DNA from: Candidatus Latescibacterota bacterium
Lineage (GTDB): Bacteria; Latescibacterota; UBA2968; UBA8231
Length of the DNA: 64,000 nt
Direction of reading: 5' to 3'
NCBI GenBank assembly: GCA_965242865.1
Contig: CBDETK010000013.1
Span: forward strand, 3,104,001-3,168,000
Part shown: in pieces, positions 1 through 64,000 of the stretch
Numbering within the stretch: position 1 is the stretch's first letter
Layout of the letters: every line of letters starts with the position of its first letter
Program-made: the position numbers and the translations under genes
The notes under the pieces: generated by a model
What the model was told of the DNA's origin: nothing
Database searches by the model: none
The model's input: the letters and a program-made list of their open reading frames with translations, nothing else

Positions 1-925
1 GCCCCAGGTGCGCTTCGGCGTGGCCCACGGGCAGATGCCCCCTAGGCCGCTAGAAAAGGTCATGGTCGATTTCTTGGAACGGAAGTACGACTGTTTAGTC
101 TGCACCATGATCATTGAATCCGGTATCGACATCCCTTCGGTCAACACCATCATCGTCAACCGCGCCGACGCGCTGGGCCTGAGCCAGCTCTACCAAATCC
201 GAGGCCGGGTCGGCCGCTCCAACGAGCGCGCTTACGCCTATTTGCTGGTGCCCAAGGGCAAGAAACTGACCAAGAAGAGCCGCCTGCGCCTGCGCGCCAT
301 CGAGGAATTTGCCGACTTAGGGTCTGGCTTCAACATCGCCATGCGCGATCTAGAAATCCGCGGCGCCGGCAATCTAGTGGGGGCGCAGCAACACGGATTT
401 ATCGCCGCGGTCGGCTTCGACCTCTACTGCCGCTTGCTCGACGAGGCCATGCGCGAAATCAAGGGCGAGTACGCCCCGGACAACCCCGAACCCGAGATAA
501 AAATTGCGGTCTCGGCTTATATTCCAGATGAGTACCTGCGCGACCCGGACCAAAAGATGGAGTTCTACCAGCGCTTAGCCGACGCCGGCCGCATCGTCGA
601 GTTGTTGGACATCCGCGAGGAGATGCAGGATCGCTTTGGACGCCTGCCCCAGCCCGCGCGCGCCCTAATGCACATCATGGAAATCAAGATCATGGCCCGC
701 CAGCTCGGCCTCGAAAGCGTCCAGTTGGAGCAGAGCCGCTTTCGCCTCGCCTTTCTACCCACCAAGCCGATCGCACCGGCCGACATTCAGAAGATGGTGG
801 AGCAGTGCTCCACCCGGCTCGACTTCGACTTGGGCGAGCAGCTCAGGGTTGAGGCCCGGGTGCCGGGCCGCGACGAGATAGAGCGTTTGGAAAAGGCGCA
901 CACCATCTTGGAGGAAATCCTCTGA
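1..925 (+). CDS. mfd: Transcription-repair coupling factor, C-terminal part (5' truncated by window)
   Basis: Helicase C motifs (AHGQM, IIESGIDIP, LYQIRGRVGRS), TRG motif (DLEIRGAGN) and TRCF domain (YIPDEY...DRFGRLP). Confidence 0.96.
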   Translation, partial: PQVRFGVAHGQMPPRPLEKVMVDFLERKYDCLVCTMIIESGIDIPSVNTIIVNRADALGLSQLYQIRGRVGRSNERAYAYLLVPKGKKLTKKSRLRLRAIEEFADLGSGFNIAMRDLEIRGAGNLVGAQQHGFIAAVGFDLYCRLLDEAMREIKGEYAPDNPEPEIKIAVSAYIPDEYLRDPDQKMEFYQRLADAGRIVELLDIREEMQDRFGRLPQPARALMHIMEIKIMARQLGLESVQLEQSRFRLAFLPTKPIAPADIQKMVEQCSTRLDFDLGEQLRVEARVPGRDEIERLEKAHTILEEIL

Positions 926-1740
926 AAACACTGCTCGCCAGCGCGCTCGCGCTCAGCGCCCTGTTGGGGTGTGAATCGTCGAGCCCCCGCGACATCGTCG
1001 CCCGCGTCGGAGACGCCGAGCTCACCGAGGGCGACTTGGTCGGCCAGCTCGCCCTTCGCCCGGATGCCGATGCCGCCGAAGGCGAGCGAGCGCAGCTCAT
1101 CGAGGACTGGGTGCGCCAAGAGTTGCTCTATCAGGAAGCACTCGCCCGGGGGCTTCATCAGCAGACGCGGCTCAAAACGCTTCTGGCGCAGCTGCGGCGC
1201 GATCTGCTGGTAGCGGCCCTGCTCGACGCCGAGTTTCAAGACCGGGAGCTCTCCTTCAGCGAGGCGGCAATTCGCCGCTACTACGACGCGCATCAAGCCG
1301 ACTTCCGCCGGGCTGCCCCCGAGATTCGGGCGCGGCACATCCTCCTGACGAGCCGGCGCGAGGCCAACGCCCAGCGTCAAACCCTGCGCCAGCGCGGCGA
1401 GAGTTTTGCCGAAGTGGCCCGCAAGTACTCGCACGACAGCGCGACCCGCAACAAGGGCGGTGAGCTGGGCTATTTCTCGGAAGCGGAAAACCCCGTGCTA
1501 TGGGCCGCGTGCCAAGACCTGCCGCTCAATCGCATCTCCGAGCCGATATACACCGAGTACGGCTACCATCTCATCCAACTCCTAGAGCACGGCGAGGTCG
1601 GCACGGTCCGCGACCTCGCGCAAGTGCGCTCTCAGATCGTCGAGACGCTGGTGCGCGAGCATCACCAATCTCAGCTCGATCAACTCGTCGCCCAACTCAA
1701 AAACTCCGCCGACTGGGCTATCGCAGCCCCCACCCCCTGA
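922..1740 (+). CDS. Parvulin-type peptidylprolyl isomerase, probable lipoprotein
   Basis: ARHILL...FAEVARKYS.D...GGELG and YGYHLI rotamase motifs. The frame extends upstream of the track start (964) to CTG at 922, giving signal LKTLLASALALSALLG|C; GGAGG at 910-914. Confidence 0.85.
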   Translation: MKTLLASALALSALLGCESSSPRDIVARVGDAELTEGDLVGQLALRPDADAAEGERAQLIEDWVRQELLYQEALARGLHQQTRLKTLLAQLRRDLLVAALLDAEFQDRELSFSEAAIRRYYDAHQADFRRAAPEIRARHILLTSRREANAQRQTLRQRGESFAEVARKYSHDSATRNKGGELGYFSEAENPVLWAACQDLPLNRISEPIYTEYGYHLIQLLEHGEVGTVRDLAQVRSQIVETLVREHHQSQLDQLVAQLKNSADWAIAAPTP

Positions 1741-1742
1741 GT

Positions 1743-3080
1743 ATGCCACTGCCTTCGCCAAATCGCCTGCTGTTGACGCTCTGCCTCGCCCTGTGTGTCG
1801 CGCCGCGAGTGAACGCCTTGCCCGAACTCATCGACCGCATCGTCGCCACCGTGGACAACCACACGATCCTCTGGTCCGAGCTCAACTACCGACTGCGCTT
1901 TGAGGCCGAGCAGCGCGGGCTTTCGATCTTTGCCGAATCCGCGGAGCTCGCGGCCGAGCGTCGCGCCATCCTCAACGCCATGATCGACGAGCAAGTGCTG
2001 GTTCTCAAGGCCAAGCAGGACAGCATTCAGATTGATCCCGCCGAAGTCGAGGAAATGCTCGGCCAGCAGTTCGAGATGGCCAAGAGCAGCATGGACGACG
2101 GGGAATTTGAGCGCATGCTGGCGCGCGTGGGCTTGAGCGAGCGCCAGCTCAAGGCTCGCTACCGCAAGGAAATCCGCCACCGCCTGCTCTCGCGCCAGAT
2201 GCGTGCCTTTGTCTCGTACCGGGTACACGTCAGCCATCGCGACGTAGAGGCGTTCCGCAGCGCACACCAAGACACCTTGCCGGCCCAAATCTCGCTCAGC
2301 CACATTCTGGTCAAGATCCAGCCCAGCGCTGAGGTGCTCCAAGAAAAACGGGCGCGAATCGAAGAGCTCCAAGCCCTGCTCGCGGCGGGTGGCGACTTTG
2401 CCACCATAGCCCGCGCCCACTCCGAAGACCCCGGCAGTGCCTCGCTCGGCGGCGACTTGGGCTGCTTCTCGCCTAGGACCTTGGTGCCCGAGTTTGAGGA
2501 AGCGGCCTTCGCCCTCAAGCCGGGCCAGACCAGCGAGCCGGTTTTGAGCCCTTATGGCTACCACCTGATACAGGTGCGCGAAAAACGCGAAACCTCCATC
2601 TGCGCCAGCCACATCCTCGTTTTGGCCAAAACCTCAGCCAGCGACCAAGCCCGGGCGCGGGAGACGCTCGCGGATTTGCGCGGTCGCGCCCTGAACAGCG
2701 AGGAGTTTTCCCAACTCGCTCGCCAGTATTCGGCCAACCCGCAGACGGCCATGCAGGGCGGCCTCTGGGGGACCTTCCCCAAGGACCAGATTCCCAACTT
2801 CCTCCAGCCGTACCTCCGCGACCTCAAGCTGGGCGGCATCAGCGAGCCTTTCTTTTTAGACGATGGGGGCTACATCGTCAAAATCAACGACGACCAAGCC
2901 GTGCTCGAGGGCCTGATTCGCGACATCCGCACCGAAGCGGCCATGCGCCAGTTAATCGACGAATACCGCCAGCAAATCCACGTTGAGATTCGGCTCGACG
3001 AGGAAAACTTGCGACGACCAGTACGGGATGCGACTGGATATATTTCTGAAGAACACGGGGCTGATCAAGCAGCGCAGTGA
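1743..3080 (+). CDS. surA: SurA-like chaperone/peptidylprolyl isomerase
   Basis: Signal peptide from ATG 1743, SurA N-domain (IDRIVATVDNHTIL) and two parvulin domains (SHIL, GGDLG, PEFEEAAF, YGYHLI). Confidence 0.85.
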   Translation: MPLPSPNRLLLTLCLALCVAPRVNALPELIDRIVATVDNHTILWSELNYRLRFEAEQRGLSIFAESAELAAERRAILNAMIDEQVLVLKAKQDSIQIDPAEVEEMLGQQFEMAKSSMDDGEFERMLARVGLSERQLKARYRKEIRHRLLSRQMRAFVSYRVHVSHRDVEAFRSAHQDTLPAQISLSHILVKIQPSAEVLQEKRARIEELQALLAAGGDFATIARAHSEDPGSASLGGDLGCFSPRTLVPEFEEAAFALKPGQTSEPVLSPYGYHLIQVREKRETSICASHILVLAKTSASDQARARETLADLRGRALNSEEFSQLARQYSANPQTAMQGGLWGTFPKDQIPNFLQPYLRDLKLGGISEPFFLDDGGYIVKINDDQAVLEGLIRDIRTEAAMRQLIDEYRQQIHVEIRLDEENLRRPVRDATGYISEEHGADQAAQ

Positions 3081-3309
3081 AGCCAAGCGGGCCTGCGACG
3101 CCGGCCGAGTGCAAATCGGCGGCCAGCCGGCCAAGGCTTCTCACGCCGTGGTCGTGGGCGAGCAGATCCACCTCGTCACGCCCACTCGCCTGCTCGACAT
3201 TGAGGTGCTCGGCGTCCCAACGCACCCGCCCGCCCGGCGGGACCGCCGCCGCTTTTACCGGATCCTCCGCGAGGAATACCGCGACCCATACGAAGACTTG
3301 AGCTTTTAG
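3028..3309 (+). CDS. S4 RNA-binding domain protein (Hsp15/RqcP-like)
   Basis: MRLDIFLKNTGLIKQRSEAKRACDAGRV is a typical S4 domain start. Confidence 0.85.
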   Translation: MRLDIFLKNTGLIKQRSEAKRACDAGRVQIGGQPAKASHAVVVGEQIHLVTPTRLLDIEVLGVPTHPPARRDRRRFYRILREEYRDPYEDLSF

Positions 3310-3319
3310 GACGCGAGCT

Positions 3320-4078
3320 GTGGGCAATGCAGCGCAATCGCCCTATCAAGGGCTAGCCCCCATTTACGACTATGTAATGGCCCATGTCGATTACGGCGCG
3401 TGGGCCGCTTACATCCACGCGCTTTTCGCCCGCTTTGCCCCAGACGCCGTTTGCGTCGCGGACTTGGCCTGCGGCACCGGCAACATGTCTTTCGCGCTCC
3501 ACCGCCTCGGCTATGAGGTAACGGGCGTGGACCGCTCCGCGGCCATGCTGCGGGTCGCCGGCGAAAAGGCCGTCGGCACCGATGTCGAGTTCGTCCAGCG
3601 GGACTTGCGCCAGCTAGCCGGCCTCGGGCCTTTTGACGCGGCCACTTGCCTGTACGACAGCGTCAACTATCTGCTCGCCCCCGCCGATCTCGACGCGGCC
3701 CTGCGCGGCGCACAGGCCATGGTGCAGCCGGGTGGGCTCTTCGTCTTTGACATCTGCACAGAGCGCAATTCGCTGCGCTACTTCCGCAATGCGCGCACCA
3801 GCGAGCGGGGGCCGGGCTTTTCCTACGAGCGGCACAGCATCTACGACCCAGACCAGCGGCTCCAGAGCAACCACTTCCGCATCCGCCGCGACGGGAGCGC
3901 CGTCGCGCTAGAGGAAACCCATGTTCAGCGCATTTATCCGGTCGCGGCTGTCGTCGCCCGCGTTGAGGCGAGTGCTTGGGAGTTGCTCGCGTTCTTTGAC
4001 GGCTTCACCTTTGACGAGGGAACCGAGGAATCAGACCGCATTCACTTCGTCCTACGCGCTCCGCGAGCGGAGAAATGA
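3320..4078 (+). CDS. Class I SAM-dependent methyltransferase
   Basis: DLACGTG motif I, GVDRSAAML, DSVNYL, PGGLFVFD. Confidence 0.9.
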   Translation: MGNAAQSPYQGLAPIYDYVMAHVDYGAWAAYIHALFARFAPDAVCVADLACGTGNMSFALHRLGYEVTGVDRSAAMLRVAGEKAVGTDVEFVQRDLRQLAGLGPFDAATCLYDSVNYLLAPADLDAALRGAQAMVQPGGLFVFDICTERNSLRYFRNARTSERGPGFSYERHSIYDPDQRLQSNHFRIRRDGSAVALEETHVQRIYPVAAVVARVEASAWELLAFFDGFTFDEGTEESDRIHFVLRAPRAEK

Positions 4079-5049
4079 CTTTGGACCTGCCCCTAAGAGC
4101 AACGCACGCATTCCTTGAGGAAGCGGACGACTTCCTGCTTACGACCCACGTCAACAGCGACGCCGATGGCCTAGGGGCCTGCATGGCTTGGGCGCAGCTG
4201 CTGAGGGGCCTCGGCAAGCGCGCCGACATCGGCCTGCCCGAGCCGCCCGTAGATCAATGCTCCTTTCTCGCCGGCTGGGACGGCGTGCGCCACTTTGCCG
4301 ACCTCGACTTGGCCCGCTATCGCTGCGCCATTGTCGCGGACTGTCCTTCCCTCGACCGCATCGGCCCGGTGAGCCCCAGTCTCAGCCCCGACATTCGCCT
4401 CCTCAACATCGATCACCACCGCGGCAACGAGGGCTTCGGCGCGGTGAACATCGTGGCGGAAATCAGCTCTACCTGCGAGCTCCTCTACCATCTCGCCATC
4501 GGCCTCGGCTATGCGATCGACGCCGCTGTCGCCGCCCAGCTCTATGCGGGGATTCTCTTTGATACCGGCGGCTTTCGCTTCTCGCTAACGACGGCGACCA
4601 CCTTTGAAGTGGCGGCCGATCTGGTGCGGCGCGGCGTCCGTCTAGACGCTATCGCCGAAGGGGTCTTTGGCAACAAGAGCCTCGGCGCGGTCAAACAGCG
4701 CGGCCAAGCCATTGAGAGCTTGGTGCTGCGCCTTGGCGGCCGCGTGGCAGTGCTCCAGCTCGACCACGAAGCCATGGGCGCGGGCGAACCGGACGAAGTC
4801 GTCAACTACGGCTTGATGATCAGGGGCGTCGAAGTGGCCGTGCTGCTCAAGGAACGCGCCCCCGGGTGCTACCGCATCAGCTTGCGCTCCCGCGACCGGG
4901 TCGACGTCAGCCAAGTCGCCGGCACTTTTGGCGGCGGCGGTCACGCTCGCGCGGCCGGGCTAGAGCGAACGGGTGTGCCCCAAGACATTGTTGAGAGCGT
5001 ATTGGCCGAAATTGACCGGCACTTGCGCTTTAGTAATAATTATTCTTAA
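4075..5049 (+). CDS. nrnA: DHH/DHHA1 phosphoesterase (NrnA-like oligoribonuclease/pAp phosphatase)
   Basis: THVNSDADG, NIDHH, GILFDTGGF, SLRS and FGGGGHARAAG motifs. Confidence 0.88.
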   Translation: MTLDLPLRATHAFLEEADDFLLTTHVNSDADGLGACMAWAQLLRGLGKRADIGLPEPPVDQCSFLAGWDGVRHFADLDLARYRCAIVADCPSLDRIGPVSPSLSPDIRLLNIDHHRGNEGFGAVNIVAEISSTCELLYHLAIGLGYAIDAAVAAQLYAGILFDTGGFRFSLTTATTFEVAADLVRRGVRLDAIAEGVFGNKSLGAVKQRGQAIESLVLRLGGRVAVLQLDHEAMGAGEPDEVVNYGLMIRGVEVAVLLKERAPGCYRISLRSRDRVDVSQVAGTFGGGGHARAAGLERTGVPQDIVESVLAEIDRHLRFSNNYS

Positions 5050-5091
5050 TTATCAATTTTTATTTCACTCCAAAAGGAGCAAGACGTTCCA

Positions 5092-6006
5092 TTGCATTTA
5101 ATTACCTTAAAAGACTGGTCCCCAGCCGATGTGCAGCAAGCTGTCGAGCTCGGCCTCGCGGTCAAGGCTACCCCGCCGCACTACGCCGACGCCCTCTCTG
5201 GCCGCACAGTGGTCCTGCTCTTCCAAAAGACTTCGACCCGCACCCGCTGCGCCGGCGAAATCGGCACCGCTCAGCTAGGCGGTCACGCCCTCTATCTCGA
5301 TTGGGTAAACACCAACTTCGGCCTCGCCGACTTGGGCGACGAGTTCCGCGTACTCTCCGGCTACTCGGACTTCATCGTCGCTCGCTTGCTCGAACACGCC
5401 GATGTGCGCCGCGCTGCCGCGGCCTCGCAAGTACCGCTGATGAACGGCTGCTGCAACCGCTACCACCCCTTGCAGGCATTGGCCGACCTAATGACCCTCC
5501 AGGAGGCTTTCGGGCGGCTCGAAGGAGTGCGCCTGACTTATGTCGGGGTACTCAACAACGTCGCCAACTCGCTCATTGCCGCTGGCGTCAAAGTGGGCAT
5601 GCACGTCACCTGCGTCTGCCCGGAGGTCAACGAGGCCGCCCGCGACGACGAACTCTACGCCGAAGCCCAGCGCTTGGGCCTCTATGAGCACACCGAGGCC
5701 CTGCATCCGGCGTTGGCAAAGTCTGACGCCGTGTACACCGACACTTGGATCGACATGGAGTTTTTCACCGACCCCCAATACGCCCGCGAAAAGGAGCGCC
5801 GGGTCCAGACCTTTCAGCCCTATCAACTCAGCCGCGAGTTGCTCGCCGGCCTAGACCTGAAAATCCTGCACTGCCTGCCCGCCCACCACGGCTATGAGAT
5901 CGAAGGTGCCCTCTTGCACGACGAACGCTCCCTGATATTCACCCAAGCCGAAAACCGCCTGCACAGCCAGAAGGCCGTGTTGCTCAAGCTGGCAGCGGCG
6001 GTATAG
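5092..6006 (+). CDS. argF: Ornithine carbamoyltransferase
   Basis: FQKTSTRTR, HPLQALAD, HCLP and QAENRLH motifs; AAGGAG RBS upstream of TTG. Confidence 0.9.
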   Translation: MHLITLKDWSPADVQQAVELGLAVKATPPHYADALSGRTVVLLFQKTSTRTRCAGEIGTAQLGGHALYLDWVNTNFGLADLGDEFRVLSGYSDFIVARLLEHADVRRAAAASQVPLMNGCCNRYHPLQALADLMTLQEAFGRLEGVRLTYVGVLNNVANSLIAAGVKVGMHVTCVCPEVNEAARDDELYAEAQRLGLYEHTEALHPALAKSDAVYTDTWIDMEFFTDPQYAREKERRVQTFQPYQLSRELLAGLDLKILHCLPAHHGYEIEGALLHDERSLIFTQAENRLHSQKAVLLKLAAAV

Positions 6007-6012
6007 TACCGT

Positions 6013-6771
6013 ATGATTCGGCATATTGGTTGGGGCTTTGTGGGTTGTGTGCTGCTCGCGCAATGCTTGGAGGCCGAGACCGAAAGAACACACCAAATCG
6101 GCGTTGGTTTCGGTTCGTCTTGGGTGAGAAGCAAAGACGATCTGATTTCGCTTTTTACGTACAATGGGGGTGGACGAGCCGGACTCATTCAATACCGCTC
6201 GCAAAATTCCAAAAGCCATCACTATATATCCTTGATAGCAGGTGCCAGCAGGCTCCCATCGCTCAACAATTCGATCCCATTCTATAGGCGTGAACTCGAA
6301 GCATATCGCATGCAGATACGGTACACATATCGCCGCTACTTCCAACCTGATTCGCCCAAGCGCATACGCCTTCTTTGGGGTGTCGTACAACAGGCATTTA
6401 TCCATTTTCGCCGATACAACAGTAGTAGAAATCTAAATGAGATTTTTGGTGAAGGCGTCGGTTCGGTGCAACCGTTAATAGCACTGCAATTGGAATGGAC
6501 GAGATCGTCTCTGACCTATGAACTATCTGTACCGGCACTCACGTTCTTACTTTACTCCGACTACATCCCTGATATAGATTTCCAGCTAACGAGCCTACAC
6601 CGATTTTTGAGCGTGGAACACAGTCTCGACTGGACGCATAAAATCGGCGACAGGTGGTATATCCACATACAGTATTGGGGACAGTTCTATCGCTATACCA
6701 CACCGAAATCCACGAGTCCCAAGCGAATAGGCATCGATCAGCTACACGGATGGATCTATTGGGAGTTTTAG
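6013..6771 (+). CDS. Hypothetical secreted protein, probable outer-membrane beta-barrel
   Basis: Signal-like N-terminus, alternating aromatic strands, C-terminal WIYWEF beta-signal-like end; visibly lower GC than flanks. Confidence 0.55.
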   Translation: MIRHIGWGFVGCVLLAQCLEAETERTHQIGVGFGSSWVRSKDDLISLFTYNGGGRAGLIQYRSQNSKSHHYISLIAGASRLPSLNNSIPFYRRELEAYRMQIRYTYRRYFQPDSPKRIRLLWGVVQQAFIHFRRYNSSRNLNEIFGEGVGSVQPLIALQLEWTRSSLTYELSVPALTFLLYSDYIPDIDFQLTSLHRFLSVEHSLDWTHKIGDRWYIHIQYWGQFYRYTTPKSTSPKRIGIDQLHGWIYWEF

Positions 6772-6774
6772 ACC

Positions 6775-7794
6775 GTGAAAACTTGCCGTCCAACACACTT
6801 TATTTTTGTACTCTTATGCGTAGGGTGTAGCCGAGCCATTACCAACGCCCCACCAGAAAGTACACCCGAGCGCAATTTTGAGTACCTTTGGCAAGAATAC
6901 GACCGCCTCTATCCTTCATTTGAACTCAAAGGCGTGGACTGGGATTCGGTCTATGCCGTTTATCGCCCGCAGATCACACCACAAACCACAGATCAAGAAC
7001 TCTTTCTCGTTATGCGCCAGATGCTCGCAACCCTGCAAGATGGGCATGTAAGCCTCGACACACCCACGGAGTATTATTCATACACTGCTTATTGGGATCA
7101 ATATCCGATCAACTATGACCGCGATATTTTACGCACCTACTATTTGGGTGGTGCCATGAAAGGCACAAACAGCCCCATAACATATCGCTTGTTGGACGAG
7201 CAAATCGGATATGTTTACATCGACAATTTCGGAGGTACTAATTGGGGAGATCGTATTGAAATCGCCTTAAAAAGAATGAAGCCCCTAAAAGGGCTTATTG
7301 TCGATGTGCGTAACAACGGCGGAGGCGCCAAACAAAATGCAGAGGATATTGCTGGTAGATTTACACGACAAAAGAGATTATACGCGCATGGTCAATGGCG
7401 CAACGGGCCTCATCGCAGTGATTTAGCTTCTATCCAATTGTACTTTGAACCCAAAGGCAAGGTCAAATTTACCAAACCAACCGTCGTACTCACCAACCGT
7501 TCCTCTTTTAGCTCAGCAGAGCTCTTTGTACTGATGATGCGTACGTTGCCTCATATCACCGTCGTTGGCGACACAACGGGAGGCGGTTCTTCAGGCGACA
7601 CAACCTTTCGTGAACTGCCCAACGGCTGGATCTTTAGAGTTCCGAGCTCATTGCTCTCTGCCCCCAATTTTGAACCTTACCACGAAGGCAATGGTCTGGC
7701 TCCCGACGTCTGGGTTTCGACGCCGGATGACCTTTTAGCAAGTGGAACGGATCGCATTTTTGAAGCAGCCGTTGACATATTGCGAGAGGAGTGA
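6775..7794 (+). CDS. S41 family peptidase, probable lipoprotein
   Basis: LLCVG|C lipobox, tricorn C1-like NFEYLW...LQDGHV, DVRNNGGG, SFSSAELF, VGDTTGGG. Confidence 0.9.
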   Translation: MKTCRPTHFIFVLLCVGCSRAITNAPPESTPERNFEYLWQEYDRLYPSFELKGVDWDSVYAVYRPQITPQTTDQELFLVMRQMLATLQDGHVSLDTPTEYYSYTAYWDQYPINYDRDILRTYYLGGAMKGTNSPITYRLLDEQIGYVYIDNFGGTNWGDRIEIALKRMKPLKGLIVDVRNNGGGAKQNAEDIAGRFTRQKRLYAHGQWRNGPHRSDLASIQLYFEPKGKVKFTKPTVVLTNRSSFSSAELFVLMMRTLPHITVVGDTTGGGSSGDTTFRELPNGWIFRVPSSLLSAPNFEPYHEGNGLAPDVWVSTPDDLLASGTDRIFEAAVDILREE

Positions 7795-7829
7795 TACACC
7801 ACGCACCCGCCTGCAAGTTGCCGTTGCGT

Positions 7830-7856
7830 CCGGGATCGAGGGTGTCCCGCCCTTGA
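7830..7856. repeat. REP-like palindromic element, degenerate copy
   Basis: CCGGGATCGAGGGTGTCCCGCCCTTGA matches the element at 42125-42151 with 2 mismatches. Confidence 0.6.
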
Positions 7857-7902
7857 CCTTGTGAAGACTGTAGTAAGGTTATCGTTCAAAAGATGCATTT
7901 CC

Positions 7903-8381
7903 TCACCCCTCTTCCCGCACCCACGTCCCGCTCTGCCCGCCCCGTTTCTCCACGAGCCGCAGCTCGGAAATCACCATTCCGCGATCGACGCCCTTGCACA
8001 TGTCGTAGATCGTCAAAAGTGCCGTGCTCGCCGCCACCAGCGCCTCCATCTCTACTCCCGTGCGGTCGTCAATCCTCGCCTCGGCCTCGACTTCAACCCG
8101 ATCCGCGCCGACGTGCAAATCCACGCGGACCGCGGTCAGGTTGAGCGGGTGGCACAAGGGGATTAACTCTCCCGTGCGCTTGGCGGCCATGATCCCGGCC
8201 AAGCGCGCCGCTTCCAAGACGCTGCCCTTGGCGACTTTGTCCTCCGCGATCAGCCGCGCCGTCGCGCCATCCATGCGAATCTCGCCGCGCACCCGCGCCC
8301 GCCGCGCCGTCGGCTCCTTGCCGCTCACATCAACCATCTTGAGGCGGCCCTGCTCGTCGAGGTGAGTCAGCGCGTCGGTCA

Positions 8382-8382
<1 letters not shown>
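7903..8382 (-). CDS. moaC: Cyclic pyranopterin monophosphate synthase
   Basis: LTHLD..G..KMVDVS.K, LIPLCHPL, TGVEMEAL, IYDMCK; GTG start at 8382 overlaps the icd stop. Confidence 0.95.
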
Positions 8383-9635
<1,253 letters not shown>

Positions 9636-9719
9636 AAGAGTAAGACTCCTCGTTCTTTGTATTTAAGGGAATAAAAGGAATAATCGGCCCCTGGGGCCGA
9701 GCGGTCGCGGCTTTTGAAT

Positions 9720-10406
9720 CTAAGGATTTCGCTCGAGACGGCCAATGCGAGCCGCCAAGGCCCGGCGCTCGACCTCGACCAACTCGCAGGCGAATACCTC
9801 GCTATATGCGCGCAGGAGTTCAGCCTCGACTTCGCTCTGGTCCAACGTACGCCCCAGCAGCGCGGTCATCGTAGTCATTTCCTCGCTTCCCAAGCCGCAG
9901 GGCTTGATCGCCGCAAAGTAGCTCAAGTCGGTAGTCACATTCAGGGCCAGACCGTGCGCCGTGATCCAGTGCCGCACGTTGACGCCGATCGACGCCACTT
10001 TGGACGAGCCGACCCAAGCACCGGTCAAGCCGCCCCGCGCCTCTCCCTCCAAGCCAAAAGCGTCCAACGTGCGGATTAGCACGGTCTCCAGATCGCGCAA
10101 GTACTGGTGTACATCCCGACCGCGCTGACGCAGATCGACAATCGGATAGGCCACAATCTGGCCCGGCCCGTGAAACGTCACGCTGCCTCCGCGATCAATC
10201 GCGACCACCGCTAGCCCTTTGGCTAGGAGATGCTCGGGCCGCGTCGCCCGTCCGCCGGTATAGGTTGGCGGGTGTTCAACCAACATCAGCGCGTCTGGAA
10301 TTTGCTCGGCTCGCCGCAACTGGCGCAGCGACTTTTGCCAAGCCCAAGCCCGGGCAAAATCGATCCGCCCGACTCGGCAAAGGTGCGTTTCATTCGACCT
10401 ATTCAA
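9720..10406 (-). CDS. lipB: Lipoyl(octanoyl) transferase
   Basis: EHPPTYTGG, DRGGSVTFHGPGQ, KVASIG, HGLALNV, IKPCGL. Confidence 0.94.
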   Translation of the reverse strand: MNRSNETHLCRVGRIDFARAWAWQKSLRQLRRAEQIPDALMLVEHPPTYTGGRATRPEHLLAKGLAVVAIDRGGSVTFHGPGQIVAYPIVDLRQRGRDVHQYLRDLETVLIRTLDAFGLEGEARGGLTGAWVGSSKVASIGVNVRHWITAHGLALNVTTDLSYFAAIKPCGLGSEEMTTMTALLGRTLDQSEVEAELLRAYSEVFACELVEVERRALAARIGRLERNP

Positions 10407-10457
10407 GGATTGTCCAAGCTACCTTTCACGATATATCTTTTTGGTAAGGAACCATTC

Positions 10458-10693
10458 ATGCTCATCAAAATTACTTCCAAGCACCAAGTCACCTTCCCTG
10501 CCAGCGTATTGGACGCGCTAGGCGTAGGGCTAGGCGATCGGCTCTCCCTAGAGGAAGGCCCGGATGGCTTCATACTGCGGCCCCAGCGAATTGATTCCAC
10601 ACGCCTCGCCCCCTCAAAGATAAGCTAGTGCGCGGCAAGGGGGCGTTCGATCTCCAGTCCTTCCGAGACCAATTTCAGAGCTTGCTCGATTAG
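10458..10693 (+). pseudogene. AbrB/MazE-family antitoxin, apparently frameshifted, without a toxin partner
   Basis: KITSKHQVTFPASVLDALG...GDRL swapped-hairpin motif. Adding one C to the C5 run at 10609-10613 continues the frame as LKDKLVRGKGAFDLQSFRDQ to TAG at 10691-10693. Confidence 0.65.
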
Positions 10694-10799
10694 TATTTAG
10701 CCCCCTCTGCCCACACCCGCTACGGCTACCGAGCAGCTGTCGGCGGCGATGCGGATTATCCCACCCCACCGGGCGTCCGGCAAAAAGTAGAGGTCATTT

Positions 10800-10828
10800 T
10801 TGCACAAAAAGGGGGAGATGTCTATATT
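10800..10828 (+). promoter_or_regulatory. Sigma70-type promoter of groEL
   Basis: TTGCAC-N17-TATATT immediately upstream of the CIRCE element. Confidence 0.6.
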
Positions 10829-10848
10829 CAACAGTTCAACTTTGCTTT

Positions 10849-10875
10849 TTAGCACTCTCTTTTTTTGAGTGCCAG
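10849..10875 (+). promoter_or_regulatory. CIRCE element (HrcA operator)
   Basis: TTAGCACTC-N9-GAGTGCCAG versus consensus TTAGCACTC-N9-GAGTGCTAA, 60 bp upstream of groEL. Confidence 0.92.
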
Positions 10876-10895
10876 ATTTTATTTAATGGCTATAA

Positions 10896-12575
<1,680 letters not shown>

Positions 12576-12595
12576 ATAGCCCTTCTGTCGCATAG

Positions 12596-12633
12596 AAAAG
12601 GCTCGCTGCTTCTTTGGCAGCGAGCCTTTTTTT
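12596..12633. terminator. Bidirectional intrinsic terminator
   Basis: AAAAGGCTCGCTGC-loop-GCAGCGAGCCTTTTTTT between convergent genes. Confidence 0.9.
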
Positions 12634-13384
12634 ATTGCCACAATCTATAGAGCAAGGGGTCGCGGAACTGCCCATCCTCTTGAACGGCGTAGTGCAACCC
12701 CGGCCTCTGGGATCTACGCCCTGCGTCCAAGAGCGCGATGGACTGCCCCTTGAGCACGTAGTCCCCCACCTTGACGAGCAGGCGAGCGTTGTACCCGTAG
12801 TGGGTCAACAGACCATTGCCGTGGTCGAGAATCACCACGTAGCCGAGGTCCTTGTCGTAGCTCGCTTGCAGCACTTGACCAGCGGCACTAGCCCGTACCA
12901 AGCTGCCCGCGGCCCCAGCAATAACAACCGAGGGGGCGGCCTCGCTAAAGGGCCTAATCACTGGCCCGCGCAACGGCCACAAGGTGGGGACGGTATGCAC
13001 TTGCCCCCAACTCAGCCGCTGCATGGAGGAGATGTAAGGGGGATCCTCGCGGCGCGGCGCGGCCTCCTCGTCTAATGTCCCGGGCTTGCCCAAGATGGCG
13101 CGTAGTTGGTCGTTGCCGCGCTTGAGCCGAACCAGCATTTTTTCGAGCCGGTCGATCTGCCCTACTTGCTCCTCGAGCAGGGCATTGTCTTGCTCTAGGC
13201 GTGCTGCCTTCTGCGCTATCCCGCGCATGTCGAGATAGGAACTAAGCCCAAAGGACAAGAGCACGAGCAAGGCGATGCTGCCCAACCCCAGCAACCACAC
13301 GAGTACGCCGGCGAGCTTAAACTCAAAGGTCTTGCGGCCCTTTTCCGGGACGACGATCAAGGTAATGTTGTTGCGCTTGAACAT
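12632..13384 (-). CDS. M23/LytM-domain membrane protein, probably catalytically degenerate
   Basis: TM helix, coiled coil, then WPLRG...HGNGLLTHYG...VKVGDYV.KGQ.IA; the HxxxD and first HxH zinc ligands are replaced. Confidence 0.8.
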   Translation of the reverse strand: MFKRNNITLIVVPEKGRKTFEFKLAGVLVWLLGLGSIALLVLLSFGLSSYLDMRGIAQKAARLEQDNALLEEQVGQIDRLEKMLVRLKRGNDQLRAILGKPGTLDEEAAPRREDPPYISSMQRLSWGQVHTVPTLWPLRGPVIRPFSEAAPSVVIAGAAGSLVRASAAGQVLQASYDKDLGYVVILDHGNGLLTHYGYNARLLVKVGDYVLKGQSIALLDAGRRSQRPGLHYAVQEDGQFRDPLLYRLWQ

Positions 13385-13467
13385 GGGTTAATACCAGTCC
13401 GTTTCTTTTCTTACATTTATTCGACGCCTAAGCTGCGCTTCTTCCCTAAAAAAACAACCGATCGCCC

Positions 13468-15777
13468 TTGTCGCCATTCCGCCTCTTGCCCTTAGCACTG
13501 TGCATGCTCGTGCCGTTCAGCAGCCCCATTTGCGCCGAACGCCTAGTGATGAGTTCGGCGGATATCTGGGAACACTGGGTCTATCCTCCCGGTGCCCTGC
13601 GCCTAGACCAAGCAGGCTCGTTGCGGCCGGTGCGAATCGGCAAAGACATTGACCCGCTCGCCGAGGCCGCCATTCGCGGGGTCGGCGTGGCGCGATCCAC
13701 GGCTGCCCACGCCTTTGACGGCGACCTCGCCACTCGCTGGACGCCACCGCCGGGCACGGCCCCAAAAGACTGGTGGATCGAGATCGACTTGGGGCAGGTG
13801 TTTCCCGTCCAGCAGATTCGCTTGCGCTTCGCCCGCGATGCGCCGCCCCTGCCCTTTTTTGATGTTTCGCTCTCCAAGGGCGAGCGCTTTATCAACAGCG
13901 CCAATGTGGTCGTCGAAGGGACCCTAATTTACAGCCACAGCCAGCGCTTCGCCTTCAACGAGCGGCGCGATGTGACGATCGACCTCAACGACGAACTCGT
14001 TCAAGTCCTCCGCTTAGAGGCCACCCGCGCAATGATCGGCGCGCCCGCGCTCGCCGAAATCCAAGTCAGGGCTTTTGGCGACAACATCGCCTTTGACTTG
14101 ATTGCCAAAGGCGGCACCGTTGACGTTGAAGCGGCCATCGTCGCCGTGGCCGGCATTCCTTCCGTCATGTTCGACGGCGACCTCTCGACCATGTGGCGCG
14201 TCAACCCCCTCGCCAAAGGCTCCAGCGGCGGCAGCGAGACCTTCGGCGACTACCGCATTGATCTGGGAGCGACCTATTGGATCGATTCGGTCTGGCTCTT
14301 GGGTGAGCCGTTGGGCATTCCGCCGCGGCTGCGGCCGTCCTACGCCAACTTCCTCTCCTATCAATTGCAGTACTCCGACGGTTCGCTGGCCCCCGACGGT
14401 TCGCTGGCTTGGCAAGCCTTGGCCGCCATTCCCCTCGACCCCCGCAACCTCTTCGAGGTGCGCAATTTTCGCCACCATGTCCCCCTAATCGCCGCCCGCT
14501 ACCTGCGGTTAATGTACCCCACGAGCCAAGGCGGCTACATCATCGGCGGCGGCCTGTCGGGCCGAGATTTCGACAACACCGGTCGCTTGGACGGGTTGGG
14601 CCTAGTCAGCGAGTTCCAAGTGTACGGTGAGGGGTATCCGGCCCTCGTCGTCCTTCGCTCGCCCGTTATCGACCTCGGCACCAATTGGAACATTACTGCG
14701 ATTGACTGGGAAATTGACGCGCCGCTCGGGGCTCAATTCGCCTTGCACAGCCGCACCGGCGACCACGTCGTCGAGGAGATGCGCTACTTCGACAAAAACG
14801 GCAAGGAAGTTTCCAAAAGGCGCTACGAAAAGCTGATCGCCTCGTTCCGCGGCCCCATCGAAACCACGCTCCAACCGAGCGAGGGCTGGAGCGTGTGGAG
14901 CGAGGAGTACCTCCACGCCGGCACCCGCTTCCGCTCGCCTTCGCCCCGGCGCTACGTCCAGCTCCAAGCCGAGCTGCGCGCCGACAACCCGCAGGCCGGC
15001 ATTGCCCTCGACGCGCTGAGCTTGAACTACTCCCGTCCTTTGGCGCGCACCGCCATCGGCGAAATCTACCCGACGCGAGTCGAGCCGGGGGAGCAAACCG
15101 ACTTTACGTACTTCCTCCGCCCAGAATTTGCCCGCGACAGCCAAGGCTTTGAGGCCATCGCCCTCGAAGCCTCGGTTCCCCTCGCGTTCCGCACCCTGCA
15201 AATCGACGGCGCGTCCGTCAACGCCGAAGTAAAAAAGACGCAGGCGGGCTTCCGCTTGCACTTGCCCGCCCCGGTCGCCGCGGCCGAGCGCGTAGAGTTG
15301 GGTTTTGCCGCGACCGTGTTTCAAAACAACACCCGCTTTCGCGCGTTCTTAGAGCGCGTAACCGGGCCTGACACCTTGCGTCAGCAGGTAGATCCGGGCG
15401 ACGTCGTCCCGGATCTAGAGGGCACTGGCGATGCCGTTGCCCTGCCCATCGACGAGGGCCTGCTCGCCCACCTCGCCATCGGCAGCGGGATTTTTACGCC
15501 CAACGGCGACGGCGTAAACGACGAGCTCGCCATCTCTTTTGACGTGCTCAAGGTCATCGACGCCCGCCCCATTGAAGCCCGCATCGTTGACCTGCGCGGT
15601 CGCCTCGTCCGCACCCTGCGAGACGCCCGCGGCGTGGCCGGTCACTACCAGCTAACGTGGGACGGCCGCCGGGACTCCGGTGCTATGGCCCAGCCCGGCC
15701 TCTACCTCCTCCGTTTGCGGGTCGCTGGCGACTCGCGTACCCGCACCCTCGTCCGCACCGTCGGCTTGAGCTACTGA
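13468..15777 (+). CDS. Secreted protein with discoidin-like domains and C-terminal FlgD/CHU_C-like domain
   Basis: Signal peptide, AFDGDLATRW...WIEIDLG and MFDGDLSTMW repeats, C-terminal IFTPNGDGVND...WDGR...PGLYL. Confidence 0.75.
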   Translation: MSPFRLLPLALCMLVPFSSPICAERLVMSSADIWEHWVYPPGALRLDQAGSLRPVRIGKDIDPLAEAAIRGVGVARSTAAHAFDGDLATRWTPPPGTAPKDWWIEIDLGQVFPVQQIRLRFARDAPPLPFFDVSLSKGERFINSANVVVEGTLIYSHSQRFAFNERRDVTIDLNDELVQVLRLEATRAMIGAPALAEIQVRAFGDNIAFDLIAKGGTVDVEAAIVAVAGIPSVMFDGDLSTMWRVNPLAKGSSGGSETFGDYRIDLGATYWIDSVWLLGEPLGIPPRLRPSYANFLSYQLQYSDGSLAPDGSLAWQALAAIPLDPRNLFEVRNFRHHVPLIAARYLRLMYPTSQGGYIIGGGLSGRDFDNTGRLDGLGLVSEFQVYGEGYPALVVLRSPVIDLGTNWNITAIDWEIDAPLGAQFALHSRTGDHVVEEMRYFDKNGKEVSKRRYEKLIASFRGPIETTLQPSEGWSVWSEEYLHAGTRFRSPSPRRYVQLQAELRADNPQAGIALDALSLNYSRPLARTAIGEIYPTRVEPGEQTDFTYFLRPEFARDSQGFEAIALEASVPLAFRTLQIDGASVNAEVKKTQAGFRLHLPAPVAAAERVELGFAATVFQNNTRFRAFLERVTGPDTLRQQVDPGDVVPDLEGTGDAVALPIDEGLLAHLAIGSGIFTPNGDGVNDELAISFDVLKVIDARPIEARIVDLRGRLVRTLRDARGVAGHYQLTWDGRRDSGAMAQPGLYLLRLRVAGDSRTRTLVRTVGLSY

Positions 15778-15802
15778 GCCGCTAATCACTGCTAGGCGAG
15801 CC

Positions 15803-15847
15803 AAAAACGACTACGGGCATTGCACCTAAGTAGCGCAATGCCCGTAG
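15803..15847 (-). terminator. Intrinsic terminator hairpin
   Basis: CTACGGGCATTGC / GCAATGCCCGTAG 13-bp stem followed by a T-run on the minus strand. Confidence 0.75.
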
Positions 15848-15871
15848 CATAGACCCGCCGCAGCGTTGTCT

Positions 15872-16456
15872 CTAGTTGAGGCTGCTTTTTAGCTGGCCCC
15901 AAGTGGTGTGCTCAACCGCCGTCGGCGCCTCGGCGGCCGGATAAAAGCCCGAGCCAATTATGAACTCTTGCCCCAAGACGTTGAGCGGAGCGGCATAGCC
16001 CACTTTAAGCGAGCCGCTTTCTTCGTCGCCATCTACGACCGGGTTGTCCCAAAGATACTCGACATAACCGCCCCCATCGGCGGCCGCACTGATGAGCTCT
16101 TGCAGGATTTTGACGCCGTTGGCATCCTCAAGGTCAATTAGGTCTTGGCCCTCGAGGCTTTGATCGGCACCGTGAAAGACGCCGACCCCGGCGGTGGTAA
16201 AAACGAAAAGATAGATCGGGCCTTCGTTCCACTCGCCTTCTGCCCTGAAGGTTTGAAAAGAACCCAGCGCCTCCGCAAGGGAGGTAAAGCCCTCCACCAC
16301 GGCCTTGGCTCTCAGGACAAACGCTTCCAAAGTAGCCCGATCGACCACGTCGCCAGCCGTTATCTCGTCGTCTTGGGCAAAGGCCGGTCCCGCGCTGCAA
16401 AACAGGACCGCCAGCCCTAACACGCACGCAAAACGCGCAATGCACTTGCTCTTCAT
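15872..16456 (-). CDS. Secreted stand-alone single Cache domain protein with TTWG-x-K C-terminal tail
   Basis: Signal peptide (AFA|Q), IYLFV...G.DLIDLEDANGVKILQELI...GGGYVEYLWDNP Cache_2 pattern, ends PTAVEHTTWGQLKSSLN. Confidence 0.8.
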   Translation of the reverse strand: MKSKCIARFACVLGLAVLFCSAGPAFAQDDEITAGDVVDRATLEAFVLRAKAVVEGFTSLAEALGSFQTFRAEGEWNEGPIYLFVFTTAGVGVFHGADQSLEGQDLIDLEDANGVKILQELISAAADGGGYVEYLWDNPVVDGDEESGSLKVGYAAPLNVLGQEFIIGSGFYPAAEAPTAVEHTTWGQLKSSLN

Positions 16457-16528
16457 AATGAACTTGCTCCTCTGCATGAGTTGTGGTTAAGAGACCAAGC
16501 GGCCTCGTGCGCCTTACTGCCCTTACTG

Positions 16529-17695
16529 TCAGAAGGTCGCGTTGGTTAATAGAAATGCAAAAGTCATGTTGCCCTTCAATCCGTTTACCGCTGCCATGGC
16601 GTCGTCGGAGACGACCTGCGACAGCCCCCCTACTACGGCGACGTTTGGCCGATACTGATAGGTCAGCGTCAAATCGACCTCCTCGCACAAGTGCTCGCCT
16701 TTTGCGGCAGTGAAAAACGAGTGCCCGTGGACGGCCAGCGAGGTGCGGGTGCCCAGCGGCACAGCCCCTTTGAGCGCGAAGTCCTGTAGGCCCAATCCGT
16801 TGGTGTGTACTGGGATATTGAGAAAGCGGTCGGCGAAACCGTAGAACTTGTGATTCGTGGCAAAGAGCGTGTCAAAGACCTTGGTTTCGCCATCGTATGG
16901 GTCGCTGTCGCCGGACAGGTAATCGTACCACAGGTCCAGTTTCAGCCGGCCAAAGGGGCGGCCGACTCGACCACCGAACATAAACGCCGCCACGTCCTCG
17001 CCGCGGCGCGTACCGGTCTGATACGAACCTTCCACGCGGTACGCGTAGGCCGCCCTCTGCCCGGCTAGACGCAAACCGAGCGTAACTCGGTCGGTAGTCG
17101 GGGCCCCTGCCTCTTTGTCGTAAAGCCCGAACATGTCCAAGTCCCCCAACGTCGCATAGATACCGGCTAAATAGGCGTCGTGGGAAAACTGCGCCGAACT
17201 CGCCTCGGCTAGCTGGATGGCCACCACATCCACCTTGCCCCAAGACGGCGCGAGCGACAAGCGCAGCCCGTCGAAAACCCGGCCTTGCTGGGTCCATTCA
17301 ACGGCGCCGATCAAGCGCTGGCCGCCGAGCGCAACGGCTTGCCGCCCGATCTTGAGCGCGTGGCGGCTGCCGCCGAGCTGCTTGAAGTGAATATAGGCTT
17401 GATGCAGGTCGAAGTTGTCGGCGCTGTAATCGGCCAAGGTGTTCTGCTCCTCGCCGAAGAAGCGCACGTCTTGGAGCTGGATCATCGCGTCCACATCGCC
17501 GGCGAGCGCAGCATCGAGCTGGGCGCGTACCCGCATTGAGGTAAAGGCTGCGGTGGCCTCGGTGCCGTCGCGCAACGGGTTGCGGAATTCGTAGCGCGGC
17601 CGGATTTGGCCGCTTAGGCTGATTTCCCTTTCGGCGTAGGCCCCGTCGCAAACGACATAAGTACATAGCAAGGTGAGATACAGCGTACAACGCAT
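16529..17695 (-). CDS. Alginate export family outer-membrane beta-barrel
   Basis: GQIRPRYE, IQLQDVRFFG, DLHQAY, KIGRQ..LGGQRLIG..W.Q.GR.FDG, NHKFYG, C-terminal Phe; AAGGAGG RBS before ATG 17695. Confidence 0.8.
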   Translation of the reverse strand: MRCTLYLTLLCTYVVCDGAYAEREISLSGQIRPRYEFRNPLRDGTEATAAFTSMRVRAQLDAALAGDVDAMIQLQDVRFFGEEQNTLADYSADNFDLHQAYIHFKQLGGSRHALKIGRQAVALGGQRLIGAVEWTQQGRVFDGLRLSLAPSWGKVDVVAIQLAEASSAQFSHDAYLAGIYATLGDLDMFGLYDKEAGAPTTDRVTLGLRLAGQRAAYAYRVEGSYQTGTRRGEDVAAFMFGGRVGRPFGRLKLDLWYDYLSGDSDPYDGETKVFDTLFATNHKFYGFADRFLNIPVHTNGLGLQDFALKGAVPLGTRTSLAVHGHSFFTAAKGEHLCEEVDLTLTYQYRPNVAVVGGLSQVVSDDAMAAVNGLKGNMTFAFLLTNATF

Positions 17696-17788
17696 GTCGT
17701 GCCTCCTTGATGAGCGCAAAGACATTTTAATATACGCAAATATACGCATTTATTGAGATAGCTCCACGTTCTAAAATGAAGCCCTCGC

Positions 17789-18106
17789 TTAGCGCAGCAA
17801 CCGCTCGCTAAATAGCGTCCGCGCCAAGGCGCGCACATCTCGCTCGCCAGCCGAATAGACCTGCCCTACCGACACCAGCACCACCTCGACCTCGCCAGAG
17901 CCTATCCGATAGACAATGCGGAACCAGCCGCCCGGCGGACGCAAGCAGCGATAGCCCTTTAACTCGCCGACCAAGGGCCAGCCCTGGTCCTCGGGATCGA
18001 TTGCCAGCCCTGTGACGTATTGATCCACCTGCTCGGCAATCCGCCGGTTGAGCAGACCTTGCAGCGACTCTGAGGCGCACTGGGCCAAGACGACGCGAAA
18101 TCTCAT
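17789..18106 (-). CDS. RelE/ParE-family type II toxin
   Basis: 105 aa, G.PLVGELKGYR...FRIVYRI...VVLVSVG; directly downstream of the antitoxin. Confidence 0.82.
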   Translation of the reverse strand: MRFRVVLAQCASESLQGLLNRRIAEQVDQYVTGLAIDPEDQGWPLVGELKGYRCLRPPGGWFRIVYRIGSGEVEVVLVSVGQVYSAGERDVRALARTLFSERLLR

Positions 18107-18135
18107 GGAAAACCCCTCCCTTCAGGGGCGGTGGA

Positions 18136-18393
18136 TTACTGGACCTCCCAATCGGTGCGCTCGCCCGCCTCGATCTGGCGAATACCCTCGCGCAGCGCAG
18201 CGCACTGGGCCTCGTCCCCGAGCACCTCTAAGGTTTCGACAATGCCTTGATAAAGCGACCACGGCATCAGCGCGAGCACCGGCTGGCCGCGGCGCGTTAC
18301 GGCGAGGGCACTTGCTTCGGGTTCGGCGGCGAAGCGGTCGGGCAATTGATTCAGGACTTTGCGGGCTTCGGCAATGGGCATGGATTGAAGCAT
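18136..18393 (-). CDS. Phd/YefM-family antitoxin
   Basis: MPIAEARKVL..L...AVTRRGQPVLALM....Y..IVETLEVL. Confidence 0.88.
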   Translation of the reverse strand: MLQSMPIAEARKVLNQLPDRFAAEPEASALAVTRRGQPVLALMPWSLYQGIVETLEVLGDEAQCAALREGIRQIEAGERTDWEVQ

Positions 18394-18403
18394 ATTTCCT
18401 CTT

Positions 18404-18435
18404 TTGTACCTTATATAGTACTAAATTAAGTACTC
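18404..18435. promoter_or_regulatory. Probable TA autorepression operator
   Basis: Three GTAC palindromic cores at 18406, 18418 and 18430 (exact 12-bp spacing) just upstream of the antitoxin, like the TGTACA cores of yefM-yoeB. Confidence 0.6.
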
Positions 18436-18623
18436 TAAGACGATGGTTTGGTTGGCTCATAATTGTAGGATTTTTCCATGAACCGGCGAGCGCGTGGAAT
18501 TTGCTAACGTATAACTCCCTAATAATACGCTACTTTTGCGAATCCTGAGAAAAGCACCTACTTGCTATGTACGTCTAAAGGTGCGAAAAAAGGTACTCCA
18601 GTTCTCTGCTCGCCGTGGGGGGC

Positions 18624-19190
18624 TCAGCGAGCATCAACAGGCTCTGTGCCGCCTTCGGAATCACCTCGCCCTAAGACTTGCAGGCTTACAAACTCAATAA
18701 TCTGCGGCAGTGTCATAGCACCAATGCGTCGGGCCTCGCGCAACAAGAGCAGTGCGGCGACGGTCGCTTGGATGATCACTTCTTGAAGCCTGCTAGCAAG
18801 GTACGCACAGCAATCCCCGTAGTGGGCGACGCAGGTTGGAGTTCCGCGCCCACACGCTTCCTTGAACCAACGATGAACAAAGGCATACGTTTTCTGATCT
18901 CTCGTGCTTTTTGTATCGAGGTTGTGGGCCACATAGGTTCGCAGACGAGACACTTCCTTGCGGAACGAATTGTCCGCCTTCAAGGGCGGCAGGTCGGTGA
19001 GAAACGCAAGCGGGATCTTTGCTGCCTCTTGGACGAGAACATAACCCCAATTGACTAGCCGATAGAACGCCAACTCATCGCCGAAGTCGGATGGCAACGG
19101 CAGCGAGATTTCGGCGCAACTGTTCGGACAGTGGACGGCAACGCGAGTGCGAAGTGTTTGATACAGGTTGCTGAGTTCGATCGGCGTCAT
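18624..19190 (-). CDS. Hypothetical protein with HEPN-like RxxxxH motif
   Basis: Helical protein with LRTYVAHN (18921-18944); ATGA overlap with the upstream NTPase gene. Confidence 0.55.
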   Translation of the reverse strand: MTPIELSNLYQTLRTRVAVHCPNSCAEISLPLPSDFGDELAFYRLVNWGYVLVQEAAKIPLAFLTDLPPLKADNSFRKEVSRLRTYVAHNLDTKSTRDQKTYAFVHRWFKEACGRGTPTCVAHYGDCCAYLASRLQEVIIQATVAALLLLREARRIGAMTLPQIIEFVSLQVLGRGDSEGGTEPVDAR

Positions 19191-22100
19191 CGTATGCGCC
19201 TCGGGCGTGAGAGCGGATCGGCAATGGGGCCAATATAGTTGAAGGCGATGCCAAACTCTCGCAGCTCTCGACCATGGGCGAGCTCAGCGTTTGGGAACTC
19301 GCGCGCCAGCAATGAGATGGGCTCCTCAATACCCTCTACTCGCACTTGCCAGTTGTTTTCTCTCCTCGCTTCGACGCGCCCCCGAAATTGACGCGGGGAA
19401 CCGTTCTCATCCGTTGCCAAAAGCCACCGCTCTACTCGCGCTCGATCCTCGTAATCTGTATCGCGCGACAGCGACCGCCATATCTCGATGGCGCGCTTCG
19501 TGTCTTTGAGTAGCCAGCATAACACCGCTTCGAGAAACCGCTCCCGGTTGCGGGCATCGCCCCCGGCTTGTTCGTTGAGATCACTTACGATTTTACGCAA
19601 CTCAAAAATCAGGTCCGTGTCCACGGGGGTGCATCCACGCTGATTGAACATCAGACGCTCGCCCGTTGCCTGCGCCCACCGCAACCTGAGCAAGAGCCGT
19701 TGGCAACGGTCATCCAACACAATTCCTTTCTTGACGCGACGGGATATGTAGTCTGCCGCTTGATCTGCGATCTTGCGAGCTTTGTCGTCGAAAGGCGGCT
19801 CGCCCATATACACTTGCTCCGCCTGCCGCTTTGCGATGAGAAAGGTTGCTGCCGCGGGCGCGATATTTTCCAATTCAGCAAGCGTCTCATCGCTCAGTTT
19901 CGCGTCGTCCATAGCGTCTGCAACACGGCTACGACGCTCGAGATACCTCGTTTTTTGATCTAAGGCGGCTAACCCCTCGTCCAAGTCACTGTCTTTTTGT
20001 AAATCATTCGGGATTCCAGCCTTCTTTCCTTTCACTCTGAAGACTTCATCGGCAACATCAATGGTTGCGTACAGGTCGGCCAAAACTTCCGCGCGTTGTG
20101 CATCGGACATTTCGTCCTTTTTTAGTTTGAGCACATCGCTCGCTGTCCAAAGGGCGATGTCAATGGGATGGGTGTTTCTGCCAAGCCCAATGGCTTTCTC
20201 GCTTGCCGTCCTTGCAGCGAGATAGTCCGACCAAAAGTCCTCGCCGCCACTAGACCGCGCACGCTCAATAGCGAGGTATCCGTATATCGCCGAACGTTCT
20301 GCAACAAGGCTTTGTTTAGTCTTTCTAGAGACTGAAATTATTTCTTCGTCAATTTGACGGAGCGTCTTTTCGACTGTAGCGCGAGCCTCATCCAAAATAG
20401 CCAATCGCTCGTCGTCGGTTCTATCATCGTAATCGCTTTGTGACCGGGAAACCGCCCTTCGCCGAAACACGCACTCGGGCAAAACGAGGTCTGGGTCGGA
20501 CATTTTGTTGTGCTCTCGCAACTTCTTGAGCGCGTCGGAAAACCGCAGATACCCAGAACGGTACGCCTCTTTGCGCGGTCCGTTCCGAATCATGAACAGC
20601 AAGTTGAGCAAGAACGAACGCTCGGCACTTTGATCCAATCCAAATCTGACGCTGCCGATCAAATCGATCAGTCGCTCAATTTCCTGCTCGGGAGTAAGTC
20701 TTCGCTTACATATAAGCTCTGCCTCGAGCTGTATGCGTGGCGAAATCAGAAAATCCGCTCCTTCTTGGTCATCTATCCAACGGAACAGATCAAGACCGGC
20801 GAGGAGGTAAGTGATTTGATCCAGATGCAGCCCCCTACCTGACCGAGCAGGCGAAAAATAACATTGACGGGCACTGCACAATCCAGCCGACCAGCTACCA
20901 TCACATAGTCAATTAGTTGTCCCGCTTCGTCCAAACCCAAAGCCGCGAGCTCTTCATCTTCCTCGAACAACGGCGAAGTTGAACTGGCAAGGCCCAACTC
21001 AATCAACTGTTCCGCTAAGGGAGATAGTCCAGTAGATGGTTGCGGCATATACTTTGCCCGTTCCCGCACCATACTTTCCGTAACTCTTGCCTCCGATGAC
21101 ACGCCTACGGCGAGGCGTTCGCGTGAGGCGGGCAACCTGCGGTATAGCATGGCAAAGATCGAGTCAGTGGTATAGGGTAGCGAGTGATCATAGCCGAATG
21201 TGTTCAGCAATTTCTCAAACGCGACCCGTTCATCCGGCGAAACACTAACGGGGGCCTCGACAAGTCGCTTTAACTCACCTTCGCTCTGTGCTTCCATCCG
21301 ATAGCAAGTTCCCACTATGAGCAACCTGCGGCCCCGACTTCGCAGCGCAGAGGCCAAATCGTCGTAGCGTTGCGGAGGTTGGCTGGCGTCGCAGACCAAG
21401 ACCGTCGCTTTCGCTCCCAAACGTTCGGCCTCCAAGCAGAATGCTTCAATGTCCATGGGATTCGGTATCCGATTCGTCGCGACCACAACGGGCAGGTGTA
21501 GTTCGCGACGAATCTTTCGGGTCAGCCGTGCGAGCGCGATGCTCTTTCCCGTGCCCGACTGCCCATGCAGGATAATCACATCGTCGGAATCGGCTTGTCC
21601 AAGTTGCTCCAACTCGTTGTTCACTGTCTGCCACAGGGTTTGCTCAAACTCGCGCTCTACTGCAAATCCACGCGCCACCCCCTCCACCAGCGATCTGAAA
21701 TTGCCAAGTGTGCCGTGAAAGCGGCGGAACGCATCGTCTATTTCGGAGCTGCTATAAGGCTCTGGCTCTTCCGTCCACCCATCATCGACAATAGCTGCCG
21801 ACGCTTCTACTCGGAGCCGTAGAGCCGGCGTAATGTCTAGCGCCGCTTCCTCGGCAAACGACACCATGCCCGGGTCGTCTGGAGCAGCGGACCCTGCAAT
21901 ATCGAGCACACCGCGGAGTTCAAGTTGGCTTATCGCGCTTGCAAGGGTCGTTTCGGTCACAATGAGCGAACGGTGCTGGATCATCGCGTCGGCGAGCCCC
22001 GATTCCCCTTTGCCGGAATAGCCGAACCATAGAACCTTGGGGCCTGCCTGATCGAATGGAGCCAATAACGAGTCCAGTTGCATCCAATCTTTGCTTGGGT

Positions 22101-22666
22101 CATAGCCCGCTATGATCACCAAGCCGTGTGCTGTCGCGGTTTCCGCAATGCGATTCAGCAATTCCGTCGCGTGTCGGCTAAGGCGGCGCGTCAGATCAAT
22201 TTGATTGCCGGGTGCTCGCGCATACTCAACGGTTTCATCGGATTTTCCCAAGAGATAGTGAATCGGCGGCCTTGAGCGACTACGCGGGACCTTCGCGTAG
22301 ATGTCTTTGGAAAGCACCGTTTCGGGCTGCCGTCCCCTAGTCTCGAAACGTCGCGCAAACCGGGGATCTATGGACGAGGTAAACACCGCACTCCATGCGA
22401 CATCGAAGTGTTCCCTCGGCCGCGGCCGAGGGAACACTTCGGTCAAACCGTTCAGAAAGCCACGCCATATCAGCCCCACTTATGCCCTGCTTGAGGGCTA
22501 CGCGCCATCCCGAATTGCGCTCTGTGCATCCAAAGCGATCGAGGAGGGAACCAAGTACGGCATCATGGGCCGAGTCGAGACTCTGGCCTGCGAACAACAC
22601 CAACGGCCGCTTCGCCTGAAGCGCGTCCGCGAGTATTTCAAGGGGATCCGTCGATGAACTTAGCAT
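19187..22666 (-). pseudogene. Large SIR2-like / P-loop NTPase / helical repeat / OB-like protein split by two frameshifts
   Basis: Three overlapping ORFs (22337-22666, 20773-22479, 19187-20881) join into one ~1160-aa protein; Walker A ILHGQSGTGKS, Walker B VLVCD; breaks near 22420 and 20833. Confidence 0.72.
22404..22441. repeat. Perfect 38-bp palindrome
   Basis: CGAAGTGTTCCCTCGGCCGCGGCCGAGGGAACACTTCG equals its own reverse complement. Confidence 0.95.
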
Positions 22667-22834
22667 GGTCTATTTCTAAGAATTATCATTGATTATGGAA
22701 TGTGGAAAAACCGAATCAGGCGAATCCCCCATGCGCTCGGGTACGGGGAAAATCTACCTTGCTCACGTTAATAAGGTACACTCTGCGGAAACCCCGCGCT
22801 ATCCGCGTTTTGCCGCAATTCCTATCTTATCTTC

Positions 22835-23833
22835 ATGCCCCAACTCGCGCCCCCATACCTGTTGTTCCTCGGCGACGCCGCCGACCAACTCGCCGCCAAA
22901 ACGGCCGTTGGCATCGCCCATTGGCGTCCCGAGCGATGCCTAGGTCAGCTTCGCCTTCCGGGCTGCCGCGCCGACCTCGGCCTACCCGACCAAACCCTCG
23001 CCGACGCCCGAGCCGCTGGTGCCCGCACCCTCATCATCGGCGTCGTCAATCGCGGCGGCATGGTGTCCGACCTCTGGCGCGACACCCTCTTGCAGGCCAT
23101 TGACCTCGGCTACGACCTCGCCAGTGGCCTACACACCCGCCTCAGCACCATCCCCGGCTTGGCCGACCGCGCTCGCGCAAAGGGCACTCGCCTCGTGGAT
23201 GCTCGCTTTTCCGACCGCGCTTTTCCCATTGCAACCGGCGTCAAACGCCCGGGCAAACGCCTGCTCACCGTTGGCACGGACTGCTCGGTCGGCAAGATGT
23301 TCACCGCGCTGGCCATGGAACGCGAGATGCAAGCGCGAGCCATGGCCTGCACCTTCCGCGCCACCGGCCAAACCGGCATCTTCATCGCCGGGACGGGCGT
23401 TGCGGTTGACGCCGTGGTTTCCGACTTCCTCGCCGGAGCGGTCGAGCTCCTGACCCCGGCCAACCACCCCGAGCACTGGGACCTAATCGAAGGCCAAGGC
23501 TCCCTGTTCCACGCCTCTTATGCCGGCGTGTCGCTGGGCCTTCTGCACGGTGCCCAGCCCGACGCGCTCGTCCTCTGCCACGATCCCAACCGCCCCCATC
23601 TGCGCGGCCTACCCGAATACCAACTGCCCGATCTGCTCGACTGCATTCGCCTCAACGAGCAGTGCGGTCGCCTCACCAACCCGGCCTGCCGCACCGTTGG
23701 CATTGCAGTCAACACCTCGCACTTGCCGGAAAACCGCGCTTCCGAACTGCTCGGGGCCATAGAGCGTCAAACCGGCCTGCCCGCCGTTGATCCGCTGCGC
23801 CAAGGGGCCGGGTGCTTGGTGGATGCCTTGTGA
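22835..23833 (+). CDS. dgcN: DUF1611 family D-glutamate N-acetyltransferase
   Basis: PYLLFLGD..AAKTA.GI..WRPE, VGTDCSVGKM, ATGQTGI, EGQGSLFH; adjacent to dgcA. Confidence 0.88.
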   Translation: MPQLAPPYLLFLGDAADQLAAKTAVGIAHWRPERCLGQLRLPGCRADLGLPDQTLADARAAGARTLIIGVVNRGGMVSDLWRDTLLQAIDLGYDLASGLHTRLSTIPGLADRARAKGTRLVDARFSDRAFPIATGVKRPGKRLLTVGTDCSVGKMFTALAMEREMQARAMACTFRATGQTGIFIAGTGVAVDAVVSDFLAGAVELLTPANHPEHWDLIEGQGSLFHASYAGVSLGLLHGAQPDALVLCHDPNRPHLRGLPEYQLPDLLDCIRLNEQCGRLTNPACRTVGIAVNTSHLPENRASELLGAIERQTGLPAVDPLRQGAGCLVDAL

Positions 23834-24810
23834 CGCGCTTTTCCGTCCGCAGTGAGAGCTTTCCCCTCGCCCAGCCCTTCGCCATCGTGCGCGGCGCCAA
23901 AACCACCGCTGTCGTCGTCGTCGTGGAACTGAGCCGCGATGGCTATGTTGGGCGCGGCGAATGCCTCCCTTATCCCCGCTACGGCGAAAGCGTGGCCGGG
24001 ACCATAAGCGCGTTAGAAGCGCTGCGACCGCAGGTGGAAGCCGGCCTCGACCAAGCGGCCTTGCAACGCGCCCTGCCGCCCGGTGCGGCCCGCAACGCCT
24101 TGGACTGTGCCCTGTGGGATCTAGAAGCCAAACTCAGCGGCCGCCCGGCTTACCAGCTAGCTGGTCTAGTCGCACCACGCCCGGTCGCGACGGCCTACAC
24201 CCTCTCGCTCGACGACCCCGCGGCCATGGGTCGGGCCGCGGCCTTGCACGCCAACCGCCCGCTGCTCAAGGTCAAACTCGCTGGTCGCGACGATCTCGAC
24301 CGCGTCGCCGCGATCCGCGCCAACGCCCCAGACGCAACCCTGATCGTCGATGCCAACGAAGGTTGGGCCGCCGACCAAGTCGAGCCGCTGTCGGCCGCAC
24401 TGGCTCGCTTGGGCGTCGCGCTCATCGAACAGCCGTTGCCCGCTGACCAAGACGCCTTGCTCGCCGAGTTTGAACACCCGGTCCCCTTCTGCGCCGACGA
24501 GTCCTGCCACACCGCCGCCGATCTCCCCGAACTGGCCTCCCGCTACGAATGCGTCAACCTCAAGCTCGACAAGACCGGCGGCTTCAGCGAGGCCCTGCGC
24601 TTGGCCGCCGAGGCGTCTGCGTGCGGATTGGACTTGATGGTCGGCTGCATGGTCGCCACCTCGCTGGCCATGGCACCGGCGGTCCTACTGGCCCAACGCG
24701 CCCGGTTCGTCGATCTCGACGGGCCTTTGCTCTTGCAAACAGATCGGGAACACGGGCTGCGCTACGAAGGCAGCCTCCTCCATCCGCCCGATCCTCAACT
24801 CTGGGGATAG
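23830..24810 (+). CDS. dgcA: N-acetyl-D-Glu racemase / L-Ala-D/L-Glu epimerase (enolase superfamily)
   Basis: GEC.PYPRYGES, ARNALDCALWDL, KVK, DANEGW, EQP, ADES, DLDGPLLL; GTGA overlap with dgcN. Confidence 0.88.
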   Translation: MTRFSVRSESFPLAQPFAIVRGAKTTAVVVVVELSRDGYVGRGECLPYPRYGESVAGTISALEALRPQVEAGLDQAALQRALPPGAARNALDCALWDLEAKLSGRPAYQLAGLVAPRPVATAYTLSLDDPAAMGRAAALHANRPLLKVKLAGRDDLDRVAAIRANAPDATLIVDANEGWAADQVEPLSAALARLGVALIEQPLPADQDALLAEFEHPVPFCADESCHTAADLPELASRYECVNLKLDKTGGFSEALRLAAEASACGLDLMVGCMVATSLAMAPAVLLAQRARFVDLDGPLLLQTDREHGLRYEGSLLHPPDPQLWG

Positions 24811-24866
24811 TCCGCACCTTGCTGGACGCAGGTCGCGATTCAGCGTATTCTTCCCATTTCAATCTG

Positions 24867-25829
24867 ATGAGCAACGCACTTCTATTGTTTGCCCGCGGGC
24901 TGGACGAGGCCGCGCTGCAACGCGCCGTCCCGCCATCCCTCTGGCCCAACCAGATCGAGCCGTTGGTATGCGGCGCGTTCTCGGTTGACTTGCCACCCGC
25001 AGTGCTAGAAGGGGCGCTAGAAATCCTGCCGTGCCTCTCCGTCGTCCACGACGGCGCGTGGGGCTATCAGTTCGCAGTGGAATGCGAAACCAAAACCGGC
25101 CAGCGCCACCGGGCTGTCCTCGATCCGGTCGGCTCGTTTCTCGGGGCCGAAGTAAGCGAGGCAACCGAGGCGGTCGAAGCGGCTATCGACCTCCTACGCA
25201 TCCGCACCCCATTGCAAGCAGCCACCCTCCACTTGCGCGTCCACGGCGTCCCCCCCGAGGCCCCGGCCTTGCTCTCGGTCTCAGTGCGCCACCAAGGCGC
25301 AGTGCCCGTTCCGACGCGCCGCGATACGGCCCTAACGGTGCCGCGGCAAAGCCAGATGGTGCTGCGGCCCGCGCTCGCTTCTCGCGTCTGCTCGCCGACC
25401 AGCGTCGCCATGGTCCTCGCTTATTACGGCCACAACGCGAACCTCTACGACGTGATCGCCGCGGCGCACCACCAGCCGAGCGGACTATACGGCGTGTGGC
25501 CGGCCAATATCCACGCCGCGGCTCGCCAAGGGCTTTTAGGCTATCTATTGCACTTTCCCTCTTGGGCCGCGGCGCATGCGCTGCTCGCCGCCGGCTTTCC
25601 CATTGTTGCCTCCGTCCGCTACGAGGCTGGCGAGTTGAGCCGGGCGGCTATTGAGCGGACGGCCGGGCATTTGCTGGTCGTGCGGGGTTGCGCCGGAGAT
25701 ACCGTGCTGGTCAACGACCCGGCCGCAGCCACCGACGCCGAGGTTGCCCGGGCGTACGACCTCGGGGAATTCTGCAAAATCTGGTTGGAGCGCAGTGCCG
25801 TGGGCTACGTGCTCTTTCCCGCGTTGTAA
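24867..25829 (+). CDS. Peptidase C39-like family protein
   Basis: SQM...VCSPTSVAMVL (Cys), GHLLVVRG (His), VNDPAA (Asp). Confidence 0.8.
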   Translation: MSNALLLFARGLDEAALQRAVPPSLWPNQIEPLVCGAFSVDLPPAVLEGALEILPCLSVVHDGAWGYQFAVECETKTGQRHRAVLDPVGSFLGAEVSEATEAVEAAIDLLRIRTPLQAATLHLRVHGVPPEAPALLSVSVRHQGAVPVPTRRDTALTVPRQSQMVLRPALASRVCSPTSVAMVLAYYGHNANLYDVIAAAHHQPSGLYGVWPANIHAAARQGLLGYLLHFPSWAAAHALLAAGFPIVASVRYEAGELSRAAIERTAGHLLVVRGCAGDTVLVNDPAAATDAEVARAYDLGEFCKIWLERSAVGYVLFPAL

Positions 25830-25834
25830 TCGCC

Positions 25835-26698
25835 ATGGACAAATCGACCTTCACGTCCATCGTCTTCGGCGAGATCCTCTACGATTGCTTCCCCGATCGC
25901 ACCTGCTTGGGAGGGGCCGCCCTGAACTTTGCTTGGAACCTGCGCCAACTCGGCTTTCCCGTGGCCATGGTCAGCGCGGTGGGGCGGGACGAACTAGGGC
26001 GACGAGCGCGGGGCTTTCTCCAGCGCACCGACATCGATCTGCAATGGGTCGCCGATCGGCCCGAGCCTACGGGCACGGTCGAGGTGGCACTCAACGCTGG
26101 CCAGCCCACCTACGCCATTCGCGCCGGCGTGGCGTGGGACTACATCGAAGCGAAACCAACATTGGACCGGCCCATCGACCTGATTTACTATGGGACAGCC
26201 GCGCAGCGCAGTCCGGCCAATCGTCCGGGGCTAGCTCACTTGCTGGCGGCCAAGCCCCGGCATCGGTTTTTCGATGTCAACCTGCGCGAGGGCTGCTACA
26301 CGCCGCAGACCGTGCGCTTGGGGCTTGAAGCGGCGACTAGTGTCAAACTCAACCGCGAAGAGTGGGAGGTCGTGCGGGACTTGACCGCAGTCTCCGCGCC
26401 CGCCGACTTGCTCGCCCGCTACGCGCTGGACCGCCTCGCGATTACCTTTGGCCGCGACGGCGCTCAACTCCACGTTCCGGGGGCCTCGTTTGCCGCCCGG
26501 CCCGCGCCAGCGTCCGTCGTCGATGCGGTCGGCGCCGGCGACGCCTTTAGCGGGGTTTTGGCCGCCAGCGCCCTGCTCGGCACCAACCCGCAACAGGCCC
26601 TAGACTTAGCGTGTGCCGCCGGTGCCAGCGCGGTGCAGCACCGCGGGGCGCATTGCCCGCTACCCCAAGCCGTGAAAGCGGCGTTTGCCCTTACCTAG
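25835..26698 (+). CDS. PfkB family carbohydrate kinase (fructokinase-like)
   Basis: GEILYD..GGAALN, FFDVNLR, KLNREE, VVDAVGAGDAF. Confidence 0.9.
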   Translation: MDKSTFTSIVFGEILYDCFPDRTCLGGAALNFAWNLRQLGFPVAMVSAVGRDELGRRARGFLQRTDIDLQWVADRPEPTGTVEVALNAGQPTYAIRAGVAWDYIEAKPTLDRPIDLIYYGTAAQRSPANRPGLAHLLAAKPRHRFFDVNLREGCYTPQTVRLGLEAATSVKLNREEWEVVRDLTAVSAPADLLARYALDRLAITFGRDGAQLHVPGASFAARPAPASVVDAVGAGDAFSGVLAASALLGTNPQQALDLACAAGASAVQHRGAHCPLPQAVKAAFALT

Positions 26699-26713
26699 CG
26701 AAAGGTTTTCCCC

Positions 26714-27658
26714 ATGCAGACCCCTATCCCTTTGTGCGACCCCCACTTCCACCTCTGGGACCTAGCCGAGCGGCCCAACCCCAATCTCGGGGCCGTCATG
26801 CCGGCGTACCGAGCCGCCGACTACGCCCAAGACATGCGCGAACTGCCCTCTGAGTTGCAGCGGGTCAGCGGCGTCCACGTCGAAACCGTCGTCGGCCAAG
26901 TCGCCGGCGGCGTTTCCGTCGATACCGTCGAGGAAACTCGCTGGGTGCGCGACCAGCTCGAACCGACCGCGGCCGAACAGCCCTTTGGCATGGTCGCGTA
27001 CGTGCATCTGGAGCGCGACTTGGCCGCGGCCGAGCGCACCATTGAACAACACGTAGAGGCCGCTGGGGGCCGGCTGCGCGGCGTGCGCATGATCCTCAAT
27101 CACCATCCCGACAATCCCGACCTGACTTGGCCGCAGGTCGAAGACGGCGTGTTGCAGAGCAGCCGCTTCCGCGCGGGCTTGGCCCTGTTAGAACGCCACA
27201 ACCTCGCCTTTGACCTTTCCTGCAATCCCCACCAAGTGGCCGACGCGGTCGCGGTCTTCCGCGATTTCCCGGACCTCCGCGTCGTCGCCAACCACCTCGG
27301 CTTCCTCCACGACGGCGAGGACCAAGCGCACGAGGACCTCTGGCGCGAAGGCATGGCCGCGCTGGCCGCCTTGCCCAACATCTATATGAAGCTATCTATG
27401 GCGTGGTTTGCCCGGGCCGCCTTCCACGAAGACGCGGCCAAAGAGGCCAAAATCGCCGCGGTCGTCCACGAGCTGATCGAGCACTTTGGCTGTAGCCGCT
27501 GCATGTTTGCCAGCAACTATCCCGTTGACAAACTGCGGGGCATTAGCATCGGCTACCTCTACGCCAAGTTCCTCGAGTGGAGCACCGGCTTTTCGGGCGA
27601 CGAGCGTCGGGCGCTCTTCCACGACGCGGCTCTCAGCGCTTACGGGCCGCTTGCGTAA
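26714..27658 (+). CDS. Amidohydrolase_2 family protein (sugar lactonase-like)
   Basis: DPHFHLWD, RGVR, NHLG, MFASNYPVD. Confidence 0.85.
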   Translation: MQTPIPLCDPHFHLWDLAERPNPNLGAVMPAYRAADYAQDMRELPSELQRVSGVHVETVVGQVAGGVSVDTVEETRWVRDQLEPTAAEQPFGMVAYVHLERDLAAAERTIEQHVEAAGGRLRGVRMILNHHPDNPDLTWPQVEDGVLQSSRFRAGLALLERHNLAFDLSCNPHQVADAVAVFRDFPDLRVVANHLGFLHDGEDQAHEDLWREGMAALAALPNIYMKLSMAWFARAAFHEDAAKEAKIAAVVHELIEHFGCSRCMFASNYPVDKLRGISIGYLYAKFLEWSTGFSGDERRALFHDAALSAYGPLA

Positions 27659-27664
27659 TGCGCC

Positions 27665-28156
27665 ATGAACACCAACGACTATACCCACTGGCGCGACAGC
27701 ACGGGCGCGCCGCTGACGAAAAGGCCCGACCGGCTCGGCGTGGCGACCAACGGCTTTATCCGCGACAAGACCGGCAAAATCCTGCTGCAACAGCGTGCGG
27801 ACAACGGCTTTTGGGGCCTGCCCGGCGGCCAAGTTGAACTCGGCGAATCCGTCGAACAAGGCGTGGTGCGCGAAGTGTATGAGGAAACGGGCTTACAGGT
27901 ACATGTCGAGCGGCTGATTGGGGTGTACTCGGGGCTAGCAAGCTATCCGTTTATGCGCTATCCCAACGGCACCGTCGTCCACTACCTCACCGTCGTCTTT
28001 GCCTGCGACCCGGTCGCTGGCACCTTGCGGCTCTCCCCCGAAAGCACGGACCTCGGCTATTTTGCCGCCGATGCCCTGCCCGCACAGACCTTGCTCTCGC
28101 ACCGCCTCCGCATTGAGGACGCCCTGACCGGCCTAGTGTACCCGTTTATTCGCTAA
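27665..28156 (+). CDS. NUDIX hydrolase
   Basis: Nudix box GGQVELGESVEQGVVREVYEETG. Confidence 0.92.
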   Translation: MNTNDYTHWRDSTGAPLTKRPDRLGVATNGFIRDKTGKILLQQRADNGFWGLPGGQVELGESVEQGVVREVYEETGLQVHVERLIGVYSGLASYPFMRYPNGTVVHYLTVVFACDPVAGTLRLSPESTDLGYFAADALPAQTLLSHRLRIEDALTGLVYPFIR

Positions 28157-28236
28157 CCCCCTGCTGTTGACCGCACTCTGCCCAACAGCAGATATTCTTG
28201 TTCGCTCGCCCCACCCTTCACCAGAAGAGGAACGAC

Positions 28237-29214
28237 ATGATCAAAATTGCCGAAGTCCTGCCCGATCACCCCACGCCGCTGTGGCGGATGGTCAAGCAAT
28301 GCGGCGTCGACCACGTGGTCGGCGGCTTTTCCACCCCGGGCGACCCCGCCGACATCCATCCCGAGCAACGGCCTTGGAGCTACACCAACCTCGTGCGGCT
28401 GAAGACCGCGTTCAACGATGGCGGCTTCTCCCTCGACGTCATTGAGGCCCGCCCACCGCTCAACAAGGCCAAGCTCGGCCTCTCCGACCGCGACGAGGAG
28501 ATCGACTACGCCTGCGAGCTGATTCGCAACATGGGCCGGGTCGGCATTCCGGTCTGGTGCCCCGAGTGGATGCCCGTGCTCAACTGGACTCGCACCTCCA
28601 TGGCAGCACCCGGGCGCGGCGGTGCCATGGTCACCGGCTTTGACAACGAGCTAATGAAAAACGCGCCCCTGACCGACGCGGGCGTCGTCACCGAAGAACA
28701 GCTTTGGGACAATCTGCAGTACTTCCTCGAACAGGTCGTGCCGGTCGCCGAGGAAGCCGGCGTCAAACTCGCCATGCACCCGGACGACCCGCCGCTGTCG
28801 CCCCTCCGCGGCATGGGGCGGATCATGCGCAGCGTCGAAAACTACCAGAAGCTCCTCGACCTAGTGCCCAGCCCGGCCAACGGCATCTGCCTGTGCCAAG
28901 GCAACTTTACCCTAATGACCGACGACTTGCCCGAAGTCATCCGCCACTTTGGCGACCGCATCTACTTCGTCCACTTCCGCGATGTGCGCGGCACCCCCGA
29001 AAAGTTCGTCGAGACCTTCCACGACGAAGGCAAGACCGACATGCGCGCCTGCATGGAAGCCTACCGCGACATCGGCTTTGAAGGCGTCCTGCGCCCCGAC
29101 CACGTGCCGACGATGGAGGGCGACCGCAACGACAGCCCGGGCTACTCGTCGATCGGGCGCTTGTTTGCCATCGGCTATATCAAGGGGCTGCGCGAAGCCG
29201 TGTACGCGAGCTAA
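28237..29214 (+). CDS. uxuA: Mannonate dehydratase family protein
   Basis: WMPV..WTRT, LWDNLQYFL..VVPVAEEAGVKLAMHPDDPP, VHFRDV, RPDHVP, FAIGYIKG. Confidence 0.85.
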   Translation: MIKIAEVLPDHPTPLWRMVKQCGVDHVVGGFSTPGDPADIHPEQRPWSYTNLVRLKTAFNDGGFSLDVIEARPPLNKAKLGLSDRDEEIDYACELIRNMGRVGIPVWCPEWMPVLNWTRTSMAAPGRGGAMVTGFDNELMKNAPLTDAGVVTEEQLWDNLQYFLEQVVPVAEEAGVKLAMHPDDPPLSPLRGMGRIMRSVENYQKLLDLVPSPANGICLCQGNFTLMTDDLPEVIRHFGDRIYFVHFRDVRGTPEKFVETFHDEGKTDMRACMEAYRDIGFEGVLRPDHVPTMEGDRNDSPGYSSIGRLFAIGYIKGLREAVYAS

Positions 29215-29233
29215 ATCAGGAGGCAGTCACCGC

Positions 29234-30052
29234 GTGAAACTCTACTACAGCACTTATGGCATGAAGCAACTCGACGTCTTTGAAGCCCTGCCGCGCCTCG
29301 CGGACATGGGGTACGAGGGCATGGAAATCGCCGTCACCCCGGGCTGGCCGACCGAGCCGGCCAACATGGACGCGGCCGGGCGCAAAAGGCTCGCCGACCT
29401 CCTCCGCCAGCTCAACTTCCCAACGCCGGCCCTCATGGCTCTGCTCTCGCCCTGCGTCGAAGGCGAGGGACGCTCGGCCGCGCTGGCGCAGTTCAGGGCG
29501 ACCTTTGAACTGAGCCGGGCACTCAGGCTCGACGACCGCCCCATGGTCGTCAGCACCACCCTCGGCCATCCCAAACCCCCTTGGGCTACCGGCAAAGAGC
29601 GAATCGTCGCGCTAGTGCTCGAAGTAGCCGACCTGGCCGCCGAATACGACGTCATCGTCGCGATTGAGCCGCATGCCGGCGACGACTTTGAGACGCCGGA
29701 AAAGGCCGCTTGGCTCATGCAGCAAACCAACCACCCGCACCTCGGCCTCAACTTCGATTACAGCCACTTCTGGGTAGAGGGAATCGACTTGCAGCACTCG
29801 ATTGACCTGAACCTCCAGTACTCGGTCCACAACCACATCAAGGACGGCTATCTCGACGAGGAAGGACGGGTCCGCTATCTCCTGCCCGGCAGCGGCCAGT
29901 TGGACGTGACGGCCTACTACAAAGCCATGCAAGACGCCGGCTGGAATCAGTACCTGTGCCCAGAGGTCACCGGCCAAATATGGAACGCAGCCGGGTACGA
30001 CGCCTGGAGCACAGCGCAATTTTGCTACGACTCGCTAGACGCGGCGCGGTAG
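29234..30052 (+). CDS. Sugar phosphate isomerase/epimerase (xylose isomerase-like TIM barrel)
   Basis: GYEGMEI, AIEPH, LNFDYSH, HNHIKD, LPGSG; AGGAGG RBS before GTG 29234. Confidence 0.85.
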   Translation: MKLYYSTYGMKQLDVFEALPRLADMGYEGMEIAVTPGWPTEPANMDAAGRKRLADLLRQLNFPTPALMALLSPCVEGEGRSAALAQFRATFELSRALRLDDRPMVVSTTLGHPKPPWATGKERIVALVLEVADLAAEYDVIVAIEPHAGDDFETPEKAAWLMQQTNHPHLGLNFDYSHFWVEGIDLQHSIDLNLQYSVHNHIKDGYLDEEGRVRYLLPGSGQLDVTAYYKAMQDAGWNQYLCPEVTGQIWNAAGYDAWSTAQFCYDSLDAAR

Positions 30053-30125
30053 GCATGGCGCTGAGCAGCGCAGTCGCCCCTCTCGCTCGTCCCGCTTCCT
30101 CTATCCCCGTTGCCGACTTGCTGCC

Positions 30126-31118
<993 letters not shown>

Positions 31119-31134
31119 TTAGGAGGAACGCTAC

Positions 31135-34100
31135 ATGAGCAAGAAAACCATCTTTTCGACATACTTGAAAAATCTCGCTGCCGTCGCCCGGCAAGGCGAT
31201 GCACGGGAGGAGAGCTTCTACCCGGCACTGGCGGACATGCTCGCGGAAACGGCCCGCGCCGCCGGGAGGACTGACATACACGTCACCACGCTGCCCAGAC
31301 CTACCGAGGGCGGCAACCCGGATTTCCGGCTGTGGAATGGGACGGACCGGATCATCGGCTATGTCGAGGCCAAGAAGCCGACCGAAGAGCGATTGGATCT
31401 CGTCGAGGACTCCGAACAACTCCAACGCTATCTCTCGACATTTCCCAACCTCATCCTCACCAATTTTCTCGAGTTCCGCCTGTATCGCAACGGCGAGCGC
31501 GTTCAGACGGTCAGCGTTGGTCGGCCCTTGGTGCTCAACGCGCTGGGCACAACGCCGCCGCTGGAAAATCAAGCCGAACTCGCCGCCCTTCTCGACCGCT
31601 TTCTCGACTTCGCGCTGCCCTCAATGTTCACCGCCGAATCCTTCGCCGTTGAACTGGCAAAACGCACGCGCCTGCTCCGCGCCGTGATCGGCGAGCAGTT
31701 TGAGCAGGAACGGAACGCGCCCGGGATGCTCTCTGGTTTCTTTGAGGCATTTCAGACGTATCTCATCGGCTCGCTGACAACGGACGATTTCGCCGATCTG
31801 TTCGCGCAGACGATTGCCTACGGCCTCTTTGCCGCTCGCACCCGCGCTGGAGATGGCTTCAATCGGCGCGTTGCGTTCGACAATATCCCGCACACCATCG
31901 GCGTCTTGCGCGACCTGTTCCGCTACATCTCGCTCGACGACTTGCCCGCCCCACTCGCTTGGTGCGTGGATGACCTCGCCGAGGTGCTGGCCGTGGCCGA
32001 CGCGCCCGGCATTCTGGACAGCTACTACCGCGAGGGCAAGGGCGGCGATCCCATCGTGCATTTTTACGAGACCTTTCTGGCGCAATACGATCCCGACGAG
32101 CGCGAGCGGCGAGGCGTTTATTACACGCCAGAGCCGGTGGTCGGTTACATCGTGCGTTCCCTAAATGGCCTTCTCAAGACGGAATTTGACAAACGCGACG
32201 GCCTCGCTTCGGACGGCGTTACATTGCTCGACCCGGCGGCGGGGACGATGACGTTTGTCGCCCGTGCGGCCCAACAGGCGGTTGCCGAGTTCGAGGAGAA
32301 ATACGGTCGTGGCGGACGGGAGGACTTCATCCGTCGGCATATCCTCGAGAATTTCTACGCGCTGGAGTTGATGATGGCCCCGTACGCGGTCGGCCATCTC
32401 AAGATGATCTTTTTCTTGGAAGAACTCGGCCACCGCCTCGGCGACGATGAGCGGGTGCCCTTTTATCTCACCAATACGCTCGACATGGAGGAATTGGAGC
32501 AGAGCCGGTTGCCCGGCTTGTCTGCACTGGCCGAGGAGTCCCGCTTGGCTGGCGCGGTCAAAAAGCAAACGCCGATTTTGCTCATCTTGGGCAATCCGCC
32601 TTATTCGGGGCATTCGAGCAACACGGGCGATTGGATTACGGGCTTGATCGACGATTACAAGCAAGTGGATGGCGAGCCGTTGGGGGAGAGAAATCTGAAA
32701 TGGTTGCAAGACGACTACGTCAAGTTCCTGCGTTTCGCGCAATGGAAAATTGGGCAGGCCGGGCGCGGTGTCGTGGGGATGATCACCAACCACAGCTATC
32801 TCGACAATCCGACGTTTCGCGGGATGCGCCGCAGTCTGATGCAGACCTTTGACGACATTTACATCCTCGACTTGCATGGCAATTCGCTGAAAAAGGAAAC
32901 CAGTCCAGACGGCAGCCTCGATCAAAACGTTTTCGACATCCGGCAGGGCGTGACTATCGCCTTTTTCGTCAAACGCGGCGATGGTCGAGAATCAGAAGCT
33001 GTCGTCCAGCACACCGAATGTTATGGAACGAGAGAGAGCAAATATGAATGGCTAGACGCTCACGACCTCGGTAACACCAAGTGGCAACAAATAAATCCCG
33101 CGTCGCCGTTCTATCTGTTCGTGCCCCGCGACGACGCGCTTGAAGCTGAGTATCGGCGGTTCCTCTCTATCCCCGAAGTATTTTCTGTTTCCGAAGTATT
33201 TCCGGTCAACAGCGTCGGCATTGTAACCGCCCGCGACCGTCTGACGATCCATTGGTCTGAGCAAGAGGCGTGGGATACGGTGCGGGCTTTTTTAGAGATG
33301 GACCCAGAACTCGCTCGGCAGGGGTATAAACTCGGCAAAGATACGCAAGAGTGGAAAGTGACGATGGCGCAAAAGGACTTGCGGGATTCCGGCCCGACAC
33401 GCGAGAACGTGGTCCCGATTCTTTATCGGCCCTTTGACATCCGCCGCACCTACTACACGGGTCGGTCGCGGGGATTTATCTGTAGGCCCCGTTCCGAAGT
33501 CATGCGTCACATGCTGGCCGGGGAAAACTTGGCGTTGTGTGTTGGACGTCAAGGGCAGGTTGTTGGCGCGGGCGAATGGAATTTGATCTATTGCTCGCAG
33601 AACATAGGGGATCTTAATCTGTTCTATCGCGGCGGAAACGTGAATTTTCCCCTCTATCTCTATCCCACCGCTGACCGCGACGACCTTTTCGCGCAACGCG
33701 AATCGTCCGAGCGTCAGCCGAATCTGAGTCCCAAGTTGCTCGCGGTACTCACAACGGCACATGGTCAAGCACCCTCGCCCGAGGACATTTTCTACTACAT
33801 GTATGCGATCTTGCACGCGCCTGCGTACCGCGAGCAATACGCCGAATTTTTGCGGATCGATTTCCCCCGCATTCCGTTCACAAAAGACAGCGCGTTGTTC
33901 GCCGAACTTGCCGCCCTCGGTGCGCGATTGGTCGGCCTGCATCTGCTCACCTCGCCGGAACTCGACCCACCCACCTGCCGCTTTGAGGGCCAAGGCGAGC
34001 CGTTGGTCGCACGGACGAAGGCGCAGGGCTTTCGCTATGACCCACCCGCGCAACGCGTTCACATCAGCAAAACGCATTATTTCGGCCCCGTGCCCCCGGA

Positions 34101-34320
34101 AGTCTATGACTATCGCATCGGCGGCTACCAAGTCTGCGACAAGTGGCTGAAAGATCGCAAAGACCGCCGCCTCACCCTCGACGACATCCGCACTTACTGC
34201 CGGATGGTGACGGCCCTCGGGCTGACGCTCGCAATCCAGCAAGAACTCGACATGGTATATGAAAACGTGGATAATAGTCTAATGTCGGTTGAGGCCGAGC
34301 AATCGCCGAAAGGGGCTTGA
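31135..34320 (+). CDS. Single-chain restriction-modification enzyme (Type IIG/ISP-like, N6-adenine MTase with ISP-type C-terminal specificity domain)
   Basis: N-terminal PD..EAK nuclease-like motif, GVYYTP, LLDPAAGT, GNPPYS, YRPFD, DFPRIP, IGGYQV..KWLKDRK; no helicase motifs seen. Confidence 0.88.
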   Translation: MSKKTIFSTYLKNLAAVARQGDAREESFYPALADMLAETARAAGRTDIHVTTLPRPTEGGNPDFRLWNGTDRIIGYVEAKKPTEERLDLVEDSEQLQRYLSTFPNLILTNFLEFRLYRNGERVQTVSVGRPLVLNALGTTPPLENQAELAALLDRFLDFALPSMFTAESFAVELAKRTRLLRAVIGEQFEQERNAPGMLSGFFEAFQTYLIGSLTTDDFADLFAQTIAYGLFAARTRAGDGFNRRVAFDNIPHTIGVLRDLFRYISLDDLPAPLAWCVDDLAEVLAVADAPGILDSYYREGKGGDPIVHFYETFLAQYDPDERERRGVYYTPEPVVGYIVRSLNGLLKTEFDKRDGLASDGVTLLDPAAGTMTFVARAAQQAVAEFEEKYGRGGREDFIRRHILENFYALELMMAPYAVGHLKMIFFLEELGHRLGDDERVPFYLTNTLDMEELEQSRLPGLSALAEESRLAGAVKKQTPILLILGNPPYSGHSSNTGDWITGLIDDYKQVDGEPLGERNLKWLQDDYVKFLRFAQWKIGQAGRGVVGMITNHSYLDNPTFRGMRRSLMQTFDDIYILDLHGNSLKKETSPDGSLDQNVFDIRQGVTIAFFVKRGDGRESEAVVQHTECYGTRESKYEWLDAHDLGNTKWQQINPASPFYLFVPRDDALEAEYRRFLSIPEVFSVSEVFPVNSVGIVTARDRLTIHWSEQEAWDTVRAFLEMDPELARQGYKLGKDTQEWKVTMAQKDLRDSGPTRENVVPILYRPFDIRRTYYTGRSRGFICRPRSEVMRHMLAGENLALCVGRQGQVVGAGEWNLIYCSQNIGDLNLFYRGGNVNFPLYLYPTADRDDLFAQRESSERQPNLSPKLLAVLTTAHGQAPSPEDIFYYMYAILHAPAYREQYAEFLRIDFPRIPFTKDSALFAELAALGARLVGLHLLTSPELDPPTCRFEGQGEPLVARTKAQGFRYDPPAQRVHISKTHYFGPVPPEVYDYRIGGYQVCDKWLKDRKDRRLTLDDIRTYCRMVTALGLTLAIQQELDMVYENVDNSLMSVEAEQSPKGA

Positions 34321-34395
34321 CGTGAACGGATATTTCTTTTCGTATTTTTTCCATCGATGCAGAAAGGCATCGTCACTTTACTCGGAGGGTTTGCC

Positions 34396-35001
34396 ATGAC
34401 CGCCGTTGCATTGCAATCGAGACAGAATGCCCTGACGCTTCATTTTGGGGCGGCCTTACGCATGAACAGGCATGAGTTTTTTCAATTCTGCCGATCCAAC
34501 CCCGATTTGAGAATGGAACTCACCAGTGAAGGAGATCTGATCATTATGTCGCCAACGGGGAGCAAATCCGGCCATCGAAACTTTACGCTCGCGACCCAAT
34601 TTGGCCTGTGGCTACAATCCGATGAAACGGGTTTGGGCTTTGATTCATCTGCGGGTTTCACCCTTCCAAATGGCGCGGTGCGCGCCCCTGATTTGGCTTG
34701 GGTTCGCAAAGAGCGATGGGACGCGCTCTCGGCAGAAGAACAGGAGGAGTTCGCCCCCATTTGCCCCGATTTTGTCGTCGAATTGCTATCGCGGACCGAT
34801 CGCCTCGAGACCGTACAAAACAAGATGCGGGAATACATCGCCAATGGCGCGCAACTCGGCTGGCTCATCGATCCCAAAGAGCGGAATGTTTATATCTATC
34901 GTCCAGACGAAGCGGTCGTTTGTCTGTCCGATCCCAAAACCATTTCGGGCGATCCCCTATTGCCCAAATTTGAATGTCAGGTGGAAAAACTCTGGCCATA
35001 G
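34396..35001 (+). CDS. Uma2 family (DUF820) endonuclease-fold protein
   Basis: FDSSAGFTLPNGAVRAPDLAWV, PICPDFVVELLS, KMREYI.NG..LGWLIDP. Confidence 0.92.
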   Translation: MTAVALQSRQNALTLHFGAALRMNRHEFFQFCRSNPDLRMELTSEGDLIIMSPTGSKSGHRNFTLATQFGLWLQSDETGLGFDSSAGFTLPNGAVRAPDLAWVRKERWDALSAEEQEEFAPICPDFVVELLSRTDRLETVQNKMREYIANGAQLGWLIDPKERNVYIYRPDEAVVCLSDPKTISGDPLLPKFECQVEKLWP

Positions 35002-35143
35002 ATCACCGCCAGTTAAAATCGCCCAGTCGCCGAAGGGGGCTTGACATGATCGCGCAACAGAAGGCTGAATTTAGTGGCGAGCGTCGGGCGGCTAGATGGG
35101 GCAGGGGGCTAAATTTACTTTTTAAACTAACGGGAGCAGGACA

Positions 35144-36322
35144 ATGGCTAAGAAAGTAATCCTCGAAACGCATGTACTCTACGACATAGGATTGAAGCAG
35201 GTCAGCATTGAGAACGTCCGGTCGCCCGAAGAACGGCTCTTTTACTCGCCCATCTCGGTCCTCAAGTTGGTATCCAAACTCAATGAGAGATCGTTTGCAG
35301 ACCGGAAGGCAGCGGCTAACGCCATCCTCGATCACGGGATAGAGGAACTCCCAGACCCCGAATCGCATTTGACGATGGCATTTGGCTATAAATTGGCAGA
35401 GTCTGTCCCCTCTTTTGTCGATGCTGTTCGCGCCTTGGCGAAAGCCGAGAACCTCGGGGAGGCTCAAAGCGGCGTACCGGATTACGAACTTCGCGTTTGG
35501 CGGAGCTTGAATGTCCCGCCGGTAGCGACATTGCGCGAGGAGGTCGAGCAAAAATGGGTGGATGATCTCATCTCACTGATGAAAGAGAACATCCCCAAGT
35601 TTCAGAAGTGGTATGCCGAGGATGCAAAAAAGCGGTCTTCGTCTGTGCCTAAGTTGCGAAACGAGGAGAAGGAGAAATTTCTCAGCGGGATGAAGTCGGA
35701 AGAGTTGTCTGCCCGAGTTATATCCGCTTGCCAAATGCGTGCCTTCCTCAAGGCGGACAAAGACGATCTGCGTGTATTTTCCAAGCAGAGAGCAAATGAA
35801 CTCGCCGCCGCTATCCCCAAGGTGGCGTGCTTCACCCAGATGTACAAGCACTACTTGCTCCGCCTCATGACAGAGGGGCTATTGCCCGATAAGAACGACA
35901 GTGGAGACATAGATTTTTTTCTTTACTCAACCGATGGTGACCACGTCGTAGTCACCAATGAGAAGAAGTGGATCAACATTGCGGAGGCCGCGGGTTTTGC
36001 CCGGAGGATACGCCGGTACGGTGTCGGACTCCAGGAAGCCGCACCGACTCAAGAACAGAACTGCCTGAAGGAGAAGGCCTCAAGGTATCGCAAAAAGTAC
36101 TTTGAAGATTACCTCGAACCCCGGCCGGGTGTTCGCGGCGGCATGATCTGTTTCAAAGGCACCCGGATAACCGTCTATGATGTATTGAAGTACTTGGAGG
36201 GGGGGATGACGGAGGGTGAGCTTTTAGGCGATTTTCCGACTCTGACACCGCAGCACATCTGCGCCGCCCGGGCCTTTGCCGATGCCCACAACTTTCAGCT
36301 CGCGCCCGGTTCCACGGCGTGA
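35144..36322 (+). CDS. PIN-like domain protein fused to C-terminal DUF433
   Basis: N-terminal VILETHVL...SPISVL and NDSGDIDF...VVTNEKKW PIN-like motifs; C-terminal PGVRGG..CFKGTRITVYDVL.YL.GGMT..ELL.DFP.L is DUF433. Confidence 0.65.
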   Translation: MAKKVILETHVLYDIGLKQVSIENVRSPEERLFYSPISVLKLVSKLNERSFADRKAAANAILDHGIEELPDPESHLTMAFGYKLAESVPSFVDAVRALAKAENLGEAQSGVPDYELRVWRSLNVPPVATLREEVEQKWVDDLISLMKENIPKFQKWYAEDAKKRSSSVPKLRNEEKEKFLSGMKSEELSARVISACQMRAFLKADKDDLRVFSKQRANELAAAIPKVACFTQMYKHYLLRLMTEGLLPDKNDSGDIDFFLYSTDGDHVVVTNEKKWINIAEAAGFARRIRRYGVGLQEAAPTQEQNCLKEKASRYRKKYFEDYLEPRPGVRGGMICFKGTRITVYDVLKYLEGGMTEGELLGDFPTLTPQHICAARAFADAHNFQLAPGSTA

Positions 36323-36660
36323 AACTGCTCCTTGACGAGAACCTTAGCTATCGGCTCGTGGCACGCCTCAAGGAAGCCTTTCCCGGCACCGTGAGTGTCG
36401 CGCAAGTTGGGCTCGATAGCCAGCCTGATATAGCCATTTGGGCTTATGCCGCCGCACAGGGCTTTGCAATTGTGTCTAAGGATGACGACTTTCGTCAACT
36501 CAGTTGCTCAGGCCATCCGCCCAAGGTAATATGGCTCGACGTGGGAAACGCTGGGACCGACCGGATTGCGTCCCTATTGCTGCGGAACAAAAATCGGATC
36601 GTCGCTTTTCTCGGCCAGAACGAAGCCGCCCTTCTCACGCTGGATTTGATTGCAAGATAA
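36319..36660 (+). CDS. DUF5615 family PIN-like toxin
   Basis: MKLLLDENLS, D..IWAYA, IVSKDDDF, PPKVIWL..GN; GTGA overlap with the DUF433 gene. Confidence 0.88.
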   Translation: MKLLLDENLSYRLVARLKEAFPGTVSVAQVGLDSQPDIAIWAYAAAQGFAIVSKDDDFRQLSCSGHPPKVIWLDVGNAGTDRIASLLLRNKNRIVAFLGQNEAALLTLDLIAR

Positions 36661-36708
36661 ACATATTCGACCTATCAGAAGGGTCTGTAAAACGTCTCGC
36701 CGAGCGAT

Positions 36709-37617
36709 ATGAATCCGACCTCCGCCCCCCCGCCAACCCGCTACCGCGACCGCCGAACCGGGGCGATAGTCGAAGAGCGCGTTCCGGGGCAGTCGCTCCT
36801 CGGCTGGCTCTACGGCACGAGCACAGGACAGCTCGTTTTTCGCGCCGTGCTCAACCGGCCCCTTTGCTCGCGCCTCTATGGCTGGTGGCAGCAACGCCCT
36901 TGGACTCGGCGTCAAATCCGCCGCTTTGTCGAGCACTACCGCATTGACCTCGACGAAATCGAACATCCCCTCAGCCACTACTTTAGCTTCAACGACTTTT
37001 TCATTCGCCGCCTCAAGCCCGGAGCAAGGCCCTGCGACCCCGACCCCGAGCGCCTCTGTTGCCCAGCCGATGGCAAGGTGCTCGTCTATCCGCAGCTCGC
37101 AGCCGAGGAGGGGTTGCCGGTCAAAGGCAGCCAACTCGCGGCCCACGCGCTCCTAGCAGCAGCCGTCGATCCCACGCCATATCGCGGCGGCTCCGCCCTC
37201 GTCGTGCGCCTCGCCCCCTACGACTACCACCGCTTCCACTTCCCGGCCGACGGCCAAGCCGGGCCGACGCAGTGGATCGACGGCACTTACCACTCGGTCA
37301 ATCCAATCGCCCTCGCCCGCGTACCCGACGTTTTCCACCGCAACCGGCGCTCCGTCTGCGAGCTGACGACGCCCGCCTTCGGCAGGATTGCCTATGTCGA
37401 GGTCGGGGCCATCAACGTCGCCAGCATCGTCCAGACGCATTCGCTGGGGCCGTGTGAGCGCGGCCAAGAAAAGGGCTTTTTCCAGTTCGGCGGCTCGACC
37501 GTCGTGCTGCTTTTTGAGCCGGGGGCAATTGTCTTTGACAGCGACCTAGTGGCCGACTCCGCGGCCAGCCTAGAGGTCCACGTCCGCACCGGAGCCGGCG
37601 TCGGGCGCCGCGCTTGA
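36709..37617 (+). CDS. psd: Phosphatidylserine decarboxylase proenzyme
   Basis: SFNDFFIRRLK, PADGK, RLAPYDYHRFHFP, F.FGGST self-cleavage motif. Confidence 0.93.
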   Translation: MNPTSAPPPTRYRDRRTGAIVEERVPGQSLLGWLYGTSTGQLVFRAVLNRPLCSRLYGWWQQRPWTRRQIRRFVEHYRIDLDEIEHPLSHYFSFNDFFIRRLKPGARPCDPDPERLCCPADGKVLVYPQLAAEEGLPVKGSQLAAHALLAAAVDPTPYRGGSALVVRLAPYDYHRFHFPADGQAGPTQWIDGTYHSVNPIALARVPDVFHRNRRSVCELTTPAFGRIAYVEVGAINVASIVQTHSLGPCERGQEKGFFQFGGSTVVLLFEPGAIVFDSDLVADSAASLEVHVRTGAGVGRRA

Positions 37618-37678
37618 CCCGCTCCGGTCGCTTAGGCAAATTCCCCGCCCTGCAACCCCTTACCTCTGGAGGCTACTT

Positions 37679-38659
37679 ATGTCCCTGCAAATGCGCGTGG
37701 GTCTGGGCCAGTTCAACGAACTCACCGACGAAAAGCTCGCCTTTATCAAGCAGCTGGGCTGCGACGACTTCCTGATGAATACCCCCAAACTCCCCGGCGA
37801 CAAGCAGTGGGAATACAGCGACTTGGCCGCGCTCAAAAAGCGGGCGGACGACGCTGAGTTGCGTCTAATGGCACTGGAAAACGTCCCCACGTCGTTCTAC
37901 GACAAAATCATGCTCGGTCGAGCCGGGCGCGAAGAACAGCTCCAGCAGATGATCAACACCGTGCGGAACGTGGGCCGGGCTGGCATCCCGATCCTCGGCT
38001 ACCACTGGATTCCCAACAGCGTCTGGCGCACGCCCGAGCCAGCGACCTTGCGCGGCGGCGCCCGCGGCACTCGCTTTGCCCTCGCCGAGCACGACCCCGC
38101 GGAGCAGACTCACGGCCGCGTCTTCACCCACGAGGAGATGTGGGAAAACTACCGCTGGTATTTGGAGCGCATCCTGCCGGTAGCCGAGGAAGCCAACGTG
38201 CGCCTCGCCCTGCACCCGGACGACCCACCCACCGGCACGACCCTCGGCGGCATCGCGCGGATATGCAGTTCCTTCGCCGACTTCAAGCGCAACATGGACG
38301 CCTTTGACAGCCCGCATCACGGCCTCGACTTCTGCATGGGGTGCTGGTCGGAGATGGGCGGGCACGACAACGTCATCCGCGTCATCCGCCACTTCGGCGG
38401 CCAAAAGAAGATCATCTACATCCACTTTCGCGACGTCGTCGGGCCGGTAGAAGACTTCCACGAGACCTTCATCGACTGCGGCCAAGTCGATACCTTTGAA
38501 GTGGTCAAGACGCTCAAGGCCGTTGGTTTTGACGGCTTTATGATCACCGACCACGTGCCCCGCATTGTCGATGACTCGCCTTGGGGGCACCGGGGACGCG
38601 CCCATTGCGTGGGCTTTATGCAGGCCCTGATCCAAGTGGTCAACAAGCTCGGCGCGTGA
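37679..38659 (+). CDS. Mannonate dehydratase family protein (second paralog)
   Basis: YDKIMLG..GREEQ, LPVAEEANVRLALHPDDPP, IHFRDV, DHVP. Confidence 0.82.
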   Translation: MSLQMRVGLGQFNELTDEKLAFIKQLGCDDFLMNTPKLPGDKQWEYSDLAALKKRADDAELRLMALENVPTSFYDKIMLGRAGREEQLQQMINTVRNVGRAGIPILGYHWIPNSVWRTPEPATLRGGARGTRFALAEHDPAEQTHGRVFTHEEMWENYRWYLERILPVAEEANVRLALHPDDPPTGTTLGGIARICSSFADFKRNMDAFDSPHHGLDFCMGCWSEMGGHDNVIRVIRHFGGQKKIIYIHFRDVVGPVEDFHETFIDCGQVDTFEVVKTLKAVGFDGFMITDHVPRIVDDSPWGHRGRAHCVGFMQALIQVVNKLGA

Positions 38660-39582
38660 CCCAAATCGCCCCGGCGCATTCCGCCCCAGTTCGCGGCGAT
38701 CTCCTGCTCCTGCTCACTGCCGCGATCTGGGGCTTTGCCTTCGTCGCCCAACGCGCCGGCATGGAGCACGTCGGTCCCTTCTTCTTCAATGGCGTACGCT
38801 TTGCCCTCGGCTGCTTGCCGCTCGTGCCCTTTGTCCTGCGAACCACCGCTACACCGCTCGCCGCCCGCTTCCGGCGCGCCCTCCCGGGCGGCCTGCTCGC
38901 CGGGCTGTTCCTGTTTGCGGCCGCTTCCCTGCAACAGGTCGGCATCGTCTCCACTACGGCCGGCAAGGCCGGGTTCATCACCGGGCTGTACGTAATTCTG
39001 GTGCCGATTCTCGCCTTGTTGCTGCGGCATCGCAGCCGCCGCCGCACTTGGATCGGCGCGCTGGTGGCGACCGCTGGCCTGTACCTGCTGAGCGTGGACC
39101 CGCCGCTGACCATGGCCCGCGGCGACGCACTCGTGCTCGGGAGCGCGTTCTTTTGGGCCGGGCACGTGCTGGTCATCGGCAACCTTTCGCGTCGGCTCGA
39201 TTGGGCGATGCTGGCCTTTTTGCAATTCCTCGTCTGCTCGCTCCTCAGCGCGGCCCTCGCCCTCGGCACCGAGCCCATCGCCCTGCAACCGCTTGTCGAA
39301 GCGGCCGTACCCCTGTTTTACGGAGGCGTGTTGTCGGTGGGGGTGGCCTATACCCTGCAGGTGGTGGCGCAGCGGCGAGCGGCCCCCGGCCACGCGGCCA
39401 TTATCCTGAGTCTGGAAACGGTTTTCGCCGCGTTGGGGGGGTGGCTTTTGCTGGACGAGGCAATGCCCGTGCGCGGGCTGGTCGGGTGTGGGCTGATGTT
39501 GGCGGGGATGCTGATCTCGCAGGCGGGATTGGGGCGGCGCACCAAAACGCAGACCGCCCCGCCTCCCCGTCGGATACAGTAA
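38656..39582 (+). CDS. DMT/EamA family transporter
   Basis: About ten hydrophobic segments; AAIWGFAFVAQR, AGKAGFITGLYV, SLETVFAA. Confidence 0.9.
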   Translation: MTQIAPAHSAPVRGDLLLLLTAAIWGFAFVAQRAGMEHVGPFFFNGVRFALGCLPLVPFVLRTTATPLAARFRRALPGGLLAGLFLFAAASLQQVGIVSTTAGKAGFITGLYVILVPILALLLRHRSRRRTWIGALVATAGLYLLSVDPPLTMARGDALVLGSAFFWAGHVLVIGNLSRRLDWAMLAFLQFLVCSLLSAALALGTEPIALQPLVEAAVPLFYGGVLSVGVAYTLQVVAQRRAAPGHAAIILSLETVFAALGGWLLLDEAMPVRGLVGCGLMLAGMLISQAGLGRRTKTQTAPPPRRIQ

Positions 39583-39652
39583 GACGGTAGCTTGCTCCGC
39601 CAACGCCCTTCTCCTACCTTCCCAAGCCGCCGCGCCCCGCCTTCACCGAGGA

Positions 39653-40873
39653 ATGAACCCCATGACCGACCGCCCCCAAATCGCCGCCATCAGCACCATT
39701 TTTCATCAGTATTCCCACACTCAGCACATCGTCGATCGCTTCTTGGAAGGCTACGGCTGGAATGGCCGCCATCACCGGCCGGCCATGGACTTGGTCTCGC
39801 TCTACGTCGATCAGGTCAATCCCGACCCACAGGCCGACCGACCCGACCTGAGCCGCGACCGCCAAGCGCGCTTTCCCCAGCTAACCATCTACCCGACCGT
39901 GGCCGACGCCCTGACGCTGGGCGGCTCAACTCTGGCCGTGGATGGCGTCCTGCTCATCGGCGAGCACGGCACCTACGGCCGCAACGAAAAGGGCCAGCAC
40001 CTCTACCCGCGCTACGAGTTGTTCAGCCAGATCGCCGCGGTCTATCGCACGACCGGCAAGAGCGCGCCCGTGTTCAACGACAAGCATCTTTCTTGGAACT
40101 GGGACTGGTGCCAAGCGATGTACGATGTTTCGCAAGAACTCGATTTCGCCTTTATGGCCGGTTCTTCGCTGCCCGTCACTTGGCGCACCCCGTCGCTCGA
40201 CATGCCCCTCGGAGCCGAGGTCGAAGAAGCGGTCTGCGTCTGCTATGGCGGCGTCGATAGCTACGACTTCCACGGCTTGGAGACCGTCCAGTGCATGGTC
40301 GAGCGCAGAAAGGGCGGCGAGACGGGAGTCAAGCGGCTCCGGGCCTACCGCGACGACCGCTTCTGGCAAGCCCACGCCGACGGGGTGTGGTCGCCCGCGC
40401 TCTTTGAAGCCTGCCTGTGCCGCAGCCACACGCTCGCGCCGGCAAGACCGGGGTTCAACAACCCCTTCCCCACCATCGACGAGCTCAAGCACCTCGTCAA
40501 AAGCCCGGTCGCCTACCAGTACGAGCACGCCGATGGGCTCCGCTCGACCATGATTCTGATGAACGGGCTCGTCGAGGACTTCAATTTTGCCGCTCGGCTC
40601 AAGGGGCGGGACGAGCCGCTCTCAACGCAGATGTACTTGCCCATGCCCCCGGCCCGCACCACGCTGGCCAACTTCTTCAGCCCGCTGGTCAACAACATCG
40701 AGCGGATGTTTCTGACCGGCCAAGCCACCTATCCGGTTGAACGCACCCTGCTCACGTCGGGCTTGGTCATCGCCGGCGTCGATAGCCTCCACCAAGGCCA
40801 AGCCGCGGTCGAGACGCCCCATTTAGACATCGCCTACCAAGCTACCAAAGAATCGACCTTCTGGAGGACGTGA
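39653..40873 (+). CDS. Conserved hypothetical protein, Gfo/Idh/MocA-like oxidoreductase fold
   Basis: VDGVLLIGEHG, FNDKHLS, MAGSSLP, YDFHGLE; paralog of the next gene. Confidence 0.6.
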   Translation: MNPMTDRPQIAAISTIFHQYSHTQHIVDRFLEGYGWNGRHHRPAMDLVSLYVDQVNPDPQADRPDLSRDRQARFPQLTIYPTVADALTLGGSTLAVDGVLLIGEHGTYGRNEKGQHLYPRYELFSQIAAVYRTTGKSAPVFNDKHLSWNWDWCQAMYDVSQELDFAFMAGSSLPVTWRTPSLDMPLGAEVEEAVCVCYGGVDSYDFHGLETVQCMVERRKGGETGVKRLRAYRDDRFWQAHADGVWSPALFEACLCRSHTLAPARPGFNNPFPTIDELKHLVKSPVAYQYEHADGLRSTMILMNGLVEDFNFAARLKGRDEPLSTQMYLPMPPARTTLANFFSPLVNNIERMFLTGQATYPVERTLLTSGLVIAGVDSLHQGQAAVETPHLDIAYQATKESTFWRT

Positions 40874-40925
40874 TTTGCTTTAGCGGATCCCACCCCTCGC
40901 CTCTTTCCCCGGAGCCTTCCTTCTC

Positions 40926-42107
40926 ATGGCCACCAAACGCATTGCCGTCATCGCTACGATCTATCGCTATCTCTCGCACGCCCAGCACTTTGCCGACCGC
41001 TTCTTAGTCGGCTATCCCTACGGCGGCCGCTGGCAGCGCCCGGACTGCAAAATCGTCTCGCTCTACGTCGATCAGCAGCCCGAGGGCGACCAAAGCCAAG
41101 ACCGGGCGCGCGAGTTCGGCTTTGCCGTGTATCCCACCATTGCCGAGGCCCTGCGCTGTGGCGGCCACGAGCTCGCATGCGACGCCGTCCTGATCATCGG
41201 CGAGCACGGCGAATACCCGGACAACGAAAAGGGGCAAAAGCTCTACCCGCGCTACGAGTTTTTCAAAGAATGCGTCCAAGTCTTTGAAGAAGACGGCCGC
41301 ACCGCACCCATCTACAACGACAAGCACCTCTCCTACAGCTTCGCCAAGGCGCACGAGATGGTCGCCGACAGCCACCGCCTCGGCTTCCCAATGTTGGCCG
41401 GTTCCTCCCTGCCCGTAACGTGGCGGCTGCCCGATGTCGAGTTGCCTTTGGGCTGCCAAATCGAAGAGGCCCTGATGGTCGGCTGCGGCGGCTCCGACCC
41501 AATGGATTACCACGCGCTAGAGGCCATGCAGTGCATGATCGAGCGCCGTTCCGGCGGCGAGACCGGGGTCCAGTCCGTGCAACTGATCGAAGGAGACGCC
41601 GTGTGGAAAGCGGGCGAAGAGGGACGCTATTCGCTGGAGTTGCTCGAAGCGGCCCTCTCGCGCAGCGACACCCCCGGCGGCAAAACCAACGACGACGGCC
41701 GCACCCAAGACTTGCTGGGCAACGGCGAGTTGCCCCAGCTCGTCAAAGAGCCGGCCGCGTACTTCATTGAGTACAACGACGGCCTCCAGACCACCCTCCT
41801 AATGCTCAACGGCGCCATCCGCGACTACTGTTTCGCCGGCAAGCTGGCTGGCGCAGACGCGCCCATCTCGACCCAGTTTTTCTTGCCGCCGACGCCCAAC
41901 GTCACCTACTCGGCCTGCTTGGTCGCCAAGATCTGGGAAATGATCGAGACCGGCCGCGCGCCCTTTCCCGCCGAGCGCACCCTAATCGTCAGCGGCGCGC
42001 TCGAAAGCTGCCTGACCTCCAAAACGGAGGGCCACAAGCGGCTCGCAACACCTCATCTCAGGGTAGAGTACCAAGCACCCGCCGAGTCGCACCACGGCCG
42101 CTTTTAA
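40926..42107 (+). CDS. Conserved hypothetical protein, Gfo/Idh/MocA-like oxidoreductase fold (tandem paralog)
   Basis: DAVLIIGEHG, YNDKHLS, LAGSSLP, DYHALE shared with 39653-40873. Confidence 0.6.
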   Translation: MATKRIAVIATIYRYLSHAQHFADRFLVGYPYGGRWQRPDCKIVSLYVDQQPEGDQSQDRAREFGFAVYPTIAEALRCGGHELACDAVLIIGEHGEYPDNEKGQKLYPRYEFFKECVQVFEEDGRTAPIYNDKHLSYSFAKAHEMVADSHRLGFPMLAGSSLPVTWRLPDVELPLGCQIEEALMVGCGGSDPMDYHALEAMQCMIERRSGGETGVQSVQLIEGDAVWKAGEEGRYSLELLEAALSRSDTPGGKTNDDGRTQDLLGNGELPQLVKEPAAYFIEYNDGLQTTLLMLNGAIRDYCFAGKLAGADAPISTQFFLPPTPNVTYSACLVAKIWEMIETGRAPFPAERTLIVSGALESCLTSKTEGHKRLATPHLRVEYQAPAESHHGRF

Positions 42108-42120
42108 TGTCCAACGTTCC

Positions 42121-42160
42121 TGCCCCGGGATCGAGGGCGTCCCGCCCTCGATCCCGGGCA
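42121..42160. repeat. REP-like GC-rich hairpin
   Basis: CCCGGGATCGAGGGCG-TCC-CGCCCTCGATCCCGGG perfect 16-bp stem; a second copy is at 7830. Confidence 0.7.
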
Positions 42161-42267
42161 CAACGGCAACACCAGAAAAGGCGGACGCAAAGCAAGGGGC
42201 GCGTACGAGGCGTCATTTGACTGGCGTTGCCCATAACGAGGCCAAGCGAAATAAGGTCAGCCACAGC

Positions 42268-43950
42268 ATGAACACCGTACGCATCGACCTGTTGCGCGGT
42301 CAGCCGACGGAGACGGAATGGTTGGAGTTCAAGCGCAATCGCTACGCCCCCGAGCAACTCGGAGAATACCTGTCCGCGCTTGCGAACTCGGCCTGCCTCG
42401 CGAATCGGCCGACGGGCTATCTGATCTTCGGAATTGACGACGAGACCCACGAAGTCGTCGGCACGAATTTCGATCCCTATAACACCAAGGCCAAGGGCAA
42501 CCAAGACCTGTTGCCATGGCTCGCGGCGGGCCTGCATCCCAATACGGGATTCGAGCTACGTATCGTCGATTACCCAGCCGGGCGGGTCGTCGTCTTTGAG
42601 GTCGGTCCGGCGCGGGATCAGCCGGTCAACTTTTACGGAACGGCGTACATTCGGGTAGGCTCTAGCAAAACCAAACTCAGCAATCATCCCGAGAAAGCGC
42701 GAGCGATTTGGACGCACGGGAGCGACTGGTCGGCGGAAGTGTGCGAACAAGCGAGTCTCCACGACCTCGCCCCCGAAGCCATAGCCAAAGCACGCGAGCA
42801 GTTCATCGTTAGACATCCGTCGCAGACGGCCGAAATCGAGGGATGGGACGACACGACCTTTCTCAACAAGGCGCGAGTTCTCAAGCAAGACACTATGACA
42901 AACGCCGCGTTGCTGTTGCTCGGACAGCCCGAATCGTCGGCTCTGCTGGTGCCGGCAGTGGCCCGCATCTCTTGGGTGCTCAAAGACGCCGACAACCGCG
43001 AATTGGATTACGAGCATATTGAGCCGCCGTTCTTGCTCGCCGGCGACCGCCTTCTGCAACGCATTCGCAACCTCACTGTGCGCGCCCTGCCCAACGGAAC
43101 CCTGTTCCCGCAGGAGTTCACCCAGTACGACCCGTGGGTGATTCGCGAGGCCCTGCACAACAGCATCGCGCACCAAGACTATCGCCTCCGAGGACGAATC
43201 GTCGTCGTTGAGTTCCCCGACCGCATCCTGCTGACTAATGTCGGTGGTTTCCTGCCCGGCGATGTCGCAACGGTCATCCGGCAGGACGCTCCCCAAGCTC
43301 TCTACCGCAACCCGTTTTTGGCCCGTGCGATGGTTGAACTGAACCTGATCGACACGCAGGGCGGCGGTATCAAGCGCATGTTTGACACGCAGAGGAAGCG
43401 TTCCTTCCCGCTACCGGACTACGACTTGACCGAGACGGAGACGAGCCGCGTGGCCGTGAGCCTCCACGGCCGCATCCTCGACGAGCGTTACACTCGCCTC
43501 TTGATGGAACGGACCGACTTGGACCTCAACTGCGCCATGTTCCTCGACCGGGTGCAAAAGGGCCTGCCCATCAGCCGGGAAGAGCATCGTCGTCTGAAGG
43601 CCGAGGGTCTCGTTGAGGGCCGTTACCCGAACCTGATGGTCGCCGGATTGATCGCCAAAGCGACGGGCGAGGCCGGTCGCCACATCCGCGAGCGCGGGTT
43701 CGACAAGCAGTACTACATGGATCTGATCGTAGCTTTGGTGCGCGAGCATGGGCCGGTCAGCCGCAAAGAGATCGATCAGGCTTTGATACCCAAATTGCCA
43801 GATCGACTGACGGACGCGCAGAAGCGGTGGAAGGTACAGAATTTAATGCAGGTATTGCGTCGCTCCGGCCAAATCGTCAATCAAGGCACGCGTACCCAAT
43901 CTGCATGGATACTCGCAAAGGCGCAGCCGAGAGAGATATTTGATAAATAG
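42268..43950 (+). CDS. Schlafen/AlbA_2 domain protein with RecG-C-like (HATPase_c_4) domain and C-terminal HTH
   Basis: ETEWLEFK, SALAN..GYLIFGIDD, IREALHNSIAHQDY, YRNPFL...IDTQGGGI. Confidence 0.85.
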   Translation: MNTVRIDLLRGQPTETEWLEFKRNRYAPEQLGEYLSALANSACLANRPTGYLIFGIDDETHEVVGTNFDPYNTKAKGNQDLLPWLAAGLHPNTGFELRIVDYPAGRVVVFEVGPARDQPVNFYGTAYIRVGSSKTKLSNHPEKARAIWTHGSDWSAEVCEQASLHDLAPEAIAKAREQFIVRHPSQTAEIEGWDDTTFLNKARVLKQDTMTNAALLLLGQPESSALLVPAVARISWVLKDADNRELDYEHIEPPFLLAGDRLLQRIRNLTVRALPNGTLFPQEFTQYDPWVIREALHNSIAHQDYRLRGRIVVVEFPDRILLTNVGGFLPGDVATVIRQDAPQALYRNPFLARAMVELNLIDTQGGGIKRMFDTQRKRSFPLPDYDLTETETSRVAVSLHGRILDERYTRLLMERTDLDLNCAMFLDRVQKGLPISREEHRRLKAEGLVEGRYPNLMVAGLIAKATGEAGRHIRERGFDKQYYMDLIVALVREHGPVSRKEIDQALIPKLPDRLTDAQKRWKVQNLMQVLRRSGQIVNQGTRTQSAWILAKAQPREIFDK

Positions 43951-44121
43951 AATTAAAGGAAAAGGGCGCGACAAGTACTGAATCGCGTCTGTCAAATCTC
44001 CGCAAGTATCTGTTTTACAACACTTTTACTCTTTAATAGATTTTGGACATTTTTGAGAAGCTATTAAAGGATTTAGTAAAGAATTTTACCAGCCCTCCGC
44101 CTACAACCGAAAGGAAGCATC

Positions 44122-45177
44122 ATGTCCATCATCCCCACGCGCCCTTTGCGCACCGGCGTCGAGCTAAGCACCCTCGGCTTTGGCGGCGCGCCTTTGGGCG
44201 AGCTTTTCGATCCGGTCAGCGAAACCCAAGCTCAAGCCACCCTGCAAGCGGCTTGGGACGCCGGCATCCGCTACTACGACACCGCCCCGTTTTACGGCTA
44301 TGGCAAAAGCGAGCACCGCCTCGGCCACTTTCTCCGCCAGCAAGAGCGCGGCGACTTTGTGCTCTCGACCAAGGTCGGCCGGGTGCTCACCGCCACCCGC
44401 GACCTCAATGCTTTTGAGCAAGGCTTCTGGCTCGGCGGCCTGCCCTTTGACTTCCGCTTCGACTACGGGTACGACGGCATCATGCGCTCGTGGGAAGACA
44501 GCTTGCAGCGGCTGAGCCTCAGCTCCATTGACCTGCTGTTGATCCACGACCTCGACAGCTTCTTCCACGACAGCGAGCAACGCTTCTCCGCCCATCTCAA
44601 CCGCCTGATCACCAGCGGCTGGCGCGCCCTCGACGAGCTGCGCTCCCAAGGGCTGATCAAGGCCGTCGGCGCCGGGATCAACCGCATGGGGGCCATGCCG
44701 CGCCTGCTCGACGGGGTGGATCTGGACTTCTGCATCGTCGCCATGCCCTACACGCTCTTGGACCAAGCCTCCCTCGACGAGGAATTTCCGCTCTGCGCGG
44801 AGCGCGACGTGCGCATCGTCATCGGCGCGGTGTTCGCTTCCGGCATCCTCGCCTCCGGCCCGGTCGAGGGCGCTCGCTACGCGTACGACACGGCCTCGCC
44901 GGCAATCCTCGCAAAGACTCGCCGCATCCAAGCCGTCTGCGAGCGGCACGACGTGCCCTTGCCGGCCGCGGCCATGCAGTTCCCGCTCGGGCACCCCCTC
45001 GTCTCGGCCATCATCCCCGGCGCGCTCGTCCCAGCGCACATCGAGACCAACGCCGAGTGGTTTAAGCACCCCATACCCACCGATCTGTGGGCCGAGCTAA
45101 AGGCCGAAGGATTGGTGCGGGCAGACGCTCCGACGCCGTGCGGGAATGAGAATGACGAGGTTAAAAATGGCCCCTGA
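44122..45177 (+). CDS. Aldo/keto reductase (D-threo-aldose dehydrogenase-like)
   Basis: LGFGGAPLG, YYDTAPFYGYGKSE, LSTKVGR, SLQRL..IDLLLIHD. Confidence 0.9.
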   Translation: MSIIPTRPLRTGVELSTLGFGGAPLGELFDPVSETQAQATLQAAWDAGIRYYDTAPFYGYGKSEHRLGHFLRQQERGDFVLSTKVGRVLTATRDLNAFEQGFWLGGLPFDFRFDYGYDGIMRSWEDSLQRLSLSSIDLLLIHDLDSFFHDSEQRFSAHLNRLITSGWRALDELRSQGLIKAVGAGINRMGAMPRLLDGVDLDFCIVAMPYTLLDQASLDEEFPLCAERDVRIVIGAVFASGILASGPVEGARYAYDTASPAILAKTRRIQAVCERHDVPLPAAAMQFPLGHPLVSAIIPGALVPAHIETNAEWFKHPIPTDLWAELKAEGLVRADAPTPCGNENDEVKNGP

Positions 45178-48100
45178 GCCTCCCAAAAAGAAGGTGTTTG
45201 ATCACATCCTCGGCGAACACTACACGGTCTTTGACGGGCTGGGCGGGATGCACGTGGAAGACATCTACCAAGACCGCAACGGTCTGCTCTGGATCGCCAC
45301 GGCCGACGGCGGCGTGAGTCGGTTCGACGGAGCGAACTTCGACACCTTTGGCCTGTCGAACGGGATGCCCCATCTCACGGTAATGACGATTGCCGAGGAC
45401 CAAGACGGGCGTCTGCTCTTCGGCACGCTGGGCGGCGGGCTGGCCATCTATGACGGGCAGGAGCTTCAGGTGCATACCACCGAGCACGGGCTGCCGTCCA
45501 ACGAGATTTTGAGCCTGCAACCCCAAGCCGATGGCTCGCTGCGGATGCTGACCGGCGCCGGGCTAGCCCAGTTCGCCGAGGGTAAGTGCGTGGAGCACAT
45601 GCCGGAAGTTGCGGGTCGGCCGCTCGGAGCGGTGTACGACATGGCGACCGACGCGGCCGGCACGACGTGGTTGGCGACGCGGGAGCGAGGGGTTATCAGC
45701 CTAGAGGGCCGCTCCCTGAGCGGAGACATGGGAAACAACTCGATTCAGTGGCCTTGGAAATTTGCCCAAGGCCCCTCCGGCCCGCTTTGGATCGCCTTTC
45801 ACCACACCGGCCCCGAACCCCTCGTAGGCCGCTACGATCCAAGCAGCCAACAACTCGAACTCATCGAGGTAGAAGACCACGCCGAGGGGGCCGAGGCCGT
45901 CCAGCACGGCACGCGGCACGTGCGCGTCGATGATAGAGGCTTGCTGTGGATGACCCGCCGGGGCGTCCTAGTGTACGACGGACAGGCTTGGCATCCCTTC
46001 TCCACCCAGTCGTCGGATAGCCACTTTTCGGATACGCGGCTGACGTACGAGGACCGCGAGGGGAACATCTGGTTGGGGCTGTGGGGCGGCGGGCTGGTTT
46101 TTTGCGATCCGCTCAGCGTCCAGCTATACACCCAAGCCGATGGCCTGCCCGACAGCGAGGTCCAGTGTCTGGGCGAAGATCGCGAAGGTCGGCTGTGGGT
46201 CGGTACGATGGGCGGCCTAGCCTGCCGCCAAGGCGACCGGATTCGCCCCGTAGGGCCAGAGCGGACGGTCTCAGCGCTGGTGGTAGATCGACAGGGGCAG
46301 GTCTGGAGCGGCGGGTCCGAAGGACAGGTCCTCAAGGCGACGGGCGGAGACGCCGAGGCGATTGAGGTGGCCGCGACGGTCCACACTGGAGAAGTCACCG
46401 GGCTGTGGGAAGACCGAGCAGGCCGCCTAAACGTCTGCACCGCCGAGGGGCGATTGGGGCGGATTGAACGAGATCGCTTTACGGCACTGGCACTAAAGGA
46501 GCAGTTTCCCCGCGATTGCACCGTCGCGCTGCAGGATGGAGCAGGCACCCTCTGGCTCGGCCTCAGCCGGAAAAAGGCCGCTATATGCTATTGCGAGGAC
46601 GGCCGTTTCCACACGCCTGCTGCGGCCGGCGTGGAAGACATCGCGGATGTGCGTGCTTTGTGCGAGTACCAAGGCGCACTCTGGATCGGGACGGAGAACC
46701 AGGGCCTGTTCGCCTTAGACTACGCTTCCGGGGCGATCCGCCGGTTTACGGTGGATCAGGGGGTGCTGTCCGTCAATGGGATCTCGGCTCTGATGAACGA
46801 TCCCCAAGGCAGCTTGTGGATTGGGACCAGCGGCGGGGGCGTACTGAGGTACGACGGCCAGAACTTCCATACCATTCGGCTGGGACAGGGCGCGTTGGAA
46901 AACATCGTCGAGGCCGTTGTGCGCGATAGCCGGGGCCGGCTGTGGTTTGGGACGCGCGCGGGTCTCATTGCGTATCGGCCCGGGGAGACGCGGCCGCGCA
47001 TCCTGCTGCGCCAAGTCGTGGCCGGGCAGACTTGGGACAAACCGCAAGCCGTGTCCTGCCCAGACAGCACGCCCGAGATTCAGTTTCACTTCCAAGGCAT
47101 CAGTTTCAGGAGCGGGGCCGGCCAGATGCGCTACAGCCACCGGCTCGTCGGCCACGGCCCGGCCGAAGAGTGGAGCGCCTTCTCGCCCGCCAACGAGGCG
47201 ACGTACCAAAACGTGCCGGCCGGCCAGTTCCACTTTGAGGTGCGGACCATGGATCGGGATGGCTTGGTGTCGGACATCGCCCGCCTAACGGTGCAAGTGG
47301 TCCCCACCCAATCTCGGCACCTAGAGCAAATGCTGCGGGCCGCACATCAGGGGTTTATCAGCCAAAGTCCGGCCATCGCCGAGCTTCTCGGTAAGCTCGA
47401 CTTAATAGCCGAGACGAATATGGCGGTGCTGGTGTTGGGCGAGACCGGGGTCGGCAAGGGGGTGTTGGCGCGGTTTATCCACCACCTTAGTCCGCGCCGA
47501 GCGAAGCCCTTTATATATGTCAACTGCGGGAACCTGCCCGCCGGGCTGGTAGAAAGCGAACTGTTCGGCCACGAGAAGGGGGCCTTTACCAGCGCCCATG
47601 CCCAAAGAATCGGCTACTTTGAACGAGCGAATGGCGGAACCTTGTTCCTCGACGAAGTGGGCGATTTACGCTTCGAGTCCCAACGGGTCTTGCTCCACAT
47701 CTTGGAGGAGAAACACCTGACGCGCGTCGGCGGCGGGAAGGAGATCCCGGTCGATGTGCGGATCGTTGCTGCGACCAACAGGGACCTAAAAGAGGACATT
47801 CGGGCGGGAACGTTCCGGGGGGATCTGCTCCATCGGCTGAACGAATTCTCAGCCGAACTGCCGCCCCTGCGGGAGCGTCGGGAGGATATCTCGCTCTTGG
47901 CGGTGCATTTTGCGAAAGAGTGGGCCCAAGAGGAAAGGCGGTCGGTGCCGCCTCTAAGCGACGAAGTGCTCGCGCACTTGGAGGGATATCCTTGGCCGGG
48001 GAACGTGCGTGAATTGGAGCATGTGATCAAGCAGGTGATGGTACTGAGCCGTGGGGATGTCATTCAGGTGGAGGATCTGCCGCAGCCAGCGGCCCTCTCT

Positions 48101-48358
48101 GTTGAACAAGGGGCTAACGAGGAGGCTAAAAAGGAGGCTAACGAGGAGGCTAACGAGGAGGCTAAAAAGTGGCAAACTTTCGACGCGGATGCGAGAGATG
48201 AAGCTGAAAAGCAGCGAATTTTGGCGGCTCTCCAAACCACGAACTGGCGGGTTGATGGACCGCGGGGGGCGGCTCGGTTATTGAACATGAGCGCGGAGAA
48301 GCTGCGCTACCGCATGCGCAAGCACGGATTGAAACGACCCAAGAAGTCGTCGAAGTAA
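45146..48358 (+). CDS. Sigma54-dependent activator fused to two-component-regulator beta-propeller (Reg_prop) and Y_Y_Y domains
   Basis: Repeats of D..G.LW(I/F)GT..G, YSHRL.G...W...Y.N.PAG.F.FEVR (Y_Y_Y), GETGVGKG, ESELFGHEKGAFTSA, LFLDEVG, WPGNVREL, Fis-type HTH. The start may be ATG 45167. Confidence 0.9.
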   Translation: MRMTRLKMAPEPPKKKVFDHILGEHYTVFDGLGGMHVEDIYQDRNGLLWIATADGGVSRFDGANFDTFGLSNGMPHLTVMTIAEDQDGRLLFGTLGGGLAIYDGQELQVHTTEHGLPSNEILSLQPQADGSLRMLTGAGLAQFAEGKCVEHMPEVAGRPLGAVYDMATDAAGTTWLATRERGVISLEGRSLSGDMGNNSIQWPWKFAQGPSGPLWIAFHHTGPEPLVGRYDPSSQQLELIEVEDHAEGAEAVQHGTRHVRVDDRGLLWMTRRGVLVYDGQAWHPFSTQSSDSHFSDTRLTYEDREGNIWLGLWGGGLVFCDPLSVQLYTQADGLPDSEVQCLGEDREGRLWVGTMGGLACRQGDRIRPVGPERTVSALVVDRQGQVWSGGSEGQVLKATGGDAEAIEVAATVHTGEVTGLWEDRAGRLNVCTAEGRLGRIERDRFTALALKEQFPRDCTVALQDGAGTLWLGLSRKKAAICYCEDGRFHTPAAAGVEDIADVRALCEYQGALWIGTENQGLFALDYASGAIRRFTVDQGVLSVNGISALMNDPQGSLWIGTSGGGVLRYDGQNFHTIRLGQGALENIVEAVVRDSRGRLWFGTRAGLIAYRPGETRPRILLRQVVAGQTWDKPQAVSCPDSTPEIQFHFQGISFRSGAGQMRYSHRLVGHGPAEEWSAFSPANEATYQNVPAGQFHFEVRTMDRDGLVSDIARLTVQVVPTQSRHLEQMLRAAHQGFISQSPAIAELLGKLDLIAETNMAVLVLGETGVGKGVLARFIHHLSPRRAKPFIYVNCGNLPAGLVESELFGHEKGAFTSAHAQRIGYFERANGGTLFLDEVGDLRFESQRVLLHILEEKHLTRVGGGKEIPVDVRIVAATNRDLKEDIRAGTFRGDLLHRLNEFSAELPPLRERREDISLLAVHFAKEWAQEERRSVPPLSDEVLAHLEGYPWPGNVRELEHVIKQVMVLSRGDVIQVEDLPQPAALSVEQGANEEAKKEANEEANEEAKKWQTFDADARDEAEKQRILAALQTTNWRVDGPRGAARLLNMSAEKLRYRMRKHGLKRPKKSSK
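48111..48169 (+). repeat. In-frame 12-nt tandem repeat in AAA-HTH linker
   Basis: GAGGCTAACGAG / GAGGCTAAAAAG units encoding ANEEAKKEANEEANEEAKK. Confidence 0.85.
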
Positions 48359-48364
48359 GAGCCC

Positions 48365-48443
48365 GTGCGAAACTGTAAAAAGTCGTGCAAAAGCTGTGCA
48401 AAAGCCGTGCAATTCAAACGACTTTTGCACAGCTTTTGCACAG
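48365..48443. promoter_or_regulatory. Candidate upstream activator sequences (enhancer)
   Basis: GTGCAAAAGC(T/C) direct repeats at 11-bp period followed by two inverted copies (A/G)CTTTTGCAC, ~130-210 bp upstream of the sigma54 promoter. Confidence 0.65.
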
Positions 48444-48573
48444 AAAATCGCCGATCAACATGGCGGCGACGCCTCATGCCGGCCTCGTAGAAAATTATTT
48501 TTAGCTATCCAATCCCTTGTTTTTCAATCCTTTAGGTAATCCTAAAGGATTTTTTTGTGCCGGACCGGCCTCG

Positions 48574-48590
48574 TTGGCACGAAACTTGCG
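48574..48590 (+). promoter_or_regulatory. Sigma54 (-24/-12) promoter
   Basis: TTGGCACGAAACTTGCG fits TGGCAC-N5-TTGC with GG-N10-GC spacing; 45 bp before the ATG at 48636. Confidence 0.9.
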
Positions 48591-48635
48591 ATAGTCTTTG
48601 CAAGCGAAGCTCATCTACTCTGAGGCGAAACGGAT

Positions 48636-49775
48636 ATGGAAGCCCTGCTCAACGATTTTGGCCGCGTATTTTTGCTGGAGCTGATTATGGCCTGCGCCAT
48701 TACCATCTGCGGTTGCTATACAACCTATACCGATATTCACTTCCGCCACATTCCCCATTGGGCTAGTTGGGGGCTGCTGGCCGTAGGTTTAATCAGCCAA
48801 GGTCTATTTTGGATGTGGGGTGTGGTCGAACTGGACCAAGCAGGCATCGTCTTGGTGGTCGGTTTTGCCGTTGGTTACATACTCTATATCTATGGATTTT
48901 GGGCACCCGGCGACGCCAAATTGTTTTGGGCTTTTGTCTTGGTGCTGCCGCCGACGTTCTTCCCTTCCACTTCCCTCGCCTCCTTTAACGCGCCGATTTG
49001 GGCACTCCTGCTCAACGCCTTAGTGCTCACCTGTTTTGTCTTGCTGGTGCTGTGGGCGGTTTTGCGCCGAGGTCGGTCCGCAGAAGTCGAGGGGGATTGG
49101 GACGCATCGCAATGGCTGTATCTAGGCTTGGAGTTGGCCGGCCTAATAGGGATCGTGCTGGGTTTTGGCACCTTTCTGCTGGCCGAGACCATGACCTTCG
49201 TAGAGGTCGTGATCGCCATCTTGGTACTCTATCTGCTCGTTGATCACTTCGTCCCCCAGAGGTTCCGGCTGACCTTGGCCCTGCCCGGTCTTATCCTCGG
49301 CGGCTACACGGCCCTAGAATCCGGCGAATGGCTGATCTACCTAGTGTTGTGGGGCCTCTCTTGGGGGGTGTTCTCCCTCTATAAAATCATCCGGCGCCTA
49401 GTCCCTCGGTACTTCGTACAGGCGATGCCTATTCAGGCGTTGCGCGCTGGCATGGTGCCGCAGGTGGCGATCTACGCGGTGGGCGGAGCGGCGGAATACC
49501 GGTGTGGCGCAGAGGTTGGGCAAGGGCAAGACATGCTGTGTTATCCCGGCCGGCCGTTGACCAAGGGGCAGGTGCGGACACTGCACAAAAAATCGGCGGG
49601 CGGTGCTTTCGCGTCGTTTGGCCATGAGTTGGCCGTGGAACTGGCCGTCCCTTTCGCGCCGATAATCGCCGGCGCTGGGGTGCTGACCATCGTCTTGGGC
49701 GGCAGTCTGATCAGACCTCTGATCCAGTTGTTCTCTCCGTGGCTGCCGTCGCTTCAGCAGTTGTTGGCGGGGTAA
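48636..49775 (+). CDS. A24-family prepilin/preflagellin-type membrane aspartic peptidase
   Basis: YTDIHFRHIPH (first Asp), WAPGDAKL (GxGD-like second Asp), many TM helices, C-terminal VPFAPII. Confidence 0.8.
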   Translation: MEALLNDFGRVFLLELIMACAITICGCYTTYTDIHFRHIPHWASWGLLAVGLISQGLFWMWGVVELDQAGIVLVVGFAVGYILYIYGFWAPGDAKLFWAFVLVLPPTFFPSTSLASFNAPIWALLLNALVLTCFVLLVLWAVLRRGRSAEVEGDWDASQWLYLGLELAGLIGIVLGFGTFLLAETMTFVEVVIAILVLYLLVDHFVPQRFRLTLALPGLILGGYTALESGEWLIYLVLWGLSWGVFSLYKIIRRLVPRYFVQAMPIQALRAGMVPQVAIYAVGGAAEYRCGAEVGQGQDMLCYPGRPLTKGQVRTLHKKSAGGAFASFGHELAVELAVPFAPIIAGAGVLTIVLGGSLIRPLIQLFSPWLPSLQQLLAG

Positions 49776-49777
49776 TC

Positions 49778-50404
49778 ATGAATCGGGATAGAAAAGACCC
49801 TGTAACAATCGCCTTTGGCGTCCTGTTCGTCGCGTTGCTGCCAACCTTTTTCCTGTTGGTGAGCCACTACCCGTCGATAGACGAGCGCGTGCGACAGTTG
49901 CAGCAGTTGCAGCCCAAGCCCTTGGTGCCTGCGCCTTCACTGGAGGACCTGTTGGCACGAGTCAGCCAAGCCGTATCCGACAGTACGCTCCAACTCCAAC
50001 AGGTATGGGCGGCCGAGCCGGAACCGACTTCTGGCCTAGTGGCCGCCTACGCGGTCGTGCGCGGCGGTCCAGCCGTCTATCGGCTGGTGGTGTTGCGCCA
50101 CGACATCGCCTGTAGCGTCTGCCGAGACGTGTTGGCCGCGGCTCTGTACGACAGCGACGCACTGGTGCAGATCTTCCTGCTCGACGATTGGGAGGTGCGC
50201 GGCGAGCGGGTTGATACCGCGCGGTTTTTGCGCCAATTCGCCGGCCGGCCGCTGGCGACCGAACTGGTTCTTGAGGCCAATGTCGATGGGATCAGCGGGG
50301 CCACGTTTTCAACCGGGGGCCTCGTCGAACAGCTCAACACGGCGGCGGCGTGGGTGCGGACGCATCCACTGACGCCGCTGGCAAGCGAGGGAGAAAACCT
50401 GTGA
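49778..50404 (+). CDS. Membrane-anchored FMN-binding domain protein with CxxC
   Basis: N-terminal TM helix, CSVC, FLRQFAG, VDGISGATFST flavinylation motif [S/T]GA[S/T]. Confidence 0.75.
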   Translation: MNRDRKDPVTIAFGVLFVALLPTFFLLVSHYPSIDERVRQLQQLQPKPLVPAPSLEDLLARVSQAVSDSTLQLQQVWAAEPEPTSGLVAAYAVVRGGPAVYRLVVLRHDIACSVCRDVLAAALYDSDALVQIFLLDDWEVRGERVDTARFLRQFAGRPLATELVLEANVDGISGATFSTGGLVEQLNTAAAWVRTHPLTPLASEGENL

Positions 50405-50940
50405 ACCCTCTCAGACCTAATCGCTGGGCTACGACCTTGATCGGGGCTACGGGCCTTCTGTTGGGAGCCTGTGTATTCTTGGCGGCCAAGATCGTCAATC
50501 CCCCGCCCATTGATCCGCTCGATGTGGCGTTTTGGGATTTGCTGGGTACACAAGCGGCTGTCTTGGAATTAGAGGGCCTGACGGGCGCGGACGAGGTTTC
50601 CAACGCACAGTTTGCCGGCGAGCCTTACCTGCTCATTTTCGCCGACCCGACTTGCAGTGCCTGCGAGGCCATTTACCCCCACTTGCTGCGCGCCTCGCAG
50701 GTGCAGGGCGTGAATGTCCTGTTCATTGCCTCGGGCGACCGGCAGGCGATGCAAGACAAAGTGGAGGAACACAGTTTTGCGTTCCCGGTGGCCTTTGATT
50801 CCCTGTTGACGGCTAACAAGCCCTTTGAGGTGGGTGCTCTTCCCGCCTCCATACTGGTCGATGCCGAAGGCAACATTGCCAAAGCCGCTACCGGCGATCA
50901 GGGTGCTGTCGCCGTAATACGCTTGGCTGGAAGTTCCTGA
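50401..50940 (+). CDS. Membrane-anchored TlpA/MauD-like thioredoxin-fold protein
   Basis: TM helix, LLIFADPTCSAC, FEVGALP.SILVDAEG. Confidence 0.8.
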   Translation: MNPLRPNRWATTLIGATGLLLGACVFLAAKIVNPPPIDPLDVAFWDLLGTQAAVLELEGLTGADEVSNAQFAGEPYLLIFADPTCSACEAIYPHLLRASQVQGVNVLFIASGDRQAMQDKVEEHSFAFPVAFDSLLTANKPFEVGALPASILVDAEGNIAKAATGDQGAVAVIRLAGSS

Positions 50941-50955
50941 AAGGATGGATGCGCC

Positions 50956-51672
50956 ATGTACGTTGTAACTCTCTTGCGTCGTCCGGTGGTGTGGACGGTG
51001 GTAGCCAGCGCCGCGGTCGTGGTCTTTTTGGCCTTGCGTCCCTCTTCGTCGGCCCTCTCGCCGGTGGTGTGGACCGAGCCGCCGGCCAACCCGCTGGCCG
51101 AGGTGCTGCGACCGGGGGATACCGCGCCGGACTTTGCTCTGCCGGCGGTACAGGGCGGCACGGTCGCCTTGAGCGCGTTACGGGGCAAGCCCGCTCTGCT
51201 GGCCTTTGTTACGGCGGAATGTCCGTATTGTCAGAAGCTATACCAGAAACTCGAAGCCTTTGAACTGAATGCGGACCAATACCTCGTATTCATCTGCCCA
51301 AGCGAGGAGGGTGCTCGGAAAATCAGCGCGACCTATTCCTTTACGTATCCGGTGTTGATCGACTCGGCTGGGGCGATTTCACAAGCGTACAAAACCCCTG
51401 GGGTGCCTGCGGTGTATCAGATAGACCCCGAGGGGAAGGTTGTGGATTTGGCGGTGGGGTGGCCATCGGCTTGGACGTTTGTCCGGGGTTTTGGCCGCCC
51501 CCAGCCGAGCGAAAGCTCTGGAGGTCATTTGCTCAATGACTCAGTCACCATTCTGGCTCAGAAAGGAGGTGCATTCCGTGCTCGTAGGTATGATGTTCGT
51601 CAGCAACCGCACTGGTTTGCTGATCCTTTTTCCTATTCTTTTTTCTATCACTCAAGGAGAATTGAGTTATGA
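50956..51672 (+). CDS. Membrane-anchored TlpA-like thiol:disulfide oxidoreductase
   Basis: TM helix, PGDTAPDFAL, LSALRGKP, CPYC, GVP..Y.IDPEGKV. Confidence 0.85.
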   Translation: MYVVTLLRRPVVWTVVASAAVVVFLALRPSSSALSPVVWTEPPANPLAEVLRPGDTAPDFALPAVQGGTVALSALRGKPALLAFVTAECPYCQKLYQKLEAFELNADQYLVFICPSEEGARKISATYSFTYPVLIDSAGAISQAYKTPGVPAVYQIDPEGKVVDLAVGWPSAWTFVRGFGRPQPSESSGGHLLNDSVTILAQKGGAFRARRYDVRQQPHWFADPFSYSFFYHSRRIEL

Positions 51673-52016
51673 ACTTTTTGACTTTGGTCTTGCAGTCGGC
51701 GCTGGTGCTGCCGCTGGTGGCTCCGCTGGTGGAGTTCGCCACGTCGACGAGCGGCCACGTTGAGCCGCGCGAGGGCTTGGCACTGGGCTGGCTGGGCAGC
51801 GTGGTGGCGGGGCTGGCGGTGGTGTTCGGCACGGCCGAACGGACCCAGGCCGATTCCTGCTACGGAATCTCCGAAGGCTCATCCGGAACGGTCTGCCGAA
51901 CGGACCAACCGTGCATTTATGATCACAATGGAAAGCCCAGAGGGTGGTATCAGGTCACATACTACCACAACTCTGCTACAGGCTGTGAATGGCGATCGGG
52001 GTCCTGCCAGTGCTGA
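51669..52016 (+). CDS. Small exported cysteine-rich precursor peptide
   Basis: AAGGAG RBS; 61-aa leader with two hydrophobic stretches ending TQA, then a 54-aa core with six Cys ending CQC. Confidence 0.7.
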   Translation: MNFLTLVLQSALVLPLVAPLVEFATSTSGHVEPREGLALGWLGSVVAGLAVVFGTAERTQADSCYGISEGSSGTVCRTDQPCIYDHNGKPRGWYQVTYYHNSATGCEWRSGSCQC

Positions 52017-52150
52017 GCCGTACTGCCGCTGTGGCACTATCGGGCCGGGTGCCACAGCGGCAGGTCGTGTTTTGGCTATCATGTCGGTCACTCGAACAAT
52101 GGTAGGTCGTTAGACCGGCTACTACATCCACTTACTGCCTCTGGAGGTGC

Positions 52151-54259
52151 ATGATGCGCGGCTTGCTTTTTGCGATTGGTTTGTTGATGGCTCCGGTTGG
52201 AGCCTTGGCTTTAACGTGGGATTTCGACGAGGGCACTACGTGGGGCTGGACCGCCCAAGAGGCGGGTTTCTACAGCACTGGGGGAACGGCTGATGCCACC
52301 ACGGTACACAGCGAAGTCGAAGACGGCGTTTGGCGTCTTGCGCCCGTGCCGGGGGCTCGAAAACCCACCCTTCAGTTGCGCTCGCCGCCGATCGAGGAAG
52401 ACTCGGCCCTATTCGACTGGGTCACTCTCCGGCTGCGCATCATCCACCATACCCCGACCGCGGGAACTCTCCTGATGCGATGGTTCAATTCCGAGTACAG
52501 AAGACTCCTCGGTCTGAACCGAATCGACTCCGCCTTTGTTCATTTTGAGACGAGCCGTTTTCAACTCTATCCCACTCAATGGGAAGACATCACCATAGAT
52601 ATACGCGCCTTAGAAGCGAACCCAGAAGTCGCGATCGTCTGGCAGGACACCCTTTTTGAATTCCATTTTGACTTGGACCTACACACCGCCGCACAGGGAC
52701 CGGCCGATCATCCGTCCTTTGTCGAAGTAGATTGGATTCAACTGACCGGGGTGGAAGAGTTATTGCTGGGGGAATTGTCGCCCCGGGCCATCGTCGTGGA
52801 GGCGGGCGTACCCGGCATGTTGTTCGACGAACCGGCCTTTTTTCCCCTCGTTGAGGGCATCAGCAGAATAACGAACATTAGACAATCGGCGGGTACTTTG
52901 GGGGATGTGGATGGCGATGGCGATGTGGATCTAGTGGCGGTTTGGGAACGCCGCACCGTCCCTAGAAGCGACTACGGCTGGATAATAGCCTCCAACGATG
53001 GCTTCGGCGGCTTTGCTCCCACCCAAGACGCGGCCACAAGTACATACCATCTCCAAGGGAGCGACTTCGACGGGGATGGGCTGTTAGACTTGGTCTTTAG
53101 TGGAAACCAGATCGTTGAACTGTGGCATAACGAGGGCGAGGGTGGGTTTGAGAGTATGCTACGGCTGTCCGGCGTCGAGTTCTCTGGCCTCGCTGATGGC
53201 GATGGCGATGGCGATGTGGACCTGTTGGTTTATCAGCTTGGCGACTTATCGCCTCATGTAGTGTTGTGGATCAACGATGGCACCGACGGGTTTGTCCGCA
53301 GCGATCGGTTCGATCTCGACAGCGAAGAAGAGCTCTACGCCTACTGGCCCTCCGGCCAACCGTTGGGTGAGGCCGTGCCCCTATTGTGGAACCGACCCTG
53401 CCACCTGCCCGTGGGGCCTTGGCAACTGACTCGGCCGTGGGCGGCCAGCGAGGAGCCGCCGCTGCTTTTCGAGACCGGAGTCAACCCCTGTGCGCTGCAC
53501 CTGCTCGCCGATGTGGATGGCGACGGGAATGTGGATTTACTCGGCTCCTCTGAGAGTAGAGAGTTCTACTTCGTCTCCAGAACCTACTACGGTTTGGACG
53601 TGTGGCGGTTGGACGCCCTGGGCGGGGTGTCCCGCCACTCCCTGCTCAGCCCGCAGGTACATGTGTCGCCTGGGGTCACTGCCAGCGACCTCAACGGCGA
53701 TGGCCTGCTGGACTTGGCCTTGGTCGATGGCAACTTAGCCACCGGACCGGCGCTGGTGGTGCTGGTCGGCCAGCGCGATGGGCTGCCCGTCGTCGAAGGC
53801 CGCTATCGGCTGCCGGGCACGGGCGGCCAAGTGCTCCCCGGCGACGTAAACGGCGATGGGGCTGTCGATCTGGTGGTGCTGGGGCGGAATATGGAAGGCG
53901 GTCCGGGCGGAGCCTTCGTCTTTCTCAACCAGAGTGCGCCAGCCACCGCCATCGCCGCTGAGACCACATCCACCCCCTCAGCCTTTGCCCTCGGTGCCAA
54001 CTACCCCAACCCATTCAATCCGGCCACGACCATCCCCCTTACCCTGCCCGCCAGTGCCGAGGCGGTGGACGTAACCATCTACAACGTCTTGGGGCAGCCG
54101 GTGCGCCGCGTATGGAACGGTTCGTTGGCGGCGGGCGCACACCGGCTGGCTTGGGATGGTCGGGACGCACAGGGACAGCCCGTCGCCGCAGGGGTCTATT
54201 GGTATCGGTTGCAGGTGGGCGATCAGACGCACACCCGCAAGATGATCAAAATCGAATAG
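52151..54259 (+). CDS. Secreted FG-GAP/VCBS repeat protein with FlgD/T9SS-A-like C-terminal domain, copy 1
   Basis: Signal peptide ALA|LTWDF, multiple D(V/F/L)(D/N)GDG..DL repeats, C-terminal LGANYPNPFNP...IYNVLGQ...WDGRD...GVYWYRL. Confidence 0.85.
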   Translation: MMRGLLFAIGLLMAPVGALALTWDFDEGTTWGWTAQEAGFYSTGGTADATTVHSEVEDGVWRLAPVPGARKPTLQLRSPPIEEDSALFDWVTLRLRIIHHTPTAGTLLMRWFNSEYRRLLGLNRIDSAFVHFETSRFQLYPTQWEDITIDIRALEANPEVAIVWQDTLFEFHFDLDLHTAAQGPADHPSFVEVDWIQLTGVEELLLGELSPRAIVVEAGVPGMLFDEPAFFPLVEGISRITNIRQSAGTLGDVDGDGDVDLVAVWERRTVPRSDYGWIIASNDGFGGFAPTQDAATSTYHLQGSDFDGDGLLDLVFSGNQIVELWHNEGEGGFESMLRLSGVEFSGLADGDGDGDVDLLVYQLGDLSPHVVLWINDGTDGFVRSDRFDLDSEEELYAYWPSGQPLGEAVPLLWNRPCHLPVGPWQLTRPWAASEEPPLLFETGVNPCALHLLADVDGDGNVDLLGSSESREFYFVSRTYYGLDVWRLDALGGVSRHSLLSPQVHVSPGVTASDLNGDGLLDLALVDGNLATGPALVVLVGQRDGLPVVEGRYRLPGTGGQVLPGDVNGDGAVDLVVLGRNMEGGPGGAFVFLNQSAPATAIAAETTSTPSAFALGANYPNPFNPATTIPLTLPASAEAVDVTIYNVLGQPVRRVWNGSLAAGAHRLAWDGRDAQGQPVAAGVYWYRLQVGDQTHTRKMIKIE

Positions 54260-54288
54260 ACGACCTAAGTTATCACTGGAGGCAAACT

Positions 54289-56403
54289 ATGCGCGGCTTG
54301 CTTTTTGCGATTGGTTTGTTGATGGCTCCGGTTGGAGCCTTGGCCCTAACGTGGGATTTCGACGAGGGCACCACGTGGGGCTGGACCGCCCAAGAATCGG
54401 GTTGGTACAGTACTAGGGGAACATTTGATGCCACCCTAGTGTACAGCGAAGTCGAAGACGGCGTCTGGCGCCTAGTGCCCGTGCCGGGGGCGCGAAAACC
54501 CACCCTTCAGTTGCGTTCACCACCGATTGGCGAAGACTCCGCCCTGTTCGACTATGTCACCCTCCGGCTCCGCATCATCCACCATACCCCGACGGAGGGA
54601 ACTCTCCAGATGCGATGGTTCAATTCCGAGTACACAAGACTCCTCGGTCTGAACCAACACGAGGGCGAGAATCAGTTTTATCGGGGCCGTTTGCAACTTT
54701 ACCCCACTCAATGGGAAGCCATCACCATAGATATACGCGCCTTAGAAGCCGCAGCCGTAGCCGACCCAGAAGTCGAACTCACCTGGCAGGACACCCTTTT
54801 TGAATTTCGTTTTGACTTGGACTTAAACACTACCGCGCAAGGGCCGGCCGATCATCCGTCCTTTGTCGAAGTAGATTGGATTCAACTGACCGGGGTGGAA
54901 GAGTTGCTGCTGGGGGAATTGCCGCCCCAGGAAATCGTCGTGGAGGCGGGCTTGCCCGGCGCGTTGTTCGACGAACCGGCCTTTTTTTCCCTCGTCGAGG
55001 GCATCAAAGGCAAAATGGGCATTGGACAATCGATGGGTACTTTGGGTGATGTGGATGGCGATGGCGATGTGGACCTCGTGGCGGTTTGGGATCGCTTCAC
55101 CGCTACCGGAAGCGACCACGGTTGGCTCATAGCCTCCAACGATGGTTTCGGCGGCTTTGTCCTCACCCAAGAGGAGGCCGCAAGCACCTACCTCAGTCTC
55201 CAAGGGAGCGACTTCGACGGAGATGGGCTGTTCGACTTGGTCTTTAGTGGAAACCAGATCGTTGAACTGTGGCATAACGAGGGCGAGGATGGGTTTGAGA
55301 GTACGCTGCGGCTGTCCGGCGTCGGGTTTGTTGGCCTCGCCGATGGCGATGGCGATGGCGATGTGGACCTGTTGGTTCATGAGCTTGACGACGAATCGCC
55401 CCACGTGGTGTTGTGGCTCAACGATGGCGACGCCGGATTCGTCCGCCGTGAGCGGTTCGATATCGATAGCGAAGAGGAACTCTATGCTTACCCGTCCTCC
55501 GGGGAACCGCCGGGCGAGGCCGTGCGCCTGTTGTGGACCCAACCCTGCTACCTACCCCAAGGGCCGTGGCAACTGACCCGGCCGTGGGCGGCCAGCGAGG
55601 AGCCATCGCTGTTTTTCGAGACCGGGGTCAACCCCTGTACGCTGCACTGGGTCGTTGATTTGGGTGGCGATGGAGCGGTGGAGTTCGTCGGTTCCCTTGA
55701 ACTGAGACGGTTCTCCTCCGACTACACCAACCACGGCTTGGTCGTGTGGCGTCTAGACGCTTCGGGCGGGATGTCTCGCCATCCCCTGCTCGGCTCGCAG
55801 GTACACGTGTCGCGTGGGGCCACGGCCAGCGACTTCAACGGCGATGGCCTGCTGGACTTGGCTGTGGTCGATGGCAACTTGGCGACTGGACCGGCGTTAG
55901 TGGTGCTGACCGGCCAGCGCGATGGGCTGCCCGTCGTCGAAGGCCGCTACCGGCTGCCGGGCACGGGCGGCCAAGTGCTCCCCGGCGACGTAAACGGCGA
56001 TGGGGCTGTCGATCTGGTGGTGCTGGGGCGGAATATGGAAGGCGGTCCGGGCGGAGCCTTCGTCTTTCTCAACCAGCATACGCCAGCCACCGCCATCGCC
56101 GCTGAGACGCCGACTACGCCCACGGCCTTTGTCCTCGGGGCCAACTATCCCAACCCGTTCAATCCAGCCACGACCATCCCCTTGGCACTGCCTGCCCAAG
56201 CCAGCGAGGTGGCCTTAACCATCTACAACGTCTTGGGGCAGCCCGTGCGCCGCGTGTGGGCGGGTTCGTTGGCCGCCGGCGAACACCGACTGGCTTGGGA
56301 TGGTCGGGACGCACAGGGACAGCCGGTCGCCGCGGGGGTCTATTGGTATCGGTTGCAGGTGGGCGATCAGACGCGCACCCGCAAGATGATCAAAATCGAA
56401 TAG
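54289..56403 (+). CDS. Secreted FG-GAP repeat protein, copy 2
   Basis: Close paralog of copy 1; GGAGG RBS before ATG 54289. Confidence 0.85.
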   Translation: MRGLLFAIGLLMAPVGALALTWDFDEGTTWGWTAQESGWYSTRGTFDATLVYSEVEDGVWRLVPVPGARKPTLQLRSPPIGEDSALFDYVTLRLRIIHHTPTEGTLQMRWFNSEYTRLLGLNQHEGENQFYRGRLQLYPTQWEAITIDIRALEAAAVADPEVELTWQDTLFEFRFDLDLNTTAQGPADHPSFVEVDWIQLTGVEELLLGELPPQEIVVEAGLPGALFDEPAFFSLVEGIKGKMGIGQSMGTLGDVDGDGDVDLVAVWDRFTATGSDHGWLIASNDGFGGFVLTQEEAASTYLSLQGSDFDGDGLFDLVFSGNQIVELWHNEGEDGFESTLRLSGVGFVGLADGDGDGDVDLLVHELDDESPHVVLWLNDGDAGFVRRERFDIDSEEELYAYPSSGEPPGEAVRLLWTQPCYLPQGPWQLTRPWAASEEPSLFFETGVNPCTLHWVVDLGGDGAVEFVGSLELRRFSSDYTNHGLVVWRLDASGGMSRHPLLGSQVHVSRGATASDFNGDGLLDLAVVDGNLATGPALVVLTGQRDGLPVVEGRYRLPGTGGQVLPGDVNGDGAVDLVVLGRNMEGGPGGAFVFLNQHTPATAIAAETPTTPTAFVLGANYPNPFNPATTIPLALPAQASEVALTIYNVLGQPVRRVWAGSLAAGEHRLAWDGRDAQGQPVAAGVYWYRLQVGDQTRTRKMIKIE

Positions 56404-56432
56404 ACGACCTAAGTTATCACTGGAGGCAAACT

Positions 56433-58544
56433 ATGCGCGGCTTGCTTTTTGCGATTGGATTGTTGACCGCTCCGGTTGGAGCCTTGGCCTTAACGTGGGA
56501 TTTCGACGAGGACACCACGTGGGGCTGGACCGCCCAAGAGGCGGGTTCCTACAGCACTAGGGGAACGGATGATGTCACCACGGTGTATAGCGAAGTCAAA
56601 GACGGCATTTGGCGTATTGCGCCCGTGCCGGGGGCTCGAAAACCCACCCTTCAGTTGCGCTCGCCGCCGATCGAGGAAGACTCGGCCCTGTTCGACTATG
56701 TCACTCTCCGGCTCCGCATCACCCACCGTATCCCGACGGAGGGAACGCTCGTGATGCGATGGTTCAATGCTGAGTACACGAGACGCCTCGGGCTGAACCG
56801 ATACGAAGGAGAAGGGAAGTTTTTGACGAGCCGTTTTCAACTCTATCCCACTCAATGGGAAGACATCACCATAGATATACGCGCCTTAGAAGCCGCGACG
56901 GAAGCCGACCCGGAAGTCGAGATCGTCTGGCAGGACACCCTTTTTACGTTTCTCTTTGACTTGGACCTACACACCACCGCACAGGGGCCGGCCGATCATC
57001 CGGCCTTTGTCGAAGTAGATTGGATTCAACTGACCGGGGTGGAAGAGTTACTGCTGGGGGAGTTGCCGCCTCGGGCCATCGTCGTAGAGGCGGGCTTGCC
57101 CGGCACGTTGTTCGGCGAACCGGCCTTTTTTCCTCTCGTCGAGGGCATCAAAGGCAAAGTGGCCATTGGACAATCGGCAGGTACTTTGGGGGATGTGGAT
57201 GGCGATGGCGATGGGGATCTAGTGGCGGTTTGGAATCGCCTCACTGCCACCGGAAGCGACCATGGTTGGCTCATAGCCTCCAACGATGGCTTGGGCGGCT
57301 TTGCTCCCACCCAAGAGGAGGCCGCAAGTGCCTACCTCAGTCTCCAAGGAAGCGACTTCGACGGAGATGGACTTCTCGATCTGGTCCTTGGTGAAGGCCG
57401 GACCCTTGAACTGTGGCACAACCGGGGCGAGGATGGGTTTGAGAGTACGCTGCGGCTGTCCGGCGTCGGGTTCGTTGGCCTCGCCGATGGCGAGGGCGAT
57501 GGCGATGTGGACCTGTTGGTTCATGAGCTTGACGACGAATCGTCCCACGTGATTTTGTGGATCAACGATGGCGACGCCGGATTCGTCCGCCGTGAGCGGT
57601 TCGATCTCGACCGCAAAGAAGCACTCAAGCCGTACCCGCCCTCCAAGCAACCGCCGGGCGAGGCTGTGCGCCTGTTGTGGAACCGCCCCTGCGACCTGCC
57701 CGTGGGGCCTTTGCTCCTGACCCGACCGTGGGCGGCCAGCGAGGAGCCGCCGCTGTTTTTCGAGACCGGAGTCAACCCCTGTACGCTGCACTGGATCGTT
57801 GATTTGGATGGCGATGGGGTGATGGAATTAGTCGGTTCCCTTGAGGAGAGATGGTTCTTCGGCTACACCTACCACGGCTTGGCCGTGTGGCGGTTGGACG
57901 CTTCGGGCGGGGTATCCCGCCATCTCCTGCTCGGTCCGCAGGCACACATGGCGCATGAGGCCGTTGCCCACGACCTCAACGGCGATGGCCTGCTGGACTT
58001 GGCTGTGGTCGATGGCAACTTGGCGACTGGACCGGCGTTAGTGGTGCTGACCGGCCAGCGCGATGGCCTGCCCGTCGTCGAAGGCCGCTACCGGCTGCCG
58101 GGCACGGGCGGCCAAGTGCTCCCCGGCGACGTAAACGGCGATGGGGCTGTCGATCTGGTGGTGCTGGGGCGGAATATGGAAGGCGGTCCGGGCGGAGCCT
58201 TCGTCTTCCTCAACCAGCGTACGTCGGCCACCACGGTCACTACTGAGACCGCGACTGTCCCCTCAGCCTTTGTCCTCGGGGCCAACTATCCCAACCCGTT
58301 CAATCCAGCCACGACCATCCCCTTGGCACTGCCTGCCCAAGCCAGCGAGGTGGCCTTAACCATCTACAACGTCTTGGGGCAGCCCGTGCGCCACGTGTGG
58401 GCAGGTTCGTTGGCGGCGGGCGCACACCGGCTGGCTTGGGATGGCCGGGACGCGCAGGGGCGGCCCGTCGCTGCGGGCGTCTATTGGTATCGGTTGCAGG
58501 TGGACGATCAGACGCACACCCGCAAGATGATCAAAATCGAATAG
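56433..58544 (+). CDS. Secreted FG-GAP repeat protein, copy 3
   Basis: Close paralog; GGAGG RBS before ATG 56433. Confidence 0.85.
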   Translation: MRGLLFAIGLLTAPVGALALTWDFDEDTTWGWTAQEAGSYSTRGTDDVTTVYSEVKDGIWRIAPVPGARKPTLQLRSPPIEEDSALFDYVTLRLRITHRIPTEGTLVMRWFNAEYTRRLGLNRYEGEGKFLTSRFQLYPTQWEDITIDIRALEAATEADPEVEIVWQDTLFTFLFDLDLHTTAQGPADHPAFVEVDWIQLTGVEELLLGELPPRAIVVEAGLPGTLFGEPAFFPLVEGIKGKVAIGQSAGTLGDVDGDGDGDLVAVWNRLTATGSDHGWLIASNDGLGGFAPTQEEAASAYLSLQGSDFDGDGLLDLVLGEGRTLELWHNRGEDGFESTLRLSGVGFVGLADGEGDGDVDLLVHELDDESSHVILWINDGDAGFVRRERFDLDRKEALKPYPPSKQPPGEAVRLLWNRPCDLPVGPLLLTRPWAASEEPPLFFETGVNPCTLHWIVDLDGDGVMELVGSLEERWFFGYTYHGLAVWRLDASGGVSRHLLLGPQAHMAHEAVAHDLNGDGLLDLAVVDGNLATGPALVVLTGQRDGLPVVEGRYRLPGTGGQVLPGDVNGDGAVDLVVLGRNMEGGPGGAFVFLNQRTSATTVTTETATVPSAFVLGANYPNPFNPATTIPLALPAQASEVALTIYNVLGQPVRHVWAGSLAAGAHRLAWDGRDAQGRPVAAGVYWYRLQVDDQTHTRKMIKIE

Positions 58545-58573
58545 ACGACCGCAGTTATCACTGGAGGAGACCT

Positions 58574-60718
58574 ATGCGCGGCTTGCTTTTTGCGATTGGC
58601 TTGTTGATGGCTCCGGTTGGAGCCTTGGCCCTAACGTGGGATTTCAACGAGGGCACCACGTGGGGCTGGACCGCCCAAGAGGGGGGGTTCTACACCATGG
58701 GGGGAACGTCTGATGCGACCACGGTGTACAGCGAAGTCGAAGACGGCGTCTGGCGTATTGCGCCCGTGCCGGGGGCTCAAAAACCCACCCTTCAGTTGCG
58801 CTCGCCGCCGATTGGCGAAGACTCGGCCCTGTTCGACTGGGTCACCCTCCGGCTCCGCATCATCCACCATACCCCGACCGCGGGAACTCTTCAGATGCAA
58901 TGGTTCAATTCCGAGTCCACAAGACTCCTCGGTCTGAACCAACACGCCGACCCCTACGAAGTGATGCCGTTTGCAACGGGCCGTCCTCAACTCTACCCCA
59001 CTCAATGGGAAGACATCACCATAGATATACGCACCTTAGAAGCCGCCGCGGCAGCCGACCCCGAAGTCGAGCTCATCTGGCAGGACATCCTTTTTGAGTT
59101 TCATTTTGACTTGGATATACACAGCGATGCACAAGGCCCGGCCGATCATCCGTCCTTTGTCGAAGTAGATTGGATTCAACTGACCGGGGTGGAAGAGTTG
59201 CTGCTGGGGGAATTGCCGCCCCGGGCCATCGTCGTGGAGGCGGGCGTACCCGGGGCGTTGTTCGCCGAACCGGCCTTTTTCCCCCTCGTCGAGGGCGCCA
59301 CAGACAAAACAGTGGGCCTTGGAGCATCGGCGGGTACTTTGGGCGATGTGGATGGCGATGGCGATGTGGACCTCGTGGCGGTTTGGGACCGTCCCCAACC
59401 CTTCACCACCGAAATCGACTACGGCTGGGTAATAGCCTCCAACGATGGCTTGGGCGGCTTTGTCCCCACCCAAGAGCAAAAGGCCGCCGACCAAGCCACA
59501 ACCATCAGTCTTCAAGGAAACGACTTTGACGGGGATGGGCTGTTAGACTTGGTCTTTAGTGGAGACCAGATCGTCGAACTGTGGCATAACGAGGGCGAGG
59601 ATGGGTTTGAGATCGCGCTGCGGCTGTCCGGCGTCAGGTTCGTTGGCCTAGGCGATGGTGAGGGCGATGGCGATGTGGACCTGTTGGTTCATGAGCTTGA
59701 CGACGAATCACCCCACGTGGTGTTGTGGCTCAACGATGGCGACGCCGGATTTGTCCGCAGCGATCGGTTCGATCTCGACAGCGAAGAGGAGCTCCTTCCG
59801 TACCCGACCTCCGAGCAAGCGCCGGGCGAGGCCGTTCATCTATTGTGGAACCGCCCCTGCTACCTGCCTCAAGGGCCGTGGCAACGGACCCGGCCGTGGG
59901 CGACCAGCGAGGAGCCGCCGCTGTTTTTCGAGACCGAGGTCAACCCCTGTACTCTACAACTGCTCGCCGATGTGGATGGCGATGGAGAAGTGGATTTACT
60001 CAGCGTCTCTGTGATGAGAGAGTTCTTCTTCGCCGCCACCACCTATCACGGTTTGGACTTGTGGCGGTTGGACGCTTCGGGCGGGGTGTCCCGCCACCCC
60101 CTGCTCGGCTCGCAGGTACAGGTGTCGCATCGCGCCATTGCCCACGACCTCAACGGCGATGGCCTGCTGGACTTGGCCTTGGTTGATGGCAACTTAGCCA
60201 CTGGTCCGGCGTTAGTGGTGCTGACCGGCCAGCGCGATGGGCTGCCCGTCGTCGAAGGCCGCTACCGGCTGCCGGGCACGGGCGGTCAAGTGCTCCCCGG
60301 CGACGTAAACGGCGATGGGGCAACCGATCTGGTGGTGCTGGGGCGGAATATGGCAGGCGGTCCGGGCGGAGCCTTCGTCTTCCTCAACCAGCATACGCCA
60401 GCCACCGCCATCGCCGCCGAGACCACGTCCACCCCCTCAGCCTTTGTCCTCGGGGCCAACTACCCCAACCCGTTCAATCCGGCCACGACCATCCCCTTGG
60501 CACTGCCGGCCGACGCTGGCGAGATGGCCTTAACTATCTACAACGTCTTGGGGCAGCCGGTGCGCCACGTGTGGGCAGGTTCGTTGGCGGCGGGCGAACA
60601 CCGACTGGCTTGGGATGGTCGGGACGCCGAAGGACAGCCGGTCGCCGCGGGCGTCTATTGGTATCGGTTGCAGGTGGGCGATCAGACGCGCACCCGCAAG
60701 ATGATCAAAATCGAATAG
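58574..60718 (+). CDS. Secreted FG-GAP repeat protein, copy 4
   Basis: Close paralog; GGAGG RBS before ATG 58574. Confidence 0.85.
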   Translation: MRGLLFAIGLLMAPVGALALTWDFNEGTTWGWTAQEGGFYTMGGTSDATTVYSEVEDGVWRIAPVPGAQKPTLQLRSPPIGEDSALFDWVTLRLRIIHHTPTAGTLQMQWFNSESTRLLGLNQHADPYEVMPFATGRPQLYPTQWEDITIDIRTLEAAAAADPEVELIWQDILFEFHFDLDIHSDAQGPADHPSFVEVDWIQLTGVEELLLGELPPRAIVVEAGVPGALFAEPAFFPLVEGATDKTVGLGASAGTLGDVDGDGDVDLVAVWDRPQPFTTEIDYGWVIASNDGLGGFVPTQEQKAADQATTISLQGNDFDGDGLLDLVFSGDQIVELWHNEGEDGFEIALRLSGVRFVGLGDGEGDGDVDLLVHELDDESPHVVLWLNDGDAGFVRSDRFDLDSEEELLPYPTSEQAPGEAVHLLWNRPCYLPQGPWQRTRPWATSEEPPLFFETEVNPCTLQLLADVDGDGEVDLLSVSVMREFFFAATTYHGLDLWRLDASGGVSRHPLLGSQVQVSHRAIAHDLNGDGLLDLALVDGNLATGPALVVLTGQRDGLPVVEGRYRLPGTGGQVLPGDVNGDGATDLVVLGRNMAGGPGGAFVFLNQHTPATAIAAETTSTPSAFVLGANYPNPFNPATTIPLALPADAGEMALTIYNVLGQPVRHVWAGSLAAGEHRLAWDGRDAEGQPVAAGVYWYRLQVGDQTRTRKMIKIE

Positions 60719-60788
60719 GGTGAAAGTACCACAGGAGCAGGCGACCAGAACATCCTAAAACAAATCTATCACGCTCTGGAGGTGCATT

Positions 60789-62924
60789 ATGTACGTCTTA
60801 CTCGTTGCGATTGGATTGGTGGTGGCTCCGCCTAAAGCCTTCGCGTTAACGTGGGATTTTGACGACGGCACGACTTGGGGATGGACTGCCGAAGAGAGCT
60901 TCATAGGCTCTACCACTGGTACCACCACGGTGTTCAACGAAGTCGAAGCCGGCGTCTGGCGCATTGCGCCGGTGCCGAACGGGCTAAGACCAGCCATTCG
61001 CTTGTCTTCGCCGCTGATTGGGGAAGACTCTGACCTATTTGACTGGGTCACCTTACGGCTACGCATCGTCCACGATCGCCCCACCGAGGGAAGCTTCCTG
61101 ATGATGTGGTCCAACGCCGAGTACAGACGCCTCAAGAAGGAAGGATCCCGCGAATCAATCGGGTTGGGGTTTTTTATGGGCGATTCTCACATTTATTCCA
61201 CCGAATGGCAAAACATCACCGTAGATATACGGGCCTTGGAAGCCGGTGCGGAAGCGGACCCAGAAGCAGAGATTACTTGGCAAGACACCCTCTTCCACTT
61301 CCACTTCGACCTAAGCTTATTGTCTTCAATCGCCTGGGACGAAAACAGCTTAAACAACTTAAAACCGGAGGATCGTCCGGCTTTTGTCGAAGTCGATTGG
61401 ATTCAACTGACGGGGGCCGAAGAGCTGCTACTGGGGGAACTACAGCCCCGGGCGAACACCGTGGAGGCCGGGTTGCCCGGGACGTTGTTCGCAAAACCGC
61501 GGTTTTCGGTGCTGGGTCGAGAGATCGGAGGCCCCAACGTGTATGGTACTTTGGGCGATGGCGATGGCGATGGCGATGCCGATCTGGTCGTGGGCTGGTT
61601 AATGCGAAACGCGGGCTGGACTATAGCGACCAGCGATGGCTTGGGGGGCTTGGTTCCCACCCAAGAGGTCCGCCTCCCAAAGGCGATTGTTCCGGTTATC
61701 GTGGGGGGCGATTTCAACGGCGATGGGCTGCTCGATCTGGCCCTTGATACCGGTCGAACCATCGAATTGTGGCTCAACCGGGGCGAGAATGAATTTGAGA
61801 CCATCCTACAGCTATCCGGCGGCTATCTCATCGGTCTAGCCGATGGCGACGGCGATGGCGATGGGGACCTGTTGGTGGTAGAGGACCTCGACGACCGCTG
61901 GTCTAACGTGACTATGTGGATCAATGATGGCGCGGCCGGGTTTGCCCACAGCGACCAGTTCGTCCTCGACACCGAAGAAGAGCTCGGGGTTTCCCTGCTG
62001 GCAGGGCAACCGGCGGGCGAGGCCGTGCGCCTGTTGTGGAGCCGACCCTGCTGGAAGCCGGTGGAGCGGTGGCGCCTGACCCAGCCATGGGCGGCCAGCC
62101 AGCCGCCACCGCTGTTTTTTGAGACCGGGCAGACCAATCCCTGCGACATGTACCTGCTGACCGATCTGGATGAGGATGGAGCGGTGGAGTTGATCGGGAC
62201 GCCCGAACGGAATCTGTACTTAGGCTTTTCTGTGGGCAACACCTACCACGGTTTGGCTGTGTGGCGGGTGGACGCCGCGGGCGGGGTGGAACGCCACACC
62301 CTGCTCGGTCCGCAGGTGATGGTGCCGGATGAAGAGGGGGGGGTTATTGCCCGCGACCTGACTGGCGATGGCCTGTTGGACTTGGCTGTGATCGACATCA
62401 ACATAGCGACGGGTCCGGCACTGATCGTCTTGGTTGGCCAGCGCGATGGCCTGCCCATCGTCGAAGGGCGCTATCCCCTGCCGGGCATCGGCCACAAGGT
62501 ACTAGCGGGCGATGTCAACGGCGATGGGACGACCGATCTGGTCGTGCTGGGACGGAGTCAGCGCGGCGAGGGCGGAGCCTCCGTCTTCCTCAACCAAGGC
62601 GTTCCCGCCACCGCCATCGCCGCCGAGACAACGACCACCCCCTCAGCCTTTGTCCTTGGTGCCAACTATCCCAACCCGTTCAACCCGGCCACGACTATTC
62701 CCGTGTCGGTGTCGGCGGGTGCGGGCGAGGTAGATTTAACCATCTACAATGTCTTGGGGCAGCCGGTGCGCCGCGTGTGGGCGGGTTCGTTGGCGGCGGG
62801 CGCCCACCGGCTGGCTTGGGATGGCCGGGACGCGCAAGGACAGCCGGTCGCCGCGGGCGTCTATTGGTATCGGTTGCAGGTGGACGACCAGAGGCACACC
62901 CGCAAAATGGTCAAACTTGAATAG
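60789..62924 (+). CDS. Secreted FG-GAP repeat protein, copy 5 (more divergent)
   Basis: Same architecture (LTWDFDDGTTWGWTA...NYPNPFNP), more substitutions; GGAGGTG RBS. Confidence 0.85.
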   Translation: MYVLLVAIGLVVAPPKAFALTWDFDDGTTWGWTAEESFIGSTTGTTTVFNEVEAGVWRIAPVPNGLRPAIRLSSPLIGEDSDLFDWVTLRLRIVHDRPTEGSFLMMWSNAEYRRLKKEGSRESIGLGFFMGDSHIYSTEWQNITVDIRALEAGAEADPEAEITWQDTLFHFHFDLSLLSSIAWDENSLNNLKPEDRPAFVEVDWIQLTGAEELLLGELQPRANTVEAGLPGTLFAKPRFSVLGREIGGPNVYGTLGDGDGDGDADLVVGWLMRNAGWTIATSDGLGGLVPTQEVRLPKAIVPVIVGGDFNGDGLLDLALDTGRTIELWLNRGENEFETILQLSGGYLIGLADGDGDGDGDLLVVEDLDDRWSNVTMWINDGAAGFAHSDQFVLDTEEELGVSLLAGQPAGEAVRLLWSRPCWKPVERWRLTQPWAASQPPPLFFETGQTNPCDMYLLTDLDEDGAVELIGTPERNLYLGFSVGNTYHGLAVWRVDAAGGVERHTLLGPQVMVPDEEGGVIARDLTGDGLLDLAVIDINIATGPALIVLVGQRDGLPIVEGRYPLPGIGHKVLAGDVNGDGTTDLVVLGRSQRGEGGASVFLNQGVPATAIAAETTTTPSAFVLGANYPNPFNPATTIPVSVSAGAGEVDLTIYNVLGQPVRRVWAGSLAAGAHRLAWDGRDAQGQPVAAGVYWYRLQVDDQRHTRKMVKLE

Positions 62925-63024
62925 GGAGCGGACGTGCTGGAGACGTTGCGCCAATACATAGCGGCTGACTGGCAGCGTTCCATGGACTGGTTAGGCCCTG
63001 TCGAGAAGCGAGGGACATAAGACG

Positions 63025-64000
63025 ATGAGACGACCGTGGAAAGCACCGCTCCGCAAAAACAGAACCCTGCAAAGCTGCTTGGCGGTGTCGCTGGCCTTGC
63101 ATCTGCTGGTGATCTTCGGCATCACGCACCGCGAACAGGTTGCTCAGTTTCCTGTCCTACAGCCGATCATGGTGGAGTTTATCAAACGCCCGCCGCCGCA
63201 GCGCACCCTTACCCGCCGCCAACGGCCCCGCCAACGGCCCTTAGTGCGCCGCCCCGCCCTGCAAGCCGCCCCGGTCGTTGCGGTGCGCCCGGCTCCCACG
63301 GCGACACGGCCCCTGCCGATGTTCAAGCCATCGGCACTTAGGCTGCCGATGGCAGCATTGCCCGATCGACTGGTGCTACCCGTGCCGGACTTCCCCGCTC
63401 GGCACATTGGTCCGCAAATGCAGGCTGGGGCATTGGAAGGAACGCGACAGGGGACCGACGAGATTGACTTGGCCTTAGAACTGATGGATGTGCAGGCCAT
63501 GGACACCGGCCAGCACCGGGCGATGGTGGTCGTCGATCCAAAAGACCGGCGTCAACTCAAGGGATTCCTCTATATGTCCAATGTATATAGCTCCTCCATT
63601 GAACGGGCTGAGCGAGAAACATCACGCCGACTTTTGCAGACGCGCCAAATGGTGGAAAACCGGATGCTGCAAGGGTTGGCCGACAAAATGGTCGCCAGTA
63701 CGCAGGTTCACGCCGAAGTGCTCGACGCGGTGGCACTAGACGACCCCCAGCTATTGCAGGTGCCCTTCGTCCTCCTGACGGCGAGCGATCATTTCGAGTT
63801 TACCGAGGCGGAGACAGCCAATCTCGGAGCGTACTTGACTTCGGGCGGCTTTCTCTTTGCGGAGATTGTGCGCGAATTGGGGTACCACTACAGCGACGAC
63901 GAATTGGACATTCCCGCGGTGCGATCCCTCATTCGCGCCAGCTTGCAGGCGGCGGGTTATCAAGAGTGGAAGGACTGGCAATTTAGACGCCTAGAGCTAA
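63025..64000 (+). CDS. DUF4159-like protein with N-terminal membrane anchor (3' truncated, absent from ORF track)
   Basis: Frame open from ATG 63025 to the window end: SLALHLLVIFG anchor, Pro/Arg-rich linker, LDDPQLLQVPFVLLT...ETANLGAYLTSGGFLFAE. Confidence 0.7.
   Translation, partial: MRRPWKAPLRKNRTLQSCLAVSLALHLLVIFGITHREQVAQFPVLQPIMVEFIKRPPPQRTLTRRQRPRQRPLVRRPALQAAPVVAVRPAPTATRPLPMFKPSALRLPMAALPDRLVLPVPDFPARHIGPQMQAGALEGTRQGTDEIDLALELMDVQAMDTGQHRAMVVVDPKDRRQLKGFLYMSNVYSSSIERAERETSRRLLQTRQMVENRMLQGLADKMVASTQVHAEVLDAVALDDPQLLQVPFVLLTASDHFEFTEAETANLGAYLTSGGFLFAEIVRELGYHYSDDELDIPAVRSLIRASLQAAGYQEWKDWQFRRLEL

Follow-up and report, generated by a model that had tools for sequence, protein, structure and literature searches.

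A candidate sigma54-controlled pathway for trimming and folding variable Cys-rich peptides in a Candidatus Latescibacterota genome

Introduction

Several described systems share parts with the locus analysed here. TadV of the Flp/Tad systems and the archaeal FlaK/PibD proteins are A24 aspartyl peptidases with two conserved Asp residues and no methylase domain, and their substrates, which carry class III signal peptides, are small proteins with a hydrophilic, Gly-ended leader and one hydrophobic helix. In the mau cluster, genes for a TlpA/MauD-like thioredoxin and a polytopic membrane protein adjoin those for a propeller protein and for a small exported protein rich in disulfides; methylamine dehydrogenase's small subunit, with its six disulfides, depends on MauD and MauE to mature, a tie stated in a preprint. 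Cargo families of the type IX secretion system (T9SS) combine a Sec signal peptide with a C-terminal sorting domain of type A (TIGR04183). The logic of ribosomal peptide families is that of a conserved leader and a hypervariable core served by a shared maturation module, and some bacteriocin operons include dedicated thiol-disulfide oxidoreductases. Finally, flavinylation clusters (Meheust et al. 2021, PMC8238504), especially the DsbD/ApbE/DUF3570/thioredoxin-like/DUF4266 type, form hybrids of extracytosolic flavinylated and thioredoxin-like proteins, and passages of that study treat flavin, haem and thioredoxin carriers as interchangeable.

Here, we document the gene content, promoter cassettes and conserved residues of a locus in a Candidatus Latescibacterota genome, starting from a 64-kb window (the whole stretch of 64,000 nucleotides that was analysed). 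In our best reading, a sigma54 regulon begins here whose products synthesise, process and fold small Cys-rich peptides of one secreted family. We found no published counterpart of such a system, in line with the original prediction, made from the sequence alone, that no named system has this composition.

Results

Overview of the locus

The original prediction had delimited a block at 45146-62924 of the window. This block is the putative first operon of a larger locus of ~56 kb (contig C13:3149146-3205137; Table 1). The predicted content proved real, every listed part being found on the + strand. The right boundary was an artefact of the window, as the locus reaches ~101137 in window coordinates. 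The assembly is metagenome-derived (completeness 93.6%, contamination 6.8%), and its source is an uncultured marine bacterium. Pfam and NCBIfam scans covered 12 ORFs, namely the block plus its downstream neighbour, and none of these matched genes for a pilus, T2SS, cytochrome c or mau catalysis, as predicted.

Table 1. Features of the first operon and its downstream neighbour (window coordinates)
Feature	Position	Strand	Description
Sigma54 activator (bEBP)	45146..48358	+	1070 aa; Pfam Reg_prop, Y_Y_Y, Sigma54_activat (208 bits), AAA_lid_14, HTH_8
Upstream activator sequence	48378..48443	+	AAAAG(T/C)CGTGCAA-type unit, 11-nt period; three direct and two inverted copies
Hairpin followed by T-run	48526..48551	+	Perfect 11 bp; 24 nt upstream of the -24 element
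Sigma54 -24/-12 promoter	48575..48589	+	TGGCACGAAACTTGC; sole exact TGGCAC-N5-TTGC in the 64-kb window
A24-like intramembrane aspartyl peptidase (A24L)	48636..49775	+	379 aa; Pfam Peptidase_A24
Membrane-anchored FMN-binding protein (FMNb)	49778..50404	+	Invariant R-x-D-I-x-C-x-x-C and flavinylation-type DGI[S/T]GAT motif
Thiol:disulfide oxidoreductase 1 (Trx1), TlpA/ResA/MauD-like	50350..50940	+	CSAC active site; N-terminal membrane anchor
Thiol:disulfide oxidoreductase 2 (Trx2), TlpA/ResA/MauD-like	50956..51672	+	CPYC active site
Cys-rich peptide precursor (Cys115)	51669..52016	+	115 aa, 6 Cys; alignments
FG-GAP propeller protein 1	52151..54259	+	Sec signal peptide, ~200-aa N-terminal domain, FG-GAP propeller, T9SS type A sorting domain
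FG-GAP propeller protein 2 (T9SS cargo)	54289..56403	+	Start moved to signal peptide
FG-GAP propeller protein 3 (T9SS cargo)	56433..58544	+	Start moved to signal peptide
FG-GAP propeller protein 4 (T9SS cargo)	58574..60718	+	Start moved to signal peptide
FG-GAP propeller protein 5 (T9SS cargo)	60789..62924	+	Most divergent; 64% identity to first
Membrane-anchored DUF4159 protein	63025..64000	+	Pro/Arg-rich linker; crosses window end; whole gene 443 aa

Sigma54 activator and promoter cassettes

The predicted propeller-sigma54 activator was borne out by Pfam: an N-terminal Reg_prop/Y_Y_Y propeller sensor is followed by an AAA+ domain with the GAFTSA loop and a C-terminal Fis-type HTH, and the NCBIfam matches (NifA, NorR and similar) all stayed under their equivalog cut-offs. 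The protein has no signal peptide and no transmembrane segment, and its sensor is cytoplasmic. A second activator paralogue, 54% identical, adjoins a second gene region.

Downstream of the activator gene, the enhancer-like repeats that had been predicted are present in direct and inverted copies and form 24-nt arms that are 96% complementary. The same repeats occur upstream of two further promoters of the locus (C13:3172366 and C13:3185349). The hairpin is found, slightly changed, in all promoter cassettes (9/9), and it looks like a terminator/insulator or DNA-bending site that belongs to the cassette. The -24/-12 element, likewise anticipated, lies 47 nt 5' of the ATG at 48636. Since matches with up to two mismatches did not exceed expectation in the window (69 observed vs 71.7 expected), only this exact match carries weight. 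The 5.6-Mb contig contains 48 exact matches, nine of them (9/48) inside the two gene regions. Three identical enhancer, hairpin and -24/-12 cassettes occur in this locus, six copies of a second cassette type stand beside the second activator paralogue, and the genome encodes rpoN. The three identical cassettes support the predicted sigma54 control of the locus. In other genomes, a strict -24/-12 element was present within 400 nt upstream in only 5/38 leader matches.

The A24-like peptidase and its linkage to the peptide gene

The A24 assignment made originally stands above the Pfam cut-off, although the score is borderline (27.1 vs 26.5 bits; 30.7 bits in the genome-wide scan). The catalytic motifs D33, R37 and G92-D93-K95 are invariant in 12/12 aligned sequences, as are the two Asp in a wider set of eight, and the genome yielded no second A24-family match. 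The protein is predicted to form ~9 helices and a small beta domain at residues 261-335 (low-confidence model, pLDDT 56); it carries a C-terminal extension and has neither a methyltransferase domain nor conserved Cys. Its nearest relatives outside Latescibacterota include archaeal A24 proteins, one with PF06819.

The linkage census comprised 52 loci with A24-like genes from two public collections. The original prediction had named A24 homologues in unrelated contexts without the peptide as a finding that would count against it; the linkage survived, with a family peptide on the same strand within 6 kb at 30/52 loci. The peptide detector gave 13 false matches in 6.0 Mb of this genome, or ~0.01 expected per locus. 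Among the 22 loci without a peptide, 10 had <1 kb of downstream sequence, two were cut upstream, one had 1.6 kb downstream that was occupied by a cytochrome gene, and one was an A24 fragment only. The remaining eight, with adequate flanks, were six archaeal and two bacterial A24 relatives (27-29% identity), including an archaeal locus (L069) with an ordinary archaeal pilin in place of the family peptide.

Thioredoxin genes accompanied the A24 gene in 25/37 genome loci, and the FMN protein did so in 21/37. The order A24, FMNb, Trx1, Trx2, peptide, FG-GAP was kept in six sister genomes (75-82% identity); a paralogous cassette (40% identical) was found in further genomes, and other Latescibacterota carry cassettes of 27-37% identity. 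Four loci (L062, L065, L079 and L083) lack the flavin and thioredoxin genes and encode in their place a ~645-aa protein with four CxxCH motifs (tetrahaem cytochrome) and a GILT/DsbA-like domain. Linkage between an A24-like gene, a peptide gene and a thiol oxidoreductase gene extends across lineages, and the cross-lineage peptide linkage supports the earlier inference of a pathway dedicated to the processing and oxidative folding of a small exported peptide.

An incidental association, in which A24L would be a general T2SS prepilin peptidase, the redox genes would serve envelope thiol upkeep or cytochrome maturation, and the small ORF would be no substrate, is highly improbable. In its favour, A24L is the sole A24-family match of an assembly that also contains a T2SS cluster with N-methyl pseudopilins on contig C1, and cytochrome c maturation is a common task of TlpA- and ResA-type proteins. 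However, a strong T2SSE match was obtained in 1/31 genomes of the genus vs A24-like genes in 19/31, Pfam/NCBIfam scans found no cytochrome biogenesis genes in the block, and adjacency to the peptide persists across lineages despite the swapped redox genes.

The Cys-rich precursor family

The 115-aa, 6-Cys precursor was found as described and matched no Pfam or NCBIfam family. It runs from a leader with invariant F-x-x-S-x-S-G and R-x-G through a hydrophobic helix and an AxA site to a tail of 54 residues that ends in CxC, with all six Cys in the last 52 residues. The same plan, a near-invariant Gly-ended leader, one hydrophobic helix, AxA and a hypervariable Cys-rich tail of 45-55 residues, defines a family with 98 representatives at E ≤ 1e-3 among 1.84 billion, mostly 90-115 aa long. 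Over 23 aligned precursors, the leader residues L, E, F, S, S, G, R, G, L, G and W are invariant and the tails vary. In a second alignment, the tail's invariant columns are five Cys only, and one other invariant column, a Gly, sits in the helix. This genome contains at least 11 intact precursor genes with a common, homogenised promoter and leader and unrelated tails. Among three copies, dS was 0.02-0.04 for the leader; the tail is coding and old, as its dS was ~1.6 or more and its dN/dS was 0.2-0.33 for the two pairs with estimable dS. The Cys-rich tail is predicted to fold confidently (pLDDT 93-96). Leader and Cys-rich domain are also found fused in frame to a T9SS sorting domain, with lengths of 232 and 290 aa here and 280-344 aa in four other loci.

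The leader end F-x-x-S-E-S-G resembles the end of Flp prepilin leaders, and no match between the precursor and the Pfam Flp family was found even at E ≤ 10. The small proteins might be Flp-like pilins that are cleaved by A24L and build a short filament or surface fibre with the Cys-rich tail as its exposed head, which we consider quite unlikely. A hydrophilic, Gly-ended leader before a ~20-residue hydrophobic helix is the type IV pilin signal, and the absence of a methylase domain is shared with TadV, both according to passages of PMC10191384; distant A24 relatives in L069 and in L090 also adjoin ordinary archaeal-type pilins. By the definition of the class III signal in the same passages, however, the precursor departs from it, with Glu at +5 missing and an AxA site after the helix. 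Signal peptidase I alone could thus release the tail, a point that also counts against the A24L step of the pathway proposed below, and cleavage at AxA would free the head from its anchor. Moreover, 14/19 A24-positive genomes of the genus, complete single-contig genomes included, have no T2SSE-family (type IV filament) ATPase at E ≤ 1e-20, the only strong match (457 bits) is confined to this assembly and to one of its side contigs (41 kb), and some family members bear a T9SS sorting domain.

FMN-binding protein and thioredoxins

FMNb probably starts at 49778 and not at the listed ORF start (49739). The FMN_bind score of the listed ORF (49739-50404) was 17.8 bits, under the cut-off of 22, but the motifs of the predicted FMN-binding CxxC protein hold, as CxxC and DGI[S/T]GAT are invariant in 12/12 aligned homologues. 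The [S/T]GA[S/T] flavinylation motif is defined in a passage of PMC8238504. The FMNb family comprises 161 proteins, 0 of which have a precomputed Pfam domain; its atlas neighbours are FMN_bind clusters at 0.87-0.88, which is a lead only. ApbE is present as a single copy in the genome.

Both thioredoxins, predicted as TlpA-like, matched AhpC-TSA/Redoxin above cut-off and ResA and MauD below threshold. The CxAC active site of Trx1 appears in homologues as CDAC (11), CRAC (4), CSAC (1), CNAC (1) or none (1; n=18), and the CPYC of Trx2 is present in 13/15, the remaining two being fragments. Trx2 has 238 aa here vs 188 aa in orthologues, and the extra 50 residues span a stretch whose counterparts upstream of other peptide copies are non-coding. 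Elsewhere in the genome, two MauE-family proteins and one DsbD-type protein could stand in for the flavoprotein in serving the thioredoxins. Proteins of the TlpA type usually act as reductants, and the oxidative direction proposed here is tentative.

The MauD matches raise an enzymatic explanation, in which the propeller and the Cys-rich protein would form a methylamine-dehydrogenase- or quinohaemoprotein amine-dehydrogenase-type enzyme with a peptide-derived quinone built by the redox genes. The parts run parallel (propeller, small disulfide-rich subunit, MauD-like thioredoxin, polytopic membrane protein, haem/flavin protein), MauD matches both thioredoxins (E 9e-10 and 4e-6), and the large subunit of methylamine dehydrogenase has a propeller fold. 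Yet the MauD scores are well under the equivalog cut-off (38 vs 188.6), Pfam/NCBIfam found no MauA, MauB or MauG family match in the block, and in the second precursor alignment none of the invariant tail positions, all five of them Cys, is a Trp, Tyr or Lys. The genome encodes 31 full-length FG-GAP paralogues with T9SS sorting domains, plus one divergent copy without this domain, which argues for surface display rather than periplasmic catabolism. An enzyme of this type is therefore very unlikely.

Propeller arrays

The five predicted FG-GAP paralogues are present, with 64-82% identity to the first. In the second to fourth, the true starts lie ~59 codons within the listed ORFs, at the Sec signal peptide. 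Each of the five matches FG-GAP_3, FlgD_ig and TIGR04183 (33-39 bits vs a cut-off of 23), and PorU is present in the genome (624 bits vs 420). Judged by these domains, the FG-GAP proteins are T9SS cargo, an aspect absent from the original prediction. They contain only two Cys each and so are not an obvious thiol substrate. The repeat unit is a precursor gene at the head of 1-5 FG-GAP genes: 7/7 precursor genes in region 2, and 5/5 precursor or fusion genes in region 1, stand directly 5' of an FG-GAP gene. A DUF4159 gene, multicopy at ~75-96% identity, ends four of the units and also lies ~3 kb from the A24 gene in two distant loci (L060 and L061).

The original prediction had the peptide co-expressed with diversified binding proteins. 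The proposed co-occurrence of peptide and FG-GAP genes holds here, but this link is specific to the lineage and confined to one genus. In other bacteria, PD40 propeller arrays stand where the FG-GAP propellers are here, as in L065 (peptide, PD40 x3, peptide, PD40 x2), and in L058 and L059 the peptide gene precedes an unrelated, unassigned ~296-aa secreted family and no propeller. The latter arrangement, three peptide genes in tandem in L067, and the combination of conserved leaders, hypervariable cores and a single maturation module for many precursor genes would also suit disulfide-rich bacteriocin-/defensin-like antimicrobials or diffusible signals, with the propellers as co-regulated unrelated cargo, immunity proteins or receptors. 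We regard this as unlikely: the block showed neither an exporter nor an immunity-type membrane protein, nor any route by which a free peptide could cross the outer membrane, the peptide gene heads propeller arrays in two unrelated propeller families, and fusions of peptide and T9SS sorting domain exist.

Discussion

In our judgement, it is reasonably probable that the locus encodes a pathway dedicated to leader cleavage and oxidative folding of variable Cys-rich peptides that are secreted. The cytoplasmic propeller sensor of the activator would answer a cue and open at least three identical -24/-12 promoters of the locus. The precursor would enter the inner membrane via its hydrophobic segment with the leader on the cytoplasmic side, where A24L would cut after a conserved Gly, that of S-x-S-G or R-x-G. 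Signal peptidase I may then act at the AxA after the helix and free the 45-55-residue tail into the periplasm. There, the membrane-anchored Trx1 (CxAC) and Trx2 (CPYC) would form or shuffle two to four disulfides in the tail, and the flavinylated CxxC protein would connect these thiols with a redox cofactor, acting as a sink for electrons or supplying them for isomerisation. This single module could serve all of the intact precursor genes, at least 11, of the genome. More tentatively, we infer contact or partnership between peptide and propellers; the folded peptide may possibly be a small subunit or ligand that travels with them to the cell surface via T9SS. The system, apparently undescribed, would place the switch-controlled trimming and folding of variable Cys-rich peptides beside arrays of variable surface propellers.

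Compared with the closest known systems, A24L differs from TadV and FlaK/PibD in its C-terminal extension of ~250 residues, and, unlike in Flp/Tad, it is not accompanied by a filament ATPase, a platform or a secretin. In contrast to an Flp prepilin, the precursor contains AxA and ends in a Cys-rich tail that is hypervariable. Unlike the mau cluster, the block has no MauA, MauB, MauG or MauE homologues, its membrane protein, an A24 peptidase, lacks conserved Cys, none of the residues that could form a cofactor is conserved, and the propellers are T9SS cargo in dozens of copies. As in leader-guided ribosomal peptide families, near-identical leaders precede unrelated cores and one module serves many precursor genes, and the thioredoxin-fold helpers are likewise dedicated; however, the leader peptidase here is an intramembrane A24 enzyme in place of a protease of the C39 or subtilisin type, an ABC exporter is absent, nothing points to modifications other than disulfides, and the pairing with propeller arrays is not known as a feature of ribosomal peptide or bacteriocin systems. 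Carrier interchange of the kind treated in passages of PMC8238504 is seen here between lineages, but relative to the clusters described there, the block has no DUF3570, DUF4266 or DsbD, the flavoprotein itself carries CxxC, and an A24 peptidase is present; in the main text of that study, the word "prepilin" is absent and "peptidase" appears once, in a reference title. Lastly, the FG-GAP paralogues share the Sec signal peptide and above-cut-off TIGR04183 domain of T9SS cargo families, and PorU is encoded in the same genome, but unlike usual T9SS cargo, their genes lie in sigma54-driven units that are headed by a peptide gene and tied to a peptidase/redox module.

Organisation of the locus and a second gene region

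All genes of the block at window 45146–62924 lie on the forward strand with short gaps or overlaps, and the genes that precede 45146, with housekeeping and defence functions, are unrelated to it. When the whole genome was examined, the co-oriented block was found to extend to position 3205137 of contig C13 (CBDETK010000013.1), corresponding to window coordinate 101137. This locus (region 1) contains 15 close FG-GAP propeller paralogues (FG; 59–84% identity), and a second gene region on the same contig (region 2) has an activator with 54% identity to the first and contains neither A24 nor thioredoxin genes. The units of region 1, the contents of region 2, and the positions of the other features are listed in the table. 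Overall, approximately 100 kb of the genome is given to 31 propeller paralogues of full length and no fewer than 11 intact precursor genes, presumably all controlled by two matched activator/enhancer pairs.

The two glycosyltransferases of unit 3 lie between the first and second units with peptide genes, the second enzyme being a GT2 protein, and they could modify secreted proteins. In lower-GC stretches of the window, we also observed a Type ISP restriction-modification enzyme and a STAND NTPase-like gene, both of which are probably defence genes.

Table. Gene units and positions of features (G000, source assembly GCA_965242865.1; C1, 41-kb side contig of the same assembly; L, loci with A24-like genes from public collections)
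Feature	Position	Content
Unit 1 (region 1)		Activator
Unit 2 (region 1)		A24-like peptidase (A24L), FMN-binding protein (FMNb), thioredoxins Trx1 and Trx2, peptide, FG ×5, DUF4159
Unit 3 (region 1)	G000:C13:3168573-3172131 (window 64573-68131)	Two glycosyltransferases, one with a GT1-like domain fused to a transglutaminase-like domain
Unit 4 (region 1)		Peptide, FG ×4
Unit 5 (region 1)		Divergent FG protein without sorting domain; TPR protein
Unit 6 (region 1)		Peptide, FG, DUF4159
Unit 7 (region 1)		Peptide–sorting-domain fusion (232 aa), FG, DUF4159
Unit 8 (region 1)		Peptide–sorting-domain fusion (290 aa), FG ×4, DUF4159
Region 2	C13 367–411 kb and 489–497 kb	16 more FG paralogues (~32% identity), 7 peptide genes, DUF4159 copies, second activator
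Hairpin with T-run	window 48526-48551	Perfect, 11 bp
Hairpin equivalents	G000:C13 near 3172320, 3185300, 379700, 390140, 397960, 405640, 411080, 493720	
Last 47 residues of Trx2	window 51520-51672	
Non-coding counterpart of Trx2 C-terminus	G000:C13:3185368-3185496	Upstream of third peptide copy
Extra peptide gene	G000:C13:2271170-2271445 (− strand)	Region-2 type leader
Exact region-1 type −24/−12 motif	G000:C13:2271142	Immediately after extra peptide gene
Fusion ORFs, source genome	G000:C13:3189627-3190325, 3194041-3194913 (window 85627-86325, 90041-90913)	Leader, Cys-rich repeats, sorting domain
Fusion ORFs, elsewhere	L044:7403-8434, L045:7444-8436, L042:2070-3062, L048:8506-9345	As above
~296-aa secreted family	L059:11708-13628, L058:11767-18151	Tandem, right after peptide gene; no Pfam match
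MauE-family genes	G000:C13:3602988-3603371, 1222158-1222568	
T2SS cluster (L077)	G000:C1:24000-34600	GspE, GspF, GspG, three N-methyl pseudopilins, L/M-like genes
Type ISP enzyme	window 31135-34320	1061 aa
STAND NTPase-like gene	window 20773-22479	
Probable T9SS cargo	window 13468-15777	F5/8 type C (discoidin) domain, FlgD_ig-type C-terminal domain

Predicted sigma54 regulation

The activator (1070 aa) was composed of a Reg_prop/Y_Y_Y propeller sensor, an AAA+ domain, and a Fis-type HTH in Pfam and NCBIfam scans. It carries the GAFTSA loop and has neither a signal peptide nor a membrane segment, which places its propeller sensor in the cytoplasm. The intergenic stretch at 48359–48635 contains a repeat array with an 11-nt period, in direct and inverted copies, and the only exact TGGCAC-N5-TTGC motif in the window; looser −24/−12 matches were no commoner than chance (69 found vs 71.7 expected). 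On the 5.6-Mb contig, 9 of the 48 exact motifs fall inside the two regions. The three elements of region 1, one before the A24L gene and two approximately 145 nt before peptide genes, are all identical (TGGCACGAAACTTGC) and have the enhancer repeats in common, while the six elements of region 2 are identical to one another (TGGCACGCAATTTGC) and are accompanied by the other type of enhancer, a 22-nt direct repeat. The two activator paralogues and two enhancer types therefore give one pair per region.

All nine cassettes keep a perfect hairpin with a T-run, which follows the enhancer repeats and sits just upstream of the −24 element; it may block upstream read-through so that each unit depends on its own activator, or may serve as a bending site. 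Between 48636 and 62924, no strong terminator-like site was found in the non-coding stretches, and rpoN is present in the genome. All sequence features that define a sigma54-dependent operon with an enhancer-binding activator were found, and the block is predicted to be such an operon. In other genomes, only 5 of the 38 leader hits had a strict −24/−12 motif in the 400 nt upstream, and many of the genes with leader hits are internal to operons.

A family of cysteine-rich precursors

Twenty-three small ORFs from the source and sister genomes, including the 115-aa precursor of the block (Cys115, window 51669–52016), were aligned. The leader was nearly invariant (L-x-E-F-x-x-S-x-S-G-x4-R-x-G-L-x-L-G-W), followed by a hydrophobic stretch and a variable Cys-rich tail that usually ends in CxC. 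A class III signal has a hydrophilic leader ending in Gly or Ala and 20–25 hydrophobic residues, often with Glu at +5; all aligned precursors had the Gly-ended leader and a hydrophobic stretch of ~20 residues, while Glu at +5 was absent and an AxA site followed the hydrophobic stretch. A profile search among 1.84 billion representatives retrieved 98 proteins at E ≤ 1e-3, mostly of 90–115 aa, and many of them start at a Met directly preceding the conserved leader. An A/V/T-x-A motif occurs throughout the family, preceding the first Cys by one to a few residues, and is read as a putative signal peptidase I site.

Five Cys are the only invariant residues of the tail, which in one clade, including Cys115, starts with C-Y-G-I-P-x-G-x-x-G-W-V-C. 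The tail was modelled as a three-stranded sheet with pLDDT of 93–96. Foldseek found no PDB match to the peptide model at E ≤ 1e-3, which does not make the fold new, and in a VIA-align comparison with 48,161 chains the best Z on the Cys-rich tail was 3.5 over 42 residues, the higher rows covering N-terminal helices only. No fold was assigned. At E ≤ 10, Pfam gave only scattered chance-level matches to the 23 precursors (best, 0.017), and Cys115 matched no family in Pfam or NCBIfam.

Among the three intact region 1 copies, dS was 0.02–0.04 in the leader and approximately 1.6 or more (saturated) in the tail, where dN/dS was 0.2–0.33 wherever dS could be estimated; this marks the tails as old sequences kept by purifying selection. 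We dropped the idea that the tails evolve under positive selection, as dN/dS stayed below 1 and it is dS that differs, a contrast indicative of homogenised 5′ ends. The promoter and leader ends are homogenised among the copies. An extra peptide gene and an adjoining motif were also found far from both regions.

An A24-like peptidase probably outside filament systems

A24 peptidases are the signal peptidases of type IV filaments. A24L (379 aa, window 48636–49775) is a borderline member of the family, with 27.1 bits for PF01478 against a gathering score of 26.5 (30.7 bits in the genome scan; 29–41 bits for its homologues), and is the sole A24-family match in the genome. D33, R37, and G92-D93-K95 were invariant in all 12 aligned sequences, comprising orthologues, 40% paralogues, and 26–33% relatives, and both catalytic Asp residues, the second of which lies in a GxGD-type motif, were also invariant in a wider set of eight. 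The alignment had no invariant Cys or His; A24L therefore does not carry electrons by way of a thiol or haem. The family is small, a search of 5.8 billion entries giving 76 proteins at E ≤ 1e-5, and the AlphaFold2 model built with 12 sequences (mean pLDDT 56) was too poor for a fold search and allowed only a rough helix count.

T2SSE-family ATPases were absent at E ≤ 1e-20 from 14 of the 19 A24-positive genus genomes, including complete single-contig genomes. A strong match was present in only one of 31 genus genomes, namely the source assembly, where it is located on C1 in a complete-looking type II secretion system (T2SS) cluster. As none of the remaining 30 genus genomes has a strong GspE match, this contig may be foreign, derived from another organism. 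No canonical prepilin peptidase was found anywhere in the assembly, and neither T2SSF nor secretin was detected among the 12 ORFs of the interval with its downstream neighbour or among the scanned downstream ORFs. A24L is probably neither a pilus peptidase nor the T2SS peptidase.

Putative redox partners

The 221-aa FMNb scored 17.8 bits for PF04205 (FMN_bind), below the gathering score of 22, and 20.9 bits against a cut-off of 205 for the RnfG NCBIfam model; its atlas neighbours were FMN_bind clusters at 0.87–0.88, a lead only. R-x-D-I-x-C-x-x-C and DGI[S/T]GAT were invariant in 12 of 12 sequences, and none of the 161 family proteins had a precomputed Pfam domain. PMC8238504 gives [S/T]GA[S/T] as the ApbE flavinylation motif, which DGI[S/T]GAT fits. 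Since the motif is present and the genome encodes a single ApbE (275 bits), FMNb is predicted to be flavinylated.

Trx1 and Trx2 had AhpC-TSA scores of 39.3 and 66.3 bits (cut-off, 26) and weak matches to ResA and MauD, with active sites CxAC in 17 of 18 (Trx1) and CPYC in 13 of 15 (Trx2) sequences. The C-terminal end of the window Trx2 shows 66% identity to a translated non-coding stretch, and orthologous Trx2 proteins end 50 residues earlier; apparently, the upstream region of a peptide gene was duplicated, and the window protein is extended by read-through into what is left of that copy.

Searches for DsbB and VKOR gave no match in the genome, which encodes one DsbD-type protein (a single DsbD_TM gene, 250 kb from the block) and two MauE-family proteins. 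Because of these proteins, the general oxidising power may come from elsewhere than the module. A 2026 preprint reported that MauE acts like DsbB, and two MauE genes without DsbB or VKOR fit its claim of MauE as a general disulfide-forming enzyme.

Linkage across genomes and architectures

The A24L protein query matched 16 of 41 related genomes, and of the 31 genus genomes, 19 had matches to the Pfam A24 model, which with a single exception were of the A24L type. Gene order was kept in six sister genomes at 75–82% identity, and a paralogous cassette with ~40% identity (FG, FMNb, A24L, Trx1, Trx2 ... DUF4159) occurs in more genomes. We retrieved 37 loci from public genome contigs, most with record titles of Candidatus Latescibacterota, and 15 from metagenome contigs. 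HMM searches of the 37 genome loci found thioredoxins in 25 and FMNb in 21. By a sequence-pattern detector that gave 11 true and 13 false matches on the 6.0-Mb source genome, 30 of 52 loci encode a family peptide less than 6 kb from A24L and on its strand. The loci without a peptide were mostly on truncated contigs or belonged to the most distant A24 relatives, chiefly archaeal; in one of these archaeal loci, an ordinary pilin of archaeal type takes the peptide's place.

Three architectures were recognised. In architecture A, of the source genus, A24L, FMNb, Trx1, and Trx2 precede peptide and FG-GAP/type IX secretion system (T9SS) arrays and then DUF4159. In architecture B, from other Latescibacterota (L058 and L059), the order is FMNb, Trx1, Trx2, A24L, and peptide, followed by 2–4 paralogues of a ~296-aa secreted protein; L067 has the same module with three tandem peptide genes. 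About ten weak relatives of the ~296-aa family are scattered in the source genome. L060 encodes A24L, Trx1, peptide, and DUF4159, and FMNb was not detected there. In architecture C, found in bacterial loci L062, L065, L079, and L083, A24L is accompanied by a ~645-aa protein with four CxxCH haem motifs and a GILT/DsbA-like domain, and by PD40 propeller arrays; a peptide gene is present in three of these four loci (L062, L065, and L083), with the order peptide, PD40 ×3, peptide, PD40 ×2 in L065.

The original observation proposed to test whether a small Cys-rich ORF and FG-GAP genes accompany the A24L and redox genes across genomes. This was the case for the peptide, whereas FG-GAP genes were confined to architecture A, their place being taken elsewhere by PD40 propellers or the ~296-aa family. 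Between architectures, the thiol oxidoreductase and redox cofactor are thus swapped for analogues, and the propeller for a non-homologous propeller, while A24L and the peptide stay, which is the strongest argument that these genes work together.

Propellers and their possible pairing with the peptide

The five FG paralogues of the block contained FG-GAP, FlgD_ig, and T9SS type A sorting domains above the cut-offs, TIGR04183 scoring 33.1–39.0 bits in all five (cut-off, 23). Every FG protein has a Sec signal peptide, as judged from the alignment, and exactly two Cys. Since PorU sortase is encoded in the genome (624 bits vs 420), the FG proteins with their Sec signals and sorting domains are considered to be T9SS cargo. 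Another probable T9SS cargo in the window, with a discoidin domain, is unrelated to the FG-GAP family.

In the two regions of the genome, all 12 peptide or fusion genes are directly upstream of an FG gene. In the in-frame fusions, the leader is followed by one to three Cys-rich repeats and then immediately by a T9SS sorting domain, a propeller being absent. The gene order, together with the peptide-headed propeller arrays of architecture C and the fusions, suggests, less firmly than for the processing and folding steps proposed below, that the peptide may partner with propellers. Complex predictions for residues 20–610 of the first paralogue (FG1, window 52151–54259) and residues 60–115 of Cys115 gave run scores of 0.06, 0.65, and 0.01, which are not evidence either way.

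Discussion

In the mechanism that we propose, A24L would cleave the cytoplasmic leader at either of its two conserved glycines, and signal peptidase I may free the tail at the AxA site. Trx1 and Trx2 would form or shuffle the tail disulfides, with FMNb, or the cytochrome fusion in other lineages, linking the thiols to a redox cofactor. One possible, though rather doubtful, extension is that a pilus-independent A24 protease and a cofactor-linked thiol oxidase (flavin or haem, depending on the lineage) make a library of hypervariable disulfide-knotted mini-proteins, each docking onto a matching and equally variable secreted propeller; the resulting combinatorial receptors or adhesins, made of two parts and exposed at the surface, would serve, for example, sponge-associated bacteria in dealings with their host or neighbours. 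Two other roles were considered and dropped, namely cytochrome c maturation, for which no biogenesis genes were found in the block, and a quinone-cofactor enzyme, for which the tail had no invariant aromatic residue.

An A24 enzyme kept in genomes without a filament ATPase and tied to non-pilin substrates would widen the role of the A24 family. The exchange of the periplasmic FMNb, with its own CxxC, for a tetrahaem cytochrome–DsbA-like fusion suggests a cofactor-coupled disulfide route beyond those of DsbB, VKOR, and MauE. According to the preprint on MauE, our picture of oxidative folding in bacteria is recognised to have gaps. In runs labelled as sponge metagenomes, 43–58% of the locus's sampled words were present. 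Because of this occurrence and the ~100 kb of propeller and precursor genes, the system is a candidate mechanism of surface variation in an uncultured symbiont lineage. All of its proteins are small enough for heterologous tests.

A search of full-text literature outside subscription journals found no description of this gene combination, and the main text of a paper on sponge-associated Latescibacterota contains no mention of these genes. Among the nearest known systems are the Tad, type IV pilus, and T2SS filament systems, including TadV/Flp processing, from which the present system differs in the ATPase, platform, and secretin. It differs from the mau cluster in that the thioredoxins scored only 38.3 and 26.6 bits for the MauD equivalog TIGR02661 (cut-off, 188.6) and no methylamine dehydrogenase (MADH) subunit (MauA, MauB) or MauG is encoded in the block, and from the DsbD/ApbE/DUF3570/DUF4266 flavinylation cluster in that DUF3570, DUF4266, and DsbD are absent from the block's ORFs in Pfam scans. 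The flavinylation-associated thioredoxin clusters described in PMC8238504, leader-guided ribosomal peptide families, and T9SS cargo families are also among the nearest. Each of these nearest systems has one or two features in common with the present one and none has the whole combination; we rate the present one, a putative peptide maturation system, as new in kind, its component families being known.

What the first reader, a model, noticed from the sequence alone, without database searches (positions are those of the whole stretch)
51669..52016. Small precursor with double hydrophobic leader and 54-aa six-cysteine core
Seen: hydrophobic residues ~1-23, polar spacer ending EPREG, second hydrophobic stretch LALGWLGSVVAGLAVVFG, TQA, then DSCYG...C...C...CEWRSGSCQC. 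Inference: three disulfides formed by the adjacent thioredoxins. REG|L before a hydrophobic helix resembles a class III (A24) cleavage site, PREGL resembles a degenerate Tat motif, and TQA|D resembles a signal peptidase I site. It could be a defensin-like/RiPP-like effector or an atypical pilin.
Basis: partly seen in the sequence, partly recalled or inferred. Interest (0 to 1): 0.8.

Follow-up and report, generated by a model that had tools for sequence, protein, structure and literature searches.

The report
Cysteine-rich exported protein with peptidase-linked leader
This small gene encodes one of 13 related secreted, disulfide-rich mini-proteins of an uncultured Latescibacterota bacterium, and their unusual shared leader always sits next to a dedicated membrane protease, two thioredoxin-like proteins and a flavin-binding protein, which points to an undescribed protein-maturation pathway.

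Summary
The ORF at 51669-52016 (115 aa) is real and as described. It has no Pfam or NCBIfam match. It is one of 13 paralogs in this genome: leaders are conserved (mean 70-88% identity) and Cys-rich cores are variable (31-38%).

Across 168 Latescibacterota genomes, 35 carry the family and 32 carry a divergent A24 (GxGD-type) peptidase; 31 carry both. Of 46 near-full-length peptidase genes, 41 have a family member within 5 kb. All 23 loci inspected also carry thioredoxin-like genes, and 16 carry an FMN_bind-like gene. No pilus platform protein was found in the 24 other genomes of the genus.

The leader has two conserved candidate cleavage sites:
- a small residue (G 28/32, A 4/32) just before a 20-residue hydrophobic helix, which is class III-like;
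- an AxA site before the core (A 29/32).

The core is modelled as a three-stranded beta-sheet (pLDDT 92) with no known fold match.

Best reading: an exported disulfide-rich protein whose leader is cut by the co-encoded A24-like peptidase, without any pilus. This rests on comparative evidence only; there is no biochemistry. The Tat and pilin ideas are not supported.

The parts
45146..48358 (+). Sigma-54-dependent activator (bEBP): Reg_prop/Y_Y_Y sensor repeats, AAA+ Sigma54_activat domain and HTH_8. No hydrophobic segment was detected, so it is probably cytoplasmic.
   Evidence: Pfam, (Sigma54_activat 8e-62, Reg_prop 5.7e-37). Hydropathy scan, (no segment). A 54%-identical paralog lies in the second cluster.
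48386..48440 (.). Three near-palindromes, TTGCAC(A/G)GCTTTTGCA. They are a possible activator-binding site (inferred).
   Evidence: rows at 48386, 48397 and 48425. The function is inferred from their position about 150-190 nt upstream of the promoter.
48526..48551 (+). Terminator-like hairpin with a T-run, ending the upstream gene.
   Evidence: The same hairpin-then-promoter arrangement precedes paralogs A2, A3 and B3-B7.
48575..48590 (+). Sigma-54 (-24/-12) promoter, TGGCACGAAACTTGCG, 46 nt before the peptidase gene.
   Evidence: 1 mismatch to the consensus I recalled. An equivalent site lies upstream of the peptidase gene in 6/6 orthologous type I loci.
48636..49775 (+). Divergent A24-family (GxGD-type) aspartyl peptidase, 379 aa and polytopic. 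The putative catalytic residues are D33 (YTD) and D93 (APGDAKL).
   Evidence: Pfam Peptidase_A24, 27.1 bits against a cut-off of 26.5; 30.7 bits. It is the only PF01478 match in the genome. D33 and D93 are invariant in 12/12 orthologs. Both motifs align in register with a classical prepilin peptidase (weak: hhalign probability 9.4%, E 0.0035). Several hydrophobic segments.
49739..50404 (+). Membrane-anchored FMN_bind-like (RnfG-like) protein with an [S/T]GA[S/T] flavinylation-type motif (DGISGATFS). The likely start is the Met at 49778.
   Evidence: Weak Pfam FMN_bind (0.0054, below cut-off). NCBIfam RnfG 2e-4. The motif is present in 14/15 homologs next to A24-like genes. ApbE is encoded elsewhere in the genome (275 bits). 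One N-terminal hydrophobic segment.
50350..50940 (+). Thioredoxin-like protein 1 (TlpA/ResA/MauD-like), CSAC motif, N-terminal membrane anchor.
   Evidence: Pfam AhpC-TSA 7.3e-10 and Redoxin. NCBIfam ResA and MauD below cut-off. The CxAC motif is conserved in homologs. Hydrophobic segment at 26-50.
50956..51672 (+). Thioredoxin-like protein 2, CPYC motif, N-terminal anchor. The thioredoxin domain spans aa 53-168. The last ~47 codons read through DNA that is non-coding 5' leader upstream of paralogs A2 and A3.
   Evidence: Pfam AhpC-TSA 3.1e-18. C(P/R/Q)YC is found in 17 of the 28 Trx2-like ORFs in the other loci. tblastn places Trx2 aa 192-238 upstream of A2 and A3; alignment.
51530..51668 (+). 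5' leader region shared with paralogs A2 and A3, including the RBS AAGGAG at 51654-51659. This copy has no sigma-54 promoter of its own, whereas A2, A3 and B3-B7 do.
51669..51776 (+). Leader n-region, aa 1-36. It holds the subfamily-specific hydrophobic N-terminus (1-23), the conserved F-x-x-S-x-S-G motif (aa 23-29, nt 51735-51755), then P-R-E-G. The proposed A24-type cleavage is after G36.
   Evidence: Column counts: F23, S26, S28 and G29 each 30/32; R34 21/32; position 36 is G 28/32 and A 4/32. Distant members keep G/A/S there.
51777..51851 (+). Hydrophobic helix L37-A56 (W41 conserved in 24/32), followed by the c-region ERTQA. The proposed signal-peptidase-I-type site is A61|D62.
   Evidence: A61 29/32; position -3 is A/T/V in 29/32; segment 35-56; helix 33-54.
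51852..52016 (+). 54-aa core with six Cys (C64, C78, C84, C106, C113, C115), modelled as a three-stranded antiparallel beta-sheet. Includes the stop codon.
   Evidence: four Cys invariant in 17/17; paired losses; pLDDT 92.
52023..52063 (+). Strong hairpin after the stop, followed by GTCGTGTTTTGG. It is a likely attenuator, terminator or stabiliser placed before the FG-GAP genes.
   Evidence: dG -41 kcal/mol, z -5.06. Hairpins also follow most other paralogs (by eye).
52151..62924 (+). Five tandem paralogs of ~700-aa FG-GAP repeat proteins with a C-terminal FlgD_ig / T9SS type A sorting domain: about 52151-54259, 54289-56403, 56433-58544, 58574-60718 and 60786-62924.
   Evidence: Pfam and NCBIfam; tblastn. 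This association holds only within this genus: no FG-GAP hit lies near the distant type III modules.

Best explanation
The ORF encodes the precursor of a small exported, disulfide-bonded beta-sheet protein. It belongs to an undescribed, multi-copy family so far seen in Latescibacterota.

Proposed mechanism:
1. The precursor inserts into the inner membrane through its 20-residue hydrophobic helix. The N-terminus stays in the cytoplasm and the Cys-rich core faces the periplasm.
2. The co-transcribed, divergent A24-family (GxGD) aspartyl peptidase cuts at the cytoplasmic face after the conserved small residue (G36|L37). This matches how a prepilin peptidase cuts a class III signal peptide, but here no pilus or secretion filament is involved.
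3. The two membrane-anchored thioredoxin-like proteins and the probably flavinylated FMN_bind-like protein in the same cassette set or correct the three disulfides of the core.
4. A second cut at the conserved AxA site (A61|D62), probably by signal peptidase I, then releases the 54-aa core. This second cut is required at least for the family members that carry a T9SS C-terminal sorting domain.

In this copy the cassette (peptidase, FMN_bind-like, Trx1, Trx2, small gene) is driven by a sigma-54 promoter under the adjacent activator.

What is shown: gene reality, family, leader architecture, conservation of both candidate sites, genomic coupling, and the absence of pilus machinery from the relatives searched.

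What is inferred: both cleavages and their order, the direction of the redox chemistry, and the biological role of the mature protein. The 13 hypervariable copies suggest a binding or effector role rather than housekeeping.
For: Family and leader:
- 13 paralogs in the genome.
- Leader identity averages 88% in the B group and 70% in the A group; core identity averages 31% and 38%.
- 83 representatives at E<=1e-3 in the 1.84-billion-protein library.

Candidate A24 site:
- Position 36 is G in 28/32 and A in 4/32 members, followed by L (27/32), x, L (27/32), G (32/32), W (24/32) and a hydrophobic helix.
- Distant members keep G, A or S at that position.

The peptidase:
- Pfam Peptidase_A24 scores above the cut-off.
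- D33 and D93 (GDAKL) are invariant in 12/12 orthologs that share only ~39% identity between subtypes.
- Both motifs align with a classical prepilin peptidase.

Coupling of peptidase and family:
- In 168 genomes, 31 have both, 4 have only the small family, 1 has only the peptidase, and 132 have neither. The single peptidase-only genome does have an adjacent member when searched locally (E 2e-5).
- Of 46 near-full-length peptidase matches, 41 have a family member within 5 kb. Seventeen of those lie within 600 nt downstream on the same strand.
- Three different gene orders preserve the same set of genes.

Not a pilus system:
- PF00482 was found in 0/24 other genomes of the genus, with all candidates scored.
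- PF00437 at E<=1e-10 was found in 6/24, and only weakly.
- The genome's own GspE/GspF/pseudopilin genes lie on a 41-kb contig of atypical composition.

Disulfides and redox partners:
- Cys pairs are gained and lost together.
- Thioredoxin-like genes lie next to the peptidase in 23/23 loci, and FMN_bind-like genes in 16/23.
- CxxC motifs and the flavinylation motif are conserved (14/15 for the latter).
- ApbE is present.

Second cleavage site:
- A61 is conserved in 29/32 members.
- Leader-bearing members fused to a T9SS sorting domain exist (A4 and A5; P0008 and P0038), and SprA and PorU are encoded in the genome.

Regulation:
- A sigma-54 promoter precedes the cassette and is conserved in 6/6 orthologous loci.
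- Perfect sigma-54 promoters precede other paralogs.

Predicted complex of peptidase and precursor: the verdict was 'weak support'. The median score was 0.39 and the best of 3 controls was 0.00. The mark was reached by 58 of 80 solved complexes and 2 of 110 mismatched pairs. At 0.60 or under, however, it was reached by only 7 of those 80 solved complexes and by both mismatches that passed. The runs agree in at least 93% of contacts and the partner's pLDDT is at least 69. This is a weak pass, and it was made with my own alignments.
Against: - No cleavage, topology or disulfide has been measured; everything is comparative or modelled.
- The leader departs from canonical class III peptides. It is 36 aa here (20 in B-type copies) against 6-26 in the cited review. 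Its N-terminal part is hydrophobic in this copy. Position +5 is W, not E.
- A conserved AxA site alone could explain export by the ordinary Sec and signal peptidase I route, which would leave the A24-like enzyme without a necessary role in maturation.
- The peptidase's Pfam score is barely above the cut-off (27.1 against 26.5). Its profile finds no solved A24 structure by sequence. The hhalign probability against a classical enzyme is only 9.4%.
- Co-occurrence counts come from related genomes, so they are not independent.
- Four genomes have weak small-family matches without the peptidase.
- Two peptidase copies in G126 have no family member within 58 kb.
- TlpA/ResA-type thioredoxins are usually reductants (recalled), so 'forming' the disulfides is not established.
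- The complex prediction is a weak pass that, by the tool's own calibration, is more often wrong than right unless the pairing was likely beforehand.
Confidence: 0.55

Rival explanations
1. This is an ordinary Sec substrate. The whole 61-aa leader is one long signal peptide removed only by signal peptidase I at A61|D62. The A24-like protein is linked for another reason, for example to degrade the leftover signal peptide in the way signal peptide peptidase does, or to process a different protein of the cassette.
For: The AxA site is conserved (A 29/32 at -1; A/T/V 29/32 at -3). Members fused to T9SS sorting domains must leave the inner membrane (inference). GxGD proteases of the presenilin/SPP branch cut signal-peptide remnants (recalled).
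Against: An n-region of 20-36 aa with near-invariant F-x-x-S-x-S-G and a small residue exactly at the helix boundary is not needed for Sec export. The FG-GAP proteins of the same operons use short ordinary signal peptides. The hydrophobic helix of 20 residues is long for a cleaved signal peptide (recalled rule). A remnant-clearing role would still make the leader the enzyme's substrate, so this rival differs mainly in order and purpose.
Confidence: 0.2
2. This is a bacteriocin-like or RiPP-like precursor. The conserved leader is a recognition tag for modification or export enzymes, and the variable core is the active peptide.
For: A conserved leader with a hypervariable core, in 13 copies. A hairpin follows the structural gene and precedes downstream genes. 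Transglutaminase-like and glycosyltransferase genes recur in both clusters.
Against: No radical SAM, lanthionine, YcaO or C39-peptidase/ABC exporter family appears among the neighbours scanned. The core is 46-60 aa and is confidently modelled as a folded beta-sheet domain. The leader contains a membrane-spanning helix, which cytoplasmic RiPP leaders lack (recalled). The conserved partners are a peptidase, thioredoxins and a flavoprotein.
Confidence: 0.07
3. The small protein is a redox-active component (C-terminal CxC) of an extracytoplasmic electron-transfer chain with the FMN_bind-like and thioredoxin-like proteins. This would resemble the DUF3570 / thioredoxin-like / DUF4266 systems.
For: A C-terminal C-x-C occurs in nearly all family members, including distant ones (by eye). 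A published precedent exists for a hybrid flavinylated / thioredoxin-like cluster with a small secreted CXC protein (PMC8238504, passages). The cassette is conserved.
Against: Thirteen hypervariable paralogs per genome are not expected of an electron carrier. In the A subfamily the last Cys is lost together with a distant Cys (C78), which implies a structural disulfide rather than a CxC redox pair. There is no Pfam DUF4266 match.
Confidence: 0.07
4. This is an atypical type IV pilin or pseudopilin that assembles into a filament after A24 cleavage.
For: The N-terminus is class III-like and the gene lies beside an A24 peptidase. The model shows a helix plus beta-meander. Pilin-type gene organisation, with a hairpin after the structural gene.
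Against: No N_methyl or pilin family match. No T2SSF platform protein in 0/24 other genomes of the genus, 14 of which carry the peptidase. No strong T2SSE ATPase there either. Glu5 is replaced by Trp. The modelled helix is 22 residues with a flexible linker, not the ~50-residue pilin helix packed on the head (PMC4471445 passage). The conserved AxA site would remove the helix.
Confidence: 0.04
5. This is a Tat-exported protein, with PREGL as a degenerate twin-arginine motif.
For: There are basic residues in the c-region. A minority of members have RR (R at position 35 in 6/32).
Against: The twin arginine is not conserved (position 34 is R in 21/32; position 35 is R in 6/32). The surrounding consensus does not match S/T-R-R-x-F-L-K (recalled). 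The presence of dedicated periplasmic thioredoxins suggests folding after export.
Confidence: 0.02

Closest known systems
Class III signal peptides of type IV pilins, cut by prepilin peptidases (PilD, TadV, FlaK and PibD; peptidase family A24)
   Same: A cytoplasmic leader ending in a small residue (mostly Gly), followed directly by about 20 hydrophobic residues. A dedicated A24-family enzyme with two conserved Asp is encoded beside its presumed substrates. Many substrate genes are served by one peptidase.
   Different: No traffic ATPase or platform protein was found in the relatives searched. Trp replaces Glu at +5. The n-region is longer and carries its own conserved motif. A second conserved AxA site lies behind the helix. 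The cargo is a Cys-rich beta-sheet mini-domain rather than a pilin head. The cassette also includes thioredoxins and a flavin-binding protein.
Sulfolobus bindosome sugar-binding proteins (non-pilin proteins with class III signal peptides)
   Same: It is a precedent for class III-type leaders on proteins that are not filament subunits in the usual sense (PMC4471445 passage).
   Different: It is archaeal. Surface localisation there still depends on a canonical type IV filament system (Bas). The cargo is large solute-binding proteins. No thioredoxin module is involved.
Hybrid flavinylated / thioredoxin-like extracytosolic clusters (DUF3570 + thioredoxin-like + DUF4266)
   Same: [quoted passage not shown]
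   Different: The protein families differ: FMN_bind-like here, and no DUF4266 match. Those clusters are not described with an A24 peptidase in the passages read. Here the small protein is multi-copy and hypervariable.
Dedicated thioredoxin for a small disulfide-rich subunit (MauD with the methylamine dehydrogenase small subunit); recalled, apart from the NCBIfam hit
   Same: Thioredoxin-like protein 1 gives a sub-threshold match to MauD (9.4e-10, 38 bits against a cut-off of 189). The concept is the same: a dedicated periplasmic thioredoxin-fold helper for a small, Cys-rich protein with a long leader.
   Different: It is not a member (far below the cut-off). There are no mau genes, no cofactor biogenesis, and the substrate family differs.
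Gene families with a conserved signal or leader and a hypervariable disulfide-rich core (animal defensins and conopeptides, double-glycine bacteriocins); recalled analogy
   Same: A conserved leader, a hypervariable Cys framework, and many paralogs.
   Different: There is no sequence or fold relation. The processing machinery differs. No activity is known.

Membership tests
Class III signal peptide / type IV pilin | Hydrophilic leader of 6-26 aa ending in a conserved Gly (PMC4471445) | tested here: inconclusive
   The leader ends in G (28/32) or A (4/32). Its length is 20 aa in B-type copies but 36 aa here, and the N-terminal part is hydrophobic in this copy.
Class III signal peptide / type IV pilin | About 21 predominantly hydrophobic residues directly after the cleavage site | tested here: met
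   L37-A56 is 20 residues. The hydropathy segment spans 35-56 and the modelled helix spans 33-54.
Class III signal peptide / type IV pilin | Glu at +5 | tested here: not met
   Position +5 (W41) is Trp in 24/32 members and never Glu. The cited review notes that Glu5 is often absent from archaeal pilins.
Class III signal peptide / type IV pilin | Match to the pilin N-terminal models (N_methyl and similar) | tested here: not met
   No Pfam or NCBIfam family matches. The genome's four N_methyl matches lie on contig C1 only.
Class III signal peptide / type IV pilin | Accompanying type IV filament machinery (traffic ATPase and platform protein) | tested here: not met
   PF00482 in 0/24 other genomes of the genus. 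PF00437 only weakly in 6/24, and not all candidates were scored. In the own genome both lie only on the compositionally atypical contig C1.
Class III signal peptide / type IV pilin | Lollipop fold: a ~50-residue alpha1 helix packed on a four-stranded beta-meander | tested here: inconclusive
   The model has a 22-residue helix, a linker and a three-stranded sheet. Fold searches gave no clear match.
Peptidase family A24 (the neighbouring gene, 48636-49775) | Match to the family model above the curated cut-off | tested here: met
   27.1 bits against 26.5; 30.7 bits. Orthologs score 29.9-40 bits. The margin is small.
Peptidase family A24 (the neighbouring gene, 48636-49775) | Two catalytic Asp, the second in a GxGD-type motif (recalled definition) | tested here: met
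   D33 and D93 are invariant in 12/12 orthologs. The second motif is A/G-P/A-G-D-A-K-L. Both align in register with a classical enzyme.
Peptidase family A24 (the neighbouring gene, 48636-49775) | Proteolysis of the proposed substrate | not testable with these tools
   Only genomic linkage and a weak complex prediction (0.39 against a best control of 0.00) are available.
Sec signal peptide cut by signal peptidase I | Small residues at -1 and -3 after a hydrophobic region (recalled rule) | tested here: met
   A at -1 in 29/32 and A/T/V at -3 in 29/32. All distant members keep AxA-type sites. No SignalP-type predictor was available.
Sec signal peptide cut by signal peptidase I | Short basic n-region and an h-region of about 7-15 residues (recalled) | tested here: not met
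   The n-region is 20-36 aa with a conserved motif, and the h-region is about 20 residues.
Tat signal peptide | Twin-arginine motif | tested here: not met
   R at position 34 in 21/32 and R at position 35 in 6/32.
RiPP precursor | A co-encoded modifying enzyme of a known RiPP class | tested here: inconclusive
   None appears among the 25 neighbouring proteins scanned with Pfam. Transglutaminase-like and glycosyltransferase genes are present in the clusters.
Defensin / knottin-type folds | Structural match to a known disulfide-rich mini-protein fold | tested here: inconclusive
   For the core model (pLDDT 92), the best Foldseek E is 0.46. The best VIA Z is 3.6; a defensin-like bacteriocin reaches only Z 2.8.
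DUF4266 (small secreted CXC protein of flavinylation clusters) | Pfam PF14086 match | tested here: not met
   No Pfam family at E<=0.01.

The most novel reading that the evidence does not exclude
A pilus-independent maturation pathway in bacteria. A dedicated GxGD (A24-type) intramembrane peptidase, two periplasmic thioredoxins and a flavinylated membrane protein together export, cut twice and oxidatively fold a diversified set of small disulfide-rich proteins. This would be a bacterial counterpart of defensin- or conotoxin-like gene families. The conserved cytoplasmic leader peptide released by the peptidase might itself act as a signal sensed by the cytoplasmic propeller domain of the adjacent sigma-54 activator, closing a feedback loop.
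Probability: 0.25. Interest if true: 0.85.

Novelty: new variant of a known kind. Interest (0 to 1): 0.62.

Why it matters
Prepilin-type (A24) peptidases are known mainly as parts of type IV filament machines. Here a conserved, repeatedly rearranged cassette couples such a peptidase to non-pilin, Cys-rich substrates, two thioredoxins and a flavin-binding protein, in genomes where no filament machinery was found. If confirmed, three things would follow:
- class III-type leaders would gain a use in bacteria outside filament assembly;
- a new dedicated oxidative-folding module would be defined;
- a large, hypervariable family of secreted mini-proteins would be revealed in an uncultured phylum.

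The proteins are small, so the central claim can be tested directly by co-expression and mass spectrometry.

Tried and rejected
Family searches. Pfam and NCBIfam give no family for the small protein. Rfam finds no RNA family in the window.

Fold searches.
- The whole model returned only helical look-alikes of the leader: best Foldseek E 0.13 and best VIA Z 4.5.
- The core-only model found nothing convincing: best Foldseek E 0.46; best VIA Z 3.6, rmsd 3.2, 42 aligned residues.
- I do not claim a new fold from this.

Structure database by sequence. The A24-like protein and its profile find no solved relative.

ESM Atlas. Only weak leads appeared (best 0.82, an unnamed 92-aa cluster), and I did not use them.

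Expression. No RNA holder is listed.

Thioredoxin-peptidase fusion. The 510-570-aa peptidase ORFs in some genomes looked like fusions. I rejected this because the thioredoxin hit lies in another reading frame (checked by hand for L081).

Upstream ORF. A small ORF overlapping the 5' leader (51440-51763) is rejected because paralog A2 has a 2-nt gap there.

This copy's own promoter. The candidate I first picked by eye (AGGTGCATTCCGTGCT) is not supported. The real promoters of the paralogs align elsewhere, and this copy lacks one.

Housekeeping prepilin peptidase. I considered that the peptidase simply serves the GspE/GspF/pseudopilin genes on contig C1 and judged it unlikely. I cannot exclude it for this one genome.

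Literature. Searches for Latescibacteria + prepilin peptidase (0 papers), Latescibacterota + cysteine-rich (0 papers) and prepilin peptidase / orphan / cysteine-rich / leader peptide (nothing relevant in the listing) found no description of this system. The library is partial.

Taxonomic range outside Latescibacterota could not be established. The 83 representatives carry no names.

One search was returned because the confidence field of the best explanation was missing.


Full report
OBSERVATION.

The window holds an ATG ORF at 51669-52016 (+), 115 aa. AAGGAG lies 9 nt upstream. A very stable hairpin follows the stop (dG -41 kcal/mol, z -5.06 against 200 shuffles).

It has a hydrophobic N-terminus, a spacer ending EPREG, the stretch LALGWLGSVVAGLAVVFG, TQA, and a 54-aa core with six Cys. 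A hydropathy scan finds two hydrophobic segments, 1-25 and 35-56. No Pfam or NCBIfam family matches.

A MULTI-COPY FAMILY WITH A CONSERVED LEADER.

The window is C13:3104001-3168000 of a 6.0-Mb assembly. Record titles of related loci name the lineage as Candidatus Latescibacterota.

A leader profile finds exactly 13 ORFs in the six-frame translation of the genome. The worst of these scores E 6.8e-22 and the next ORF scores 0.8. They are distributed as follows:
- five lie in the cluster containing the window (A1-A5);
- seven lie in a second cluster at 0.37-0.41 Mb (B1-B7);
- one lies elsewhere (C1).

A4 and A5 carry the same leader and one or two Cys-rich domains. These are fused to a FlgD_ig / T9SS-type C-terminal domain that is about 90% identical to the one on the neighbouring FG-GAP proteins.

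Within the B group, leaders average 88% identity and cores 31%. Within the A group the values are 70% and 38%.

A profile search of 1.84 billion cluster representatives finds 83 proteins at E<=1e-3, of which 31 score 1e-10 or better. Most are 75-135 aa and have the same architecture.

ANATOMY OF THE LEADER.

In a 32-sequence alignment that includes distant representatives, the column counts are as follows:
- F23, S26, S28 and G29 are each conserved in 30/32;
- P33 and R34 are each conserved in 21/32;
- position 36 is G in 28/32 and A in 4/32;
- then come L37 (27/32), L39 (27/32), G40 (32/32) and W41 (24/32), followed by a hydrophobic run to about residue 56;
- position 61 is A in 29/32 and position 59 is A/T/V in 29/32.

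More distant members found next to peptidase genes in other genera keep the same plan. The residue before the helix is G, A or S, and an AxA-type site is always present.

The first hydrophobic stretch of this copy is not conserved. B-type and distant members begin with a short hydrophilic sequence.

The leader thus carries two conserved candidate processing sites. One lies at the cytoplasmic end of a membrane-spanning helix and one at its periplasmic end. [quoted passage not shown] It differs in its length and in having Trp instead of Glu at +5.

THE CORE.

AlphaFold2 models the core as a three-stranded antiparallel sheet. The core-only model has mean pLDDT 92, and the core reaches pLDDT 85-95 within the full-length model.

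In the 17-sequence core alignment, four Cys are invariant and two further pairs come and go together:
- the inserted 'NC' with the Cys of 'YCH';
- the Cys of 'VC' (C78 here) with the last Cys (C115 here).

This pattern is expected for disulfide partners. This copy lacks the first optional pair, which leaves six Cys. A C-terminal C-x-C is seen by eye in nearly all members. Fold searches gave no convincing match.

THE NEIGHBOURS FORM A CASSETTE.

Upstream on the same strand, in order, lie:
- a sigma-54 activator with Reg_prop/Y_Y_Y repeats and no hydrophobic segment;
- three near-palindromes, a terminator-like hairpin and a -24/-12 promoter, TGGCACGAAACTTGCG;
- a 379-aa polytopic protein matching Peptidase_A24 just above the cut-off;
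- a membrane-anchored FMN_bind-like protein with the motif DGISGATFS;
- two membrane-anchored thioredoxin-like proteins (CSAC and CPYC);
- the small gene.

This copy has no promoter of its own but shares the ~110-140-nt 5' region of paralogs A2 and A3. Those two, and B3-B7, are each preceded by a terminator hairpin and a perfect sigma-54 promoter. The equivalent promoter precedes the peptidase gene in 6/6 orthologous loci.

Downstream lie five ~700-aa FG-GAP proteins with T9SS-type C-terminal domains. The genome encodes SprA and PorU.

IS THE PEPTIDASE REALLY A24-LIKE, AND IS IT TIED TO THE FAMILY?

Twelve orthologs of two subtypes, only ~39% identical between subtypes, keep D33 (YTD) and D93 (GDAKL) invariant. 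Both motifs align in register with a classical prepilin peptidase taken from another assembly, although the profile comparison is weak (probability 9.4%, E 0.0035). It is the only PF01478 match in the genome.

In the 24 other genomes of the genus, the small family is found in 16 and the peptidase in 14, all of which also have the family.

Across 168 genomes of the phylum, G000 included:
- 35 have the family and 32 have the peptidase;
- 31 have both, 4 have only weak family matches, 1 has only the peptidase, and 132 have neither;
- the single peptidase-only genome does have an adjacent member on local search (E 2e-5).

Of 46 near-full-length peptidase matches, 41 have a family member within 5 kb on the same contig, and 17 have one within 600 nt downstream on the same strand. 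Two of the five exceptions sit on short contigs.

These genomes are related, so the counts overstate independence. However, the gene order differs between lineages while the gene set is kept:
- type I: peptidase, FMN_bind-like, Trx, Trx, small gene;
- type II: small genes, FMN_bind-like, peptidase, Trx, Trx;
- type III: FMN_bind-like, Trx, Trx, peptidase, small gene.

Thioredoxin-like genes adjoin the peptidase in 23/23 loci examined, and FMN_bind-like genes in 16/23; the flanks were short in the type III loci. The flavinylation-type motif is present in 14/15 FMN_bind-like homologs. The motif definition comes from PMC8238504 (passage). ApbE is encoded in the genome.

A complex prediction for peptidase plus precursor gave 'weak support'. 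The median score was 0.39 and the best of 3 controls was 0.00. The mark was reached by 58 of 80 solved complexes and 2 of 110 mismatched pairs. At 0.60 or under, it was reached by only 7 of those 80 and by both mismatches that passed. The runs agree in at least 93% of contacts and the partner's pLDDT is at least 69. I treat this as a minor point.

NOT A PILUS.

The own genome has GspE, GspF and four N_methyl pseudopilins, but all lie on a 41-kb contig. That contig's tetranucleotide distance from the chromosome (0.250) exceeds that of all 40 random 40-kb chromosome chunks (maximum 0.221).

Among the 24 other genomes of the genus:
- none has a T2SSF match, with all candidates scored;
- only 6 have weak T2SSE matches (1e-24 to 1e-30), though not all candidates were scored.

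Fourteen of these genomes nevertheless carry the peptidase. The model shows a 22-residue helix joined by a linker to the sheet, not a pilin lollipop.

MECHANISM PROPOSED.

Shown:
- a real, conserved gene family with a tripartite leader;
- a co-inherited cassette of an A24-like peptidase, two thioredoxin-like proteins and an FMN_bind-like protein;
- sigma-54 control;
- no filament machinery in the relatives searched.

Inferred:
- membrane insertion with the N-terminus in the cytoplasm;
- cleavage after G36 by the A24-like enzyme;
- disulfide formation or isomerisation by the thioredoxin/flavoprotein module;
- a second cut at A61|D62 that releases the core.

The second cut is needed, by inference, for members that carry a T9SS sorting domain, because such cargo has to leave the inner membrane. 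The order of the two cuts, the direction of the redox chemistry and the role of the mature proteins are open. Thirteen hypervariable copies, each heading a sigma-54 transcription unit in this genus and usually followed by FG-GAP surface proteins, suggest a binding or effector role rather than a housekeeping one.

RIVALS.

- The main rival is an ordinary Sec and signal peptidase I substrate, with the A24-like enzyme acting on the remnant or on something else. It explains the AxA site. It does not explain the conserved n-region motif, or the small residue placed exactly at the helix boundary.
- RiPP or bacteriocin-type, redox-carrier, pilin and Tat readings are each weakened by specific results. 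These are listed under Rival explanations and Membership tests.

COMPARISON AND NOVELTY.

The system works most like class III signal peptide processing, but it fails several membership features of type IV pilins: the family models, Glu5, the machinery and probably the fold. The closest precedent for non-pilin class III substrates is the archaeal bindosome, which still needs a filament system. The closest precedent for the redox part is the hybrid flavinylated / thioredoxin-like clusters with a small CXC protein, which involve different families.

Three literature searches found no description of this cassette. The library is partial and supplements were closed. I rate it a new variant of a known kind.

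LIMITS.

- There are no experimental data, and no RNA holder is listed (this is no evidence either way).
- No signal-peptide predictor was available.
- The taxonomy of the 83 representatives is unknown.
- The sigma-54 consensus, the signal peptidase rule, the Tat consensus, the GxGD definition and the reductant habit of TlpA/ResA proteins are all recalled, not tested.

Noticed in passing
window 52151-62924; C13:3156151-3203562 and C13:367168-410382: There are two large paralogous arrays, each of about 15 FG-GAP repeat proteins of ~700 aa with T9SS-type C-terminal domains (60-84% identical within the first array and ~30-35% between arrays). Small leader-bearing genes are interspersed, each with its own sigma-54 promoter. 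Both arrays also contain recurring DUF4159, transglutaminase-like, GT2 glycosyltransferase and TPR genes, and a paralogous sigma-54 activator.
   Followed up: partly
window 45146-48358: The sigma-54 activator carries Reg_prop/Y_Y_Y repeats, which are usually periplasmic sensors in hybrid two-component systems (recalled). It has no hydrophobic segment at all, so the propeller is probably cytoplasmic. Its ligand is unknown.
   Followed up: partly
window 51530-51672: The last ~47 codons of the second thioredoxin ORF are homologous at the DNA level to the non-coding 5' leader of paralogs A2 and A3. The true C-terminus of this thioredoxin, or the origin of its tail by cassette insertion, is unclear.
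   Followed up: partly
G000 contig C1:26570-30284: The assembly's only GspE, GspF and N_methyl pseudopilin genes sit on a 41-kb contig of atypical tetranucleotide composition. No other genome of the genus has a T2SSF match. The contig may be foreign to this organism. All 12 small contigs are compositionally more distant from the chromosome than the mean chromosome chunk.
   Followed up: partly
protein P0016: A 174-aa database protein joins the middle of an A24-like peptidase directly to the conserved leader of the small family. It is either an assembly chimera or a natural deletion between the two genes.
   Followed up: no
L074 (G115:C1:4012800-4018400), about 3338-4340: In a genome of another family, three small family genes follow the peptidase gene in tandem. 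Their leaders are nearly identical and their cores differ.
   Followed up: partly
L086 (G016:C113:10300-12300), 588-1358: The one classical prepilin peptidase found in the genus lies on a short contig. Its Ile/Phe/Asn-rich sequence points to low-GC DNA, so it is probably contamination of that assembly.
   Followed up: partly
genomes G026, G028, G030 (family f3): These genomes have strong GspE and GspF matches but no PF01478 match at E<=0.01. Either their prepilin peptidase is missing from the assemblies or the search misses some A24 enzymes, which is a caveat for absence claims.
   Followed up: no
window 48500-52200: DNA runs from at least two studies hold half or more of the sampled words of this stretch. 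Three of them are labelled sponge metagenome (shares 0.54-0.61).
   Followed up: no
C13:5150894-5159286: The PorU sortase gene (5150894-5154055) and the single ApbE gene (5158462-5159286) lie within about 4.4 kb of each other. It was not examined whether this is meaningful.
   Followed up: no
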